64,000 bases of DNA from Carpediemonas membranifera BICM. Taxonomy: Eukaryota; Protista; Fornicata. A program made the position numbers and the translations under genes. This document shows, piece by piece, positions 1-64,000 of this stretch. Under the pieces are notes generated by a model, which worked only from the letters and a program-made list of their open reading frames with translations, had not been told where the DNA came from and made no database searches. How positions within the stretch are numbered: the first letter of the stretch is position 1; every line of letters starts with the position of its first letter. The DNA lies in contig JAHDYR010000037.1 in NCBI GenBank assembly GCA_019828565.1, forward strand, positions 1 to 64,000, written 5' to 3'.

Positions 1-426
1 AATCAATCGAGATCTCTGACGATGACGAGCCGCCGCAGCTCCTGCACCCCACCAACGCATAGCCAGGACGTCCACCCCAGGCCAAGCCAGTGCCCGCCTC
101 AGCCCGCGTCTCCTATTGTGCACGACATCGAGAGCATATCGATCAGCTCGCCCTCTGCCTCGCCGTCCTCGCAAGGATACGTGCCCCCAAAGCGTTTGCG
201 GACTACACCACCGCGCCGTATCCTCCCCAAGCGCTCGACTAGGGCCGCACCATCTCCCCTAGAGAGTCAGCCCCGCACCTGCCCGCAAGCTCGGCCGCCC
301 TCGCTCTACCAAGTTCATCATCTACTCGGACAGCGAGGGACGACGACGAACATCCCAAGAAGCCGAAGGGGTGCATCACACCGAAGAAGGAAGGACGGAC
401 TTGCTTCAATCGTACAGAACTATTAG
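1..426 (+). pseudogene. 3' end of a family-A helicase/OTU ORF copy (runs off the left edge, frameshifted)
   Basis: Near-identical to ~20596-21029 (…IEISDDDEP…PIVHDIESISISSPS…), with homopolymer indels. Confidence 0.75.
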
Positions 427-1473
427 GTATCAAGTGGCAGTGGCCACATGTAAATGATTAACGAACGTAGAATGGGTAGAGCGGGGGCTACGGTCGGCTG
501 CGCCTCCCTCTGCCCCCTGCACCCCCGGAATTGAAGACGGGGGCTCGTTCCTCCGGCTTCGTTCGGCTTCGCTCCGCTCGGGCGCTCGTCGCTACGCTCC
601 TCCCGCCCTCCGCTACGCTACGCCTCTCTACGCCTCCGTCACTCTCTCTGCCCCCTGCGACCCCCGCGGACTCCGCCCATGGCCTGTAACTCCGTCAGAT
701 CACCCCACAAATTTTTGAATCTCGGGCTGTGATTTACATATGAAAAATAAATACCCCCATCCTCCTCAGAGCATGTAATTATGTATTTTAGTGCGCACCC
801 GTGTTCTCTTCCATTCCATACGCGTCACTCTAGACGTATTCACTCACCATGGACACAAAAAGGCTCTATAAAAATTTGTTGAGGGGCCTAAATCAAAAAT
901 CGGGGAAAATAACGTTCCTACACGTACGCAACATGATACAGCAGTATACTCTGTTTAGCTCCAGCATCAATCCTTGAGGCCAGTAAAACCGGTCTTTGAA
1001 CGCGGTTCGCCAGATTCGGATGGATATCGTGACTCAATCACACTGCGAGAGACTTTCAAAATTCCAAATCCCGCAGCCCTGAAGCCTCAGGCCTCGTGCT
1101 GTACTGCACAAGAAGTTAGCGATCGCGACTTTTGTCCTATAACTATTTATGCATAATTCAATGTAAAGACGACGGAGTTGAATAGAGCTTAGGGCGGCGC
1201 CTCCGAGCTGACACGCACAGCTATCCAGAGAAGCAATCCGCAGCCCTGAACGCCGTCTGTAAGCATGTGCTCTGACCTCAAAGTCCAATTTTGAGGGTCC
1301 CGTTTTTTGAGCGGGAAAATTTAGTATAAAAATATTTGCGTTGTCCCAGATTTCAATGCATGTTCGAAGGACCCCTGGGGTAGGCTACACGCTGCATGTG
1401 TCGCCTTCCCTGGCAGGGAGCTAGGGGTCCCGTACCGGGACCCCCAAAATCCGCAATACCTTACCATAACTTA

Positions 1474-3218
1474 GGTTCGAATCCCTCCTGGCACATCCTT
1501 TTTGGACCTCGGCCATATCTCAGTCAATATTGGTCGTCATGCCTTGCAACTGCCCAGATTAGCTTGGCTAGCCCTAAAGAACACATGGCAGTCAGATTTA
1601 TTCAAGTTGTTTTGGACATGACGAACGCTAAAGCCGTTCAGGACTGAGCCACTGGCGCCGAGCGCAAACAGCGCATCCACGACCGCCCAATAGCGGTCCG
1701 GGTTCTTGGACAGCACCTTGGCGCGCTGGAGTGCCTTGTGCATGACCTGGGACGGTACAGCAGCCGCAGCGCCCCCTGCACCCCACCAACGCATAGCCAT
1801 GAGATGTCCACCCCAGGCCAAGCCAGTGCCCGCCCCTCAGCCCGCGTCTCCTATTGTGCACGACATCGAGAGCATATCGATCAGCTCGCCCTCTGCCTCG
1901 CCGTCCTCGCAAGGATACGTGCCCCCAAAGCGTTTGCGGACTACACCACCGCGCCGTATCCTCCCCAAGCGCTCGACTAGGGCCGCACCATCTCCCCTGA
2001 GAGAGTCAGCCCCCGCACCTGCCCGCAAGCTCGGCCGCCCTCGCTCTACCAAGTTCATCATCTACTCGGACAGCGAGGACGACGACGAACATCCCAGAAG
2101 CCGAAGGGGTGCATCACACCGAAGAAGGAAGGACGGACTTGCTTCAATCGTAAGAACTATTAGTATCGAAGTGGCAGTGGCCACATGTAAATGATTAACG
2201 AACGTAGAATGGGTAGAGCGGGGGCTACGGTCGGCTGCGCCTCCCTCTGCCCCCTGCACCCCCGGAATTGAAGACGGGGGGGCTCCGTTCGTTCCTCCGG
2301 CTTCGTTCGGCTTCGCTCCGCTCCGGGCGCTCGTCGCGTTGCTCCTCCCGCCCTCCGCTACGCTACGCCTCTCTACGCCTCCGTCACTCTCTCTGCCCCC
2401 TGCGACCCCCGCGGACTCCGCCCATGGCCTGTAACTACGTCAGATCACCCCACAAATTTTTGAATCTCGGGCTGTGATTTACATATGAAAAAATAAATAC
2501 CCCCATCCTCCTCAGAGCATGTAATTATGTATTTTAGTGCGCACCCGTGTTCTCTTCCATTCCATACGCGTCACTCTAGACGTATTCACTCACCATGGAC
2601 ACAAAAAGGCTCTATAAAAATTTGTTGAGGGCCTAAATCAAAAATCGGGGAAAATAACGTTCCTACACGTACGCAACATGATACAGCAGTATACTCTGTT
2701 TAGCTCCAGCATCAATCCTTGAGGCCAGTAAAACCGGTCTTTGAACGCGGTTCGCCAGATTCGGATGGATATCGTGACTCAATCACACTGCGAGAGACTT
2801 TCAAAAATTCCAAATCCAGCAGCCCGGAAGCCTCAGGCCTCGTGCTGTACTGCACAAGAAGTTAGCGATCGCGACTTTTGTCCTATAACTATTTATGCAT
2901 AATTCAATGTAAAGACGACGGAGTTGAATAGAGCTTAGGGCGGCGCCTCCGAGCTGACACGCACAGCTATCCAGAGAAGCAATCCGCAGCCCTGAACGCC
3001 GTCTGTAAGCATGTGCTCTGACCTCAAAGTCCAATTTTGAGGTCCCGTTTTCGAGCGGGAAAATTTAGTATAAAAATATTTGCGTTGTCCCAGATTTCAA
3101 TGCATGTTCGAAGGACCCTGGGGTAGGCTACACGCTGCATGTGTCGCCTTCCCTGGCAGGGGCCCAGGGGTCCCGTACCGGGACCCCCCAAAATCCGCAA
3201 TACCTTACCATAACTTAC
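1474..3218 (+). mobile_element. Non-autonomous family-A derivative (unit B), truncated at the tRNA-like B box
   Basis: Same sequence as 6643-8391; begins GGTTCGAATCCC directly after the previous unit's ...ATAACTTA end. Confidence 0.8.
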
Positions 3219-6200
3219 AGGCCCCATAGAGCACATTTCACTCTTCACCTCGCTGAAACCATGGTCAAGTTGATCCAGCCACGTCGCTCAGCTTCAATCA
3301 CGCAAGGCGAGCGGACAACGAGTAGACCACACCCAGATGGAGGCTGAATCGCGACATGTGCGCTCTACAGCTGTCTATAGGCCCGCACGCATACATGGGT
3401 GCGAAGTCCCAGCCCTCCAATGTCACGTATTGACGAGGTCGTCAAAGCATATCTTTACGCAATCTTTTGACCTCAAGTCGTGGACTGCCCGGGGGTAGTT
3501 CGGGGCGCTGAACACGCTGGTGAAGTCCCCTATGCTCCATCTCCGCCCCATCACCGCCAAATTCCGAGGATCGAATTCCGCGACTCAAACCCAGAGTTGC
3601 AGACCTCAGCGTTCACAACCACCCCCGGCTAGACACGTTCTAGGCCCCATAGAGCACATTTCACTCTTCATCTCGCTGAAACCATGGTCAAGTTGATCCA
3701 GCCACGTCGCTCAGCTTCAATCACGCAAGGCGAGCGGACAACGAGTAGACCACACCCAGATGGAGGCTGAATCGCGACATGTGCGCTCTACAGCTGTCTA
3801 TAAGCCCGCACGCATACATGGGTGCGAAGTCCCAGCCCTCCAATGTCACGTATTGACGAGGTCGTCAAAAGCATATCTTTACGCAATCTTTTGACCTCAA
3901 GTCGTGGACTGCCCGGGGGTAGTTCGGGGCGCTGAACACGCTGGTGAAGTCCCCTATGCTCCATCTCCGCCCCATCACCGCCAAATTCCGAGGATCGAAT
4001 TCCGCGACTCAAAACCCAGAGTTGCAGACCTCAGCGTTCACAACCACCCCCGGCTAGACACGTTCTAGGCCCCATAGAGCACATTTCACTCTTCATCTCG
4101 CTGAAACCATGGTCAAGTTGATCCAGCCACGTCGCTCAGCTTCAATCACGCAAGGCGAGCGGACAACGAGTAGACCACACCCAGATGGAGGCTGAATCGC
4201 GACATGTGCGCTCTACAGCTGTCTATAAGCCCGCACGCATACATGGGTGCGAAGTCCCAGCCCTCCAATGTCACGTATTGACGAGGTCGTCAAAGCATAT
4301 CTTTACGCAATCTTTTTGACCTCAAGTCGTGGACTGCCCGGGGGTAGTTCGGGGCGCTGAACACGCTGGTGAAGTCCCCTATGCTCCATCTCCGCCCCAT
4401 CACCGCCAAATTCCGAGGATCGAATTCCGCGACTCAAACCCAGAGTTGCAGACCTCAGCGTTCACAACCACCCCCGGCTAGACACGTTCTAGGCCCCATA
4501 GAGCACATTTCACTCTTCATCTCGCTGAAACCATGGTCAAGTTGATCCAGCCACGTCGCTCAGCTTCAATCACGCAAGGCGAGCGGACAACGAGTAGACC
4601 ACACCCAGATGGAGGCTGAATCGCGACATGTGCGCTCTACAGCTGTCTATAAGCCCGCACGCATACATGGGTGCGAAGTCCCAGCCCTCCAATGTCACGT
4701 ATTGACGAGGTCGTCAAAGCATATCTTTACGCAATCTTTTGACCTCAAGTCGTGGACTGCCCGGGGGTAGTTCGGGGCGCTGAACACGCTGGTGAAGTCC
4801 CCTATGCTCCATCTCCGCCCCATCACCGCCAAATTCCGAGGATCGAATTCCGCGACTCAAACCCAGAGTTGCAGACCTCAGCGTTCACAACCACCCCCGG
4901 CTAGACACGTTCTAGGCCCCATAGAGCACATTTCACTCTTCATCTCGCTGAAACCATGGTCAAGTTGATCCAGCCACGTCGCTCAGCTTCAATCACGCAA
5001 GGCGAGCGGACAACGAGTAGACCACACCCAGATGGAGGCTGAATCGCGACATGTGCGCTCTACAGCTGTCTATAGGCCCGCACGCATACATGGGTGCGAA
5101 GTCCCAGCCCTCAAATGTCACGTATTGACGAGGTCGTAAAAGCATATCTTTACTCAATCTTTTGACCTCAAGTCGTGGACTGCCCGGGGGTAGTTCGGGG
5201 CGCTGAACACGCTGGTGAAGTCCCCTATGCTCCATCTCCGCCCCATCACCGCCAAATTCCGAGGATCGAATTCCGCGACTCAAACCCAGAGTTGCAGACC
5301 TCAGCGTTCACAACCACCCCCGGCTAGACACGTTCTAGGCCCCATAGAGCACATTTCACTCTTCACCTCGCTGAAACCATGGTCAAGTTGATCCAGCCAC
5401 GTCGCTCAGCTTCAATCACGCAAGGCGAGCGGACAACGAGTAGACCACACCCAGATGAAGGCTGAATCGCGACATGTGCGCTCTACAGCTGTCTATAGGC
5501 CCGCACGCATACATGGGTGCGAAGTCCCAGCCCTCCAATGTCACGTATTGACGAGGTCGTCAAAGCATATCTTTACGCAATCTTTTGACCTCAAGTCGTG
5601 GACTGCCCGGGGGTAGTTCGGGGCGCTGAACACGCTGGTGAAGTCCCCTATGCTCCATCTCCGCCCCATCACCGCCAAATCCCGGGGATCGAATTCCGCG
5701 ACTCAAACCCAGAGTTGCAGACCTCAGCGTTCACAACCACCCCCGGCTAGACACGTTCTAGGCCCCATAGAGCACATTTCACTCTTCACCTCGCTGAAAC
5801 CATGGTCAAGTTGATCCAGCCACGTCGCTCAGCTTCAATCACGCAAGGCGAGCGGACAACGAGTAGACCACACCCAGATGAAGGCTGAATCGCGACATGT
5901 GCGCTCTACAGCTGTCTATAGGCCCGCACGCATACATGGGTGCGAAGTCCCAGCCCTCCAATGTCACGTATTGACGAGGTCGTCAAAGCATATCTTTACG
6001 CAATCTTTTTGACCTCAAGTCGTGGACTGCCCGGGGGTAGTTCGGGGCGCTGAACACGCTGGTGAAGTCCCCTATGCTCCATCTCCGCCCCATCACCGCC
6101 AAATCCCGGGGATCGAATTCCGCGACTCAAACCCAGAGTTGCAGACCTCAGCGTTCACAACCACCCCCGGCTAGACACGTTCTAGGCCCCATAGAGCACA

Positions 6201-6518
6201 TTTCACTCTTCACCTCGCTGAAACCATGGTCAAGTTGATCCAGTCACGTCGCTCAGCTTCAATCACGCAAGGCGAGCGGACAACGAGTAGACCACACCCA
6301 GATGAAGGCTGAATCGCGACATGTGCGCTCTACAGCTGTCTATAGGCCCGCACGCATACATGGGTGCGAAGTCCCAGCCCTCCAATGTCACGTATTGACG
6401 AGGTCGTCAAAGCATATCTTTACTCAATCTTTTTGACCTCAAGTCGTGGACTGCCCGGGGGTAGTTCGGGGCGCTGAACACGCTGGTGAAGTCCCCTATG
6501 CTCCATCTCCGCCCCATC
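3219..6518. repeat. Tandem ~423-bp satellite, ~7.8 copies
   Basis: AGGCCCCATAGAGCAC recurs at 3219, 3642, 4067, 4491, 4914, 5337, 5760 and 6184; copies are near-identical. Confidence 0.95.
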
Positions 6519-6591
6519 TCCGCCTGGCCAGATCATGATGCGTCAATTGTCACATATCTGGAAGTCAAGTCTGTTGTAACGCGTCAGGTTT

Positions 6592-6674
6592 GAGCCATGG
6601 TGTAGATGGTATAGCAGATGTTGGTGAATACAAGAGGTGGTAGGTTCGAATCCCTCCTGGCACATCCTTTTTTT
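6592..6674 (+). pseudogene. Degenerate tRNA-like Pol III unit (A box, B box, oligo-T); copies at 9624-9706, 16045-16125 and partial at 1474-1504
   Basis: A box TGGTGTAGATGG, B box GGTTCGAATCC, imperfect acceptor stem (GAGCCA/TGGCAC), followed by T5-7. Stems have mismatches, so the isotype cannot be assigned. Confidence 0.6.
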
Positions 6675-8391
6675 GGACCTCGGCCATATCTCAGTCAATA
6701 TTGGTCGTCATGCCTTGCAACTGCCCAGATTAGCTTGACTAGCCCTAAAGAACACATGGCAGTCAGATTTATTCAAGTTGTTTGGACATGACGAACGCTA
6801 AGCCGTTCAGGACTGAGCCACTGGCGCCGAGCGCAAACAGCGCATCCACGACCGCCCAATAGCGGTCCGGGTTCTTGGACAGCACCTTGGCGCGCTGGAG
6901 TGCCTTGTGCATGACCTGGGACGGTACAGCAGCCGCAGCGCCCCCTGCACCCCACCAACGCATAGCCATGAGATGTCCACCCCAGGCCAAGCCAGTGCCC
7001 GCCCCTCAGCCCGCGTCTCCTATTGTGCACGACATCGAGAGCATATCGATCAGCTCGCCCTCTGCCTCGCCGTCCTCGCAAGGATACGTGCCCCCAAAGC
7101 GTTTGCGGACTACACCACCGCGCCGTATCCTCCCCAAGCGCTCGACTAGGGCCGCACCATCTCCCCTGAGAGAGTCAGCCCCCCGCACCTGCCCGCAAGC
7201 TCGGCCGCCCTCGCTCTACCAAGTTCATCATCTACTCGGACAGCGAGGACGACGACGAACATCCCAAGAAGCCGAAGGGGTGCATCACACCGAAGAAGGA
7301 AGGACGGACTTGCTTCAATCGTAAGAACTATTAGTATCGAAGTGGCAGTGGCCACATGTAAATGATTAACGAACGTAGAATGGGTAGAGCGGGGGCTACG
7401 GTCGGCTGCGCCTCCCTCTGCCCCCTGCACCCCCGGAATTGAAGACGGGGGCTCCGTTCATTCCTCCGGCTTCGTTCGGCTTCGCTCCGCTCCGGGCGCT
7501 CGTCGCTACGCTCCTCCCGCCCTCCGCTACGCTACGCCTCTCTACGCCTCCGTCACTCTCTCTGCCCCCCTGCGACCCCCCGCGGACTCCGCCCATGGCC
7601 TGTAACTACGTCAGATCACCCCACAAATTTTTGAATCTCGGGCTGTGATTTACATATGAAAAAATAAATACCCCCATCCTCCTCAGAGCATGTAATTATG
7701 TATTGTAGTGCGCACCCGTGTTCTCTTCCATTCCATACGCGTCACTCTAGACGTATTCACTCACCATGGACACAAAAAGGCTCTATAAAAAAATTTGTTG
7801 AGGGCCTAAATCAAAAATCGGGGAAAATAACGTTCCTACACGTACGCAACATGATACAGCAGTATACTCTGTTTAGCTCCAGCATCAATCCTTGAGGCCA
7901 GTAAAACCGGTCTTTGAACGCGGTTCGCCAGATTCGGATGGATATCGTGACTCAATCACACTGCGAGAGACTTTCAAAAATTCCAAATCCAGCAGCCCGG
8001 AAGCCTCAGGCCTCGTGCTGTACTGCACAAGAAGTTAGCGATCGCGACTTTTGTCCTATAACTATTTATGCATAATTCAATGTAAAGACGACGGAGTTGA
8101 ATAGAGCTTAGGGCGGCGCCTCCGAGCTGACACGCACAGCTATCCAGAGAAGCAATCCGCAGCCCTGAACGCCGTCTGTAAGCATGTGCTCTGACCTCAA
8201 AGTCCAATTTTGAGGTCCCGTTTTGAGCGGGAAAATTTAGTATAAAAATATTTGCGTTGTCCCAGATTTCAATGCATGTTCGAAGGACCCCTGGGGTAGG
8301 CTACACGCTGCATGTGTCGCCTTCCCTGGCAGGGGCCCAGGGGTCCCGGTACGGGACCCCCCAAAATCCGCAATACCTTACCATAACTTAC

Positions 8392-9550
8392 TCTTCATCT
8401 CGCTGAAACCATGGTCAAGTTGATCCAGCCACGTCGCTCAGCTTCAATCACGCAAGGCGAGCGGACAACGAGTAGACCACACCCAGATGGAGGCTGAATC
8501 GCGACATGTGCGCTCTACAGCTGTCTATAGGCCCGCACGCATACATGGGTGCGAAGTCCCAGCCCTCCAATGTCACGTATTGACGTGGTCGTCAAAGCAT
8601 ATCTTTACGCAATCTTTTGACCTCAAGTCGTGGACTGCCCGGGGGTAGTTCGGGGCGCTGAACACGCTGGTGAAGTCCCCTATGCTCCATCTCCGCCCCA
8701 TCACCGCCAAATCCCGGGGATCGAATTCCGCGACTCAAACCCAGAGTTGCAGACCTCAGCGTTCACAACCACCCCCGGCTAGACACGTTCTAGGCCCCAT
8801 AGAGCACATTTCACTCTTCACCTCGCTGAAACCATGGTCAAGTTGATCCAGCCACGTCGCTCAGCTTCAATCACGCAAGGCGAGCGGACAACGAGTAGAC
8901 CACACCCAGATGAAGGCTGAATCGCGACATGTGCGCTCTACAGCTGTCTATAAGCCCGCACGCATACATGGGTGCGAAGTCCCAGCCCTCCAATGTCACG
9001 TATTGACGAGGTCGTCAAAGCATATCTTTACGCAATCTTTTTGACCTCAAGTCGTGGACTGCCCGGGGGTAGTTCGGGGCGCTGAACACGCTGGTGAAGT
9101 CCCCTATGCTCCATCTCCGCCCCATCACCGCCAAATCCCGGGGATCGAATTCCGCGACTCAAACCCAGAGTTGCAGACCTCAGCGTTCACAACCACCCCC
9201 GGCTAGACACGTTCTAGGCCCCATAGAGCACATTTCACTCTTCACCTCGCTGAAACCATGGTCAAGTTGATCCAGTCACGTCGCTCAGCTTCAATCACGC
9301 AAGGCGAGCGGACAACGAGTAGACCACACCCAGATGAAGGCTGAATCGCGACATGTGCGCTCTACAGCTGTCTATAGGCCCGCACGCATACATGGGTGCG
9401 AAGTCCCAGCCCTCCAATGTCACGTATTGACGAGGTCGTCAAAGCATATCTTTACTCAATCTTTTTGACCTCAAGTCGTGGACTGCCCGGGGGTAGTTCG
9501 GGGCGCTGAACACGCTGGTGAAGTCCCCTATGCTCCATCTCCGCCCCATC
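8392..9550. repeat. Tandem ~423-bp satellite, ~2.7 copies
   Basis: Unit starts at 8792 and 9216; same monomer as 3219-6518. Confidence 0.95.
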
Positions 9551-11421
9551 TCCGCCTGGCCAGATCATGATGCGTCAATTGTCACATATCTGGAAGTCAA
9601 GTCTGTTGTAACGCGTCAGGTTTGAGCCATGGTGTAGATGGTATAGCAGATGTTGGTGAATACAAGAGGTGGTAGGTTCGAATCCCTCCTGGCACATCCT
9701 TTTTTTGGACCTCGGCCATATCTCAGTCAATATTGGTCGTCATGCCTTGCAACTGCCCAGATTAGCTTGACTAGCCCTAAAGAACACATGGCAGTCAGAT
9801 TTATTCAAGTTGTTTGGACATGACGAACGCTAAGCCGTTCAGGACTGAGCCACTGGCGCCGAGCGCAAACAGCGCATCCACGACCGCCCAATAGCGGTCC
9901 GGGTTCTTGGACAGCACCTTGGCGCGCTGGAGTGCCTTGTGCATGACCTGGGACGGTACAGCAGCCGCAGCGCCCCCTGCACCCCACCAACGCATAGCCA
10001 TGAGATGTCCACCCCAGGCCAAGCCAGTGCCCGCCCCTCAGCCCGCGTCTCCTATTGTGCACGACATCGAGAGCATATCGATCAGCTCGCCCTCTGCCTC
10101 GCCGTCCTCGCAAGGATACGTGCCCCCAAAGCGTTTGCGGACTACACCACCGCGCCGTATCCTCCCCAAGCGCTCGACTAGGGCCGCACCATCTCCCCTG
10201 AGAGAGTCAGCCCCCGCACCTGCCCGCAAGCTCGGCCGCCCTCGCTCTACCAAGTTCATCATCTACTCGGACAGCGAGGACGACGACGAACATCCCAAGA
10301 AGCCGAAGGGGTGCATCACACCGAAGAAGGAAGGACGGACTTGCTTCAATCGTAAGAACTATTAGTATCGAAGTGGCAGTGGCCACATGTAAATGATTAA
10401 CGAACGTAGAATGGGTAGAGCGGGGGCTACGGTCGGCTGCGCCTCCCTCTGCCCCCCTGCACCCCCGGAATTGAAGACGGGGGGCTCCGTCATTCCTCCG
10501 GCTTCGTTCGGCTTCGCTCCGCTCCGGGCGCTCGTCGCGTTGCTCCTCCCGCCCTCCGCTACGCTACGCCTCTCTACGCCTCCGTCACTCTCTCTGCCCC
10601 CTGCGACCCCCCGCGGACTCCGCCCATGGCCTGTAACTACGTCAGATCACCCCACAAATTTTTGAATCTCGGGCTGTGATTTACATATGAAAAAATAAAT
10701 ACCCCCATCCTCCTCAGAGCATGTAATTATGTATTGTAGTGCGCACCCGTGTTCTCTTCCATTCCATACGCGTCACTCTAGACGTATTCACTCACCATGG
10801 ACACAAAAAGGCTCTATAAAAATTTGTTGAGGGCCTAAATCAAAAATCGGGGAAAATAACGTTCCTACACGTACGCAACATGATACAGCAGTATACTCTG
10901 TTTAGCTCCAGCATCAATCCTTGAGGCCAGTAAAACCGGTCTTTGAACGCGGTTCGCCAGATTCGGATGGATATCGTGACTCAATCACACTGCGAGAGAC
11001 TTTCAAAAATTCCAAATCCAGCAGCCCGGAAGCCTCAGGCCTCGTGCTGTACTGCACAAGAAGTTAGCGATCGCGACTTTTTGTCCTATAACTATTTATG
11101 CATAATTCAATGTAAAGACGACGGAGTTGAATAGAGCTTAGGGCGGCGCCTCCGAGCTGACACGCACAGCTATCCAGAGAAGCAATCCGCAGCCCTGAAC
11201 GCCGTCTGTAAGCATGTGCTCTGACCTCAAAGTCCAATTTTGAGGTCCCGTTTTTGAGCGGGAAAATTTAGTATAAAATATTTGCGTTGTCCCAGATTTC
11301 AATGCATGTTCGAAGGACCCCTGGGGTAGGCTACACGCTGCATGTGTCGCCTTCCCTGGCAGGGGCCCAGGGGTCCCGTACCGGGACCCCCCAAAATCCG
11401 CAATACCTTACCATAACTTAC
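8392..11421 (+). mobile_element. Non-autonomous unit B copy (~2.7 satellite repeats)
   Basis: Same organisation as 3219-8391; ends ...CATAACTTAC. Confidence 0.8.
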
Positions 11422-14400
11422 TCTTCATCTCGCTGAAACCATGGTCAAGTTGATCCAGCCACGTCGCTCAGCTTCAATCACGCAAGGCGAGCGGACAACG
11501 AGTAGACCACACCCAGATTGAGGCTGAATCGCGACATGTGCGCTCTACAGCTGTCTATAGGCCCGCACGCATACATGGGTGCGAAGTCCCAGCCCTCAAA
11601 TGTCACGTATTGACGAGGTCGTAAAAGCATATCTTTACTCAATCTTTTGACCTCAAGTCGTGGACTGCCCGGGGGTAGTTCGGGGCGCTGAACACGCTGG
11701 TGAAGTCCCCTATGCTCCATCTCCGCCCCATCACCGCCAAATCCCGGGGATCGAATTCCGCGACTCAAACCCAGAGTTGCAGACCTCAGCGTTCACAACC
11801 ACCCCCGGCTAGACACGTTCTAGGCCCCATAGAGCACATTTCACTCTTCACCTCGCTGAAACCATGGTCAAGTTGATCCAGCCACGTCGCTCAGCTTCAA
11901 TCACGCAAGGCGAGCGGACAACGAGTAGACCACACCCAGATGGAGGCTGAATCGCGACATGTGCGCTCTACAGCTGTCTATAAGCCCGCACGCATACATG
12001 GGTGCGAAGTCCCAGCCCTCCAATGTCACGTATTGACGAGGTCGTCAAAGCATATCTTTACGCAATCTTTTTGACCTCAAGTCGTGGACTGCCCGGGGGT
12101 AGTTCGGGGCGCTGAACACGCTGGTGAAGTCCCCTATGCTCCATCTCCGCCCCATCACCGCCAAATTCCGAGGATCGAATTCCGCGACTCAAACCCAGAG
12201 TTGCAGACCTCAGCGTTCACAACCACCCCCGGCTAGACACGTTCTAGGCCCCATAGAGCACATTTCACTCTTCATCTCGCTGAAACCATGGTCAAGTTGA
12301 TCCAGCCACGTCGCTCAGCTTCAATCACGCAAGGCGAGCGGACAACGAGTAGACCACACCCAGATGGAGGCTGAATCGCGACATGTGCGCTCTACAGCTG
12401 TCTATAGGCCCGCACGCATACATGGGTGCGAAGTCCCAGCCCTCAAATGTCACGTATTGACGAGGTCGTAAAAGCATATCTTTACTCAATCTTTTGACCT
12501 CAAGTCGTGGACTGCCCGGGGGTAGTTCGGGGCGCTGAACACGCTGGTGAAGTCCCCTATGCTCCATCTCCGCCCCATCACCGCCAAATTCCGAGGATCG
12601 AATTCCGCGACTCAAACCCAGAGTTGCAGACCTCAGCGTTCACAACCACCCCCGGCTAGACACGTTCTAGGCCCCATAGAGCACATTTCACTCTTCACCT
12701 CGCTGAAACCATGGTCAAGTTGATCCAGCCACGTCGCTCAGCTTCAATCACGCAAGGCGAGCGGACAACGAGTAGACCACACCCAGATGAAGGCTGAATC
12801 GCGACATGTGCGCTCTACAGCTGTCTATAAGCCCGCACGCATACATGGGTGCGAAGTCCCAGCCCTCCAATGTCACGTATTGACGAGGTCGTCAAAGCAT
12901 ATCTTTACGCAATCTTTTGACCTCAAGTCGTGGACTGCCCGGGGGTAGTTCGGGGCGCTGAACACGCTGGTGAAGTCCCCTATGCTCCATCTCCGCCCCA
13001 TCACCGCCAAATCCCGGGGATCGAATTCCGCGACTCAAACCCAGAGTTGCAGACCTCAGCGTTCACAACCACCCCCGGCTAGACACGTTCTAGGCCCCAT
13101 AGAGCACATTTCACTCTTCACCTCGCTGAAACCATGGTCAAGTTGATCCAGCCACGTCGCTCAGCTTCAATCACGCAAGGCGAGCGGACAACGAGTAGAC
13201 CACACCCAGATGAAGGCTGAATCGCGACATGTGCGCTCTACAGCTGTCTATAGGCCCGCACGCATACATGGGTGCGAAGTCCCAGCCCTCCAATGTCACG
13301 TATTGACGAGGTCGTCAAAGCATATCTTTACGCAATCTTTTGACCTCAAGTCGTGGACTGCCCGGGGGTAGTTCGGGGCGCTGAACACGCTGGTGAAGTC
13401 CCCTATGCTCCATCTCCGCCCCATCACCGCCAAATCCCGGGGATCGAATTCCGCGACTCAAACCCAGAGTTGCAGACCTCAGCGTTCACAACCACCCCCG
13501 GCTAGACACGTTCTAGGCCCCATAGAGCACATTTCACTCTTCACCTCGCTGAAACCATGGTCAAGTTGATCCAGCCACGTCGCTCAGCTTCAATCACGCA
13601 AGGCGAGCGGACAACGAGTAGACCACACCCAGATGAAGGCTGAATCGCGACATGTGCGCTCTACAGCTGTCTATAGGCCCGCACGCATACATGGGTGCGA
13701 AGTCCCAGCCCTCCAATGTCACGTATTGACGAGGTCGTCAAAGCATATCTTTACGCAATCTTTTTGACCTCAAGTCGTGGACTGCCCGGGGGTAGTTCGG
13801 GGCGCTGAACACGCTGGTGAAGTCCCCTATGCTCCATCTCCGCCCCATCACCGCCAAATCCCGGGGATCGAATTCCGCGACTCAAACCCAGAGTTGCAGA
13901 CCTCAGCGTTCACAACCACCCCCGGCTAGACACGTTCTAGGCCCCATAGAGCACATTTCACTCTTCACCTCGCTGAAACCATGGTCAAGTTGATCCAGCC
14001 ACGTCGCTCAGCTTCAATCACGCAAGGCGAGCGGACAACGAGTAGACCACACCCAGATGAAGGCTGAATCGCGACATGTGCGCTCTACAGCTGTCTATAG
14101 GCCCGCACGCATACATGGGTGCGAAGTCCCAGCCCTCCAATGTCACGTATTGACGAGGTCGTCAAAGCATATCTTTACGCAATCTTTTTGACCTCAAGTC
14201 GTGGACTGCCCGGGGGTAGTTCGGGGCGCTGAACACGCTGGTGAAGTCCCCTATGCTCCATCTCCGCCCCATCACCGCCAAATTCCGAGGATCGAATTCC
14301 GCGACTCAAACCCAGAGTTGCAGACCTCAGCGTTCACAACCACCCCCGGCTAGACACGTTCTAGGCCCCATAGAGCACATTTCACTCTTCATCTCGCTGA

Positions 14401-15971
14401 AACCATGGTCAAGTTGATCCAGCCACGTCGCTCAGCTTCAATCACGCAAGGCGAGCGGACAACGAGTAGACCACACCCAGATGGAGGCTGAATCGCGACA
14501 TGTGCGCTCTACAGCTGTCTATAGGCCCGCACGCATACATGGGTGCGAAGTCCCAGCCCTCAAATGTCACGTATTGACGAGGTCGTAAAAGCATATCTTT
14601 ACTCAATCTTTTTGACCTCAAGTCGTGGACTGCCCGGGGGTAGTTCGGGGCGCTGAACACGCTGGTGAAGTCCCCCTATGCTCCATCTCCGCCCCCATCA
14701 CCGCCAAATTCCGAGGATCGAATTCCGCGACTCAAACCCAGAGTTGCAGACCTCAGCGTTCACAACCACCCCCGGCTAGACACGTTCTAGGCCCCATAGA
14801 GCACATTTCACTCTTCACCTCGCTGAAACCATGGTCAAGTTGATCCAGTCACGTCGCTCAGCTTCAATCACGCAAGGCGAGCGGACAACGAGTAGACCAC
14901 ACCCAGATGAAGGCTGAATCGCGACATGTGCGCTCTACAGCTGTCTATAGGCCCGCACGCATACATGGGTGCGAAGTCCCAGCCCTCCAATGTCACGTAT
15001 TGACGAGGTCGTCAAAGCATATCTTTACTCAATCTTTTTGACCTCAAGTCGTGGACTGCCCGGGGGTAGTTCGGGGCGCTGAACACGCTGGTGAAGTCCC
15101 CTATGCTCCATCTCCGCCCCATCACCGCCAAATCCCGGGGATCGAATTCCGCGACTCAAACCCAGAGTTGCAGACCTCAGCGTTCACAACCACCCCCCGG
15201 CTAGACACGTTCTAGGCCCCATAGAGCACATTTCACTCTTCACCTCGCTGAAACCATGGTCAAGTTGATCCAGCCACGTCGCTCAGCTTCAATCACGCAA
15301 GGCGAGCGGACAACGAGTAGACCACACCCAGATGAAGGCTGAATCGCGACATGTGCGCTCTACAGCTGTCTATAGGCCCGCACGCATACATGGGTGCGAA
15401 GTCCCAGCCCTCCAATGTCACGTATTGACGAGGTCGTCAAAGCATATCTTTACGCAATCTTTTTGACCTCAAGTCGTGGACTGCCCGGGGGTAGTTCGGG
15501 GCGCTGAACACGCTGGTGAAGTCCCCTATGCTCCATCTCCGCCCCATCACCGCCAAATCCCGGGGATCGAATTCCGCGACTCAAACCCAGAGTTGCAGAC
15601 CTCAGCGTTCACAACCACCCCCGGCTAGACACGTTCTAGGCCCCATAGAGCACATTTCACTCTTCACCTCGCTGAAACCATGGTCAAGTTGATCCAGTCA
15701 CGTCGCTCAGCTTCAATCACGCAAGGCGAGCGGACAACGAGTAGACCACACCCAGATGAAGGCTGAATCGCGACATGTGCGCTCTACAGCTGTCTATAGG
15801 CCCGCACGCATACATGGGTGCGAAGTCCCAGCCCTCCAATGTCACGTATTGACGAGGTCGTCAAAGCATATCTTTACTCAATCTTTTGACCTCAAGTCGT
15901 GGACTGCCCGGGGGTAGTTCGGGGCGCTGAACACGCTGGTGAAGTCCCCTATGCTCCATCTCCGCCCCATC
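11422..15971. repeat. Tandem ~423-bp satellite, ~10.7 copies
   Basis: Same monomer; ends at CCCCATCTCCGCCTGG like the other arrays. Confidence 0.95.
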
Positions 15972-17838
15972 TCCGCCTGGCCAGATCATGATGCGTCAAT
16001 TGTCACATATCTGGAAGTCAAGTCTGTTGTAACGCGTCAGGTTTGAGCCATGGTGTAGATGGTATAGCAGATGTTGGTGAATACAAGAGGTGGTAGGTTC
16101 GAATCCCTCCTGGCACATCCTTTTTGGACCTCGGCCATATCTCAGTCAATATTGGTCGTCATGCCTTGCAACTGCCCAGATTAGCTTGACTAGCCCTAAA
16201 GAACACATGGCAGTCAGATTTATTCAAGTTGTTTGGACATGACGAACGCTAAGCCGTTCAGGACTGAGCCACTGGCGCCGAGCGCAAACAGCGCATCCAC
16301 GACCGCCCAATAGCGGTCCGGGTTCTTGGACAGCACCTTGGCGCGCTGGAGTGCCTTGTGCATGACCTGGGACGGTACAGCAGCCGCAGCGCCCCCCTGC
16401 ACCCCACCAACGCATAGCCATGAGATGTCCACCCCAGGCCAAGCCAGTGCCCGCCCCTCAGCCCGCGTCTCCTATTGTGCACGACATCGAGAGCATATCG
16501 ATCAGCTCGCCCTCTGCCTCGCCGTCCTCGCAAGGATACGTGCCCCCAAAGCGTTTGCGGACTACACCACCGCGCCGTATCCTCCCCAAGCGCTCGACTA
16601 GGGCCGCACCATCTCCCCTGAGAGAGTCAGCCCCCGCACCTGCCCGCAAGCTCGGCCGCCCTCGCTCTACCAAGTTCATCATCTACTCGGACAGCGAGGA
16701 CGACGACGAACATCCCAAGAAGCCGAAGGGGTGCATCACACCGAAGAAGGAAGGACGGACTTGCTTCAATCGTAAGAACTATTAGTATCGAAGTGGCAGT
16801 GGCCACATGTAAATGATTAACGAACGTAGAATGGGTAGGCGGGGCTACGGTCGGCTGCGCCTCCCTCTGCCCCCCTGCACCCCCCGGAATTGAAGACGGG
16901 GGCTCCGTCATTCCTCCGGCTTCGTTCGGCTTCGCTCCGCTCGGGCGCTCGTCGCGTTGCTCCTCCCGCCCTCCGCTACGCTACGCCTCTCTACGCCTCC
17001 GTCACTCTCTCTGCCCCCTGCGACCCCCCGCGGACTCCGCCCATGGCCTGTAACTACGTCAGATCACCCCACAAATTTTTGAATCTCGGGCTGTGATTTA
17101 CATATGAAAAAATAAATACCCCCATCCTCCTCAGAGCATGTAATTATGTATTGTAGTGCGCACCCGTGTTCTCTTCCATTCCATACGCGTCACTCTAGAC
17201 GTATTCACTCACCATGGACACAAAAAGGCTCTATAAAAATTTGTTGAGGGCCTAAATCAAAAATCGGGGAAAATAACGTTCCTACACGTACGCAACATGA
17301 TACAGCAGTATACTCTGTTTAGCTCCAGCATCAATCCTTGAGGCCAGTAAAACCGGTCTTTGAACGCGGTTCGCCAGATTCGGATGGATATCGTGACTCA
17401 ATCACACTGCGAGAGACTTTCAAAAATTCCAAATCCAGCAGCCCGGAAGCCTCAGGCCTCGTGCTGTACTGCACAAGAAGTTAGCGATCGCGACTTTTTG
17501 TCCTATAACTATTTATGCATAATTCAATGTAAAGACGACGGAGTTGAATAGAGCTTAGGGCGGCGCCTCCGAGCTGACACGCACAGCTATCCAGAGAAGC
17601 AATCCGCAGCCCTGAACGCCGTCTGTAAGCATGTGCTCTGACCTCAAAGTCCAATTTTGAGGTCCCGTTTTTGAGCGGGAAAATTTAGTATAAAATATTT
17701 GCGTTGTCCCAGATTTCAATGCATGTTCGAAGGACCCCTGGGGTAGGCTACACGCTGCATGTGTCGCCTTCCCTGGCAGGGGCCCAGGGGTCCCGTACCG
17801 GGACCCCCCAAAATCCGCAATACCTTACCATAACTTAC
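11422..17838 (+). mobile_element. Non-autonomous unit B copy (~10.7 satellite repeats)
   Basis: Same organisation; ends ...CATAACTTAC followed by CTTAC CTTAC CT. Confidence 0.8.
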
Positions 17839-17850
17839 CTTACCTTACCT
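17839..17850 (-). repeat. Short interstitial telomere-like tract (CTTAC)n / (TAAGG)n at an element junction; also 22084-22085, 31175-31181, 37655-37660, 43853-43859
   Basis: TAACTTAC-CTTAC-CTTAC-CT between two units; absent from other copies of the same terminus. Confidence 0.55.
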
Positions 17851-20800
17851 CAAAGGTGTCGACCATCATCATCGACGAGGCAATGATGCTGAGCAGAGCT
17901 GATATCTCTGACATCAGCGACACACTGCGCCAGATCAGAGGTGGCGAGCTCCCATTCGGCGGAGTCAATATGATCTTCGTGGGTGACCCGAACCAGCTTC
18001 CGCCCGTGCCAAAGAAGCACGAGGCTGTCCTATCCGCACTGCACTATCACTGGGAGCAGCACAACACGGCCAAGCTATTCGAGCTCCAGAGCTCATTCCG
18101 TCAGCAGGCCGACCCGGCGTTCACGGCCATCCTCGACGGCATCGCGTCCACGAAGATCAACACCAAGAAGATCGAACCGCTCTACAAGCGCGCAGTGCCA
18201 GACACGCCCGAGTCACTCAAGCTGATGATCAAGCTCATGCTCGAGGGGCACACCATGATCACTGCCCGCCGAGACAGAGCCCACAGCCTCAACCGCATTG
18301 TCGTGAACACACTCGCAAAGTCAGACGGCTGCCCAGTCACTCAGCTCGTGTCGTATGTCGCCTGGGCGAAGGTTATCGACGGCGTTCCCGGGTTCTCGCG
18401 TTTCTCGTGCGGCACTGCCAATGTCCACTCGGAGCTAGAAGACACGTCGGCCAAACGAGACTACCACGACCGCCTTGAGCGCATCGACTTCTGCGTCGGC
18501 TGCCGCGTCATCCTCACGTGGAACGTCATCACCGAGCTCGGCCTAGTCAACGGTGCGAAGGCAACCATCCTCTCGATCAACCAGTCCGACCCGTCAGTAG
18601 AGGTGCAGATGGCCGACTCAGGCCAGGTCCACATCATCCGCGAGATGTCCGTGAAGCAGGGCATCTTCACGCACACGTTCATCCCCCTCATGCCGGCGTA
18701 CGTCCTCACAATCCACAAGGCACAGGGACAGACGATCCCCCGTCTCATCGTTGACCTGCGGGAGAACATGAACCCCAAGCAGGACCGCCGCTCTAACGAC
18801 TTCTGGGAGGTTGGACAGCTGTACACCGCCCTCTCTCGCGCCCCAACTCTCGACGCTCTCACGATATTCGGCGGAGTTGACACGCACGACAAGATGACCG
18901 TCAACGGATTCACATTCAACACTGTCAAGCCGGTCCCAGAGCTGTTTCGCCCGATCCATACGAAGGTCGTCACATCCCGTGTGGACTTCCTGCACAGGAA
19001 GATGCTTCCCCTGACCGACATGATCGTCAGGCACACCACTCGAGAGGCCTTCATCGACAACTCAGGCGTCAGCGTCGACGACAACACCAACGAGGTCGTC
19101 CGCAAGATGCTCAAGGTCAAAGACTGGATCAGGTTCGCCAACGCAGCGACCATGTACGCCAAGCGCAGCACCACCCGCGGCCCAGCCCTGCCCCGCAAGC
19201 GCCTCATCCCCGTTGCTCCGAAGCTGAAGAAGACTAAGCGCAAGCAGACCAAGCGTAACCCCCGCAAGCCCGGCGCGAAGAGCAAGCCCAGAGTGAGACA
19301 CATAGACACGGCCTTCAGCGACGCAGAGCTCGAATCAGACGTCGAACTCGAGGCGCTGACCGACTATGAGTGCGAAGACAACGTCGCTGCCATTGGGTTC
19401 GAGCATCTCAACGCCACGTACCGCTCACTACACGAGCTGAATCTCACCCGCGTCCAGCGGAGCCTCGTACAGCGCTTCCGTCGCGACAACTTCTACCGCA
19501 TCGAGAAACAGAACGAGGTGCACGAGCTCGCCGCAGCAGGCATCATCAGCGCGGAGGAGACCACTGCCATTGACCAATGGGTGCAGGAGGCGTCAAGCAA
19601 AGACCCTGGCACAGTCATATCGATCATCAGCAACGACACCGACGCGGCGAAAGAACTCCTCGACACAGCAGAGGCCGAGGACGCCAACGAGGCAATCCAG
19701 ACTATTCTCTCCCGCATCGAAGAAGCACGCCGCGCCCAAGAGCATCCTCCAGCCGCCCACAAGCCTGCCCAGCCCAAGACCACGACCAAGCGCAAGGACA
19801 AGCGGAAGCACAAACGCAAGAACAAGCCCACCATCGTCTTCGACATGGGCTCTCCCGAGTCCCCGCCTACACCTGACTACAGCAAGGGAGACGCGACATA
19901 CGCGCTCACTGTCCAACACCGCCGCAAGTCCCGCGAGAGAACAGAGCCGCCCACGCCCACCATTCCGGTAGTCGAGCCTCCAACGCAGCCAGAGGACGAG
20001 ATGGCCAGCAAGTGCCCGCTGCTCAACCCCAGAAAGATCACGACCCGGGACTACAGCAACGCTCGGCTCTACGACAACGACGGCGGTGGCGACTGCGCCA
20101 TCTTTGCCCTCGCCATGCGCACCAAGGCGTTCTACGACTTCTTCATGTCGCTTGGCACCGGCGACGACGTGGATGGACGCGTCAAGGTCTTCCGGCAGCG
20201 GTTCAGGCAGTACTGCTGTGACTACAGAGACCCCCACTCCCTCATATTCCTCGGCTTTGCCCCCGAGAGAGCTCACACGATCACGCTCGAGGGAACGTTC
20301 TTGAATATTCCCACCGTGTGGGCTTTCTACTGTCACGAGTGCGGCATCAAGAACGACTCGCTGATTCTGTACAAGAATCAGAACACGATTGAGTACACCA
20401 TCAGGCCTGCAGACGATGACCCCGACCGCCGCGTGCCCAAGTGCCAAGACGTCATCAACCCAGACAAGGCCATTCTCGCGACCGGCATCCGCTACAACGA
20501 CGGCATTCACTTTATGTGTGTCTTCCCCGAAGACGGGATCGAACGCCAGCTCGAGTACGTGGACTACTCGGCTGCAACGAGAGAAAGCGCCCTGAATCCA
20601 ATCGAGATCTCTGACGATGACGAGCCGCCGCAGCGCCCCCTGCACCCCCACCAACGCATAGCCATGAGACGTCCACCCCAGGCCAAGCCAGTGCCCGCCC
20701 CTCAGCCCGCGTCTCCTATTGTGCACGACATCGAGAGCATATCGATCAGCTCGCCCTCTGCCTCGCCGTCCTCGCAAGGATACGTGCCCCCAAAGCGTTT

Positions 20801-21029
20801 GCGGACTACACCACCGCGCCGTATCCTCCCCAAGCGCTCGACTAGGGCCGCACCATCTCCCCTGAGAGAGTCAGCCCCCGCACCTGCCCGCAAGCTCGGC
20901 CGCCCTCGCTCTACCAAGTTCATCATCTACTCGGACAGCGAGGACGACGACGAACATCCCAAGAAGCCGAAGGGGTGCATCACACCGAAGAAGGAAGGAC
21001 GGACTTGCTTCAATCGTAAGAACTATTAG
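17851..21029 (+). CDS. 5'-truncated Helitron-type PIF1 helicase with basic linker and C-terminal OTU-like domain (family A)
   Basis: Starts at motif II (IIDEAMML), then FGGVNMIFVGDPNQLPPV, FRQ, LTIHKAQGQT, GQLYTALSR; Walker A and Rep are missing. OTU-like DNDGGGDCAIFA…IHF. Confidence 0.85.
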
Positions 21030-22031
21030 TATCGAAGTGGCAGTGGCCACATGTAAATGATTAACGAACGTAGAATGGGTGAGCGGGGCTACGGTCGGCT
21101 GCGCCTCCCTCTGCCCCCCTGCACCCCCCGGAATTGAAGACGGGGGCTCCGTTCATTCCTCCGGCTTCGTTCGGCTTCGCTCCGCTCCGGGCGCTCGTCG
21201 CTACGCTCCTCCCGCCCTCCGCTACGCTACGCCTCTCTACGCCTCCGTCACTCTCTCTGCCCCCTGCGACCCCCCGCGGACTCCGCCCATGGCCTGTAAC
21301 TCCGTCAGATCACCCCACAAATTTTTGAATCTCGGGCTGTGATTTACATATGAAAAAATAAATACCCCCATCCTCCTCAGAGCATGTAATTATGTATTTT
21401 AGTGCGCACCCGTGTTCTCTTCCATTCCATACGCGTCACTCTAGACGTATTCACTCACCATGGACACAAAAAGGCTCTATAAAAATTTGTTGAGGGCCTA
21501 AATCGAAAAAACTCTTCGTAGGGCCTTTTCTATTTCACCGTAGCGTATATATGTAGCATCAGATTTACTCTAGCATCAAAACTTAAGGTCACGCCGCCGG
21601 TACCAGTTTTCCAATTCTCCAGATTCGGATGGATATCGTGACTCAATCACACTGCGAGAGACTTTCAAAAATTCCAAATCCCGCAGCCCTGGAAGCCTCA
21701 GGCCTCGTGCTGTACTGCACAAGAAGTTAGCGATCGCGACTTTTGTCCTATAACTATTTATGCATAATTCAATGTAAAGACGACGGATTTGAATGGAGCT
21801 TAGGGCGGCGCCTCCGAGCTGACACGCACAGCTATCCAGAGAAGCAATCCGCAGCCCTGAACGCCGTCTGTAAGCATGTGCTCTGACCTCAAAGTCCAAT
21901 TTTGAGGTCCCGTTTTTGAGCGTGAAAATTTAGTATAAAATATTTGCGTTGTCCCAGATTTCAATGCATGTTCGAAGGACCCCTGGGGTAGGCTACACGC
22001 TGCATGTGTCGCCTTCCCTGGCAGGGGCCCA

Positions 22032-22052
22032 GGGGTCCCGTACCGGGACCCC
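22032..22052 (+). other. Subterminal hairpin of the family-A end (9-bp stem, 3-nt loop), ~31 nt before the TTAC terminus
   Basis: GGGGTCCCG-TAC-CGGGACCCC; present in all family-A ends. Confidence 0.6.
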
Positions 22053-22086
22053 CCAAAATCCGCAATACCTTACCATAACTTACCTG

Positions 22087-25000
22087 ATGACAGCAATCGT
22101 CAACGCGGACGTCGTAATCCCCCGTGCAAACAGGACAAGCTACGTTCAGTATGACAGCCCGATCGCAGCATTGGCAACATTCCCTCTCGTGTTCTGCGAC
22201 GAGCGAGGATTCTCTCCAGAGTACAGCGCCAAGTTCAAGACTCTCAAGAACTGGGTCAAACACGTCCTGCACGCCAGCCAATGTCGTTTTGTGCGCGCCA
22301 ACCCCACGACACCAATGTTCCTGTCCATGATTCACACAGGACTCGAGCGCATCCAGGCGAGAGGATACTCAGTTACCTTGAACAACGCCCAAGAAGCTGC
22401 TGGCGACGATGGCGTACTCAGCGCGAACGCTGACGGGTCGGCCCATCTCATCGCGCCGCCCACAATGCCACTATCTTACGCGTTCATGAACAACATGAGA
22501 GAGCACCTCACTGCCCTCCTTGCTCGTTTCGGCTCCCCCCATTTCTTCTGGACCTTTACCATTGACCCGTCCTACGTCATGGATTATCTGGAAGAGCTGA
22601 TCGCAGACGAAGAGTACCCACTCGACCCACCTCTAGTCATCGATGGCAGGCGCTACACGCCCAGAGACGCGCCGGTCGACTCAGCTCGCACATGCATCGA
22701 GTACTTCTACACTATCTTCCAAAAGCTGGTAGAAGCTCTGGCCGGAACCGAATACCCAATCTGCGAATACGCCACGCGTGTTGAAGAGCAGGAGAACTCG
22801 ATGCTACACGTACACACAGTCACGTGGCACAAGGGGATTGGTCAGCACACCCCAGAAGGTAACCGTCTTGACGCCAACCTCGTATCAGCAATCAACTCGA
22901 TCATCTCAACTGACAGTTCAATACTGTCTGGTCGAGCCACGGTGTTCCAGACTCACACATGTAACGAACACTGCAGGAACAACCACCACACCTGCAAACA
23001 GGGCTTCCCTGCCAAGGCTGCTACGGAATCATTCATCTCTGGAGACGGTCAGTTCGTGCCCAAGCGATCCGAGGTAGACTCATACACCAACACGTTCTGT
23101 CCGATGGTTGCTGCACATCTTCACGGCTCAATGCACGTCTCCCCAGTCGTCTCCACCGAAATGATCATGTACATCGTCAAGTATATGACCAAGCAGCCAA
23201 CGGAGGTCATTGAACAGATATCCCACGAGGTAGCATCAGTCGAACAACACCATCTCATCTACCAACAGAGGCGTCGGGTCATCGGCCCCCTCATGCTCGC
23301 CACTCTGCTCGACGGTGTATCCATATTCTCTACATCACGGGCGTTCATCAAGATTGACACAAACGTTCTACCACAGAACAGAGTATTTGGCCCGCGGAAC
23401 AACTGCATCAAGAATAAGGTCGGAGGTTGGCTCAAGTACTGCAAGCGCCCAGAAGCACTGGAGCACATCACTTACCTGATTTACCTGACGCACTACGACA
23501 CAAGGTCTGTCAAACTACCAGCATTTGAGAAGCTGCCCGATCACGAGAGAATATCCCACACTGGCGAGGACGGCACCGAATACTTCTGGCGGATACATAA
23601 GCGCAAAGTTCCATACGCTGCATTTATTCCGATGACTACTCCACACGACGGTGACAGCCACTACTTCAACCTCCTCACACTGTCATTCCCATGGAGAAGT
23701 GACGCTGAAATGACACATGGTTTCCACCGCCATGGAGGCCTAGCACTTACCGGCGTCGAACGCTGCTCTTACGCTGAAAAGTGTTTCGAGCTCGGACTGA
23801 TTGACTCAGAAGAAGCCGACGACGACCAGATCTTCGATGTCGCTTGGCACATTCGTTTCGGGTCACTCTCAAAAGAAGGATGCTTCGCAGTCGTCAGAGC
23901 ATCCCTGGAGAAGAACGGAACAACACCAACGCTCCAAATGGTGTCAACCGTCAGAAACCCGACCCTCCGTGAAGACCTGATCAAACATGTGCTGAAGAAC
24001 ACGGACAGAGCTTACATCATCAACCACGACGTTGTCAGCAGGTGGAAACAGCCAGTCGATATGGACACATCCATCGTCCTCGACGAGACACAAGAGAAGG
24101 TTTTCAAGCACTACCGAGAGAACCTCATCGCCAAGAAGCAGACTATTCTCCTACTATGTGGCCGTGCTGGCTCTGGAAAGTCTGTACTCGTGCGACACAT
24201 CGCCAAGTTTACTGCAGCGAGAGGCAACCTAGTCCTCGTAACCGCATCGACTGGTGCAGCGGCTGTCAACATCGGGGGTACAACCATCCACTCGCTCTTC
24301 AGATGGGCTGCCGAGAACCGATTCGCGGCTCCAGTCAAGGACACAGTGCCGTGGATTCTGCTCAACAACGCGACAACGCTGATCATCGATGAGGCATTCA
24401 TGCTTTCCGCACCAGATATTCACGATCTCAACGAGGCGCTGTGTGTCGCGCGCAACAACACACTATCATTCGGTGGCATCAACATGATCATCGTGGGAGA
24501 CCCATACCAGCTCCCCCCAGTCAACAAGCTCAAGTTTCCCGACTATCAGAGCGCGGCATTCTACCAATGGGGAGCGCACAGTACCAGCAAGATCACTTTA
24601 AGCGCTAACCACCGACAATCGACCGACAAGACGTTCGCGAGTATCCTCAACAGCCTTAAAACGAACAAGCTACGCGAGAAACAGAAGGCAGCCCTTGCAA
24701 GCCGAGCAACGACTGACTGTCTCCAGTCACTCATTCAAGAGGCACTTCTCGGCGCAACCATTATCTGTGGCACACGCAAGAGACAGGCACACCTCAACTC
24801 GCTATGCATCGAAGCTCTCACCAGCTACACCAAGAGGCCAATACGCACATATGCCAACGCGGTTCTCTTCCCGCTGGCCAAGCACGAGGACATGATCGAT
24901 GAACTCCCGGCCAAGCCTCGCGCCTTTATGTACGACGCCACAGCCGAACTAGCTGTCACAGAGCATGTCCGCGACTTCGAGACACGACTCGTCGACCTCA

Positions 25001-27015
25001 AGATCTGCATCGGCGCCAAGGTCATGCTGACTGTGAATGACTATTACGATAAGGGCGTCGCCAACGGCTCGATCGGGGCTGTTGTGGGACTCAACAACCG
25101 TTCGGTCGACGTGAAATTCGAGCTGCCTTACAGCAACCCAGACCACCGGTTCGTACGCATCCGAGAGCAGACAGTCCCCGTCGGACCAACTGTACACCGC
25201 TACTTACCTCTCACTCTCGCATATGCCATCACTGTCCACAAGACCCAGGGTCGAACGATCCCCAACATCATCGTTGACCTGACTGACGACCGTCATCCAC
25301 ACGAGACACCGTTCTGGGAAACTGGTCAGCTGTACACGGCAGTATCACGCGCTCCATCGCTCGATGACGTCAGATTCTATGGACTCCTCATGATGTCCAA
25401 AGAGCTCCAAGGCGGCGAAGAAGGCGCGACATACAGAGTCTTCGACCTGTTCATTCATAAGCTGAGATCGCCCACATTCAAGCTTCCAAGAATGTTCGAC
25501 GGCAAGCAGAGCTTTTCGCACAAAGGCTCCCACAACAAGCAGGTCACGCTGCATCAGTTCCAGTCATCGTACCCAGTTCCGTCTGATCAGCACGACACCA
25601 TTGCCATATCAGGATATGCAGGCGACTACAAGCCCCCAGAATCGGTGATGAACGATCCAAAACTTGAGCCATTAGACCCACCGACCATCGATGACTTCAT
25701 CCCACTCAGCGTCATTACCGAAGGCTCGGAGGTCACAGCCAATTTCGTCATCATTGACGGCATCAAGGCCGCACGAGTTCACCACGGACGCACAGCCAAG
25801 GGCGACGACACCACATCCAAGCTTAAGTTCTGGACAGCCAACACAAAGGACTGTTACCGGGTCGTCACGTCCACTCACGTTAGCCACAAGATCACAGCAC
25901 CCGCCATGAGAGAGCGTGTCATTAACCTCGACATGATACCCGATCGCGTCCATCCACGGACACTGAGACGCAAAGCACCCCCGCCACCTCCAAGCCCTCG
26001 CAAGAGGAACAAGACGAAGCCACGCAAAGTCAGAGCCAAACCTCGCCCGGTGGCTAAGCTGCCAAAGCGGAAGCCGAAACCATCCACCGCAAAGGTTCAC
26101 ACAATCCTCGACGAAAAGACGTCCTCATGCACGACTCCCGCCCGCCAACGTCAACCGCCCAATACTCACGTCTTTGCTCACTACAACATGCGGGCCACCG
26201 ACAATCCAGGCGGAGGGAGTTGCGCGATATACACTGCTCGCAATCTTGATGACAGGTGGGCAGATCTCGACATACAAGACATTCGCGATGAGGCCATCAA
26301 TTTCATCGAGGAGCGGAGCGCTAATATTTTCTCCGCTGGCTGGGCGTTCGAAAGAAGTATAGCTGAGACAATCCGGACTGGCAGAGACAGCCGGACATGG
26401 CTCAACTGCAGCCTTGTCTGGCGAGTGCTCATGAAGGCGTCAGGAATCAACTCGGGCAGTGTACTCGAATACCGCGCCAACGAGTACGATGGTCTCAGTG
26501 TCATAAGACACTCATTCGACAATGACGGCCCGATCAGATCTCAGTTCGTACACACAGTCACCCACGTATACGAACGCGGGATATACTTCATTGACGGAGA
26601 CTGCGCTCACTACATGATGGCTGACCCGATCAACCCTGAACACCCCACCCTACTGCGCCGCAACAACCTCCCCGAGCATATCGATCTCACCGGCGATGCC
26701 GAGCCAGCCGCCGAGCCTCAACATGGATCACAGATCGCCAACATAACAGCTGCATCCATAGTCACAGGAAGAACGATCTCAGCCAGACGCAACGCTGCCA
26801 GAGAGGCGCGAGCGAATCTCGAGACAGTCATCGAAATTGAGTCGCAACCCACAGCGCTACCCCACGAGTTAAGTTACGCACCTCCCAGGCATACACACCG
26901 GATCACTTCAATCGCAAGACCCAAAAGATTGGAACCCGCACCATCTGTCGACAAGCAAGGGAATCCCGTCCGAAGATCATCAAGGCTGAAGGAGAAGGCC
27001 GAGAGAATGACATAA
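22087..27015 (+). CDS. Helitron2/Helentron-like Rep-helicase (HUH Y2 Rep + PIF1 SF1B helicase + OTU-like protease), probably N-terminally truncated (family C)
   Basis: Rep motifs FFWTFT, EEQENSMLHVHTVTW (HUH), HTCNEHC…CKQGFP and YIVKYMTK. Helicase motifs GRAGSGKS, TGAAAVNIGGTTIHS, IIDEAFML, GDPYQLPPV, HRQ, TVHKTQG and GQLYTAVSR. OTU-like DNPGGGSCAIY…HY. Confidence 0.92.
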   Translation: MTAIVNADVVIPRANRTSYVQYDSPIAALATFPLVFCDERGFSPEYSAKFKTLKNWVKHVLHASQCRFVRANPTTPMFLSMIHTGLERIQARGYSVTLNNAQEAAGDDGVLSANADGSAHLIAPPTMPLSYAFMNNMREHLTALLARFGSPHFFWTFTIDPSYVMDYLEELIADEEYPLDPPLVIDGRRYTPRDAPVDSARTCIEYFYTIFQKLVEALAGTEYPICEYATRVEEQENSMLHVHTVTWHKGIGQHTPEGNRLDANLVSAINSIISTDSSILSGRATVFQTHTCNEHCRNNHHTCKQGFPAKAATESFISGDGQFVPKRSEVDSYTNTFCPMVAAHLHGSMHVSPVVSTEMIMYIVKYMTKQPTEVIEQISHEVASVEQHHLIYQQRRRVIGPLMLATLLDGVSIFSTSRAFIKIDTNVLPQNRVFGPRNNCIKNKVGGWLKYCKRPEALEHITYLIYLTHYDTRSVKLPAFEKLPDHERISHTGEDGTEYFWRIHKRKVPYAAFIPMTTPHDGDSHYFNLLTLSFPWRSDAEMTHGFHRHGGLALTGVERCSYAEKCFELGLIDSEEADDDQIFDVAWHIRFGSLSKEGCFAVVRASLEKNGTTPTLQMVSTVRNPTLREDLIKHVLKNTDRAYIINHDVVSRWKQPVDMDTSIVLDETQEKVFKHYRENLIAKKQTILLLCGRAGSGKSVLVRHIAKFTAARGNLVLVTASTGAAAVNIGGTTIHSLFRWAAENRFAAPVKDTVPWILLNNATTLIIDEAFMLSAPDIHDLNEALCVARNNTLSFGGINMIIVGDPYQLPPVNKLKFPDYQSAAFYQWGAHSTSKITLSANHRQSTDKTFASILNSLKTNKLREKQKAALASRATTDCLQSLIQEALLGATIICGTRKRQAHLNSLCIEALTSYTKRPIRTYANAVLFPLAKHEDMIDELPAKPRAFMYDATAELAVTEHVRDFETRLVDLKICIGAKVMLTVNDYYDKGVANGSIGAVVGLNNRSVDVKFELPYSNPDHRFVRIREQTVPVGPTVHRYLPLTLAYAITVHKTQGRTIPNIIVDLTDDRHPHETPFWETGQLYTAVSRAPSLDDVRFYGLLMMSKELQGGEEGATYRVFDLFIHKLRSPTFKLPRMFDGKQSFSHKGSHNKQVTLHQFQSSYPVPSDQHDTIAISGYAGDYKPPESVMNDPKLEPLDPPTIDDFIPLSVITEGSEVTANFVIIDGIKAARVHHGRTAKGDDTTSKLKFWTANTKDCYRVVTSTHVSHKITAPAMRERVINLDMIPDRVHPRTLRRKAPPPPPSPRKRNKTKPRKVRAKPRPVAKLPKRKPKPSTAKVHTILDEKTSSCTTPARQRQPPNTHVFAHYNMRATDNPGGGSCAIYTARNLDDRWADLDIQDIRDEAINFIEERSANIFSAGWAFERSIAETIRTGRDSRTWLNCSLVWRVLMKASGINSGSVLEYRANEYDGLSVIRHSFDNDGPIRSQFVHTVTHVYERGIYFIDGDCAHYMMADPINPEHPTLLRRNNLPEHIDLTGDAEPAAEPQHGSQIANITAASIVTGRTISARRNAAREARANLETVIEIESQPTALPHELSYAPPRHTHRITSIARPKRLEPAPSVDKQGNPVRRSSRLKEKAERMT

Positions 27016-27049
27016 TAAATAGAGAAGAGTTGCCCATTGGTTGTCAGAC

Positions 27050-27192
27050 GGGGGGGCTCCGGTCGCTCCTCCGGCTTCGTTCGGCTTCGCTTCGCTCCGG
27101 GCGCTCGTCGCTACGCTCCTCCCGCCCTCCGCTACGCTACGCCTCTCTACGCCTCCGTCACTCCCTCTGCCCCCCTGCGACCCCCCGCGGAC
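27050..27192 (-). other. Conserved ~140-bp GC-rich cis module with clustered GCGNAGC mini-hairpins and G-runs on the minus strand; 10 copies
   Basis: Near-identical at ~539, 2276, 7447, 10479, 16898, 21142, 27050, 28442, 36706 and 39974, always shortly after the last ORF stop, in three families with otherwise unrelated 3' regions. Confidence 0.75.
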
Positions 27193-28008
27193 TCCGCTTC
27201 CGTCATCAAGAGTGTGTTCGGCCACATATTGGTTTTGACCTCACCTGCTGTACGCCGGACTCGAACCCAGTCCTCGTGAATCAAAATTCAGTTCTCGACA
27301 AAGGGGAATTTCCGATCGAAACGAAAGTCCATTCCCCAGAGATACAGGCCCGCAAACGCGATTCGCGATACTCATTTCACTTAAAGCCAAAAAAAAATCC
27401 ATTTTTCAATTACGCGCGAACTAAGCTCGAATAAGAACCGCCCGTCAAATGCAAGGTAGCTATGGCTATGGCACTTAGATAGCCAGAGTTTCAGCCCGAT
27501 CGGTCGAATTCGCACTTTTAGTGCAAGCCAAAAAGTGCCACTCAATTCCCCAGCCGTCCACCGATCGCCCACAACGACAGTGGTATCACACTCCCCAAAG
27601 ACTCTAGCATGCATGCTATATGCCCGCTTTCATCGGGCTACCTCCGGTATATGCGGACTCGAACCTCGGAACATGGTATGATTCCGTTTTGAATTTAAGC
27701 ACACCCAGGAATTTAGCGAAATATCTAAGTGGCGTGGGAGGTCCCAGGTAACCACTGATCAAGACCGGGCAGTGCTGGAGCTCTAGCTCAACTGGAAGAT
27801 ATAGCACTGGGGTCAAAGTTCTCGCGTACTGACCTTTTTTGGGCACCCCAGATCTCTAGATTCGGAAGATCGAATCTCGGGTCCGATGATGGCGATCATA
27901 CTGGCCCGGCCGGTAGGTAAGGGGCAGGTGTAGAGCGTAGTGTCAGAGTGCACACAGCGGTCAGGGACCAGCGTTGAAAAAAAGTCCACTTATATATATA
28001 CTGTTTAC

Positions 28009-31000
28009 GAAGCTCAGAAGTACTAGATAAACACCAACTGCGTCACTACAGCGAGTTTCGTCGTTGCAAAAATGCGGACTCAGAGTCATCATTTTGGCAG
28101 GCGCTTTAAGACACATCACCAAGAACTCGACTCACAAGCGCACGAGCGCACTACGAAGCTATACAGCGCAACACAAACGTCAACGGAGCCGCTCCCAGCA
28201 CGAGCGTCGATTTATCAATTGCCAAATGCCGGCTCGGATCCGGGATTTGGCAGGCACTTTTAGGTGAAGCAAGCTAAAGCTGCTTACAGCCATGTACAAA
28301 CTGTACTGTTCTAAAACCTACGAAGCCCCCCAAACCAACGCCACACAAGGAAACTGACTCGGAGCCCGTCGAACTGAGCATAAAACTCGAGCAATAGAAC
28401 GCAGCCAATCGCCGCACGTAATCGCGCCTCCTTATCATTTCGGGGGGGCTCCGGTCGCTCCTCCGGCTTCGTTCGGCTTCGCTTCGCTCCGGGCGCTCGT
28501 CGCTACGCTCCTCCCGCCCTCCGCTACGCTACACCTCTCTACGCCTCCGTCACTCTCTCTGCCCCCCTGCGACCCCCCGCGGACCTCCCAGCCACACACA
28601 ACCAGTCACTCACCTTCAAAGCAGCATAAATACTCACCGTCGTCTCATTTCGTCATCGCACTTTATGGCTTCCCAAGCAGAACTCACAATGCATCATCTG
28701 ACCAAGCATAGTATGACGCCATAACGCGTTCCAGCATCATAACGTAGCATTTCGTGATCATGACGTTCATTTCAGATGAAGTCGTCATTTTCAGAATTGC
28801 ACTATCGATTACTCGATGGCCATAACTCGGATCGAAAAACGAAATAGCAAACCTTCATCTACATCTAAAACTACGTCGTTCTATACCTACACATTCTTTC
28901 CATCATTCGTTTGAGAGGGTTTTTGGTGTCAAAAATCTTGTATTTAGCGAAAATTTAGTAGCTGCCTCGACCGCACCCTATGCCACTAAGAAGCGTGGCC
29001 AGTTGCTAAGAGAACGCATGGCCCAGTCCCGAGTTCTGCGCCCCCGACCATGAGCTTCCCGACACCCACACCCAACCCGTCGTTAATTAATTTTTGCCAT
29101 CTACCCCCGCCATCAAGCTCACATAGGTTGGTGCATGCGTGTATGAGCCGGCTTGCGCTAGTCTCCTCCACGTCGTCTGGTCGGGTATACCCCGGAGTAT
29201 GACTCTTACCGACTGTCATAAATAATGGAGATTTAAGAATTATAAAAAGTTAGCTCGGAATTAATATGTCGAAGGGTAGGGACATATCGTGGTGTATTTG
29301 CGTGGCTCTGCATACTCTCCTCGTCGCGTGAGTCGCCCAAGGAGGTCGGGCAGACCCCCCAAAACGGCTACTCAGAACTTTACGACGAATAGAGATAGCC
29401 CAGGTCTGACAAATGACTCCGGGGGGTAGTCGGGGGTAAGTAAGGAGAATCTGGAATTACATCTGATATCCACTAAATATTCGGCGAGATATGAAGGTCG
29501 AGTCGAAATGTTCACTTGCTGTATAGTTAATTACCATAACGCGTTCCAGTATCACAACGTAGCATTTCGTGATCATGACGTTCATTTCAGATGAAGTCGT
29601 CATTTTTCAGAATTGCACTATCGATTACTCGATGGCCATAACTCGGATCGAAAAACGAAATAGCAAACCTTCATCTACATCTAAAACTACGTCGTTCTAT
29701 ACCTACACATTCTTTCCATCATTCGTTTGAGAGGGTTTTTTTTGGTGTCAAAAAATCTTGTATTTAGCGAAAATTTAGTAGCTGCCTCGACCGCACCCTA
29801 TGCCACTAAGAAGCGTGGCCAGTTGCTAAGAGAACGCATGGCCCAGTCCCGAGTTCTGCGCCCCCGACCATGAGCTTCCCGACACCCACACCCAACCCGT
29901 CGTTAATTAATTTTCGCCATCAACCCCCGCCATCAAGCTCACATAGGTTGGTGCATGCGTGTATGAGCCGGCTTGCGCTAGTCTCCTCCACGTCGTCTGG
30001 TCGGGTATACCCCGGAGTATGACTCTTACCGACTGTCATAAATAATGGAGATTTAAGAATTATAAAAAGTTAGCTCGGAATTAATATGTCGAAGGGTAGG
30101 GACATATCGTGGTGTATTTGCGTGGCTCTGCATACTCTCCTCGTCGCGTGAGTCGCCCAAGGAGGTCGGGCAGACCCCCCAAAACGGCTACTCAGAACTT
30201 TACGACGAATAGAGATAGCCCAGGTCTGACAAATGACTCCGGGGGGTAGTCGGGGGTAAGTAAGGAGAATCTGGAATTACATCTGATATCCACTAAATAT
30301 TCGGCGAGATATGAAGGTCGAGTCGAAATGTTCACTTGCTGTATAGTTAATTACCATAACGCGTTCCAGTATCACAACGTAGCATTTCGTGATCATGACG
30401 TTCATTTCAGATGAAGTCGTCATTTTTCAGAATTGCACTATCGATTACTCGATGGCCATAACTCGGATCGAAAAACGAAATAGCAAACCTTCATCTACAT
30501 CTAAAACTACGTCGTTCTATACCTACACATTCTTTCCATCATTCGTTTGAGAGGGTTTTTTTTGGTGTCAAAAAATCTTGTATTTAGCGAAAATTTAGTA
30601 GCTGCCTCGACCGCACCCTATGCCACTAAGAAGCGTGGCCAGTTGCTAAGAGAACGCATGGCCCAGTCCCGAGTTCTGCGCCCCCGACCATGAGCTTCCC
30701 GACACCCACACCCAACCCGTCGTTAATTAATTTTTGCCATCTACCCCCGCCATCAAGCCCACATAGGTTGGTGCATGCGTGTATGAGCCGGCTTGCGCTA
30801 GTCTCCTCCACGTCGTCTGGTCGGGTATACCCCGGAGTATGACTCTTACCGACTGTCATAAATAACGGAGATTTAAGAATTATAAAAAGTTAGCTCGGAA
30901 TTGATATGTCGAAGGGTAGGGACATATCGTGGTGTATTTGCGTGGCTCTGCGTACTCTCCTCGTCGCGTGAGTCGCCCAAGGAGGTCGGGCAGACCCCCC

Positions 31001-31174
31001 AAAACGGCTACTCAGAACTTTACGACGAATAGAGATAGCCCAGGTCTGACAAATGACTCCGGGGGGTAGTCGGGGGTAAGTAAGGAGAATCTGGAATTAC
31101 ATCTGATATCCACTAAATATTCGGCGAGATATGAAGGTCGAGTCGAAATGTTCACTTGCTGTATAGTTAATTAC
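28009..31174 (+). mobile_element. Truncated family-D unit plus two extra 820-bp tandem copies of its terminus
   Basis: ~28321-29534 matches ~39853-40733 joined to 43516-43852; terminal ~820 bp repeated, with ends at 29534, 30354 and 31174. Confidence 0.85.
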
Positions 31175-31181
31175 CTTACCT

Positions 31182-31632
31182 CAGGGCGCTAGAGACGATG
31201 GCGACATCGATTTGGACGGACACTGCCTGTAGGGCATTCTGGAATATCGTGCAGGCTGCAAGATATTTTATCTCATCAGCTGATGACCCTCAGACTCCAC
31301 CCGTGCCAGGGTAAAGGTTTCATAGGGCGCTAGAGATGATGGCGACATCGGTTTGGACGGACACTGCCTGTAGGGCATTCTGGAATATCGTGCAGGCTGC
31401 AAGATATTTTATCTCATCAGCTGATGACCCTCAGACTCCACCCGTGTCCGGGTAAAGGTTTCATAGGGCGCTAGAGATGATGGCGACATCGGTTTGGACG
31501 GACACTGCCTGTAGGGCATTCTGGAATATCGTGCAGGCTGCAAGATATTTTATCTCATCAGCTGATGACCCTCAGACTCCACCCGTGCCAGGGTAAAGGT
31601 TTCTCAGGGTGCTAGAGACGATGGCGACATCG
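31182..31632. repeat. Tandem 141-bp repeat, ~3.2 copies, at the left end of a non-autonomous family-C derivative
   Basis: GGGCGCTAGAG at 31184, 31325, 31466 and (one mismatch) 31607. Confidence 0.9.
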
Positions 31633-31828
31633 CCATCCCACACCGATACTCCCTCGCCATTTTAGTTTTCGGTACAGATGTACCGATTTTTGGAATTGCC
31701 AGCAGGCACCGGCAGTGGCTACCAGTGGCGCCAAAGTACATTCTAGCACTGGACTGACACACTCCATGCACCACTCCCACAGCCGACGCTCCCTCGCCAT
31801 TTTAAGATCATCAAGGCTGAAGGAGAAG

Positions 31829-34800
31829 TGTCAGCGCGGCACTTCTATCAAATATTTATTTGATTGATGATCCGATCCGATCCCCGGGCAGGGTCCCGAA
31901 TCGTCTTTTTGTTTTGCTTGTAAAGCTTCACCCCCCGTTTCGTCTGCGAAACGAACAGTATTAATACTAGTTTGATGCAGAACGTTCCTGTGCCGGTTCC
32001 TAAACTAGCACTACAAGAATTGAGCCCAAAGACCTGGGCCAACTTCAAGAGAACGATGATCCAGTTCAAAATCTTCTACCCCGCAGCCACATACGCTGCC
32101 TTCCTAGACGCTGAACTCCAAGGTGCCCTAGAGGTCCAGCACAACGTTTCGCTGGCCTCCCAGTCCGACGACGACGTAATCCGCTGGGTTAACCAGCTCT
32201 TGGCGCCCCGAGACCCTCAAGACCTCCGCCTCCGTCTGGAGGCCGTGAAGTGCCAGGTGGATGCGAACCACGCCGTGTCGCGCGCCAACCTTATCCGAGC
32301 TTATGCTCGTGCGTTTACAGATGTCCTGGGCTCTGCGGAGTTCATGGCCACCCCGCCAGCTACCCCTGAGGCGGACGAATCCATCCTCGCCGGGAACACT
32401 GACGGCACCGAACCAGAGCCCCCGGCCGATACCACCGTTCCGGCCGCCAGCGAGATCACGTCGGCCTCTCGGGCTCATCAGCGCATCTTTGCGCAGGGCT
32501 TGAGGCCCGCCGCCTTCAGAGATGCCGTTGACTATGCCCAACGTGTAGAACGTCCGTCCTCTCTGCAGGACCTCATCCAGCTAACTCTCAAGATCGCGGA
32601 CGAAGATGCCGAGGCCCGCGAGAAGGCCCAGCGCTTCGGATACTACGCGGGTCGGGGCCATGCCCCCACTGGGCCGCAGCGTCAGGGCCCCATAACCCCC
32701 TATCGTCCCAAGCCGCTGACCGGACCCAACCCGGGCCGCCAGGATCAGCCGCGGAATAATCCCGACCAGAGACGCCAGACCTTCGCCCAGCCACGCGAAT
32801 CCCCTGGAAATTTCAGGGCTCCCGATTATCGCGCAGGCCGCAGAGCATGGAACCGAGAGAATGGATCCCTTCGCCCCGCCAGAGGCAACACCGCTCGCCA
32901 AAGTGCCCCTCGCGTGGTGAACACCCTCGATAATGGAGAACAGGTCGAAGATCATGAGGTTTTCCTCTTAGACGGTGATACCTCCGCGTCCACGGGACCT
33001 CTTACCGTGGAAGCTGCGATCGGTGACATTTCTATGCGCGCCATCATCGATACCGGTGCTTCCGTCACGTGTATCACCGAGCCTCTCGCGCACATGCTTC
33101 TTGAGGCCAAGAGCGCCAAACTCGTCGCCCGAGAGCCCATCACGGCCACCCCGGCCTTCGGCAGTACCCTATCTGTGGATGAATTCATCGAGACCTCCCT
33201 CACTGCCACCCTAGTCGGTAGCCCGGTCCACACCACGATCATCGCCGCCGTCATTCCCGGACAATCTCAGAAGGTTCTGATTGGGACCGACACGCTACGG
33301 AGCCTGGGAGTCCTGTGTAAGGACGAGCTATTCCTGAAGCTCAGCGCCCAGCCCGACAACCCCAAGGATGACGATATCCCGCTACCTGTGTTCTCCATCG
33401 CTCCAGCCACCGAGGACCCGCTATCGCTCATTCAGATCCCGAACGACGACCTCCGCCCGGAGATAGTTGAGCTCGTGAATCAATACGCCGAGCTCTTCAG
33501 CGATATTCCCCCAGAGGGCGCCAATGTGCCGCCGATGCACATCCCCATCGCGGAAGATGCCCCTCTAGTCCAGTCTGCACCGCGCCGTCTTGCCCCGCAG
33601 GCCAGAGACGCAGTCGATGCTGAATGCGAGCGCCTCCTTCAGGCCGGCATCATCGAGCCGAGCCAAGGCCCTTGGGCCAGCCCCATTGTTGTGGTCGGAA
33701 AGAAGGACGGACGCATGAGACTGTGCGTTGATTACACGCAGATCAACCGCCTGACGCCGCCAGACAACTTCCCGCTACCTAACATCCGGGAGTTCCTTCG
33801 CGCAGCCGCAGGCTGCACGGTGTTTGCCTCGCTAGACCTCAAGCAAGGCTATCACCAGGCCCCACTTCGAGAGGAAGACCGTCCGCTGTCAGCCTTTGTC
33901 ACACCCGACGGATACTTCCAGTACCGCCGGGTCCCCTTCGGCCTCACCCGTGCCCCGTCCTATTTCCAACGCATCATGCAAACAGTACTAGCACCCGTGC
34001 TCCACCGTGGCGTGGAAGTATACCTAGACGACGTCCTCATCTATGCTAGGTCTCCCAAGGAATTCATGACGATCCTTGGCTGCGTCTTCGAGCTCCTCCG
34101 GAAGGCCCGCCTCCGCCTCGGAGCCGCCAAATGCACGCTCGGTGCCTCAGAGATCACTTCTGTTGGGTTCATCATGGACAAACAGGGCATCAGAGTGACC
34201 GAAGACCGCATCAAGGCTCTCACGGAGCTCCGTAGCCCTTGCAACCTGAAGGAGCTGCGCATGGTGCTGGGTAAGTTCAACTATGTGGCCCGACACCTCC
34301 CCCAAGCTCAGAAACACCTCGCGACGCTGTCGGAGCTCTTGGCTGGCGTCCCCGCAAAGGCAGGCTCCAAGAACCGCAGCAAGACGGTCACCATCACCTG
34401 GGAGGCTCGCCACGAGCATGCCCTCACCTGCCTTAAAGAGCAGGTCCGCTCCCGGGTCACCCTGGCCTATCCCGACCTGTCGAAGGAGTGGCATCTGTTC
34501 ACCGACGCCTCAACGCAGGGAGTAGGCGGTGTACTTATCCAAGGCCGACCCGACGCGCCGGACGCTGAAGTAGTGGCATTCTTCGCCAAGAGCTTCACGA
34601 CCACACAGAAGGCATGGTCCACATATGAGCAGGAGTTATATGGAATCCTACACGCCCTCTCCTCATCCGAGTTGACGCCGCTCCTGAAGTGCCATCCCAA
34701 GCTCCACGTCCACACCGATCACCGAAACCTGGTATTTATCCGGAAGAAGTACCCTCAGAACGCGAAGATCGCTCGCTGGCGCATTACGATGAACGAATTC

Positions 34801-36651
34801 ACGTTTACTCTCGAACATGTCGCTGGCGAGGCTAACACGGTAGCAGACGCCCTATCTCGTGTCCTCCCCGACCTCAACGTCGACACTGTCTACGCTGTGC
34901 ACGTGAACGGGAGAGGCGAGGACTTCGTCATGATCGACCCACAAGCTGAGCTCACCAAGGTGCACAACACCGCGGTTGGTCATGTGGGCCCCCCCGAGAT
35001 GATACGCCGTCTGCGAAAGGCGGGCGTCCAGTGGCCCGGCATGTGGGAGGATGCCCGAGCTTTCTTCACAACGTGCACCGAGTGCCAGCGTGTCCGCCCA
35101 GGCCAGCGCTTGCCGGTCCCCCAACACCCAGACCTGCGGACAATACCCTTCCAGTCCGTCCAGGTCGACACCCTGGGCCCGTTTGCCCAGGACGAACACG
35201 GCCAGAAGTACGTCGTCGTGATCGTAGACGCGTTCTCTCGACACGTTTCTCTATTCCCGACGCACACTACGTCAGCAAAAGACGCCGCCGACGCAATCTA
35301 CAAGTTCTGCGCCGCGTTCGGCGTGCCGGAGTTCATACAGACGGACCAAGGCTCGCAGTACAAGAACAGTTTAATCGAAGAGCTCACAAGAAGCCTCACG
35401 ATCGAACACCGCTTCTCTACGCCGTACCACCCCCAAGCAAACGGAAAGGTCGAACGCATGAATGCTGAGATCGCCCGTCACATGAGGACGCTCGTAGATG
35501 AACACGAAGCCGCTTGGAGCGACATGCTCCCGCAAGTGGCCCTCATACTCAACTCGCGAGTACACCCCGTGACCCATCAGTCCCCGTTGACCCTCCTCTT
35601 TGGTCACGACGGCTTCCACAAGGATACTCAGAGTCGGGAGGAGCGCTACACACGAGCCAGGAACTCTGTCTCCCGCGACCATGCCAAGAAGCTCGGCCGT
35701 GTTGCGTCCACGACCTACCGAGCTTATACCAGCGGGAGCCTCGTACTGCTGGCCCCCATCAAGCCGATGAAGCTGGCCATGAAGTGGCGCGGCCCGTTCC
35801 GCGTCATACAGGAGGGGAAGGTCAAGGGATCGGTCATCATTCAGTCCCTCACCGACGACGCCGACCAGTTCACCGTCGCGTCAGAGCGCCTCCGGCCTTT
35901 CCACCGCCGCCGAGGCCAGTCACTCGCAGAACTTCGGGCACTCGTAGCCCGCCAAGACCGTGAGTTCGAGGTCGAGTCCGTCAAGGACCTCGACATGAAG
36001 GGTCGCCGTCTCCGTGTCCGCTGGAAGGGTTATGAGCCCGAGGAGGACTCCTGGATCCCGCTAAACCAGGAGAACTACCGCCTGCAAGCCCTGGACGCCT
36101 ATCTACTGGATCACCCGACGGCTGTGGCACCCCTCGAGGCGCTGGCTCGTCGTCGCCGCTGGCGATGATGATCCCCATCTGATCGGGACCTTAGCACGTC
36201 CTAAACTATAAACTGCTGTCTGAGAAGCTTGATGTTGCTTAATTGAGACTAATGGACCGCTTGCGAGGAAGAATCCCGTCGAAGATCCGAAGCTTTCGTG
36301 AAAGTTCTCGTATCTCGCCAACGAGGGCCTATTGAGGCCAATGGAGGTCATTTTCAGCACCTAGGAGCTCTTTAGCTCAATAACCTCCTTCAATGGAGTT
36401 GTTCGTCTTCACGCTCAACTATCTAATCAAACCATCGCATTTGATGGGTTTCGGATGAAATATCATAGACCAGTCCTCGCCGCCGCGCCCGTTACTCGTG
36501 GTCGTTACCACTGGGAGGGAAGTGTCAGCGCGGCACTTCTATCAAATATTTATTTGATTGATGATCCGATCCGATCCCCGGGCAGGGTCCCGAATCGTCT
36601 TTTTGTTTTGCTTGTAAAGCTTCACCCCCCGTTTCGTCTGCGAAACGAACA
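31829..36651 (+). mobile_element. Intact Ty3/Gypsy chromovirus (family G1), identical 129-bp LTRs, 4-bp TSD GAAG
   Basis: LTRs TGTCAG…GAACA at 31829-31957 and 36523-36651; PPT GGGAGGGAAG; empty site visible at 26991-27000. Confidence 0.95.
31975..36168 (+). CDS. Gag-Pol polyprotein (PR, RT, RNase H, integrase, chromodomain)
   Basis: IIDTGAS, YLDDVLI, LFTDAS, HHCC and DDE integrase (QTDQGSQY, ANGKVER), chromodomain EFEVESV…VRWKGY…DSWIP. Confidence 0.95.
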   Translation: MQNVPVPVPKLALQELSPKTWANFKRTMIQFKIFYPAATYAAFLDAELQGALEVQHNVSLASQSDDDVIRWVNQLLAPRDPQDLRLRLEAVKCQVDANHAVSRANLIRAYARAFTDVLGSAEFMATPPATPEADESILAGNTDGTEPEPPADTTVPAASEITSASRAHQRIFAQGLRPAAFRDAVDYAQRVERPSSLQDLIQLTLKIADEDAEAREKAQRFGYYAGRGHAPTGPQRQGPITPYRPKPLTGPNPGRQDQPRNNPDQRRQTFAQPRESPGNFRAPDYRAGRRAWNRENGSLRPARGNTARQSAPRVVNTLDNGEQVEDHEVFLLDGDTSASTGPLTVEAAIGDISMRAIIDTGASVTCITEPLAHMLLEAKSAKLVAREPITATPAFGSTLSVDEFIETSLTATLVGSPVHTTIIAAVIPGQSQKVLIGTDTLRSLGVLCKDELFLKLSAQPDNPKDDDIPLPVFSIAPATEDPLSLIQIPNDDLRPEIVELVNQYAELFSDIPPEGANVPPMHIPIAEDAPLVQSAPRRLAPQARDAVDAECERLLQAGIIEPSQGPWASPIVVVGKKDGRMRLCVDYTQINRLTPPDNFPLPNIREFLRAAAGCTVFASLDLKQGYHQAPLREEDRPLSAFVTPDGYFQYRRVPFGLTRAPSYFQRIMQTVLAPVLHRGVEVYLDDVLIYARSPKEFMTILGCVFELLRKARLRLGAAKCTLGASEITSVGFIMDKQGIRVTEDRIKALTELRSPCNLKELRMVLGKFNYVARHLPQAQKHLATLSELLAGVPAKAGSKNRSKTVTITWEARHEHALTCLKEQVRSRVTLAYPDLSKEWHLFTDASTQGVGGVLIQGRPDAPDAEVVAFFAKSFTTTQKAWSTYEQELYGILHALSSSELTPLLKCHPKLHVHTDHRNLVFIRKKYPQNAKIARWRITMNEFTFTLEHVAGEANTVADALSRVLPDLNVDTVYAVHVNGRGEDFVMIDPQAELTKVHNTAVGHVGPPEMIRRLRKAGVQWPGMWEDARAFFTTCTECQRVRPGQRLPVPQHPDLRTIPFQSVQVDTLGPFAQDEHGQKYVVVIVDAFSRHVSLFPTHTTSAKDAADAIYKFCAAFGVPEFIQTDQGSQYKNSLIEELTRSLTIEHRFSTPYHPQANGKVERMNAEIARHMRTLVDEHEAAWSDMLPQVALILNSRVHPVTHQSPLTLLFGHDGFHKDTQSREERYTRARNSVSRDHAKKLGRVASTTYRAYTSGSLVLLAPIKPMKLAMKWRGPFRVIQEGKVKGSVIIQSLTDDADQFTVASERLRPFHRRRGQSLAELRALVARQDREFEVESVKDLDMKGRRLRVRWKGYEPEEDSWIPLNQENYRLQALDAYLLDHPTAVAPLEALARRRRWR

Positions 36652-37992
36652 GAAGGCCGAGAATGACATAATATATAGAGAAGAGTTGCCCATTGGTTGC
36701 CAGACGGGGGGCTCCGGTCGCTCCTCCGGCTTCGTTCGGCTTCGCTTCGCTCGTCGCTACGCTCCTCCCGCCCTCCGCTACGCTACGCCTCTCTACGCCT
36801 CCGTCACTCCCTCTGCCCCCCTGCGACCCCCCGCGGACTCCGCTTCCGTCATCAAGAGTGTGTTCGGCCACATATTGGTTTTGACCTCACCTGCTGTACG
36901 CCGGACTCGAACCCAGTCCTCGCGAATCAAAATTCAGTTCTCGTCCGCCGGGCATTTGCGATCGAAACGAAAGTCCATTCCCCAGAGATACAGGCCCGCA
37001 AACGCGATTCGCGATACTCATTTCACTTAAAGCCAAAAAAAAATCCATTTTTCAATTACGCGCGAACTAAGCTCGAATAAGAACCGCCCGTCAAATGCAA
37101 GGTAGCTATGGCTATGGCACTTAGATAGCCAGAGTTTCAGCCCGATCGGTCGAATTCGCACTTTTAGTGCAAGCCAAAAAGTGCCACTCAATTCCCCAGC
37201 CGTCCACCGATCGCCCACAACGACAGTGGTATCACACTCCCCAAAGACTCTAGCATGCATGCTATATGCCCGCTTTCATCGGGCTACCTCCGGTATATGC
37301 GGACTCGAACCTCGGAACATGGTATGATTCCGTTTTGAATTTAAGCACACCCAGGAATTTAGCGAAATATCTAAGTGGCGTGGGAGGTCCCAGGTAACCA
37401 CTGATCAAGACCGGGCAGTGCTGGAGCTCTAGCTCAACTGGAAGATATAGCACTGGGGTCAAAGTTCTCGCGTACTGACCTTTTTTGGGCACCCCAGATC
37501 TCTAGATTCGGAAGATCGAATCTCGGGTCCGATGATGGCGATCATACTGGCCCGGCCGGTAGGTAAGGGGCAGGTGTAGAGCGTAGTGTCAGAGTGCACA
37601 CAGCGGTCAGGGACCAGCGTTGAAAAAAAGTCCACTTATATATATACTGTTTACCTTTACAGTGAATCTACCTGTTAGATTTTCTGTTATTGTCCATTTT
37701 ATCGTTTCGTCTTAACCTGCACGGCGAAATGCTCAAACCAGGCAAGGAGTCAGAGCCAGAGCTTCTTTCCATGCTCTAAGTACATCATATGGACTCTCAA
37801 GAAGACCTTCGTTTATCTCTAAATAGCTTAAATTTAATGAATACTTCATTTCTGAGCAAGAAATTGTAGATTATCTAGCGTTTTGAGGTCGAAGATAATC
37901 TAGGGTTTAGCAAAGATAATCTAGGGATGTTGACAGCATGAAACAAGCGAGGAAAGAGCAAGTTCACCTCAGTCGGCCAACCAAATCCACAG

Positions 37993-39318
37993 GTGTCCCT
38001 TGAGACGTTCAAGTCCCGTTGTAACTTTGTTGCGCGCACCGAAGTCGACCACATCGACATCCGGTCCTATGCCACCAGGGCAGACGCGCGCCTGAAAGCG
38101 AGCCCGATCATTCCGCCAGATGTCAAGATCACAGACTTCGTTGAGCTTAAGCTTCTCATGGACGGGTCTAACGCTATGCAGGACGAAATGTCCCTCCCAG
38201 ACGGCACTAAGGGCATCAGACCGAAGTCTCGCACTTTCGTTAACGGACGAGAAGAAAACACGAAGGCACCATGGTATGTTTCCACCACTGACGACAGGTA
38301 CAGGATCATCGGCGAGACTGTCAGCGACTCATTGCCGATAGAGCCGCCGCAAGCACGATTCATGTGGGTTGATAGCGAGTCGGAACCCGAGTCGCCCACC
38401 CAAGACGTCACAGCTTCACTGATTGTCCCAACCAGCCCTGACACGCCCGAGCCAGAGCATCATTCACAGACAACTGCCCCACAAGATAAGCTTCTGCAAC
38501 CCACCTCCACATGTGGGCGAAGATCTTCAAGGCGGACAATCATCGTCGACGACGACGAGGAGGAATTCGCAGAACCAGCAAAGCTGTCATACAAGCAACC
38601 GAGTAAGCGATCATCTACACGCTCTGGGACACGTTGGTCTAACCGACTAGTCACCGACGAGTCAGGAACGCGAGACATTGTCCCATGGAACATGAGGATC
38701 ATTGAGTCAGCCCCAGACGGCGACTGTGCCATCCACTCGGTCAAGCAAGTATCAAAGGCATGGGGAAGTCTCTCCACTTCCCTCGTCCGTCTGCTAGTTG
38801 CGAGATTAATCGAGGAGAATCCTCATATGTGTCCACGTGCGTGGAACAAGGCCGATAGAGACGATATGCTCGCTCGTGCACGCGACGGTAGGTTTCTGAA
38901 CGATGGAATCGTCTGGCGCGCACTGATGCACGAGATGACCGAGGAATCGTCGTCCAGATTATATCAGTACACTCCAGTACTGGACGACGATCACGGTCCG
39001 AAGGCGCTATCAGTGACTGAGTACACATTTGAGAGACAAGGTCCGCTAAGAATCTCGAACACCGGCGTTGTGACCGGAGTATTCGCTCCGGGTACATATT
39101 TCCGAAGCCAACACTACGACTTCTGCAGGCCCATCCGCGACCAAGGTCGACAGGCATTTAGAGAGAATGACCCCATCAGAGCGATTGAGATAGATGCGCC
39201 GCCACCAGCCCAGCCAAGAAGGTCTTCTCGCACAAGCAAGCAGGTCACCAAACCCATGGAACCCCCCACCAAAGCCGCGCAGAGGACGCCCACGGAAGGC
39301 ACCCGCATCGCCAGTTGA
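37993..39318 (+). CDS. OTU-like cysteine protease domain protein (start uncertain; basic tail may continue by frameshift into 39315-39509)
   Basis: ESAPDGDCAIHSV…QHYD resembles the OTU Cys and His boxes and aligns by eye with the C-termini of the two helicase ORFs. Confidence 0.65.
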   Translation: MSLETFKSRCNFVARTEVDHIDIRSYATRADARLKASPIIPPDVKITDFVELKLLMDGSNAMQDEMSLPDGTKGIRPKSRTFVNGREENTKAPWYVSTTDDRYRIIGETVSDSLPIEPPQARFMWVDSESEPESPTQDVTASLIVPTSPDTPEPEHHSQTTAPQDKLLQPTSTCGRRSSRRTIIVDDDEEEFAEPAKLSYKQPSKRSSTRSGTRWSNRLVTDESGTRDIVPWNMRIIESAPDGDCAIHSVKQVSKAWGSLSTSLVRLLVARLIEENPHMCPRAWNKADRDDMLARARDGRFLNDGIVWRALMHEMTEESSSRLYQYTPVLDDDHGPKALSVTEYTFERQGPLRISNTGVVTGVFAPGTYFRSQHYDFCRPIRDQGRQAFRENDPIRAIEIDAPPPAQPRRSSRTSKQVTKPMEPPTKAAQRTPTEGTRIAS

Positions 39319-39563
39319 AGTCGACCCAGCATTGGACTCCGGATACCGCATGGAGCACGCGTAGAAGAGGTAAGAAGAAGAAGCCAGCAACCAAGACGCC
39401 ACCCAAACACAATACACCGACGGCTGAAAAGTCGTTTGACGCTCGACGCCCTCACAAGGACTCCCCACCGAACAAGTCAACACGGACCAAGCGTGCGAAA
39501 TCGGATTAATGTTAAATACATACGGTTCAAGTAAAGCTCTGCGAATGCGATCACACGCCTATA

Positions 39564-39929
39564 ATGGAACAAAGTGTCCAGCATTGCAAACGACATCATA
39601 CGCAACTTTCTCCACTCGATTCGAGAAGCACAAATACGATGGGACAGCATCAGCCTATCGCAAAACGGCCTCGTGGCCGTCCTAAAAAGCAAGCATTACC
39701 TGAAATCCCACCTGATGTTGGAACACAAACAGTTCCGACAGAACACGTTCCAATACGAGAAAGACGGCGCACATTGGCCACGAAATATAACAAGATCACG
39801 CTTATCCCCGACACTTCCTCAAGCGCTTTCAAGCCACCAACCACGATCATCCCGAAGCCCCCCAAACCAACGCCACGCAAGGAAACCGACTCGGAGCCCG
39901 TCGAACTGAGCATAAAACTCGAGCAATAG
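39564..39929 (+). CDS. Small basic AT-hook protein
   Basis: KRPRGRPKK AT-hook core; the C-terminus is also present at ~28321-28398. Confidence 0.45.
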   Translation: MEQSVQHCKRHHTQLSPLDSRSTNTMGQHQPIAKRPRGRPKKQALPEIPPDVGTQTVPTEHVPIRERRRTLATKYNKITLIPDTSSSAFKPPTTIIPKPPKPTPRKETDSEPVELSIKLEQ

Positions 39930-40733
39930 AACGCAGCCAATCGCCGCACGTAATCGCGCCTCCTTATCATTTCGGGGGGGCTCCGGTCGCTCCTCCGGCT
40001 TCGTTCGGCTTCGCTCCGCTCCGGGCGCTCGTCGCTACGCTCCTCCCGCCCTCCGCTACGCTACGCCTCTCTACGCCTCCGTCACTCTCTCTGCCCCCCT
40101 GCGACCCCCCGCGGACCTCCCAGCCACACACAACCAGTCACTCACCTTCAAAGCAGCATAAATACTCACCGTCGTCTCATTTCGTCATCGCACTTTATGG
40201 CTTCCCAAGCAGAACTCACAATGCATCATCTGACCAAGCATAGTATGACGCCATAACGCGTTCCAGCATCATAACGTAGCATTTCGTGATCATGACGTTC
40301 ATTTCAGATGAAGTCGTCATTTTTCAGAATTGCACTATCGATTACTCGATGGCCATAACTCGGATCGAAAAACGAAATAGCAAACCTTCATCTACATCTA
40401 AAACTACGTCGTTCTATACCTACACATTCTTTCCATCATTCGTTTGAGAGGGTTTTTTTGGTGTCAAAAAATCTTGTATTTAGCGAAAATTTAGTAGCTG
40501 CCTCGACCGCACCCTATGCCACTAAGAAGCGTGGCCAGTTGCTAAGAGAACGCATGGCCCAGTCCCGAGTTCTGCGCCCCCGACCATGAGCTTCCCGACA
40601 CCCACACCCAACCCGTCGTTAATTAATTTTCGCCATCAACCCCCGCCATCAAGCTCACATAGGTTGGTGCATGCGTGTATGAGCCGGCTTGCGCTAGTCT
40701 CCTCCACGTCGTCTGGTCGGGTATACCCCGGAG

Positions 40734-43510
40734 TGTGGTGAACGTAGGATTCACAGGGGAGCTGAACTGATTTATAAACTGCACTGACTTGATCACTACA
40801 CTGCCCCCACGGCCCGGAGCCAAAGGTGAGGACAGGACATGATAATGAAGAGAGAGTCAGGGCAAAACCGAAGCGGACCGTGACTTGGAGGTTGGTGTGC
40901 CACGTGCTTTTGGTCAATAGTGAAGTCGAACGTCGTTGCTGAGAACGCTGATGTCGAACAAAGATGGGGAATGTAAGAGTGTCGAGATGTGGTCAGGAAG
41001 AGCGTGGACGTTGGCAAGGCCGATCGTCAGGTGCGCCAAAGCGGCATGCACCTGACAGCCCTGCCCCCACGGCCCGAATCTCGAGGGTCGTACTTCTAAT
41101 AGGAAGGATGCATGACGCCGCTGATGTTGTAGCGTCGGTACTGGTGTGGCTACATGAGTCGCGTCTGTCGTCGAGACTTTGTCGCGTGTTAGTATGCCGG
41201 GAGCGTGGGCTGATATATACCCACAGCATGATAGGTGGCATTGGTACCGGGTGAGGTGAGAGGAGAAGTTGCCGCCCGTCACGAGGAAAAGATGCCGAAG
41301 GTTGGCTACGCTAGAGTTGATTGATGACGTCGAGTCACTTGCAAAAACGAGTCTAGCGATGGGTGGTGAGCTAGGTGCGAGAGCTATGGAGAGGGCTCCT
41401 GGCCCAGTTAAGACTTGTCAGCCGGCACCATAAGGGAAGAGCGCTCGTGGAGGGACGTACTGTCGACCGACCCGACGTTTGAACCTGATCTGGGGCTCAG
41501 TGTCGAAGCTGGTCTGGTCAAGAGACATGTTGTCAAGCCTTCGCAAGAGTGAAGCTCGGGTCTTGGGCACGGATGTAGCGCGCGGCCAAGAGCTGAAGGG
41601 GCGCGAGGAACCGGGGCGTATTGTCGCCAGCGTGCAGCTGTCTGTGTTGCGATGTCACCCAGTTGTTGCGCGATAGATGACCCGGCTGGACCCGCGCGGT
41701 GTAGACTCGGCTCATGAAGAGCGCTACTGGGAGTCGTACGCGACAGAGGTCAGTGGGCGCGGTCGGCTGATGTATGCCGAGGCTGCTGATTTCACGGATG
41801 GTCGCCGGGACCGTAACCCGAGGTAAAAGCAAGCCAGTGATAATAGAGAAGGAACGTGCGGACTGTCCAAGAGCAGGCGGTTGACTGCCGCGTGTCGTCG
41901 AGACACATGAGCGTACAGTGTATAGATGCTGCCAAGATATAGGAGCGCTATGTCGCACATGTATGTTCTAAGGAAGCCGCTGAGGCCGCCGTAAGGTTGC
42001 TGTGTCCGCGGATAGCCGTTCAGACTATTGCTCCACGGGGTACAACGGTGGGGTGTCCTGATGTAAGGAGCAGAGGAGTACCGAATGTGTCATGGTGGTT
42101 GCACCCAGCCGTACAGGCTGCTGAAAGTTGAGCTTGGTACTCTGAGGATGTATAGGCAGGAGCTGTCCTGACGTCGAGTCAGTGTCGTGACGTCCTAGCC
42201 TTTGTGAACGTTGGGTGAAGTTATAGAGGCGGATCTGCGACGAGCAGGCCTCAAAACCCAGTCGTTCGTGTGAAATTGTGGCCTGGATATGGAGATATGG
42301 AAAATATCTCGACAGATATGATAGATCTGGAAGTTCGAGCATGTATGTTGTGACGCTGGGCTATCCCGGCTTACTCTGGAGAAAGATATAAAAAGGCGAA
42401 TCTAGATGCCGATGAATCTAGTTGGCGGAGATATAGTGCCGATCAGTCATAAAGAGTGGGTGTGCCCGAACGCTGCTGGGACTGGAGCGTCCGTGGGGCC
42501 CATGAATAACTTGAGGGTCAATTGAATGACTCACTCAGATGAGACCTCTAACCCATGGTCAGGGTCGCGGGCGTGGACGTGAACCAGTTGGTGAAGCCGC
42601 AGCTTGATCGTCTGGCTCGGTAATGGTGGAATAACTCGTCGAAGGCGAAAAGTAGAAATTACCGTGCGTGTGGAGTAGCGGAGCGCGGAAGACGGAAGAA
42701 AGCGCTGAGGAATGCACGAACTAATTAAATGGAACCCGAATTGCGCAGGTATTCGCTAAGGGATACTGGCTGAAGGGAAAAAGACTGAAGAAGTCTATCT
42801 TTGAGGAAACCGAGCTGGAAAATAGCTCCAAGGAGACAGAACTTGCTTCTGTAATGCTCCCAAAGCGTCGCTGCATACTTATTGGCAATCGTAGGGAAGT
42901 ATCAGCAATTGTAGGTGCGGCGCTAGGTGCTCTGACCTAAAACTGCGGAAAAGTAGACACGGTCCGACAGTCAAGGAGTGGGTCGTATGAGGTGTGTGCT
43001 ACCGCATTGCTGACGAATTTCGGTCGGATGGACCGGTCTCCGAGGTGAATGTGGCGTGGAAGCCTTGGCCGTTGATTCTCAGGATGTAGCCATGGAAGAC
43101 TTGCCTCTGTAAGCCTAGACTAGTGTGTGCGGCCATTCTGATGATGATGGTATGAGGACTTAGTGGTTCGGAGACGATACGGACTCGTTGTGCAACAAGG
43201 AATTCTGAACAGCTGCTTCTGCCGAATTACAGTAGCATCGTTGATGCTAGCCCAATAGGCCTTGTCAGTTACCTACAACGAGGCATCTAGTTGTGTTCAA
43301 GTTGCAATTGGACACTTCTAGACGGGAAATTTCCGCAAACGCAATTAGAACGGCAGATACGTGTGATTTCCTATCCAAATTCCGTAAGAAAGCTCTACGT
43401 CAGTTGTTAACCCCTGAACACGCGCGCTTAGGAGTAATATTACTGTGGTGAACGTAGGATTCACAGGGGAGCTGAACTGATTTATAAACTGCACTGACTT
43501 GATCACTACA
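40734..43510 (-). mobile_element. Non-autonomous or degenerate LTR retroelement (family G4), identical 67-bp LTRs, 5-bp TSD CGGAG
   Basis: TGTGGTG…ACTACA at 40734-40800 and 43444-43510; minus-strand PPT GTGGGGGCAG next to the left LTR; no long internal ORF; empty site CCCCGGAGTATGAC at ~29190. Confidence 0.9.
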
Positions 43511-43859
43511 CGGAGTATGACTCTTACCGACTGTCATAAATAACGGAGATTTAAGAATTATAAAAAGTTAGCTCGGAATTGATATGTCGAAGGGTAGGGA
43601 CATATCGTGGTGTATTTGCGTGGCTCTGCGTACTCTCCTCGTCGCGTGAGTCGCCCAAGGAGGTCGGGCAGACCCCCCAAAACGGCTACTCAGAACTTTA
43701 CGACGAATAGAGATAGCCCAGGTCTGACAAATGACTCCGGGGGGTAGTCGGGGGTAAGTAAGGAGAATCTGGAATTACATCTGATATCCACTAAATATTC
43801 GGCGAGATATGAAGGTCGAGTCGAAATGTTCACTTGCTGTATAGTTAATTACTTACCTT

Positions 43860-44162
43860 CCGCAGGTTAAGGGCACATCGCCTTGGACGAGATCTCCGTC
43901 CAGTATCCTTCGCCCTCTCGGGTCCATCAGCAGCCGGATGTCGCGCATCCTCCATTTCATATCTGCCATATCTCTTTGATCTCTCGCAGACCGCTTACAG
44001 TATACCTTGTCTCGATTATTACACTCCCGACTTCCAGTTTCCAGTACAGGCGTTGAGCGTGGGGGCAGTGTAGTGGTCCAAGACCCATCAAAAGATTATC
44101 GTGCAGTTTATGTAAACAGTCCATTGCTCTTCTTCCCATCCTGACCTGTGGGGACTATCACA
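43860..44162 (+). mobile_element. Broken 3' remnant of a G4-related LTR element (PPT + LTR)
   Basis: GTGGGGGCAG-TGTAGTG at 44059-44075 and GTGCAGTTTAT resemble the G4 PPT and LTR; the left side is cut at the array junction. Confidence 0.5.
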
Positions 44163-44501
44163 CTACTCGACACAATTGTGTCGAGTCTTCTTCTTTATAA
44201 ACTGTTCTCTTAAGCCATACAGGCCACACAATGAGTTGGGACGGTATCACCGGGAGATTGGCTTAATCGTTAGTGCTACCCAGGCACTAGCGATCTAGGA
44301 GATGTGCCGGCTGTAGCTCTTCAGCTCGGTGTATGGCGGAATTCAAAAATCACATTTTCAGAACTCAATCAGTTGATGCATTTAGGGGGATTCCGCACCT
44401 GTGCATATAGTCCACTAGGAGCGCTAACGATTCAGCCAGAAATTAGTCCAGAGCATCCCAACTCACCATCCTGCTTCAAACCCCGATATTGTCTAAGATC
44501 T

Positions 44502-46205
44502 TTACAGCACCTCTCCGAAATTCAGTGTCATGAGCTTTGCCGGCAGGGGCAGCCTACCGTCCAGCCGCTGCTCGCCCATCGCCTCGGGGATCGCGGCCAG
44601 GTAGCGATCGGCAGTAGCGTGCAGCACGGAGCCTGCGGTGGTCAGGCGCTGCGCGATCCGGAAGCAGTATCTCGCCTCGTTGGGCAGGGTCATCTGGTGG
44701 AACAGCTGGCCCGTGATGACCCAGACGAAGGGGTCGGCGTACCTCTGCTGGATGCAATGGGAGTAGCACATCACGGCCTCGTCCGACTGACCGCGGGAGG
44801 CGAAGAGTCTGCCGAGGAGGAGGAACTTGTGGTAGGACTGGGAGTGCTTCAGCAACGGCAGCAGGTGCTCGAACGCGGTCATGCTCATGTTCTTGGCCAG
44901 GATCAGCTGGGCCAGCACGTACTGCACCGGCAGGGAGCCGGGCGTGTACACTGAGGCGGCCGTAAGGTGCGCGATGCACTCGTTGATCGCGGAGGACGCG
45001 GTGTCGTCGTTGGCTAAGGCGACGGGCTCCGTGCGCCACAGGCTCCAGTCGAGGTCGTACACCTCCGCTCCGGCCTTCTGGGGGTACGTCGTGACGAGCG
45101 TGTCGCCCTCGTGGCTGTGGGCCGCCTCGAGGACGTGCCAGCAGAGGTGGGTCGCCATGCGGGACAGGGACTCGAGGACGGTCTGGATGGCGCAGTTGGG
45201 GCCGCGCTCGATGATCTGGAGCAGCTGCTGCAGGTTTGGGCAGGACTGGATGCCAAGTCGGTGGATCGTCTGCACGAAGAGAGCGTCCTTGCCCTGGCAG
45301 CAGATCGGGCACACGTGCCGGAGCAGGCAGGACGGCGAGACAACGAGGTCCAGGGACCCCAGCGCCCGGGAGACGGTGTCGGGGCCGTCGGGCGTCCGCA
45401 TCTGCTGGAACAGGTCGAGCGCGTGGGGCTTCCAAACCTCGGACAGGGCGTAGAGGTCGCCTGAGGGGGCTTCGGGCTTGGGGACCGGGATCATCATGCG
45501 GATGTCCGGCGGGAGCAGGTTCATGATGGCGTCCGTCGCCTGGGGCTCGCTGGAGTGCTCGCGGCAGAGGTAGACCAGCGCCGTCATCGCCACAGCGGCA
45601 GAAAGATGGCGGTTGACAGCCACAGTACCCTCGGCGGCCGCAATGGCTGCACGAAGGTGCATCTCGGCAACAGAGACAGCATCAAGGTAGTGGAAGGCGA
45701 TGCCGCGGCACAGCGAGGCGCGGGGGTCGTCCATGCCGGCAACAGTCATGATGGCGTCGCTGTACTGGCCCCTGCGGAGGTAGAGGAAGGCGAGGGCGCT
45801 CTTGACGTCGGGGTGATCCGGGGCCGCATCCAGGGCCGCCTGGGCATAGAGCGTGGCCATGGAAGAAGCGGGGTTGTAGCGGCGGAACTCTGTGATGGTG
45901 TCAAATATGTCGTGCAGGGCCACGGGGCTGTCCGTGAACTGGATCATCCCCGCCAGCTGCTGAGAGATGAGGCGATGGTCGCCGCTCTCGCGCAGAGAAG
46001 AAGCGATACCGAAGAATAAACGACGGTGAATGGACTCAAAGATCTCATCGGGAATGTCAACAGTGCTCAGCTGCTCTTCGAGGACACTAATCTCAGGTCT
46101 GATGCTGTACGCCTGATCGACGTTGAGGAAATGGGAGAGCTGGATCGAATCATCTCCTTGGTTTAGAGATTGTGCCGATTGCCACGTGCTTTCGTGATGA
46201 GCCAT
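44502..46205 (-). CDS. TPR-repeat protein
   Basis: 567-aa ORF with GC3-rich codons and TPR-like helices (LGRLFASRGQSDEAVMCYSHCIQ, VWVITGQLFHQ…EARYCFRIA). Confidence 0.75.
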   Translation of the reverse strand: MAHHESTWQSAQSLNQGDDSIQLSHFLNVDQAYSIRPEISVLEEQLSTVDIPDEIFESIHRRLFFGIASSLRESGDHRLISQQLAGMIQFTDSPVALHDIFDTITEFRRYNPASSMATLYAQAALDAAPDHPDVKSALAFLYLRRGQYSDAIMTVAGMDDPRASLCRGIAFHYLDAVSVAEMHLRAAIAAAEGTVAVNRHLSAAVAMTALVYLCREHSSEPQATDAIMNLLPPDIRMMIPVPKPEAPSGDLYALSEVWKPHALDLFQQMRTPDGPDTVSRALGSLDLVVSPSCLLRHVCPICCQGKDALFVQTIHRLGIQSCPNLQQLLQIIERGPNCAIQTVLESLSRMATHLCWHVLEAAHSHEGDTLVTTYPQKAGAEVYDLDWSLWRTEPVALANDDTASSAINECIAHLTAASVYTPGSLPVQYVLAQLILAKNMSMTAFEHLLPLLKHSQSYHKFLLLGRLFASRGQSDEAVMCYSHCIQQRYADPFVWVITGQLFHQMTLPNEARYCFRIAQRLTTAGSVLHATADRYLAAIPEAMGEQRLDGRLPLPAKLMTLNFGEVL

Positions 46206-46381
46206 GATCAATTAGCTTCAGCCAGGCTCGGACCAAGAGAAGATTTTCGATCGATTTTAAACCGATCTTGACCATCCAAACTAGCGGCAAGATCAGCTGG
46301 AATGGTGGCCGATGCTCGAGTCGTGTTGTCAGAAATCATTCATTCGTCAAACATCTTGAGTCTGCAACCCTGATCATCCAG

Positions 46382-47071
46382 ATGGCAGACTGCCCGCATA
46401 GACCCATCTCCCCATATCAGCCGGACTCAGGTAACGGAGTTCATTCGTTCCCAACTCGCCCGACTCGCGTAACGAGTCATCAAATTGCCGACCTGATGAA
46501 TGTCCACGCTGTTGCCCAGGAATGCAAGAAAATGAAGGAATTTATCGAGAGCGTGACAAATGAAGCAGACTCGCTCAAGTACATACGAGACGTGAACCCC
46601 TTTGTGGCGCAATCAGTACGTTACCTTTGAACCAGGCTTATCCAAAACAAGACGGCCCTGGTTACTGCACTAAGGTCACTAATAGATGTAGAGAATGCGC
46701 TACATGGCGAAGAGTTACCGGTGAATACGTTATCAGTCGTCGGGCAGGTTCAGCCGGCGCTGGCTCACGAGTCGATGCTCCAAAGCGCGGAGTGGGTTGG
46801 CGGTTTCACCCAACTGCGCCTACTGAACGTTCCTGACACGTGTATGCTGTCCGGACGACCCATGGAAGATCCTGTGCGGTCTACGTTGTGTGGACACTAC
46901 TTCGACAAGCCCGCCATCACGGCCTACCTCAAGGAGGAGAAAGAGCGTCACCGATCCGCACTCGACGTGTACCGGTGTCCCGTGGACGGGTGCGACATGC
47001 TGCTCAACCGGCATGCATTCGAGCAGATCGTCCCCGTCGACCCCCGGCTCGCCCCGACCCAGGATAGCTGA
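46382..47071 (+). CDS. SP-RING zinc-finger protein, Nse2/Mms21-like SUMO E3 ligase (exon structure uncertain)
   Basis: CMLSGRPMEDPVRSTLCGHYFDK…CPVDGC. The upstream ORF is in the same frame with one TGA at 46628, probably inside a short intron starting GTACGT at 46616. Confidence 0.6.
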
Positions 47072-47273
47072 GCTGCGTGCCGTCTAAATTACACCGGGCG
47101 ATACCCTTTACTGTATCTAGTCTATATCGTCGATGTCGATGCAGCTCCCTGCCGTCGAGCGCGTCTCGGTATCGGTCAGACGCTGTGGCAGTTTATAGTA
47201 AATAGATCTCATGGCTTTCTGTCCTGGAACAACCACAGTAATTGCTTATATACATTATATATATAGTAATTAC

Positions 47274-48756
47274 TTATAGACGCCCCAATGTCGAAACCGA
47301 CGTAGACTCGTCCGCCCGACGCACACAGATGCTGCTGTCACTCGAGAACACATCCGCAGACGAGTCTCCAAGGAGACTCTGTCTACCTGACGAGGCGGCA
47401 ATGGCGTCGAGGGCGCACCGGAGGAACTCGATGCGGGGGCCCTGCCGCTTGACGAAGAGCGCCGCGGTGAAGTCGGGCGTGGTGTCGTAGAACTGGATGA
47501 GAAAGCGGACTGTGACGAGTCCCACCTGCACCGTGCACTTCAGCTTGCCCAGATGCCCCAGCCGGACCACGGTGAAAGCGCCGCTGAAGAGGTCGCGGCA
47601 ATGGGCTTCGGTCCGGTCCATCGCGTCCGACACGGCTCCGGGCACGATCATGAGCAGGCGGCGGGTGTCAAACAGCGAGTCGGGCGGGGCCAGCTCGAAC
47701 AGGGCCGACAGGGACAGCAGGTCGAAGGCGTTCATCGAGGGCAGGCCGGAGCCCTCCTGCTCGGGTCCAAGCAGAGTGAGCACGGCGTCCATGACATGAT
47801 CGGTTACCACGACGCGGGCGCACTCGCTGCCAGTCTCGACCAGCGGCACCAGCGGCACGACGGGGTGAACCACGGCCAGCTTCCCCTGAACAAAGGGGTG
47901 CTGCGCCACCTCGGCCATCGTGGCACGGCGGGTCGGGTCTACGACCAGCAGTCTTCGGATGAGGGACGCCGCGTCGGCCGGAACCTCGGCGGGTATTGCG
48001 AAACGGCCGGCCTTGATCCGCGAGAAGAGGCCCTTCATGTCCTTGCCGGAGAACGGGACGCAGCCAGTGAGCATCACATAGAGCAACACCTGTGTGAGGG
48101 CGGGTCGGGGTACGAACTCCGAGGCTCCACATGTCAGCCAGCCGACCGTCATACTTGCCCCGCGACACCACCTCCGGGGCCACGTAGTGCGGCGATCCAC
48201 AGCAGGTCGCGAGCATTGTTGCCCTGAAGCCCTGCACGTATAGCGCAGACAGCCCGAAGTCCGAGATCTTGGCGTTGCCGTGCTCGTCCAACAGGATGTT
48301 CTCGGGCTTCAGGTCACGGTGGACGATGCCCTTCTTGTGGCAATGGTCTACCGCCGACAGCAGCTGGATCATGTAACGGCGGGCCACGCCGACCGGAAAG
48401 TGCCTCTCCAGGGCGAGCCGGTCGAGGAGCTCTCCACCCGTGACAAGCTCCATGACGAGGTAGATGTGCGAGCTGGAGGCCAGGACCTCCCTGAGATTGA
48501 CGACGTTCGGGTGGTCCAGCATGCGGAGACATGCCACTTCGGTCCTTATGTGGGTGAGAGAGCTCGTCGAGGCATCCTTTGTTGAGATAATCTTGATTGC
48601 AACGCGTTCGTTGGTTTTGGCGTGGATGGCTTGCTTGACCTTCGCAAAGCTACCACGACCAAGCGTGCGCTCCAAACGATAGCTGCCAATCATTGAAGTG
48701 CGGGTAACGTTGTCATTCGTGCTCCTCCGTGAAGAAAAGTGGTTATTACTTCCCAT
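47274..48756 (-). CDS. CBL-interacting (CIPK/SnRK3-like) Ser/Thr kinase; join(48118-48756, 47274-48089)
   Basis: GRGSFAKV, VAIK, HRDLKPEN, DFG, GSPHYVAPE; splicing restores DMWSLG-VLLYVML; NAF motif MNAFDLLSLS. Confidence 0.9.
48090..48117 (-). other. 28-nt spliceosomal intron
   Basis: GTTCGTACCCCGACCCGCCCTCACACAG; its removal fuses the two kinase ORFs in frame within subdomain IX. Confidence 0.85.
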
Positions 48757-48977
48757 AATGTGTTGTTTGAAACGATTCGTGTTGGCACAACGAGCAATTG
48801 GCCCTGGCGTGCTGACTAGATCCGTTGCCCCGGGCACCAATCTGGAAAATCACCATGTCTGCAGAAAAATTGCGAAACACTCGGTTCGATTCGTTGATAC
48901 GCCTGGGATCAGCACAATATCCGGCACATCTGGGGTCAATTAACCGCTATGCCGAGGTCTGTCGCATCTTTACAGCC

Positions 48978-49775
48978 TCACTGAAGCTGCGCTACCATGG
49001 CCTCGGCGATCCCGCGCCACGTCACAGCCGTCGAGCTGCCAGGGTGCTCCATCAGGAACATCGCACCGGTCTCCTCCGCCTCAGCGAGCTCTGGGTCGAG
49101 CGGGACGCGGCCGAGGAAGGGGACGCCCGCCTCATGGGCCAGCGCCTCGCCGCCCCCGTGCCCGAAGATGTATGTGACATGTGAGCAGTCGGGGCATGCG
49201 AATCCTGACATGTTCTCAATGAACCCAAGTGTGGCTATGCCCGTCTTCCGGGCAAAGGAGATCTCCTTGCGGACGTCGAGCGTTGCCACCTCCTGAGGCG
49301 TCGAAACGAGCACGCAGCCGTCTGGCCGAGCCGTAGAGAGAGCTTGCACGACCGCCATGTGCTCGTCACTTGTGCCGGGTGGCGTGTCGATGATGAGATA
49401 GTCGAGCGGCCCGAAGTGTGTCATCGAGAGGAACTGGGCGACCATGCCGCTCTTACGGGGCCCACGCCACACTACAGGGTCGTTCCGGTCGCCCAGCAGG
49501 TATCCGATAGACATAACAGAGAGGTTGTCGGTGACCTTGACCGGATTCCAGCCCTCGGACGTCTGAAGAATGTCGGCGTTTGTTGTGCCTGTAATAGTCG
49601 GCAAGCTTGGCCCGCAGACGTCTATATCTAGTATTCCTACCTTGAGTCCCACCAGAGACAGGGAAGTCGCCAGCTGAAGGGCACAGGTGCTCTTTCCGAC
49701 GCCTCCTTTCCCAGAGAGGACCAATATGATGTGTTTAACATCTCTCATGCGATACTGTACTTCTTCCGCAGACAT
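48978..49775 (-). CDS. CFD1: Cytosolic Fe-S assembly P-loop NTPase Cfd1/NUBP2
   Basis: SGKGGVGKST, DIDVCGPS, WRGPRK, DTPPGTSDEH, ENMSGFACPDC; lacks the N-terminal Cys cluster of Nbp35. Confidence 0.88.
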   Translation of the reverse strand: MSAEEVQYRMRDVKHIILVLSGKGGVGKSTCALQLATSLSLVGLKVGILDIDVCGPSLPTITGTTNADILQTSEGWNPVKVTDNLSVMSIGYLLGDRNDPVVWRGPRKSGMVAQFLSMTHFGPLDYLIIDTPPGTSDEHMAVVQALSTARPDGCVLVSTPQEVATLDVRKEISFARKTGIATLGFIENMSGFACPDCSHVTYIFGHGGGEALAHEAGVPFLGRVPLDPELAEAEETGAMFLMEHPGSSTAVTWRGIAEAMVAQLQ

Positions 49776-50859
49776 TGTGTCTTTGCTACTGATTGCGGCC
49801 TGAGTTAAGGGTCCGCGGCACGGTGGGCCATGTCGGAAATCGGAAAGTGCTGAGTCGATCTAGAGTTTGGGTGCCGGTGCACCTGAGGCGGTCAACTCAA
49901 CCGGGGCCATGGGGACGACGATGTACACGACTGCCGGCCGCACCTCACCCAGGTCTGTGGCGGGAGGGCGCTTCATCGCCACTCAGCTTCGGGCCCGTCA
50001 CATATTGGCCTGCACCGCGGGCTGAGTCCGAGCTCGAGGTAGCATGTCTTTGCACATGGCCCAATGACGACAACGGTGGCCGCCAACACCGGAGTTGGGA
50101 AAAGTGGTACAGCCGGACTGGAACGTCGCGGTGGTTTCCGGTCGCTGTGTTCTGCCGTGCTATTTTCGTCCGCTTGGGCCTGCTTGTGGCACATTTACTG
50201 GCGGTTATCGCTGGCAGTGAGTGACGGATGTGGCATGCTTTGTTGAAATGAAGATAGTAAGAATGCCCCATGCCCCATTGCCATATTTCATTGCATATGC
50301 AGCAAATAAGGACATTGAATCATTAGGGACCTCCTGGTAAAGCCATGTCGAGAAAAACAGGATGAATGTGGTAATCTGAGGCGGTGTCGTGGACATGCAA
50401 AACCTTGATCCCTTGAATGCTATTCGAACACATCTGCAGATTATGGTATAGTATACCAAACTGCTGCATCGTCTGCTTTCATTTCGATGGGGTCGAGGAA
50501 TTGTCCTCGGCAATCCTGCACCGCGCATTGCTCATCAATCAGGCGCCCTCAAGCATTCTACTTCGAGCTGTCGAAGACCAAGAGTGTGTATGTCAAAGTT
50601 AGGCTTTCGTGTGGCTTGAGAAAGACTCATCCGAACGATTATTTCTGTAAGAATGTCATATTGATTCTGAAATAACGTACCTGCAAATATTTCGTAGTCA
50701 GACAGGTCACGACCTGCCGACGGTGGGAGTGATAGCTGGATAATTTAAATGAATTACAGGCGACCCAGCGAGAAACCGTGTTGCACACGACTACAACTGT
50801 TCTACCTTTAACAACCCCCAGAAGATGTTTCATCCCATCGCCACGCCAACGACTGTTCC

Positions 50860-52965
50860 CTAATCGATCGTCAGGTCCACTACAGCCGGTGACAGTCTGA
50901 GGGCTTCTTCACAATATGCAAGTACGCTCTCCTGGGAAGCCCAGGTGCCAAGCGCCTGTATAACCGTTACTGGTATCCCCTTCTTCATCATGGCAACCAC
51001 TGCTCCTCGTCTGAAGGAGTGGAGTGTCACTGGCACATGAAGCAACTCCGTAAGGTCCTCCTGGACCTCCCATCTTAGTATCGCTCTCTCCAAGAGTCTT
51101 CCGCCTGCTAGTTCCATCGTGACTCCAGCCAGCGGAGCGCCTCTCCACAGGGGTCCGTCTCTCACGTTACTCAGGTGCCGCAGCAACCAGGCTGTTGGGC
51201 AGTGCTCCTCCCGTCGACTCTGTGGTACCATCTTGAGGACGTTCTGCCGCGTCTTTGTTCTCTCCAGTCGAATGATTAGGTGACCACCCTCCCATGTGAT
51301 GTCGCTCCGTCTCAGAGCCAAGATCTCACCCATTCGGGAAACCGTGGAGAATGTCAGGGTCGCTAGGGCAATGGCCTGTGTCAACTGTGGCGTCTGCTCT
51401 CCGTCATATCGATCTATGGCATGGCATATCTGCGCCCACGAGATGGGGAGGGCACGGCCAGTCCTTCTTAGCTGCGACTCGAGCGACGCTGATGCCTCCT
51501 TGGCGATCGCCTTGATGACCTTGCTGTCATAAGGGTTCTCTCGTCTAGGGGAGCCGAGGGCTCTCAGGCCTATGGTGATGCGGGAGAACTTGGTGGTCAG
51601 TCTTCCGCCGCTCATCTCGAGCGCTTCATGGGTCATGTAGTCCCAAAGGGGGTCACCTACAGCTCGGATGGCCTGTCTAATCTTCTCCAGTCCCGCCGGG
51701 AGGGTGACCTCCTCTCGTGGCTCCGTTGCCCACTTTCTGAAAGCAAAGGTCTCGCGTATGATGTCCTCCTTGGTCGTCTGTGCCTTCCCTATCAGCTCCA
51801 GGGACGGTTCTATGCGAGTTCGGAACTCTGCTGGGATGACTAGGTTCCAGTTGGGTCGTCTCTGCACTCGCGGTTGTCCGGTTCGTCTGACCAGGCCCGC
51901 GGCCCTGAAGTCGCGATCTTGTAGGATCTTCGCCGCTGCGACATAGCCGTCAACGTCACATAGTAGTTGGCTTTGACCTGCGGGACTATGATCCAGACCC
52001 CCTCCGTCTGCAGAGCTGGTGGTACTGTTGAGGATCGAGCTATCGTGGCAAGCCGCTGCACTGCCTGGTCTATCTGCTTCATCTGGGGCATCAACAGGAA
52101 GCGCCCAGCTGTCCAGTCTCTCGCTATCGTCTCCGTCCAGGGGGAGTCCGTCAGGACCGCCTCCACCGTGCCCCACCGGGCTGCTGTCTCCAACAGGACT
52201 GAGTCTGGTGCCATCCAGGGAGCAAACGATCCAGTGCTCCGGCGTGACAGATAGTCTGCATTCCAGTTCGTGCTGCCCTTCGAGTAGAATGTCCTCAGCG
52301 TCGCTCGTGCTCGTGTAAGACGAAGCCAGAGGGCTCTCACCTCCTGTCTGACCTCCTTCGGGGCTCTTGTTGAGCTGACCTGCACCCAGCCCTTCGCTGC
52401 TGATGAGTATGTCACGAGCCATATGCTCCGTGCTCCCGCCTGCAGTGCTGCCTTGACCCCGCGCACTCCCATGAGTGTCTCCTTGGCGGTGATGTGTAGG
52501 TGGCGCGGAAGGGATGCTTCTATCTGGTGTGTGCCTGTCGCCGTGAAGATTACGGCCCCTCCGGCTGAGTCTGATGCGTCTGACTCCACTCTCGCGTCGA
52601 AGTTCGGTGTTGTCATGGGGCTCTCGCATCTCGTCTTGAGTGTTGTCTCCCACCACGCTAGATCCGCTCTGGTGGCGCTGTTGAGGGTCTCTCGTCCGAA
52701 CCTGAAGTCCTTCCTCCTCGATAGGGCTGAACTCAAAACCATCAGCTCCCGCAGCATGACGAGCGCGGCATCTCCGATGGCGAATCTGGTGAAATTCAGC
52801 TTCCCGATAAGCTTCTGAAGGTCCTTCTTGATAAAGCGCTTGGCTCTCATGAGTTGTTGCACTTCTTGCAGATACTTGTCCCGTTTGTCGTCGGGGAGCA
52901 CGAAGGTCATGGATTGTGAGTTCAACATCATTCCGAGGTACTTCACTTGCTTTGATGGCGTCCAT
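50860..52965 (-). CDS. Tyrosine recombinase ORF (true start probably downstream of the listed start)
   Basis: SRMGEILAL, RTKT, HSFRRG, GTWASQESVLAY: R-K-HxxR-W-Y catalytic set. Confidence 0.85.
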   Translation of the reverse strand: MDAIKASEVPRNDVELTIHDLRAPRRQTGQVSARSATTHESQALYQEGPSEAYREAEFHQIRHRRCRARHAAGADGFEFSPIEEEGLQVRTRDPQQRHQSGSSVVGDNTQDEMREPHDNTELRRESGVRRIRLSRRGRNLHGDRHTPDRSIPSAPPTHHRQGDTHGSARGQGSTAGGSTEHMARDILISSEGLGAGQLNKSPEGGQTGGESPLASSYTSTSDAEDILLEGQHELECRLSVTPEHWIVCSLDGTRLSPVGDSSPVGHGGGGPDGLPLDGDDSERLDSWALPVDAPDEADRPGSAAACHDSSILNSTTSSADGGGLDHSPAGQSQLLCDVDGYVAAAKILQDRDFRAAGLVRRTGQPRVQRRPNWNLVIPAEFRTRIEPSLELIGKAQTTKEDIIRETFAFRKWATEPREEVTLPAGLEKIRQAIRAVGDPLWDYMTHEALEMSGGRLTTKFSRITIGLRALGSPRRENPYDSKVIKAIAKEASASLESQLRRTGRALPISWAQICHAIDRYDGEQTPQLTQAIALATLTFSTVSRMGEILALRRSDITWEGGHLIIRLERTKTRQNVLKMVPQSRREEHCPTAWLLRHLSNVRDGPLWRGAPLAGVTMELAGGRLLERAILRWEVQEDLTELLHVPVTLHSFRRGAVVAMMKKGIPVTVIQALGTWASQESVLAYCEEALRLSPAVVDLTID

Positions 52966-53159
52966 ATTGACTTGTCCTGGTTCACAGCGATGCCGAAGTC
53001 TGTGAGCATCGACAAAAACTGCGGAAGAATGCTCTCAAGGTATCTCTGCGAATTGTGCGCTATCAGCCAGTCGTCTAGATAGACGACTATCCTTAGCTGC
53101 AGGGACTCCGCAATAAATCTGGCGGCATGCTTCGAGACCTGTTGGAAAGTCCGTGGGGC
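51840..53159 (-). CDS. DIRS RT-RNase H with a degenerate methyltransferase-like tail (5' truncated)
   Basis: IVVYLDDWLI at ~53060-53090, KYLGM, ESDASDSAGG, HITAKE, NADYLSR. Confidence 0.85.
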   Translation of the reverse strand, partial: APRTFQQVSKHAARFIAESLQLRIVVYLDDWLIAHNSQRYLESILPQFLSMLTDFGIAVNQDKSIWTPSKQVKYLGMMLNSQSMTFVLPDDKRDKYLQEVQQLMRAKRFIKKDLQKLIGKLNFTRFAIGDAALVMLRELMVLSSALSRRKDFRFGRETLNSATRADLAWWETTLKTRCESPMTTPNFDARVESDASDSAGGAVIFTATGTHQIEASLPRHLHITAKETLMGVRGVKAALQAGARSIWLVTYSSAAKGWVQVSSTRAPKEVRQEVRALWLRLTRARATLRTFYSKGSTNWNADYLSRRSTGSFAPWMAPDSVLLETAARWGTVEAVLTDSPWTETIARDWTAGRFLLMPQMKQIDQAVQRLATIARSSTVPPALQTEGVWIIVPQVKANYYVTLTAMSQRRRSYKIATSGPRAWSDEPDNRECRDDPTGT

Positions 53160-53252
53160 TGTGGTGACTCAGTTAAGGGCAAAACAATTGACGAGTGTGT
53201 GATTTACAAAGAATGGTACGTAGACCATAAATATATGAGTAGCCCCGTGACA
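53160..53252 (-). repeat. 3' LTR (93 bp) of minus-strand Gypsy family G5
   Basis: TG…CA ends; minus-strand PPT GAAGGAGAGAGGGGGTAGGA immediately upstream. Confidence 0.75.
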
Positions 53253-53272
53253 TCCTACCCCCTCTCTCCTTC

Positions 53273-55630
53273 TCAGGGATTGTTCTCAAACTGAACGGGG
53301 CGCCATCGTAGGCGATGCCGACGGAGGTAGTCCTGGACGATGCCCAGGTGCTTGTTAGCTGTGGAGTACTTCTCCCAGGTGGGGACCTTATAGCCCTCCC
53401 ATCTGATCAGCAGCTCATGCGTCCTCGCGCGATGCTTGACAATCTCTTCAGCGACGTATAACTCGTCGTCTGACGCCCGCATCTGTCGGGCTTAAGTCAG
53501 CTCTATAGCCGGGCACGGTGCGAGCTTGGACCTGTGGACAACCTCTCTGCGTTGTTCAAGGACCGACTCGAGTTCCACGGCCTTACCTTTCTGGGCCAGG
53601 ATCTTGTAGGGCCCAAGCAGTCCGTGTAGCTTGTTCTTCGTCACTGGTCTCTTGAAAACCAGCATTCCAGGCTCGATGACCTCTTCCTTGAACTTGCGGA
53701 AGTCCTCTGAGCCCTCGTCAACTAATGTCTCGTCAGCGAGCTGTTGCAGATCACGAAGCGCTCTCAGGTAGTCCGCGGCATTCCTTACCTCCCCCTCCGG
53801 CTCATTCGACGTCATCACGTCGCCTAGCTGAACCCGGCCGATGTCGTTGCGCCGGCCATAGATGAGCTCATTGGGGGAGAATCCCGTATCTGAGTGCGTA
53901 GTGTTGTTCAAAATGTGTTGTGCTAGCGGCAAGACGTGAGACCAATGATCAAAACCGTCCATTGCCAACACCATCCATCGAATGTGTCTCATGACCTCTC
54001 CGTTGCGACGTTCAACAACTCCGTTGGACTCCGGGCTGTAGGGGAGGGTATATTGGTGGTGGGTCTTAAGTGTCTCTACTAGGCCCTCCACGAGCTTGTT
54101 GGTGTATTCGACGCCGTTGTCGGACTTGATATACTGTGGGATACCGTGTCTCAGGACACTCTGCCACAGGGCCTTGGTGGCGCTCTCTGCGTCGTTGGCG
54201 TGTGATGGCATAAGCTCGGTGTACCGTGTGCATAAGTCGGTGATGACATAGATGTATCGGTTGCCTTCGGAGTCCATGCTAATCGGACCGATCGTGTCGA
54301 TCGCGATGGACCTCCAGGGCGTCGTGCTCGTGGTTCTGAAGATCTTGTTGTCCTGGATGTATTGTCTAATCCGCGTCTTTGCGCAGACGGGGCACGTCTT
54401 GACGGTGTTGCTAGCGTCACTCGCCAGGCCGGCCCAAATGCCAATCTCCTTGGCCTTCTGTATTGTCTTGTCTCGGCCTTCATGCCAGCGATGAGCGTGC
54501 TTCAGTATACGTCGCTTAAGCTCTGCCGAGGCCTGCGGGATCACGGGAATACCTTCCACCGTGATTATCCTGTCGTGCTGAATGTTCTTGTACTGTTCGC
54601 GCTCCTCGTCTGAGAAGTCACGTTCTTGCGTGTCTTTGATCAGTTGTGTGAAGCTATTGGCTGTATTCTCCAAAGCAACCAGCAATGTGTTGGATATTCT
54701 GGAAAGATGATCAGCCACAACGTTGGACGATCCTGCGACGTGTGAAACGGTAAAATGGTAATCCGAAAGTATCAAGGACCACCTTAGGATCTTGTCGTTC
54801 ACATACTTCTTGTTATTGAGGTAAACTAGGTTGCGGTGATCCGACATGACCTTAAAGTGCGGATGGATCTTGAACAGGGCCGTCAGGTCCGGGCGCGTCA
54901 CGGTGTACAGGATAGCGTAGAGCTCCTGCTCATATGTGCTCCATCTGCTTTGCGTCTCGGTAAATGTGCCCGAGAAGAGGCTGACGAGCTCTTCGGCTCC
55001 GTCCTCTGATCGTTGTGTGAGCATACCTCCGAACCCTTCGTTGGAGGCGTCGGTGTGAAGCGTCCACTCCTTGGTCAGGTCCGGGAAGGCTAAGCTTGTT
55101 GTCGCCGAGAGCTTCTCCTTGAAGTTGTCGAACGTTTCTTGGCAGCATGCATCCCAGCGACCTTCAATGTCCCTATTGCCACCTTTCTTAAGGTTCTGAA
55201 GTGGTCGAAGCATCCGAGAGGAGTCGTGCACAAACTTTGAGACGTAGTTAAACGATCCGAGCGTTGTCTGCAGCTCTTTCAGTGTTCTGGGACGTCTGAT
55301 GTTCTTAACTGCTTCTACACGTTGGTGAGACAGTCTGTATCCATCCTTGTCGCATATATACCCCACAATCTCAACGGACCGGGCCCCGAAGATGCACTTC
55401 TCGGCTTTCAGTCGGAGTCTATATTGACGACAGGTCTCGAAGGACGCCCGAAGACGCTCGATGAACTCGTCTGTCGACCCTGCGTGTACTCGAATGTCGT
55501 CGAGATAGGCACTCACGTCCCGCTGTCTCAGTGGAGCAAAGGCAGAATCCATGGCTCTCTGGAAATGTGCGGGCGCGTTGGTGAGGCCGAAGGGCAGGCG
55601 GGTGTACTCCTTGTAGCCATCTGGTGTGAT
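53273..55630 (-). pseudogene. Gypsy G5 pol fragment (RT, RNase H, integrase) with an in-frame chromodomain after a TAA stop
   Basis: LPFGLTNAP, YLDDI, HTDAS, SDNGVEY, SNGVVER; LYVAEEIVKHR…IRWEGY…TWE. Confidence 0.85.
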
Positions 55631-57245
55631 GATAGGTGGTGTGTTGTCGGGCCAGGTGAGGGCCACGAGCTGGTTGACGGCGATGATGGGGTCCGGAATG
55701 GGTTGGAACAGGTCGAGCGAGGTGAGCTCGGCTTGCCTCAGTGATACGAGCAAGGTGGGCAGTAAGGGTCGTGACGTACTCAGACGGTGTCCCTACCCCC
55801 TCTAGGGCCGGGCGGAAAAGCACTCTGTCGGGATCGACGGCCGGGCCGAAGACAATAGTCATCGGGGCGTAGCCGGTGGAGCGGTTGATGGTTGAGTTGG
55901 CGATGCGCTGTACGAACGGCAGGAACTTAGCCCAGTCTGTGTCACCGAGGGCGAAGGTCATCGCACGGAGATGGCGACCAACCTCTTTGTTGGCACGCTC
56001 AACGATGCCGTTGAGCTGATGGTGATACGGGAGTACGAGGTCACGGTCGATGCCGAGGGCACTTGTCAGGTCAGAGATGACCTTGGCGGTGAAGTGTGAG
56101 CCTCGGTCAGTCTTAAGTACCTTGGGGCAGCCGTAGCGGCTGACCAGGTCGACGAGCATCGAGGCCACAGTGGCGGCGTCACAGCTCTTGGACAGTCTCA
56201 GCTCAACAAAGCGTGAGAAGCAGTCGATGGCAACGAGGATGAAACGGTTGCCGGCAGTGTCCTCAGGGAGCGGGCCAATGTAATCCATCGCCCATGTATG
56301 GAAGGGATGAGGCGAGGAAGTGATGGTGCGCGGGTATGCAGCGTGAGGCTTGGGGTTAGAGAGACGCGTGAGTTGACAGGTTGGGCACTTCTTGATGAAG
56401 TCACGCGCAGCCCTGGCGAGGGTCGAGTGGGCCTCGTCCGGGTATGAGGCTGCGAGACGGCGGACAGTCTCCTGGATGCCGGCGTGGCCTAGGACATCAT
56501 TGTGGGCCCGGTCAACCTCGACACGGAGGCACCGAGACAGGGCATCAGCGACCACGTTGTCTCGGCCTGGGATATGGGAGATAATGATGTTGAACTCTTG
56601 AAGGCGCAGGCGCCAGCGGACAAGCTTCGGGGCAGTGGCCTTGCCGAGGTAAACCAAATTTCTATGGTCAGTTTGAACCTCGAAGGGGACGCCCAGCAGG
56701 AAGTGCTGGAAGTGAAGGACGGCGGCGTAGATTCCATAGAGTTCCTGCTCAATTGTTGCCCAGCGACGCTGCTGGGGTGAGAAGCGGTGTGAGAAGTAAG
56801 CGATGATGTCATCACTACCTTGTGGAAGCGAGTGATGTGCGAGAGGAGCTGTTCAGTGGAGATATTGGCCTTAGAGGCGATGGAGAGCTGCTTGAGGGCA
56901 CTAGTAGCGGCAATCTGAGTGCGGTAGGTGAAGAAGGCGCCGTTGATCTCAGATACCAGATCATCTGCGTCGATTTCGGCTAGGTTAGGCAGCTTGAGCT
57001 TGATGATGTCCTGAACGGACGAGGAGATGAGTGTGGTGATTGGTGGAGCTTCCATATGGAGGCTGGACAACTGGCTTAAGAAAACCTCGAAATCATCACA
57101 GAAGGACGCGAAGTGGTGGCGCGAAAAAGCAGCAAGGAACGGTGGTTTGATGTATGAGCACGTGTTTGGCTGCATTAGGCCTAGTATTAATACTGTGGCA
57201 AGAAAGCGCTAGCGGGGAAAAGTGTTTACTCCAATGTACCTTATT
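55631..57245 (-). mobile_element. Internally deleted Gypsy G2 (partial 5' LTR, gag N-terminus, RNase H end and integrase)
   Basis: gag ATG at 57175; joined at ~56815 to IIAYFSHRF…EQELYG, then PKLVRWRLRL, TDRGSHF and NGIVER. Confidence 0.75.
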
Positions 57246-57830
57246 AGTGGCGAAAGTGGTTGAAACTTTGACCGAGCGAGACTCGATCAATTCCCCACGA
57301 CAGAGGTTCGTCGTCAAGGCATTCGGCCTCGAGCTTGATGAGCTCGATTAGGTCGATAAGCTTGCTAGGGCGGAGCAGAGAACGTTCCATCTCTACTCGC
57401 TCGTACAATATCTGGGGCTTAAGCCTCGTCATGCAAATCTTGGATGCGGTCTTTTCGAAGGCCTCGGCCCGCTTGGCCGCGACTTCGTCTGCGGTCCAGG
57501 GGACGTCCTTTTCGACGACCGTTGCTGAGGCACCGTCCTCCGAGAGGACTGGAACCTTAGTCTTCTTGGTGCCGTACAGGCGACGGTGTCCGTCCTTGCG
57601 CTCCTTCGAGGCCACGCGCTGAGCGTAGTCGGCGGCTCTCTTGAATCGATCCGTATAATCGCGCACGGCGGCAAGATGAGTGCGATAACCACTGGTGTCC
57701 TTTGTGGGACAGTCGATGGAGCGGAGATGTTTCTTAAGCTGCTGAAGCGACTTGGGGGCAGCGAGCTCTCGGAGAAAATCAAAGACTTCCTCCTTTGTGG
57801 CCGTTTCGGCGGTCAATCCGGGCTTGGAGC
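57244..57830 (-). pseudogene. gag-like fragment, probably of G5
   Basis: 190-aa ORF resembling G1 gag (APKSLQQLKKHLRSIDC vs APRDPQDLRLRLEAVKC). Confidence 0.5.
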
Positions 57831-60800
57831 TGTGGTTAGGCGCAGTTTAAGGTTTTGGTTTTTGACCATTTTCACCACTGCGGTTTCCAGGAGTAAATCA
57901 GTTCTCATCCATTAATTGGAAAGTTCCCTTCAAGGCCAAACCAAGCACAGTATCGATACTACATGCAGTCTTTTGGCATCACCATCCCGTATTTGCGATC
58001 GCTTACGCGTTCTGCCTTCTTCACCTTCCAGGACGACGTCGATCACTACCAAGTTCAAGCGAGAGCCCTCAATCTCCAACTACCTCCCCTTGCAACCTTC
58101 CTTAGCCCATCTGTCACGCGCCTCGTGCGCCTCCGCGTCCCTATCGACGATATCCCCGACGGCGACCTCTTCGACACTATCGCGACCGAGTTCTTCAAGT
58201 TTCATACACAAGTTGAAGCTTACCAGTCTATCCAGCGCCTCCGCCTGCGCTCCCTCGAGCCGCCGGCCCTCTTAGCCCACATAGACTTACCATAAGACCC
58301 TCGCGCTATGTGATGATAACACTCGCCCCATCGATCAACAGACGCGGAAGCTCTTCACTGCCTCGCTCCCCTCGGCCCTCAAGACTCGCCTCAAGATCGT
58401 TAGCCCCGAGACGTTCGCTGAGGCCTGTGAGGCGGCCATCACAGAGCTCGATGACATAGTCTCCATCCGCGCGCAGAGCGAATCTTTCCGCGACGAGCCC
58501 CGCCTCGACATGCCGCCCCGGCGCCCTCCGCCCATCAAGGCCAAGGCTGAGCCGACCGCCCGTACCGTCGATCGCCGGCCGAAGTCGGAGCTCATCTGCC
58601 ACGGTTGTGGCCTCACAGGTCATGTACGGCCCGAGTGCCCTCACCGGGATCACCCCGGCTTCTTCGCGCATGGCATCCGTCGCCAAGCGCTCAACCTCAC
58701 TGCTAAGTTGGCCGCCCACACCAACAACAGCAGCCCTCATGTGAGCCTCCATTTCTCTGACCACGTCCCTCGCACCGCCTTGCTTGATACCGGTGCCAGC
58801 CTTAACTTCATCCCTCCAGCGCTTGCCGAGGAGATGCACCTGCGTCTCTTCGAGGCCCACGTCCCGCTCGAGACGGCCAACGGCACTATTACCGCGGAGT
58901 ATACGACCCGTCCCGTGACTATCACACTGCAGCTCGAGCGCCCAGTGGAGGTCACGGCGGAGTTCTTCGTCCTCCCTTCCGCCGGAGAGCTAATCATCGG
59001 CGTGCCCACGATACGCGCCGTGGGTTTGTTGCCCGACCTGCTCGCCCCGCGCGCCGAGGCAGAGTTCGTTGAGGCCACCCCGGTGCCCCTGCCTGACGAT
59101 CGTGCACCAGCCGAGATCGCTCATCCGCTGATCCAGGACTACCCGGACCTGTTCGCTTCTGAACTGCCTGGTGTCATCGGTGTTGAGCCTTTCCACATTG
59201 ACCTATCCGACACCGACGTCGCCCCGTTTCCACCGCGCCGTATGTCGCCCGCCCTAGCTGAGGCCGTCAAGGCAGAGGTAGATGGGCTCCTCGCCAGAGG
59301 CATTATCCAACCCTCGACCTCGCCTTTCGCCTCCCCCGCCTTCACAGTGCCGAAGCGCGGGGGCAAGCGTCGCATGGTAATTGACTACCGGCGCCTGAAC
59401 GAGAAAACGGTCCCCCTGCAGTACCCGCTAAGCAACCCGGCTGAGCTGCATCGTAGGCTCGCCGGCCATAACTACTACACGACGATTGACCTGGTCAGCG
59501 GATATCACCAGGTTCCGGTGGACCCGGCCTCCCGTCCTCTCACGGCATTCGCGACGCCCGCTGGCCTGTTTGAGTTCTGCCGTCTCCCTTTCGGTCTACG
59601 TTGTGCCCCTGCCTTTTTCCAACGTATGATGATGTCTGTGCTCAACGGACTCGTCGGTCGCATCTGTGAGGTATACCTAGACGACGTGATCATCCATGGG
59701 GACACCCAGGAAGAGCTGGATCGCAACACGCGCGCCGTATTCGACCGCCTCCAGCAACACCAGTTCCGTCTGGGTCGTGACAAGTGCCAGTTCGCGAAGA
59801 CCGAGGTAGAGTACGTGGGACACCTCATCTCGAAGAAAGGCATCCGCACATCACCGGAGCGCGTCGCTGCTATCGTCGCGATGAAGCCCCTTCGTCGGTC
59901 GCGGCGGTGCGCTCATTCACGGGTATGACTAACTACCTGCGGGAATTTATTCCGAACTACGCATCGGTCCTGGCGCCCATCGTCGACCTCACCAAGGCAA
60001 AAGTGCCGTTCGTCTGGGGCAAAGCCCAACAGCAGGCCTTCGAGGAAGTGAAGCGCCTCATCATGCGCCGACCGATCCTCGCGTACCCCGACTACTCCCG
60101 GACGCTCATCGTGCGTACCGACGCCTCCACCGCCGGTTGCGGCGGTGTTCTCCTGCAGGAGAAGGAGGGTGAGGAACAAGTCATCGCCTACACCTCCCAC
60201 CGTTTCACTGAGGCCGAGCAACGCTGGAGCACCATCGAACAGGAGCTCTTTGGCGTGTTCCATGCCATCATCAGCTTCGAGCATTTCATCCTAGGGCACC
60301 CCTTCGTTGTCGAGACGGACCATCGGAATTTGACCTATCTTGAGTCCACCACTACGCCTAAGCTCGTCCGCTGGCGCCTTCGCCTCTCCGAATACGACTT
60401 CACGGTCCGTCACATCGCCGGAGTCAACAACGAGGTGGCCGATTGCCTTTCCAGATGCCTGACGATTCGCTCACAGCGCGTGGCATCCCCGGTGGACATT
60501 ACCCACCAGGTACGGCAGCTTTTTGGCAAGTGCCACAACGCCCGTGTTGGACACATGGGCACCCGCATCACGACGGATCGGATCGCCGCCCAGCTACCTT
60601 CGTTTGCCCGCAAGGCGATCGAGAAACACGTCAAGCCCCTAGTCCGTACATGCCCGGTGTGCCAGCTCACGCGACAGCGCGCCAAGGTCAGTGTAGACCT
60701 CCCTCGCCAGCCCACAATGGCACCGTACCCCATGCACACCTGGGCCGTGGACTTTATTGGCCCGTTCCCGGAAGAACACGGTTTCCGTCACATCCTAGCC

Positions 60801-61888
60801 GCCGTTGACTGCTTCTCCCGGTTCGTGGAGCTAGTTCCCACGCCCGATTGCACCGCGCAGTCAGCGGTCACGGCCATCATGCAACTGGTGGGCCGCTACG
60901 GATGCCCGGCACACATTCGCTCTGATCAGGGCCCCCACTTTACCGCCCACCTGTTTGCTCAGCTCTCGCGCATCCTGAACATTCAGCACGACTTTACGCT
61001 CCCGTACCATCACCAGTATAACGGCATCATCGAGCGCCGCAACAAGGAAGTGAACCGCCACCTCCGCGCCGCCATGAACGAGCTGACCGATGACTTAGCC
61101 GACTGGGTTGCCTGTCTCCCGCTTGTACAGCGCACTCTGAACTGCACGCCGTGTGCAGCCACCGGCAACATACCCCCGGCCAACATCATGTTCGGTAACC
61201 TCACCGACACGGACCGAGTACTGCTACACAACCCGGTGGAGGGGGTGGGCGACGTCGCATTGTACTACGACAACCTGCTTGAGGCACAGAGACAGCTTGT
61301 CAAGGCCGTGCCAGTTCCTAAGCCACGTCCGGTCACCCAGACCACTTTCACTGTCGGCCAAGCTGTTGTGGTCACCAGGCCCGACAATGCCCGTGGCCCC
61401 TCTCGTCTGAGCCCCATCTATATGGGCCCCTACACCGTAGCCTCCCTCGACGGCACACTCGCCACCCTCACGAATCTTCGAACTCGTGCCGAAGAGACGT
61501 ATGATCTCCGCCGCCTCGTTCCCTTCCTCGGCGACTACACCCCCGACGACCTCACCGCCTTCGCTGCCGCCGGTGAGCAAGAATACACCGTCGAAGACAT
61601 CATCGACCACCGCTCTGGTCGTACCAAGACCCGTTTCCGTTTCCGTGTCCGCTGGGCCGGCTACGGTCCCGATGACGACACCTGGCTTCCCTATGCCGAG
61701 GTCCGTGACCTCGAAGCCCTCGACCGGTACTTGTCGAAGACCGGCATTCAGCTGTAATAGAGAGGGTAGTGTGGTGAGGCGCAGTTTAAGGTTTTGGTTT
61801 TTGACCATTTTCACCACTGCGGTTTCCAGGAGTAAATCAGTTCTCATCCATTAATTGGAAAGTTCCCTTCAAGGCCAAACCAAGCACA
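57831..61888 (+). mobile_element. Ty3/Gypsy chromovirus G3, 119-bp LTRs
   Basis: LTRs 57831-57949 and 61770-61888 (1 mismatch); PPT AGAGAGGGTAG. Confidence 0.92.
57963..61757 (+). CDS. G3 Gag-Pol with two frame disruptions (~58286, ~59890)
   Basis: CHGCGLTGHVRPEC zinc knuckle, LLDTGAS, YLDDV, RTDAS, SDQGPHF, chromodomain EYTVEDI…VRWAGY…TWLP. Confidence 0.88.
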
Positions 61889-63478
61889 GTATCGATACTA
61901 CATGCAGTCTTTTGGCATCACCATCCCGTATTTGCGATCGCTTACGCGTTCTGCCTTCTTCACCTTCCAGGACGACGTCGATCACTACCAAGTTCAAGCG
62001 AGAGCCCTCAATCTCCAACTACCTCCCCTTGCAACCTTCCTTAGCCCATCTGTCACGCGCCTCGTGCGCCTCCGCGTCCCTATCGACGATATCCCCGACG
62101 GCGACCTCTTCGACACTATCGCGACCGAGTTCTTCAAGTTTCATACACAAGTTGAAGCTTACCAGTCTATCCAGCGCCTCCGCCTGCGCTCCCTCGAGCC
62201 GCCGGCCCTCTTAGCCCACATAGACTTACCATAAGACCCTCGCGCTATGTGATGATAACACTCGCCCCATCGATCAACAGACGCGGAAGCTCTTCACTGC
62301 CTCGCTCCCCTCGGCCCTCAAGACTCGCCTCAAGATCGTTAGCCCCGAGACGTTCGCTGAGGCCTGTGAGGCGGCCATCACAGAGCTCGATGACATAGTC
62401 TCCATCCGCGCGCAGAGCGAATCTTTCCGCGACGAGCCCCGCCTCGACATGCCGCCCCGGCGCCCTCCGCCCATCAAGGCCAAGGCTGAGCCGACCGCCC
62501 CTACCGTCGATCGCCGGCCGAAGTCGGAGCTCATCTGCCACGGTTGTGGCCTCACAGGTCATGTACGGCCCGAGTGCCCTCACCGGGATCACCCCGGCTT
62601 CTTCGCGCATGGCATCCGTCGCCAAGCGCTCAACCTCACTGCTAAGTTGGCCGCCCACACCAACAACAGCAGCCCTCATGTGAGCCTCCATTTCTCTGAC
62701 CACGTCCCTCGCACCGCCTTGCTTGATACCGGTGCCAGCCTTAACTTCATCCCTCCAGCGCTTGCCGAGGAGATGCACCTGCGTCTCTTCGAGGCCCACG
62801 TCCCGCTCGAGACGGCCAACGGCACTATTACCGCGGAGTATACGACCCGTCCCGTGACTATCACACTGCAGCTCGAGCGCCCAGTGGAGGTCACGGCGGA
62901 GTTCTTCGTCCTCCCTTCCGCCGGAGAGCTAATCATCGGCGTGCCCACGATACGCGCCGTGGGTTTGTTGCCCGACCTGCTCGCCCCGCGCGCCGAGGCA
63001 GAGTTCGTTGAGGCCACCCCGGTGCCCCTGCCTGACGATCGTGCACCAGCCGAGATCGCTCATCCGCTGATCCAGGACTACCCGGACCTGTTCGCTTCTG
63101 AACTGCCTGGTGTCATCGGTGTTGAGCCTTTCCACATTGACCTATCCGACACCGACGTCGCCCCGTTTCCACCGCGCCGTATGTCGCCCGCCCTAGCTGA
63201 GGCCGTCAAGGCAGAGGTAGATGGGCTCCTCGCCAGAGGCATTATCCAACCCTCGACCTCGCCTTTCGCCTCCCCCGCCTTCACAGTGCCGAAGCGCGGG
63301 GGCAAGCGTCGCATGGTAATTGACTACCGGCGCCTGAACGAGAAAACGGTCCCCCTGCAGTACCCGCTAAGCAACCCGGCTGAGCTGCATCGTAGGCTCG
63401 CCGGCCATAACTACTACACGACGATTGACCTGGTCAGCGGATATCACCAGGTTCCGGTGGACCCGGCCTCCCGTCCTC
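61770..63478 (+). mobile_element. Second tandem G3 copy sharing the middle LTR, truncated in RT
   Basis: 61770-63478 duplicates 57831-59539 almost exactly, then switches to unrelated AT-richer DNA. Confidence 0.9.
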
Positions 63479-64000
63479 ATGCTGTTTTTTCTGGTACTTT
63501 AACCGGGACTTTAAGTCCCGGAATAAGTCCCGGAATACATGAAAAAAGGACGATTGCAAGAAAAAATGAACGCGCTCAAACAATTAAACTACAGCGTATT
63601 ACGCCTTGCACTTGCACAAGGCATCGTTTAGACATCCGTACAACATGCTGAAGACCTTCACTCGCGAAGTCAGTGGCATCGCACAAACTCTCGTCGAAAA
63701 ACTGTCTCATGGTTCATCTAGGGTCGGGATAGACTGCCGTGCCTCCCCCACTGGTCCAGTATGCCGAGATAAAATTTCCTGGGTGCGTAAAGATGCGATT
63801 TTTGGGAATTGCTCCGAAAGAAGTTTGCTTTTGCTCGCCAACAAAGAAGGCCGAAAGCAAGTGAGAACATCTGTGTCACATAACAACCTTTGTTCTGCAT
63901 CAAATAGCAGCAAGATTGCATACGGCATCGAGTATTCTCGAGAAAACACTCAAAACTTTGCCTGGCAAACGAAAAACGATCCTAAAAGCTAATTTACCTC

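Follow-up and report, generated by a model that had tools for sequence, protein, structure and literature searches.

The window analyzed here is a stretch of 64,000 nucleotides forming the start of contig C38 of Carpediemonas membranifera, its left edge being the contig end; the assembly searched comprises 24.2 Mb in 69 contigs. Positions 1 to 43859 hold 12 co-oriented units from three Rep-Pif1 families (A, B, and C), arranged as a one-way stack (Table 1). No host genes lie inside this chain, no poly(A) was present at unit ends, and no target-site duplication was seen at the unit junctions read. The preliminary description had reported about 12 such units ending in TTAC (TTA at 1473) and lacking all three features; this observation is confirmed, and all 12 termini were located. 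It had also placed the chain beside ordinary genes, which are present, but a dispersed-repeat remnant comes first.

Table 1. Units, termini, and other features of the chain and its flank, with the contigs carrying related chains
Feature	Position	Strand	Description
Unit 1	1..1473	+	Family A tail, truncated by the contig start; ends ...AACTTA without the last C
Unit 2	1474..3218	+	ORF-less family A; 5' end within GGTTCGAATCC box; ends TTAC
Unit 3	3219..8391	+	ORF-less family A: 423-bp satellite (3219-6524), spacer, A tail
Unit 4	8392..11421	+	Like unit 3; satellite cut in different register
Unit 5	11422..17838	+	Like unit 4; about 11 satellite monomers
Unit 5 hairpin	17787-17807	+	9-bp GC stem, 31 nt before TTAC end
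Filler	17839..17850	+	In-phase telomere C-strand CTTACCTTACCT, on free 3' end ending AG
Unit 6	17853..22083	+	Autonomous family A, cut inside Pif1 domain; ORF to 21029, then A tail
Unit 7	22084..28008	+	Family B Rep-Pif1 element; ORF to 27015
Units 8-10	28009-29534, 29535-30354, 30355-31174	+	ORF-less family C; units 9 and 10 are identical 820-bp tandem copies
Filler	31175..31181	+	CTTACCT, telomere type
Unit 11	31183..37654	+	141-bp repeats and B tail, split by nested Ty3/gypsy element
Nested Ty3/gypsy LTR element	31829-36652		Inside unit 11; 138-bp LTRs, AAG target-site duplication
Filler	37655-37660		Telomere type, at the unit 11/unit 12 junction
Unit 12	37655..43852	+	Family C, only C-terminal third of protein (ORF 37942-39318), then C tail
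Nested 2.78-kb LTR-type insert	40735-43510		Inside unit 12; 67-bp terminal direct repeats, target-site duplication
Filler	43853..43859	+	TTACCTT, telomere type, inner end of chain
Anchor	43860..49775	.	Dispersed-repeat remnant (43872-44163), then TPR protein, protein kinase, and NUBP-type ATPase genes
145-nt module	27050..27192	+	In all three tails; five GCG(A/T)AGC heptamers on minus strand
Other module copies (about)	545-676, 2272-2421, 7447-7592, 10475-10623, 16898-17040, 21142-21286, 28441-28584, 36700-36840, 39973-40116
Family A termini	1473 (TTA), 3218, 8391, 11421, 17838, 22083	+	...ATAACTTAC
Family B termini	28008, 37654	+	...CTGTTTAC
Family C termini	29534, 30354, 31174, 43852	+	...TAATTAC
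Chains at left contig ends	C38, C37, C31, C26, C46	+
Chains at right contig ends	C15, C3, C11	-
Interstitial chains (exceptions)	C1 at 881-944 kb; C6 at 643 kb

The unit terminus ...TTAC is in register with the telomere C-strand and corresponds to one telomere repeat unit. The real telomere repeat of C. membranifera is (TAAGG)n, as had been supposed: contig tips carry it in the correct polarity, in terminal arrays of 19 to 37 or more repeats, and a TERT candidate is present in the genome. The chance of three unrelated tails all having TTAC is about (1/256)^2. At least 20 different sequences are joined to the family A terminus, at least 3 to that of B, and at least 5 to that of C, with partners starting with any base; because so many different partners meet the same nucleotide, the terminus is a defined molecular end. 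It reads TTAC, not the Helitron-canonical CTRR, and neither a defined 5'-TC left end nor an A/T or T/T host site was found in these units.

The tails differ by family, in line with the first account, but they are not wholly unrelated, as a 145-nt module is common to all three (copies 90 to 99% identical across families A, B, and C). Over the chain, GCG(A/T)AGC heptamers number 56 on the minus strand versus 5 on the other. The oligonucleotide d(GCGAAGC) forms very stable mini-hairpins and is found at single-strand phage origins. The family A right end carries a 9-bp GC stem 31 nt before the terminus (fold z = -2.7), and right terminal sequences (RTS) of Helitrons usually place a hairpin at about 30 nt; the terminal stem of family B is weaker, family C has none that is convincing, and a 9-bp stem occurs in a possible fourth family on C6. 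The tRNA-like box (GGTTCGAATCC) in which one far end had been placed was discarded as a tRNA candidate, the resemblance extending over only 11 nt and ARAGORN and Rfam matching nothing. The sole reverse transcriptase (RT) is the pol of the nested Ty3/gypsy element, which has LTRs and a target-site duplication and was rejected as part of the chain units. No RT is encoded in any unit, the longest included, and Rfam gave no match, hammerhead or other, at gathering scores over the window; the earlier view that no RT belongs to the chain thus stands.

The Rep-Pif1 gene encodes one protein that joins an HUH two-tyrosine Rep domain to a downstream Pif1-family helicase (Pfam Helitron_like_N and PIF1). 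The HYH/HVH/HIH, YxxKY, GxGKS, and DEA motifs align in the three families and are all intact; protein identity among families A, B, and C is 34 to 54%, and dN/dS comes to 0.25 for a pair of family A copies and 0.17 for B against C. Because the genes are intact and under purifying selection, we infer that propagation follows a Rep-dependent DNA route. None of the window copies has a full-length ORF: that of unit 7 retains the HUH, YxxKY, and Walker motifs and is missing about 300 N-terminal residues relative to family C, and a family B copy on C26 extends at least 504 nt further upstream than unit 7. RepHel matches genome-wide amount to only about a dozen. Helitron2/Helentron (HLE2) elements have asymmetric terminal inverted repeats and an accessory APE endonuclease and/or OTU domain. 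Pfam found no APE endonuclease domain in the Rep-Pif1 proteins; their C-terminal region has a conserved GxC...H cysteine-protease-like motif, with no Pfam match even at E<=10 and an unusable AlphaFold model (pLDDT 40). The authors of the genome paper described the Rep-Pif1 genes as lacking introns and RNA-seq signal (PMC8516963).

The far ends of the units are cut at arbitrary points that differ between units, which agrees with the preliminary description for the satellite (3219, 8392, and 11422) and the helicase ORF (17853). The 423-bp satellite is cut in two registers, one at 3219 and the other at 8392 and 11422; the end at 22084 falls within the N-terminus of the Rep ORF, and the junction at 1474 is also present on C15 and C31. 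Comparison of more than 25 units from six contigs (C38, C31, C37, C26, C15, and C11) gave no common left terminal sequence, and therefore the complete element is not defined; the single left-end candidate proved to be an LTR and was rejected.

Short in-phase telomere-type filler is clear at four junctions in the window, not the five first counted; the "CT" at 22084 is part of element B. Filler is placed on AG or AAG 3' ends, as telomerase priming would predict, and many far ends can be shown to be free 3' ends that telomerase healed on AG/AAG, so that erosion or breakage accounts for at least part of the truncation. The proposed alternation of units with short telomerase additions is borne out. 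Out of 20 family A junctions, 9 have in-phase repeats after the terminus and 11 have no telomere repeat. Junction tracts have 0 to 8 repeats versus 19 to 37 or more in terminal arrays, so the ends that received units carried little or no telomere tract, although short interstitial tracts could instead have shrunk after insertion. Two distinct junctions, unit 1/unit 2 among them, lack the terminal C, and a TA (2-nt) overlap accounts for both. Microhomology of 2 to 3 nt occurs at 4 of 11 filler-free junctions (excess P of about 0.01 to 0.02, with n = 11 only), and small fillers (A and AACA) also occur. RTS fragments 20, 28, and 41 nt long, which stop at the hairpin or short of it, lie between telomere repeats; they could reflect telomere-seed-promoted healing rather than abortive synthesis.

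Chains were found at eight contig ends in one polarity, with the TTAC end toward the centromere. On C31 and C37, the chains are followed immediately on the distal side by true telomere arrays, and the outermost units are arbitrary truncations capped directly by telomere. The anticipated subtelomeric location and uniform polarity hold at these eight ends but are broken by the two interstitial chains. Blocks of 3 to 6 kb are 98 to 99.4% identical among C38, C31, C37, and C15, and identical junctions repeat on several contigs. Because many units are shared between contigs as 98 to 99% identical blocks, much of the array growth is recombinational.

The units are, somewhat probably, telomere-specialized Helitron-like elements of at least three families, added one-ended to eroded ends, re-capped by telomerase, and spread by recombination. 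End addition, not insertion, is pointed to because the telomere-register end is joined directly to ends that are eroded or scarcely healed, and no left end could be found. A copy would be joined one-ended to a chromosome end that had lost most or all of its (TAAGG)n, the constant ...TTAC end attaching to the chromosome and the element extending outward over a variable length. The new outer end would be re-capped by telomerase and may erode or break again before the next unit; repeated rounds would give the head-to-tail stack, blocks of which would also be copied between chromosome ends by recombination. For the joining itself our preference is tentative: a Rep-released plus strand with the 3' end ...TTAC might anneal by 0 to 5 nt to the chromosome G-strand 3' end, which host polymerase might then extend along the annealed strand, in a DNA-templated analogue of target-primed reverse transcription. 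The minus-strand GCG(A/T)AGC cluster is left unexplained by a plus-strand intermediate and counts against this explanation, as do the interstitial chains on C1 and C6.

In the preliminary description, whose interpretation overall is partly supported, Rep was instead proposed to nick the minus strand 5' of GTAA, to remain attached to the 5' end so made, and to ligate it directly to the G-strand 3'-OH, with Pif1 unwinding a variable length, as in the one-ended transposition of IS91/ISCR, whose origin is downstream of the gene. We regard this as unlikely. The constancy of the end beyond the ORF and the variability of the far end would suit it, the G-strand has the only free 3'-OH of the chromosome, the nick context (...GGTAAG/GTAAG..., the slash marking the nick) would be the same as the telomere repeat, and the module heptamers are minus-only, their mini-hairpins being suited to second-strand priming on a transferred minus strand. 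Precise transesterification, however, predicts none of the C-less TA-overlap junctions, the A and AACA fillers, or the microhomologies; the family A hairpin has Helitron RTS geometry relative to the plus-strand 3' end, and for the many far ends healed by telomerase variable unwinding is not needed. It is similarly improbable that complete two-ended Helitrons insert site-specifically into the telomere C-strand and then lose their left ends through terminal deletion and telomerase healing, although a mechanism of this type was proposed for the only described telomeric Helitrons (bioRxiv 10.1101/2025.11.06.686955). The 9 family A junctions with in-phase repeats fit such insertion, whereas the other 11 are joined to arbitrary sequence; the failure to find a left end also speaks against it, and proximal tracts of at most 8 repeats, set against the length of terminal arrays, would be unlikely under random insertion.

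Recombination by itself, with Helitron relics stacked by break-induced replication, unequal exchange, and microhomology-mediated repair between subtelomeres, would account for the near-identical blocks, the junctions shared by several contigs, and the identical 820-bp tandem units, and is in keeping with the lack of RNA-seq expression (PMC8516963). It is nonetheless very unlikely to suffice, since it cannot explain three or four unrelated tails joined at the exact nucleotide to more than 25 partners, and a RepHel dN/dS of 0.17 to 0.25 implies protein-dependent propagation. An RNA route, in which transcripts ending ...CUUAC would pair with the G-overhang and be copied, as in Terminons or HeT-A, by telomerase or a different RT, appears extremely improbable. 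Polarity, 5' truncation, a 3' end complementary to the telomere, and microhomology or short abortive copies also characterize target-primed reverse transcription, and the genome has active Ty3/gypsy elements besides the TERT candidate. Yet the units lack an RT (the gypsy pol being a nested integrase-type insertion) as well as poly(A) and a shared 5' start, and Rfam matched neither a hammerhead nor any other family; they contain long satellites, the published RNA-seq has no expression (PMC8516963), and RT-driven copying would not require Rep-Pif1 to be kept intact by selection.

One-ended addition to eroded ends, the reading preferred here, can be set beside known systems. The statement that no described Helitron acts in this way is outdated by the 2025 report of telomeric Helitrons in Paramecium aurelia (bioRxiv 10.1101/2025.11.06.686955). 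In both hosts, Rep-Pif1 elements are confined to chromosome ends (with the C1 and C6 exceptions here) and carry an RTS oriented toward the centromere (absolutely in Paramecium, with two interstitial exceptions here). The RTS has a stem-loop, finishes on a motif of the telomere C-strand (CCAA in Paramecium, CTTAC in Carpediemonas), and precedes short runs of telomere repeats in the same orientation; satellites within the elements and numerous copies without ORFs are likewise common to the two. In Paramecium, the left end is defined and copies lie between telomere repeats, and on account of this flanking the authors propose C-strand insertion (bioRxiv 10.1101/2025.11.06.686955). In Carpediemonas, in contrast, no left end was found, the outer ends fall at arbitrary points, more than half of the junctions are without repeat, and no complete copy flanked by telomere on both sides was found on C38, C31, C37, C26, C15, or C11; ORFs are about 5 to 6.5 kb versus 9 to 10 kb in Paramecium, and host supergroup and telomere repeat differ.

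Drosophila HeT-A/TART/TAHRE likewise form head-to-tail, 5'-truncated, uniformly polar end stacks held by a constant 3' end, with telomere-like strand bias (GC skew of about -0.16 here). These are non-LTR retrotransposons with gag/RT and poly(A) that replace telomerase, whereas the Carpediemonas chain has an HUH Rep-helicase and lacks gag, a non-LTR RT, and an A-run at its termini, and the host has telomerase, which acts between units. Athena/Terminons share telomere-complementary 3' ends, stacking with short telomere tracts, and large composite units, but have a Penelope-type RT and hammerhead motifs, neither of which was found in the chain. IS91/ISCR elements share a two-tyrosine HUH transposase, a fixed end downstream of the gene, and a variable far end; they occur in bacteria, lack a helicase fusion, and are not targeted to chromosome ends. 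Subtelomeric Helitrons of Hydractinia and Nematostella also place Helitron-derived sequence and satellites near chromosome ends, but through subtelomeric local amplification, the abstract giving no telomere-matched terminus or end attachment (PMC11934779). Helitron-derived sequence and associated satellites are enriched near chromosome ends in Drosophila biarmipes as well, where the fragments are degenerate, randomly oriented, and also pericentromeric (PMC6581046).

The Carpediemonas stack is a DNA counterpart of the fly telomeric retrotransposons, previously seen only in Paramecium. Retroelements were the only mobile elements known to extend telomeres before 2025; Paramecium Helitrons were then shown to cap germline chromosomes, and Carpediemonas is a second case, in a free-living protist of another eukaryotic supergroup (Metamonada), with junctions unusually informative on end addition versus insertion. 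The host is of added interest for its missing replication and end-joining machinery (PMC8516963). Metamonads are without Ku/NHEJ, but C. membranifera has alt-EJ. We raise, as a speculative possibility, that the rolling-circle transposon is a mutualistic back-up for end repair, in which a G-strand end that is critically short or wholly eroded might anneal to a single-stranded copy released by Rep, the 3' end of which would mimic the telomerase template, and be extended by kilobases before telomerase re-caps it. Such a pathway, if real, would be DNA-based telomere elongation in a eukaryote without Ku/NHEJ and canonical ORC/Cdc6 initiators. Convergent tuning of HUH transposons to telomeres is suggested because the terminus matches the host repeat in both lineages. 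In a different assembly, the closest relative (P0003, 33% identity) lies after a similar ...CCCAAAA..CCTTAC terminus and telomere-like repeats.

The twelve co-oriented units at 1-43859, copies of Rep-Pif1 (RepHel, Helitron-like) elements of families A, B, and C, were delimited by self-comparison and direct reading (Table). With all twelve termini read, the polar chain of TTAC-ended units in the preliminary description is real and well above chance. The far unit ends are arbitrary, lying in the GGTTCGAATCC box, the 423-bp satellite (two registers), the helicase open reading frame (ORF), the Rep ORF, and other places. Along the whole chain, the C-rich strand is the one continuous with the telomere C-strand (GC skew, about −0.16). 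To the right of 43859 are a dispersed-repeat remnant and then genes for a TPR protein, a protein kinase, and a NUBP-type ATPase. The GGTTCGAATCC box had been called tRNA-like, a label we drop; ARAGORN and Rfam (gathering scores; E ≤ 1 on 6400-7000) returned no tRNA and no ribozyme. Beyond the host genes, 50860-63651 is rich in transposable elements, with a tyrosine recombinase (Phage_integrase) domain in the ORF at 50860-52965. It also holds two further Ty3/gypsy-type pols, of which one has a chromodomain, and a direct repeat of 1.7 kb whose copies (57831-59539 and 61770-63478) are 99.9% identical.

Table. Coordinates of Rep-Pif1 genes, unit termini, telomere tracts, and the shared tail module (window positions unless a contig of the same assembly is named)
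Feature	Position	Strand	Remark
ORF with Helitron_like_N and PIF1 domains	22084-27015		Family B
ORF for the same kind of protein	17853-21029		Cut inside helicase
ORF matching C-terminal third only	37942-39318		
Family A, longest copy	C37:13499-18619		
Family B			Copies in window and on C26
Family C	C26:8429-14294		
Family A 3' ends	1473, 3218, 8391, 11421, 17838, 22083	+	...ATAACTTAC; 1473 without C
Family B 3' ends	28008, 37654	+	...CTGTTTAC
Family C 3' ends	29534, 30354, 31174, 43852	+	...TAATTAC
Short in-phase telomere C-strand tracts	17839-17850, 31175-31181, 37655-37660, 43853-43859		Direct reading
145-nt module	27050-27192		Nine other copies in chain
Putative Rep cut contexts at terminus (cut at ^)		+ versus −	Plus, ...CCATAACTTAC^CTTACC; minus, ...GGTAAG^GTAAGTTATGG

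Only 13 RepHel matches were found genome-wide, all on chain-bearing contigs, and they form three families with 34 to 54% protein identity among them. Alignment of the families showed intact HUH (HYH/HVH/HIH), YxxKY, Walker A, and Walker B motifs, and dN/dS was 0.25 for two family A copies (dS, 0.067) and 0.17 for family B versus family C. The window holds no full-length RepHel copy; the family B copy on C26 reaches 504 nt or more beyond the window junction at 22084 on the upstream side, and even the longest unit seen, 9.4 kb at C26:6429-15872, starts inside truncated satellite. Units lacking an ORF consist of the 423-bp satellite and an A tail. Reading the C-terminal domain as OTU gained nothing from Pfam (no match at E ≤ 10) or from an AlphaFold model (pLDDT, 40). 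The two closest database proteins are annotated “DNA helicase Pif1 like [Carpediemonas membranifera],” and the Helitron-related genes of this species are without introns and without RNA-seq signal in log phase (PMC8516963).

The sole reverse transcriptase (RT)-type pol of the chain (31972-36168) is Ty3/gypsy and lies within a 4.8-kb element (31829-36652) with 138-bp long terminal repeats (LTRs) and an AAG target-site duplication. At least 10 dispersed copies elsewhere in the genome are 99 to 100% identical, so this family looks recently active. The LTRs, the target-site duplication, and the many near-identical dispersed copies mark a nested insertion and led us to reject this pol as the chain's own RT, which bears out the earlier statement that no RT belongs to the chain. 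A second nested element (40735-43510, 2.78 kb), with 67-bp direct terminal repeats (TG...CA) and a GGAG-type duplication, is missing from the otherwise identical units 8 to 10 and looks like a small nonautonomous LTR-type element.

All three tails share a sharply bounded, C/T-rich 145-nt module, 90 to 99% identical although the family proteins are only 34 to 54% identical. On its minus strand the module has several G-runs and five GCG(A/T)AGC heptamers; across the chain, the heptamer occurs 56 times on the minus strand versus 5 on the plus strand (about 15 expected). The module may serve as a single-strand origin or a G4/Pif1 site; under standard DNA parameters, neither strand folded better than shuffles. 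The termini of four or five families follow one architecture, in which a GC stem is followed by an A-run, about 20 AT-rich nt, and TTAC.

The window (G000:C38:1-64000) starts at a contig end of the 24,237,836-base, 69-contig Carpediemonas membranifera assembly (24.2 Mb, 69 contigs, and 57.1% GC in Table 1 of the genome paper, PMC8516963). TAAGG is the genuine telomere repeat, as had been supposed, because C14, C31, and C37 begin with perfect (CCTTA)n arrays (19 to 37 or more units) and C24 ends with (TAAGG)31, in the expected polarity. A telomerase RNA-binding domain is encoded in one open frame (C39:742208-742561). The C31 telomere directly caps the last 50 nt of an LTR, which shows that erosion and telomerase healing act on any subtelomeric sequence. 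A 34-mer beside this telomere was considered as a left terminal sequence and rejected, as it recurs genome-wide in pairs about 5.95 kb apart and is an LTR; many contigs carry the paired LTR family, and one nested copy lies at C31:21571-27555. Telomere tracts also occur internally, each about five repeats long, at C1:1854986, C7:298967, C8:178083, C16:918749, and C33:141520, with C-strand upstream flanks ending TTAC, CTAC, or GTAC; they may record additional element termini or old breaks that were healed.

The terminal 300 nt of each tail (A, B, and C) were mapped genome-wide, and selected ends among the 138 contig ends, together with 350-nt junction windows, were read. Near left contig ends (C38, C37, C31, C26, and the 12.7-kb C46), the tails are plus oriented; at right contig ends (C15, 341,520; C3, 496,590; and C11, 670,655), they are minus oriented and no more than 11 kb from the end. 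On C31 and C37, units 98 to 99% identical to the window run straight into true telomere arrays. Chains are not obligatory, since the telomeres of C14 and C24 lack them. The proposed subtelomeric location and uniform polarity thus hold at eight contig ends and fail at interstitial chains on C1 and C6. The C1 copies (881-944 kb, in the middle of a 1.87-Mb contig) are older, 90 to 97% identical, and are arranged as two blocks, one minus and one plus, facing each other across an AT-richer 5.6 kb (43 to 52% GC); an assembly palindrome was rejected, with no inverted repeat within 931-939 kb. The short C6 chain at about 643 kb (642301-647300) has a family C unit ending with the filler ATTACCTT and, upstream of that unit, a possible fourth terminus (a 9-bp hairpin, about 30 nt, ...CGTTAC, and then AACA). 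Both chains look like fossil end-to-end fusions or misjoins, and for C1 an ancient fusion of two telomeres, a repeat island, and a misjoin are all conceivable.

All retrievable family A termini were read, and these have at least 20 different partners. Telomere repeat was absent at 11 of 20 family A junctions and measured 6 to 25 nt at the other 9, in every case in register with the terminal CTTAC; the biggest tract within any chain was 8 repeats. Where filler meets a truncated unit, comparison with the intact parent copy showed that 2 to 3 nt of the unit also match the repeat and that AG or AAG stood at the free 3' ends. This overlap is a telomerase-priming signature, so at one time the truncated ends were true chromosome ends. 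A parent copy was known for 11 filler-free junctions; their overlaps with the terminus were 2, 0, 2, 0, 0, 1, 0, 2, 3, 1, and 0 nt, thus 2 nt or more in 4 of them (chance P, about 0.01 to 0.02), and both junctions without the final C overlapped by TA. Three fragments of the right terminal sequence (20, 28, and 41 nt) lie between telomere tracts, all ending at or before the family A hairpin. AG immediately follows TTAC in 5 of 17 filler-free junctions versus about 1 expected, an excess that may reflect a target or filler preference.

A defined molecular end is needed at TTAC. Recombination alone, in itself a possible history of the arrays, would not place the joints of three or four unrelated tails with more than 25 partners at one and the same nucleotide. 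The arrays are also shaped by recombination, as shown by large blocks common to several contigs and by the identical 820-bp tandem units at 29535-31174. A Rep-dependent DNA route is favored because Rep-Pif1 is intact and under selection and an RT of the chain's own, poly(A), ribozyme, and transcript are absent. With so little telomere tract, or none, left on the acceptor ends, random insertion into 100- to 200-bp tracts fits less well than addition to ends that were eroded or critically short; insertion as in Paramecium followed by terminal deletion is possible, and such acceptor ends suit it less well.

The microhomologies, C-less junctions, and small fillers fit annealing and fill-in or alternative end joining (alt-EJ), and precise HUH ligation less well; C. 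membranifera has alt-EJ and lacks Ku. In geometry, with the hairpin followed by the end, the termini match a normal plus-strand right terminal sequence. From these junction features and this geometry, we infer that Rep would release the plus strand with its 3' end at TTAC, that this end would pair with a chromosome 3' end, and that the latter would then be extended along the paired plus strand. The preliminary description instead had Rep nick the minus strand at GTAA and ligate it to the telomeric G-strand 3'-OH, which is possible; the minus-strand GCG(A/T)AGC module favors that choice of strand, but the junctions make this specific chemistry, unproven as it is, partly contradicted. Its outline stands, namely, a DNA-based, polar, telomere-linked Helitron stack alternating with telomerase additions.

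The accompanying claim that no described Helitron does this is superseded by the telomeric Helitrons described in Paramecium aurelia in November 2025 (bioRxiv 10.1101/2025.11.06.686955). Common to both systems are strict polarity, a stem-loop right terminal sequence ending in a telomere motif and followed by short same-orientation repeats, internal satellites, and ORF-less derivatives; the Paramecium copies differ in their conserved left end, telomere repeats on both sides, and proposed insertion into the C-strand. Telomere Helitron sequences of Drosophila biarmipes are degenerate and randomly oriented (PMC6581046), and the cnidarian cases are subtelomeric expansions (PMC11934779). A literature search found no paper describing the arrangement in Carpediemonas or another metamonad, and the genome paper mentions only unexpressed Helitron-related genes (PMC8516963). 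The junctions of the stack open its mechanism to direct tests.

Outside this genome, the nearest relative is P0003, a 2,191-aa protein with 33% identity (GCA_047518385.1, contig JAOPTP010022181.1; 48% GC assembly). The next RepHel relatives are much more remote (E, about 1e-42), and the locus of one of them, P0079, showed no telomere association. P0003 is preceded by a similar ...CCCAAAA..CCTTAC end and then by telomere-like CCTTAC-type repeats, which suggests that the telomere association is older than this species.
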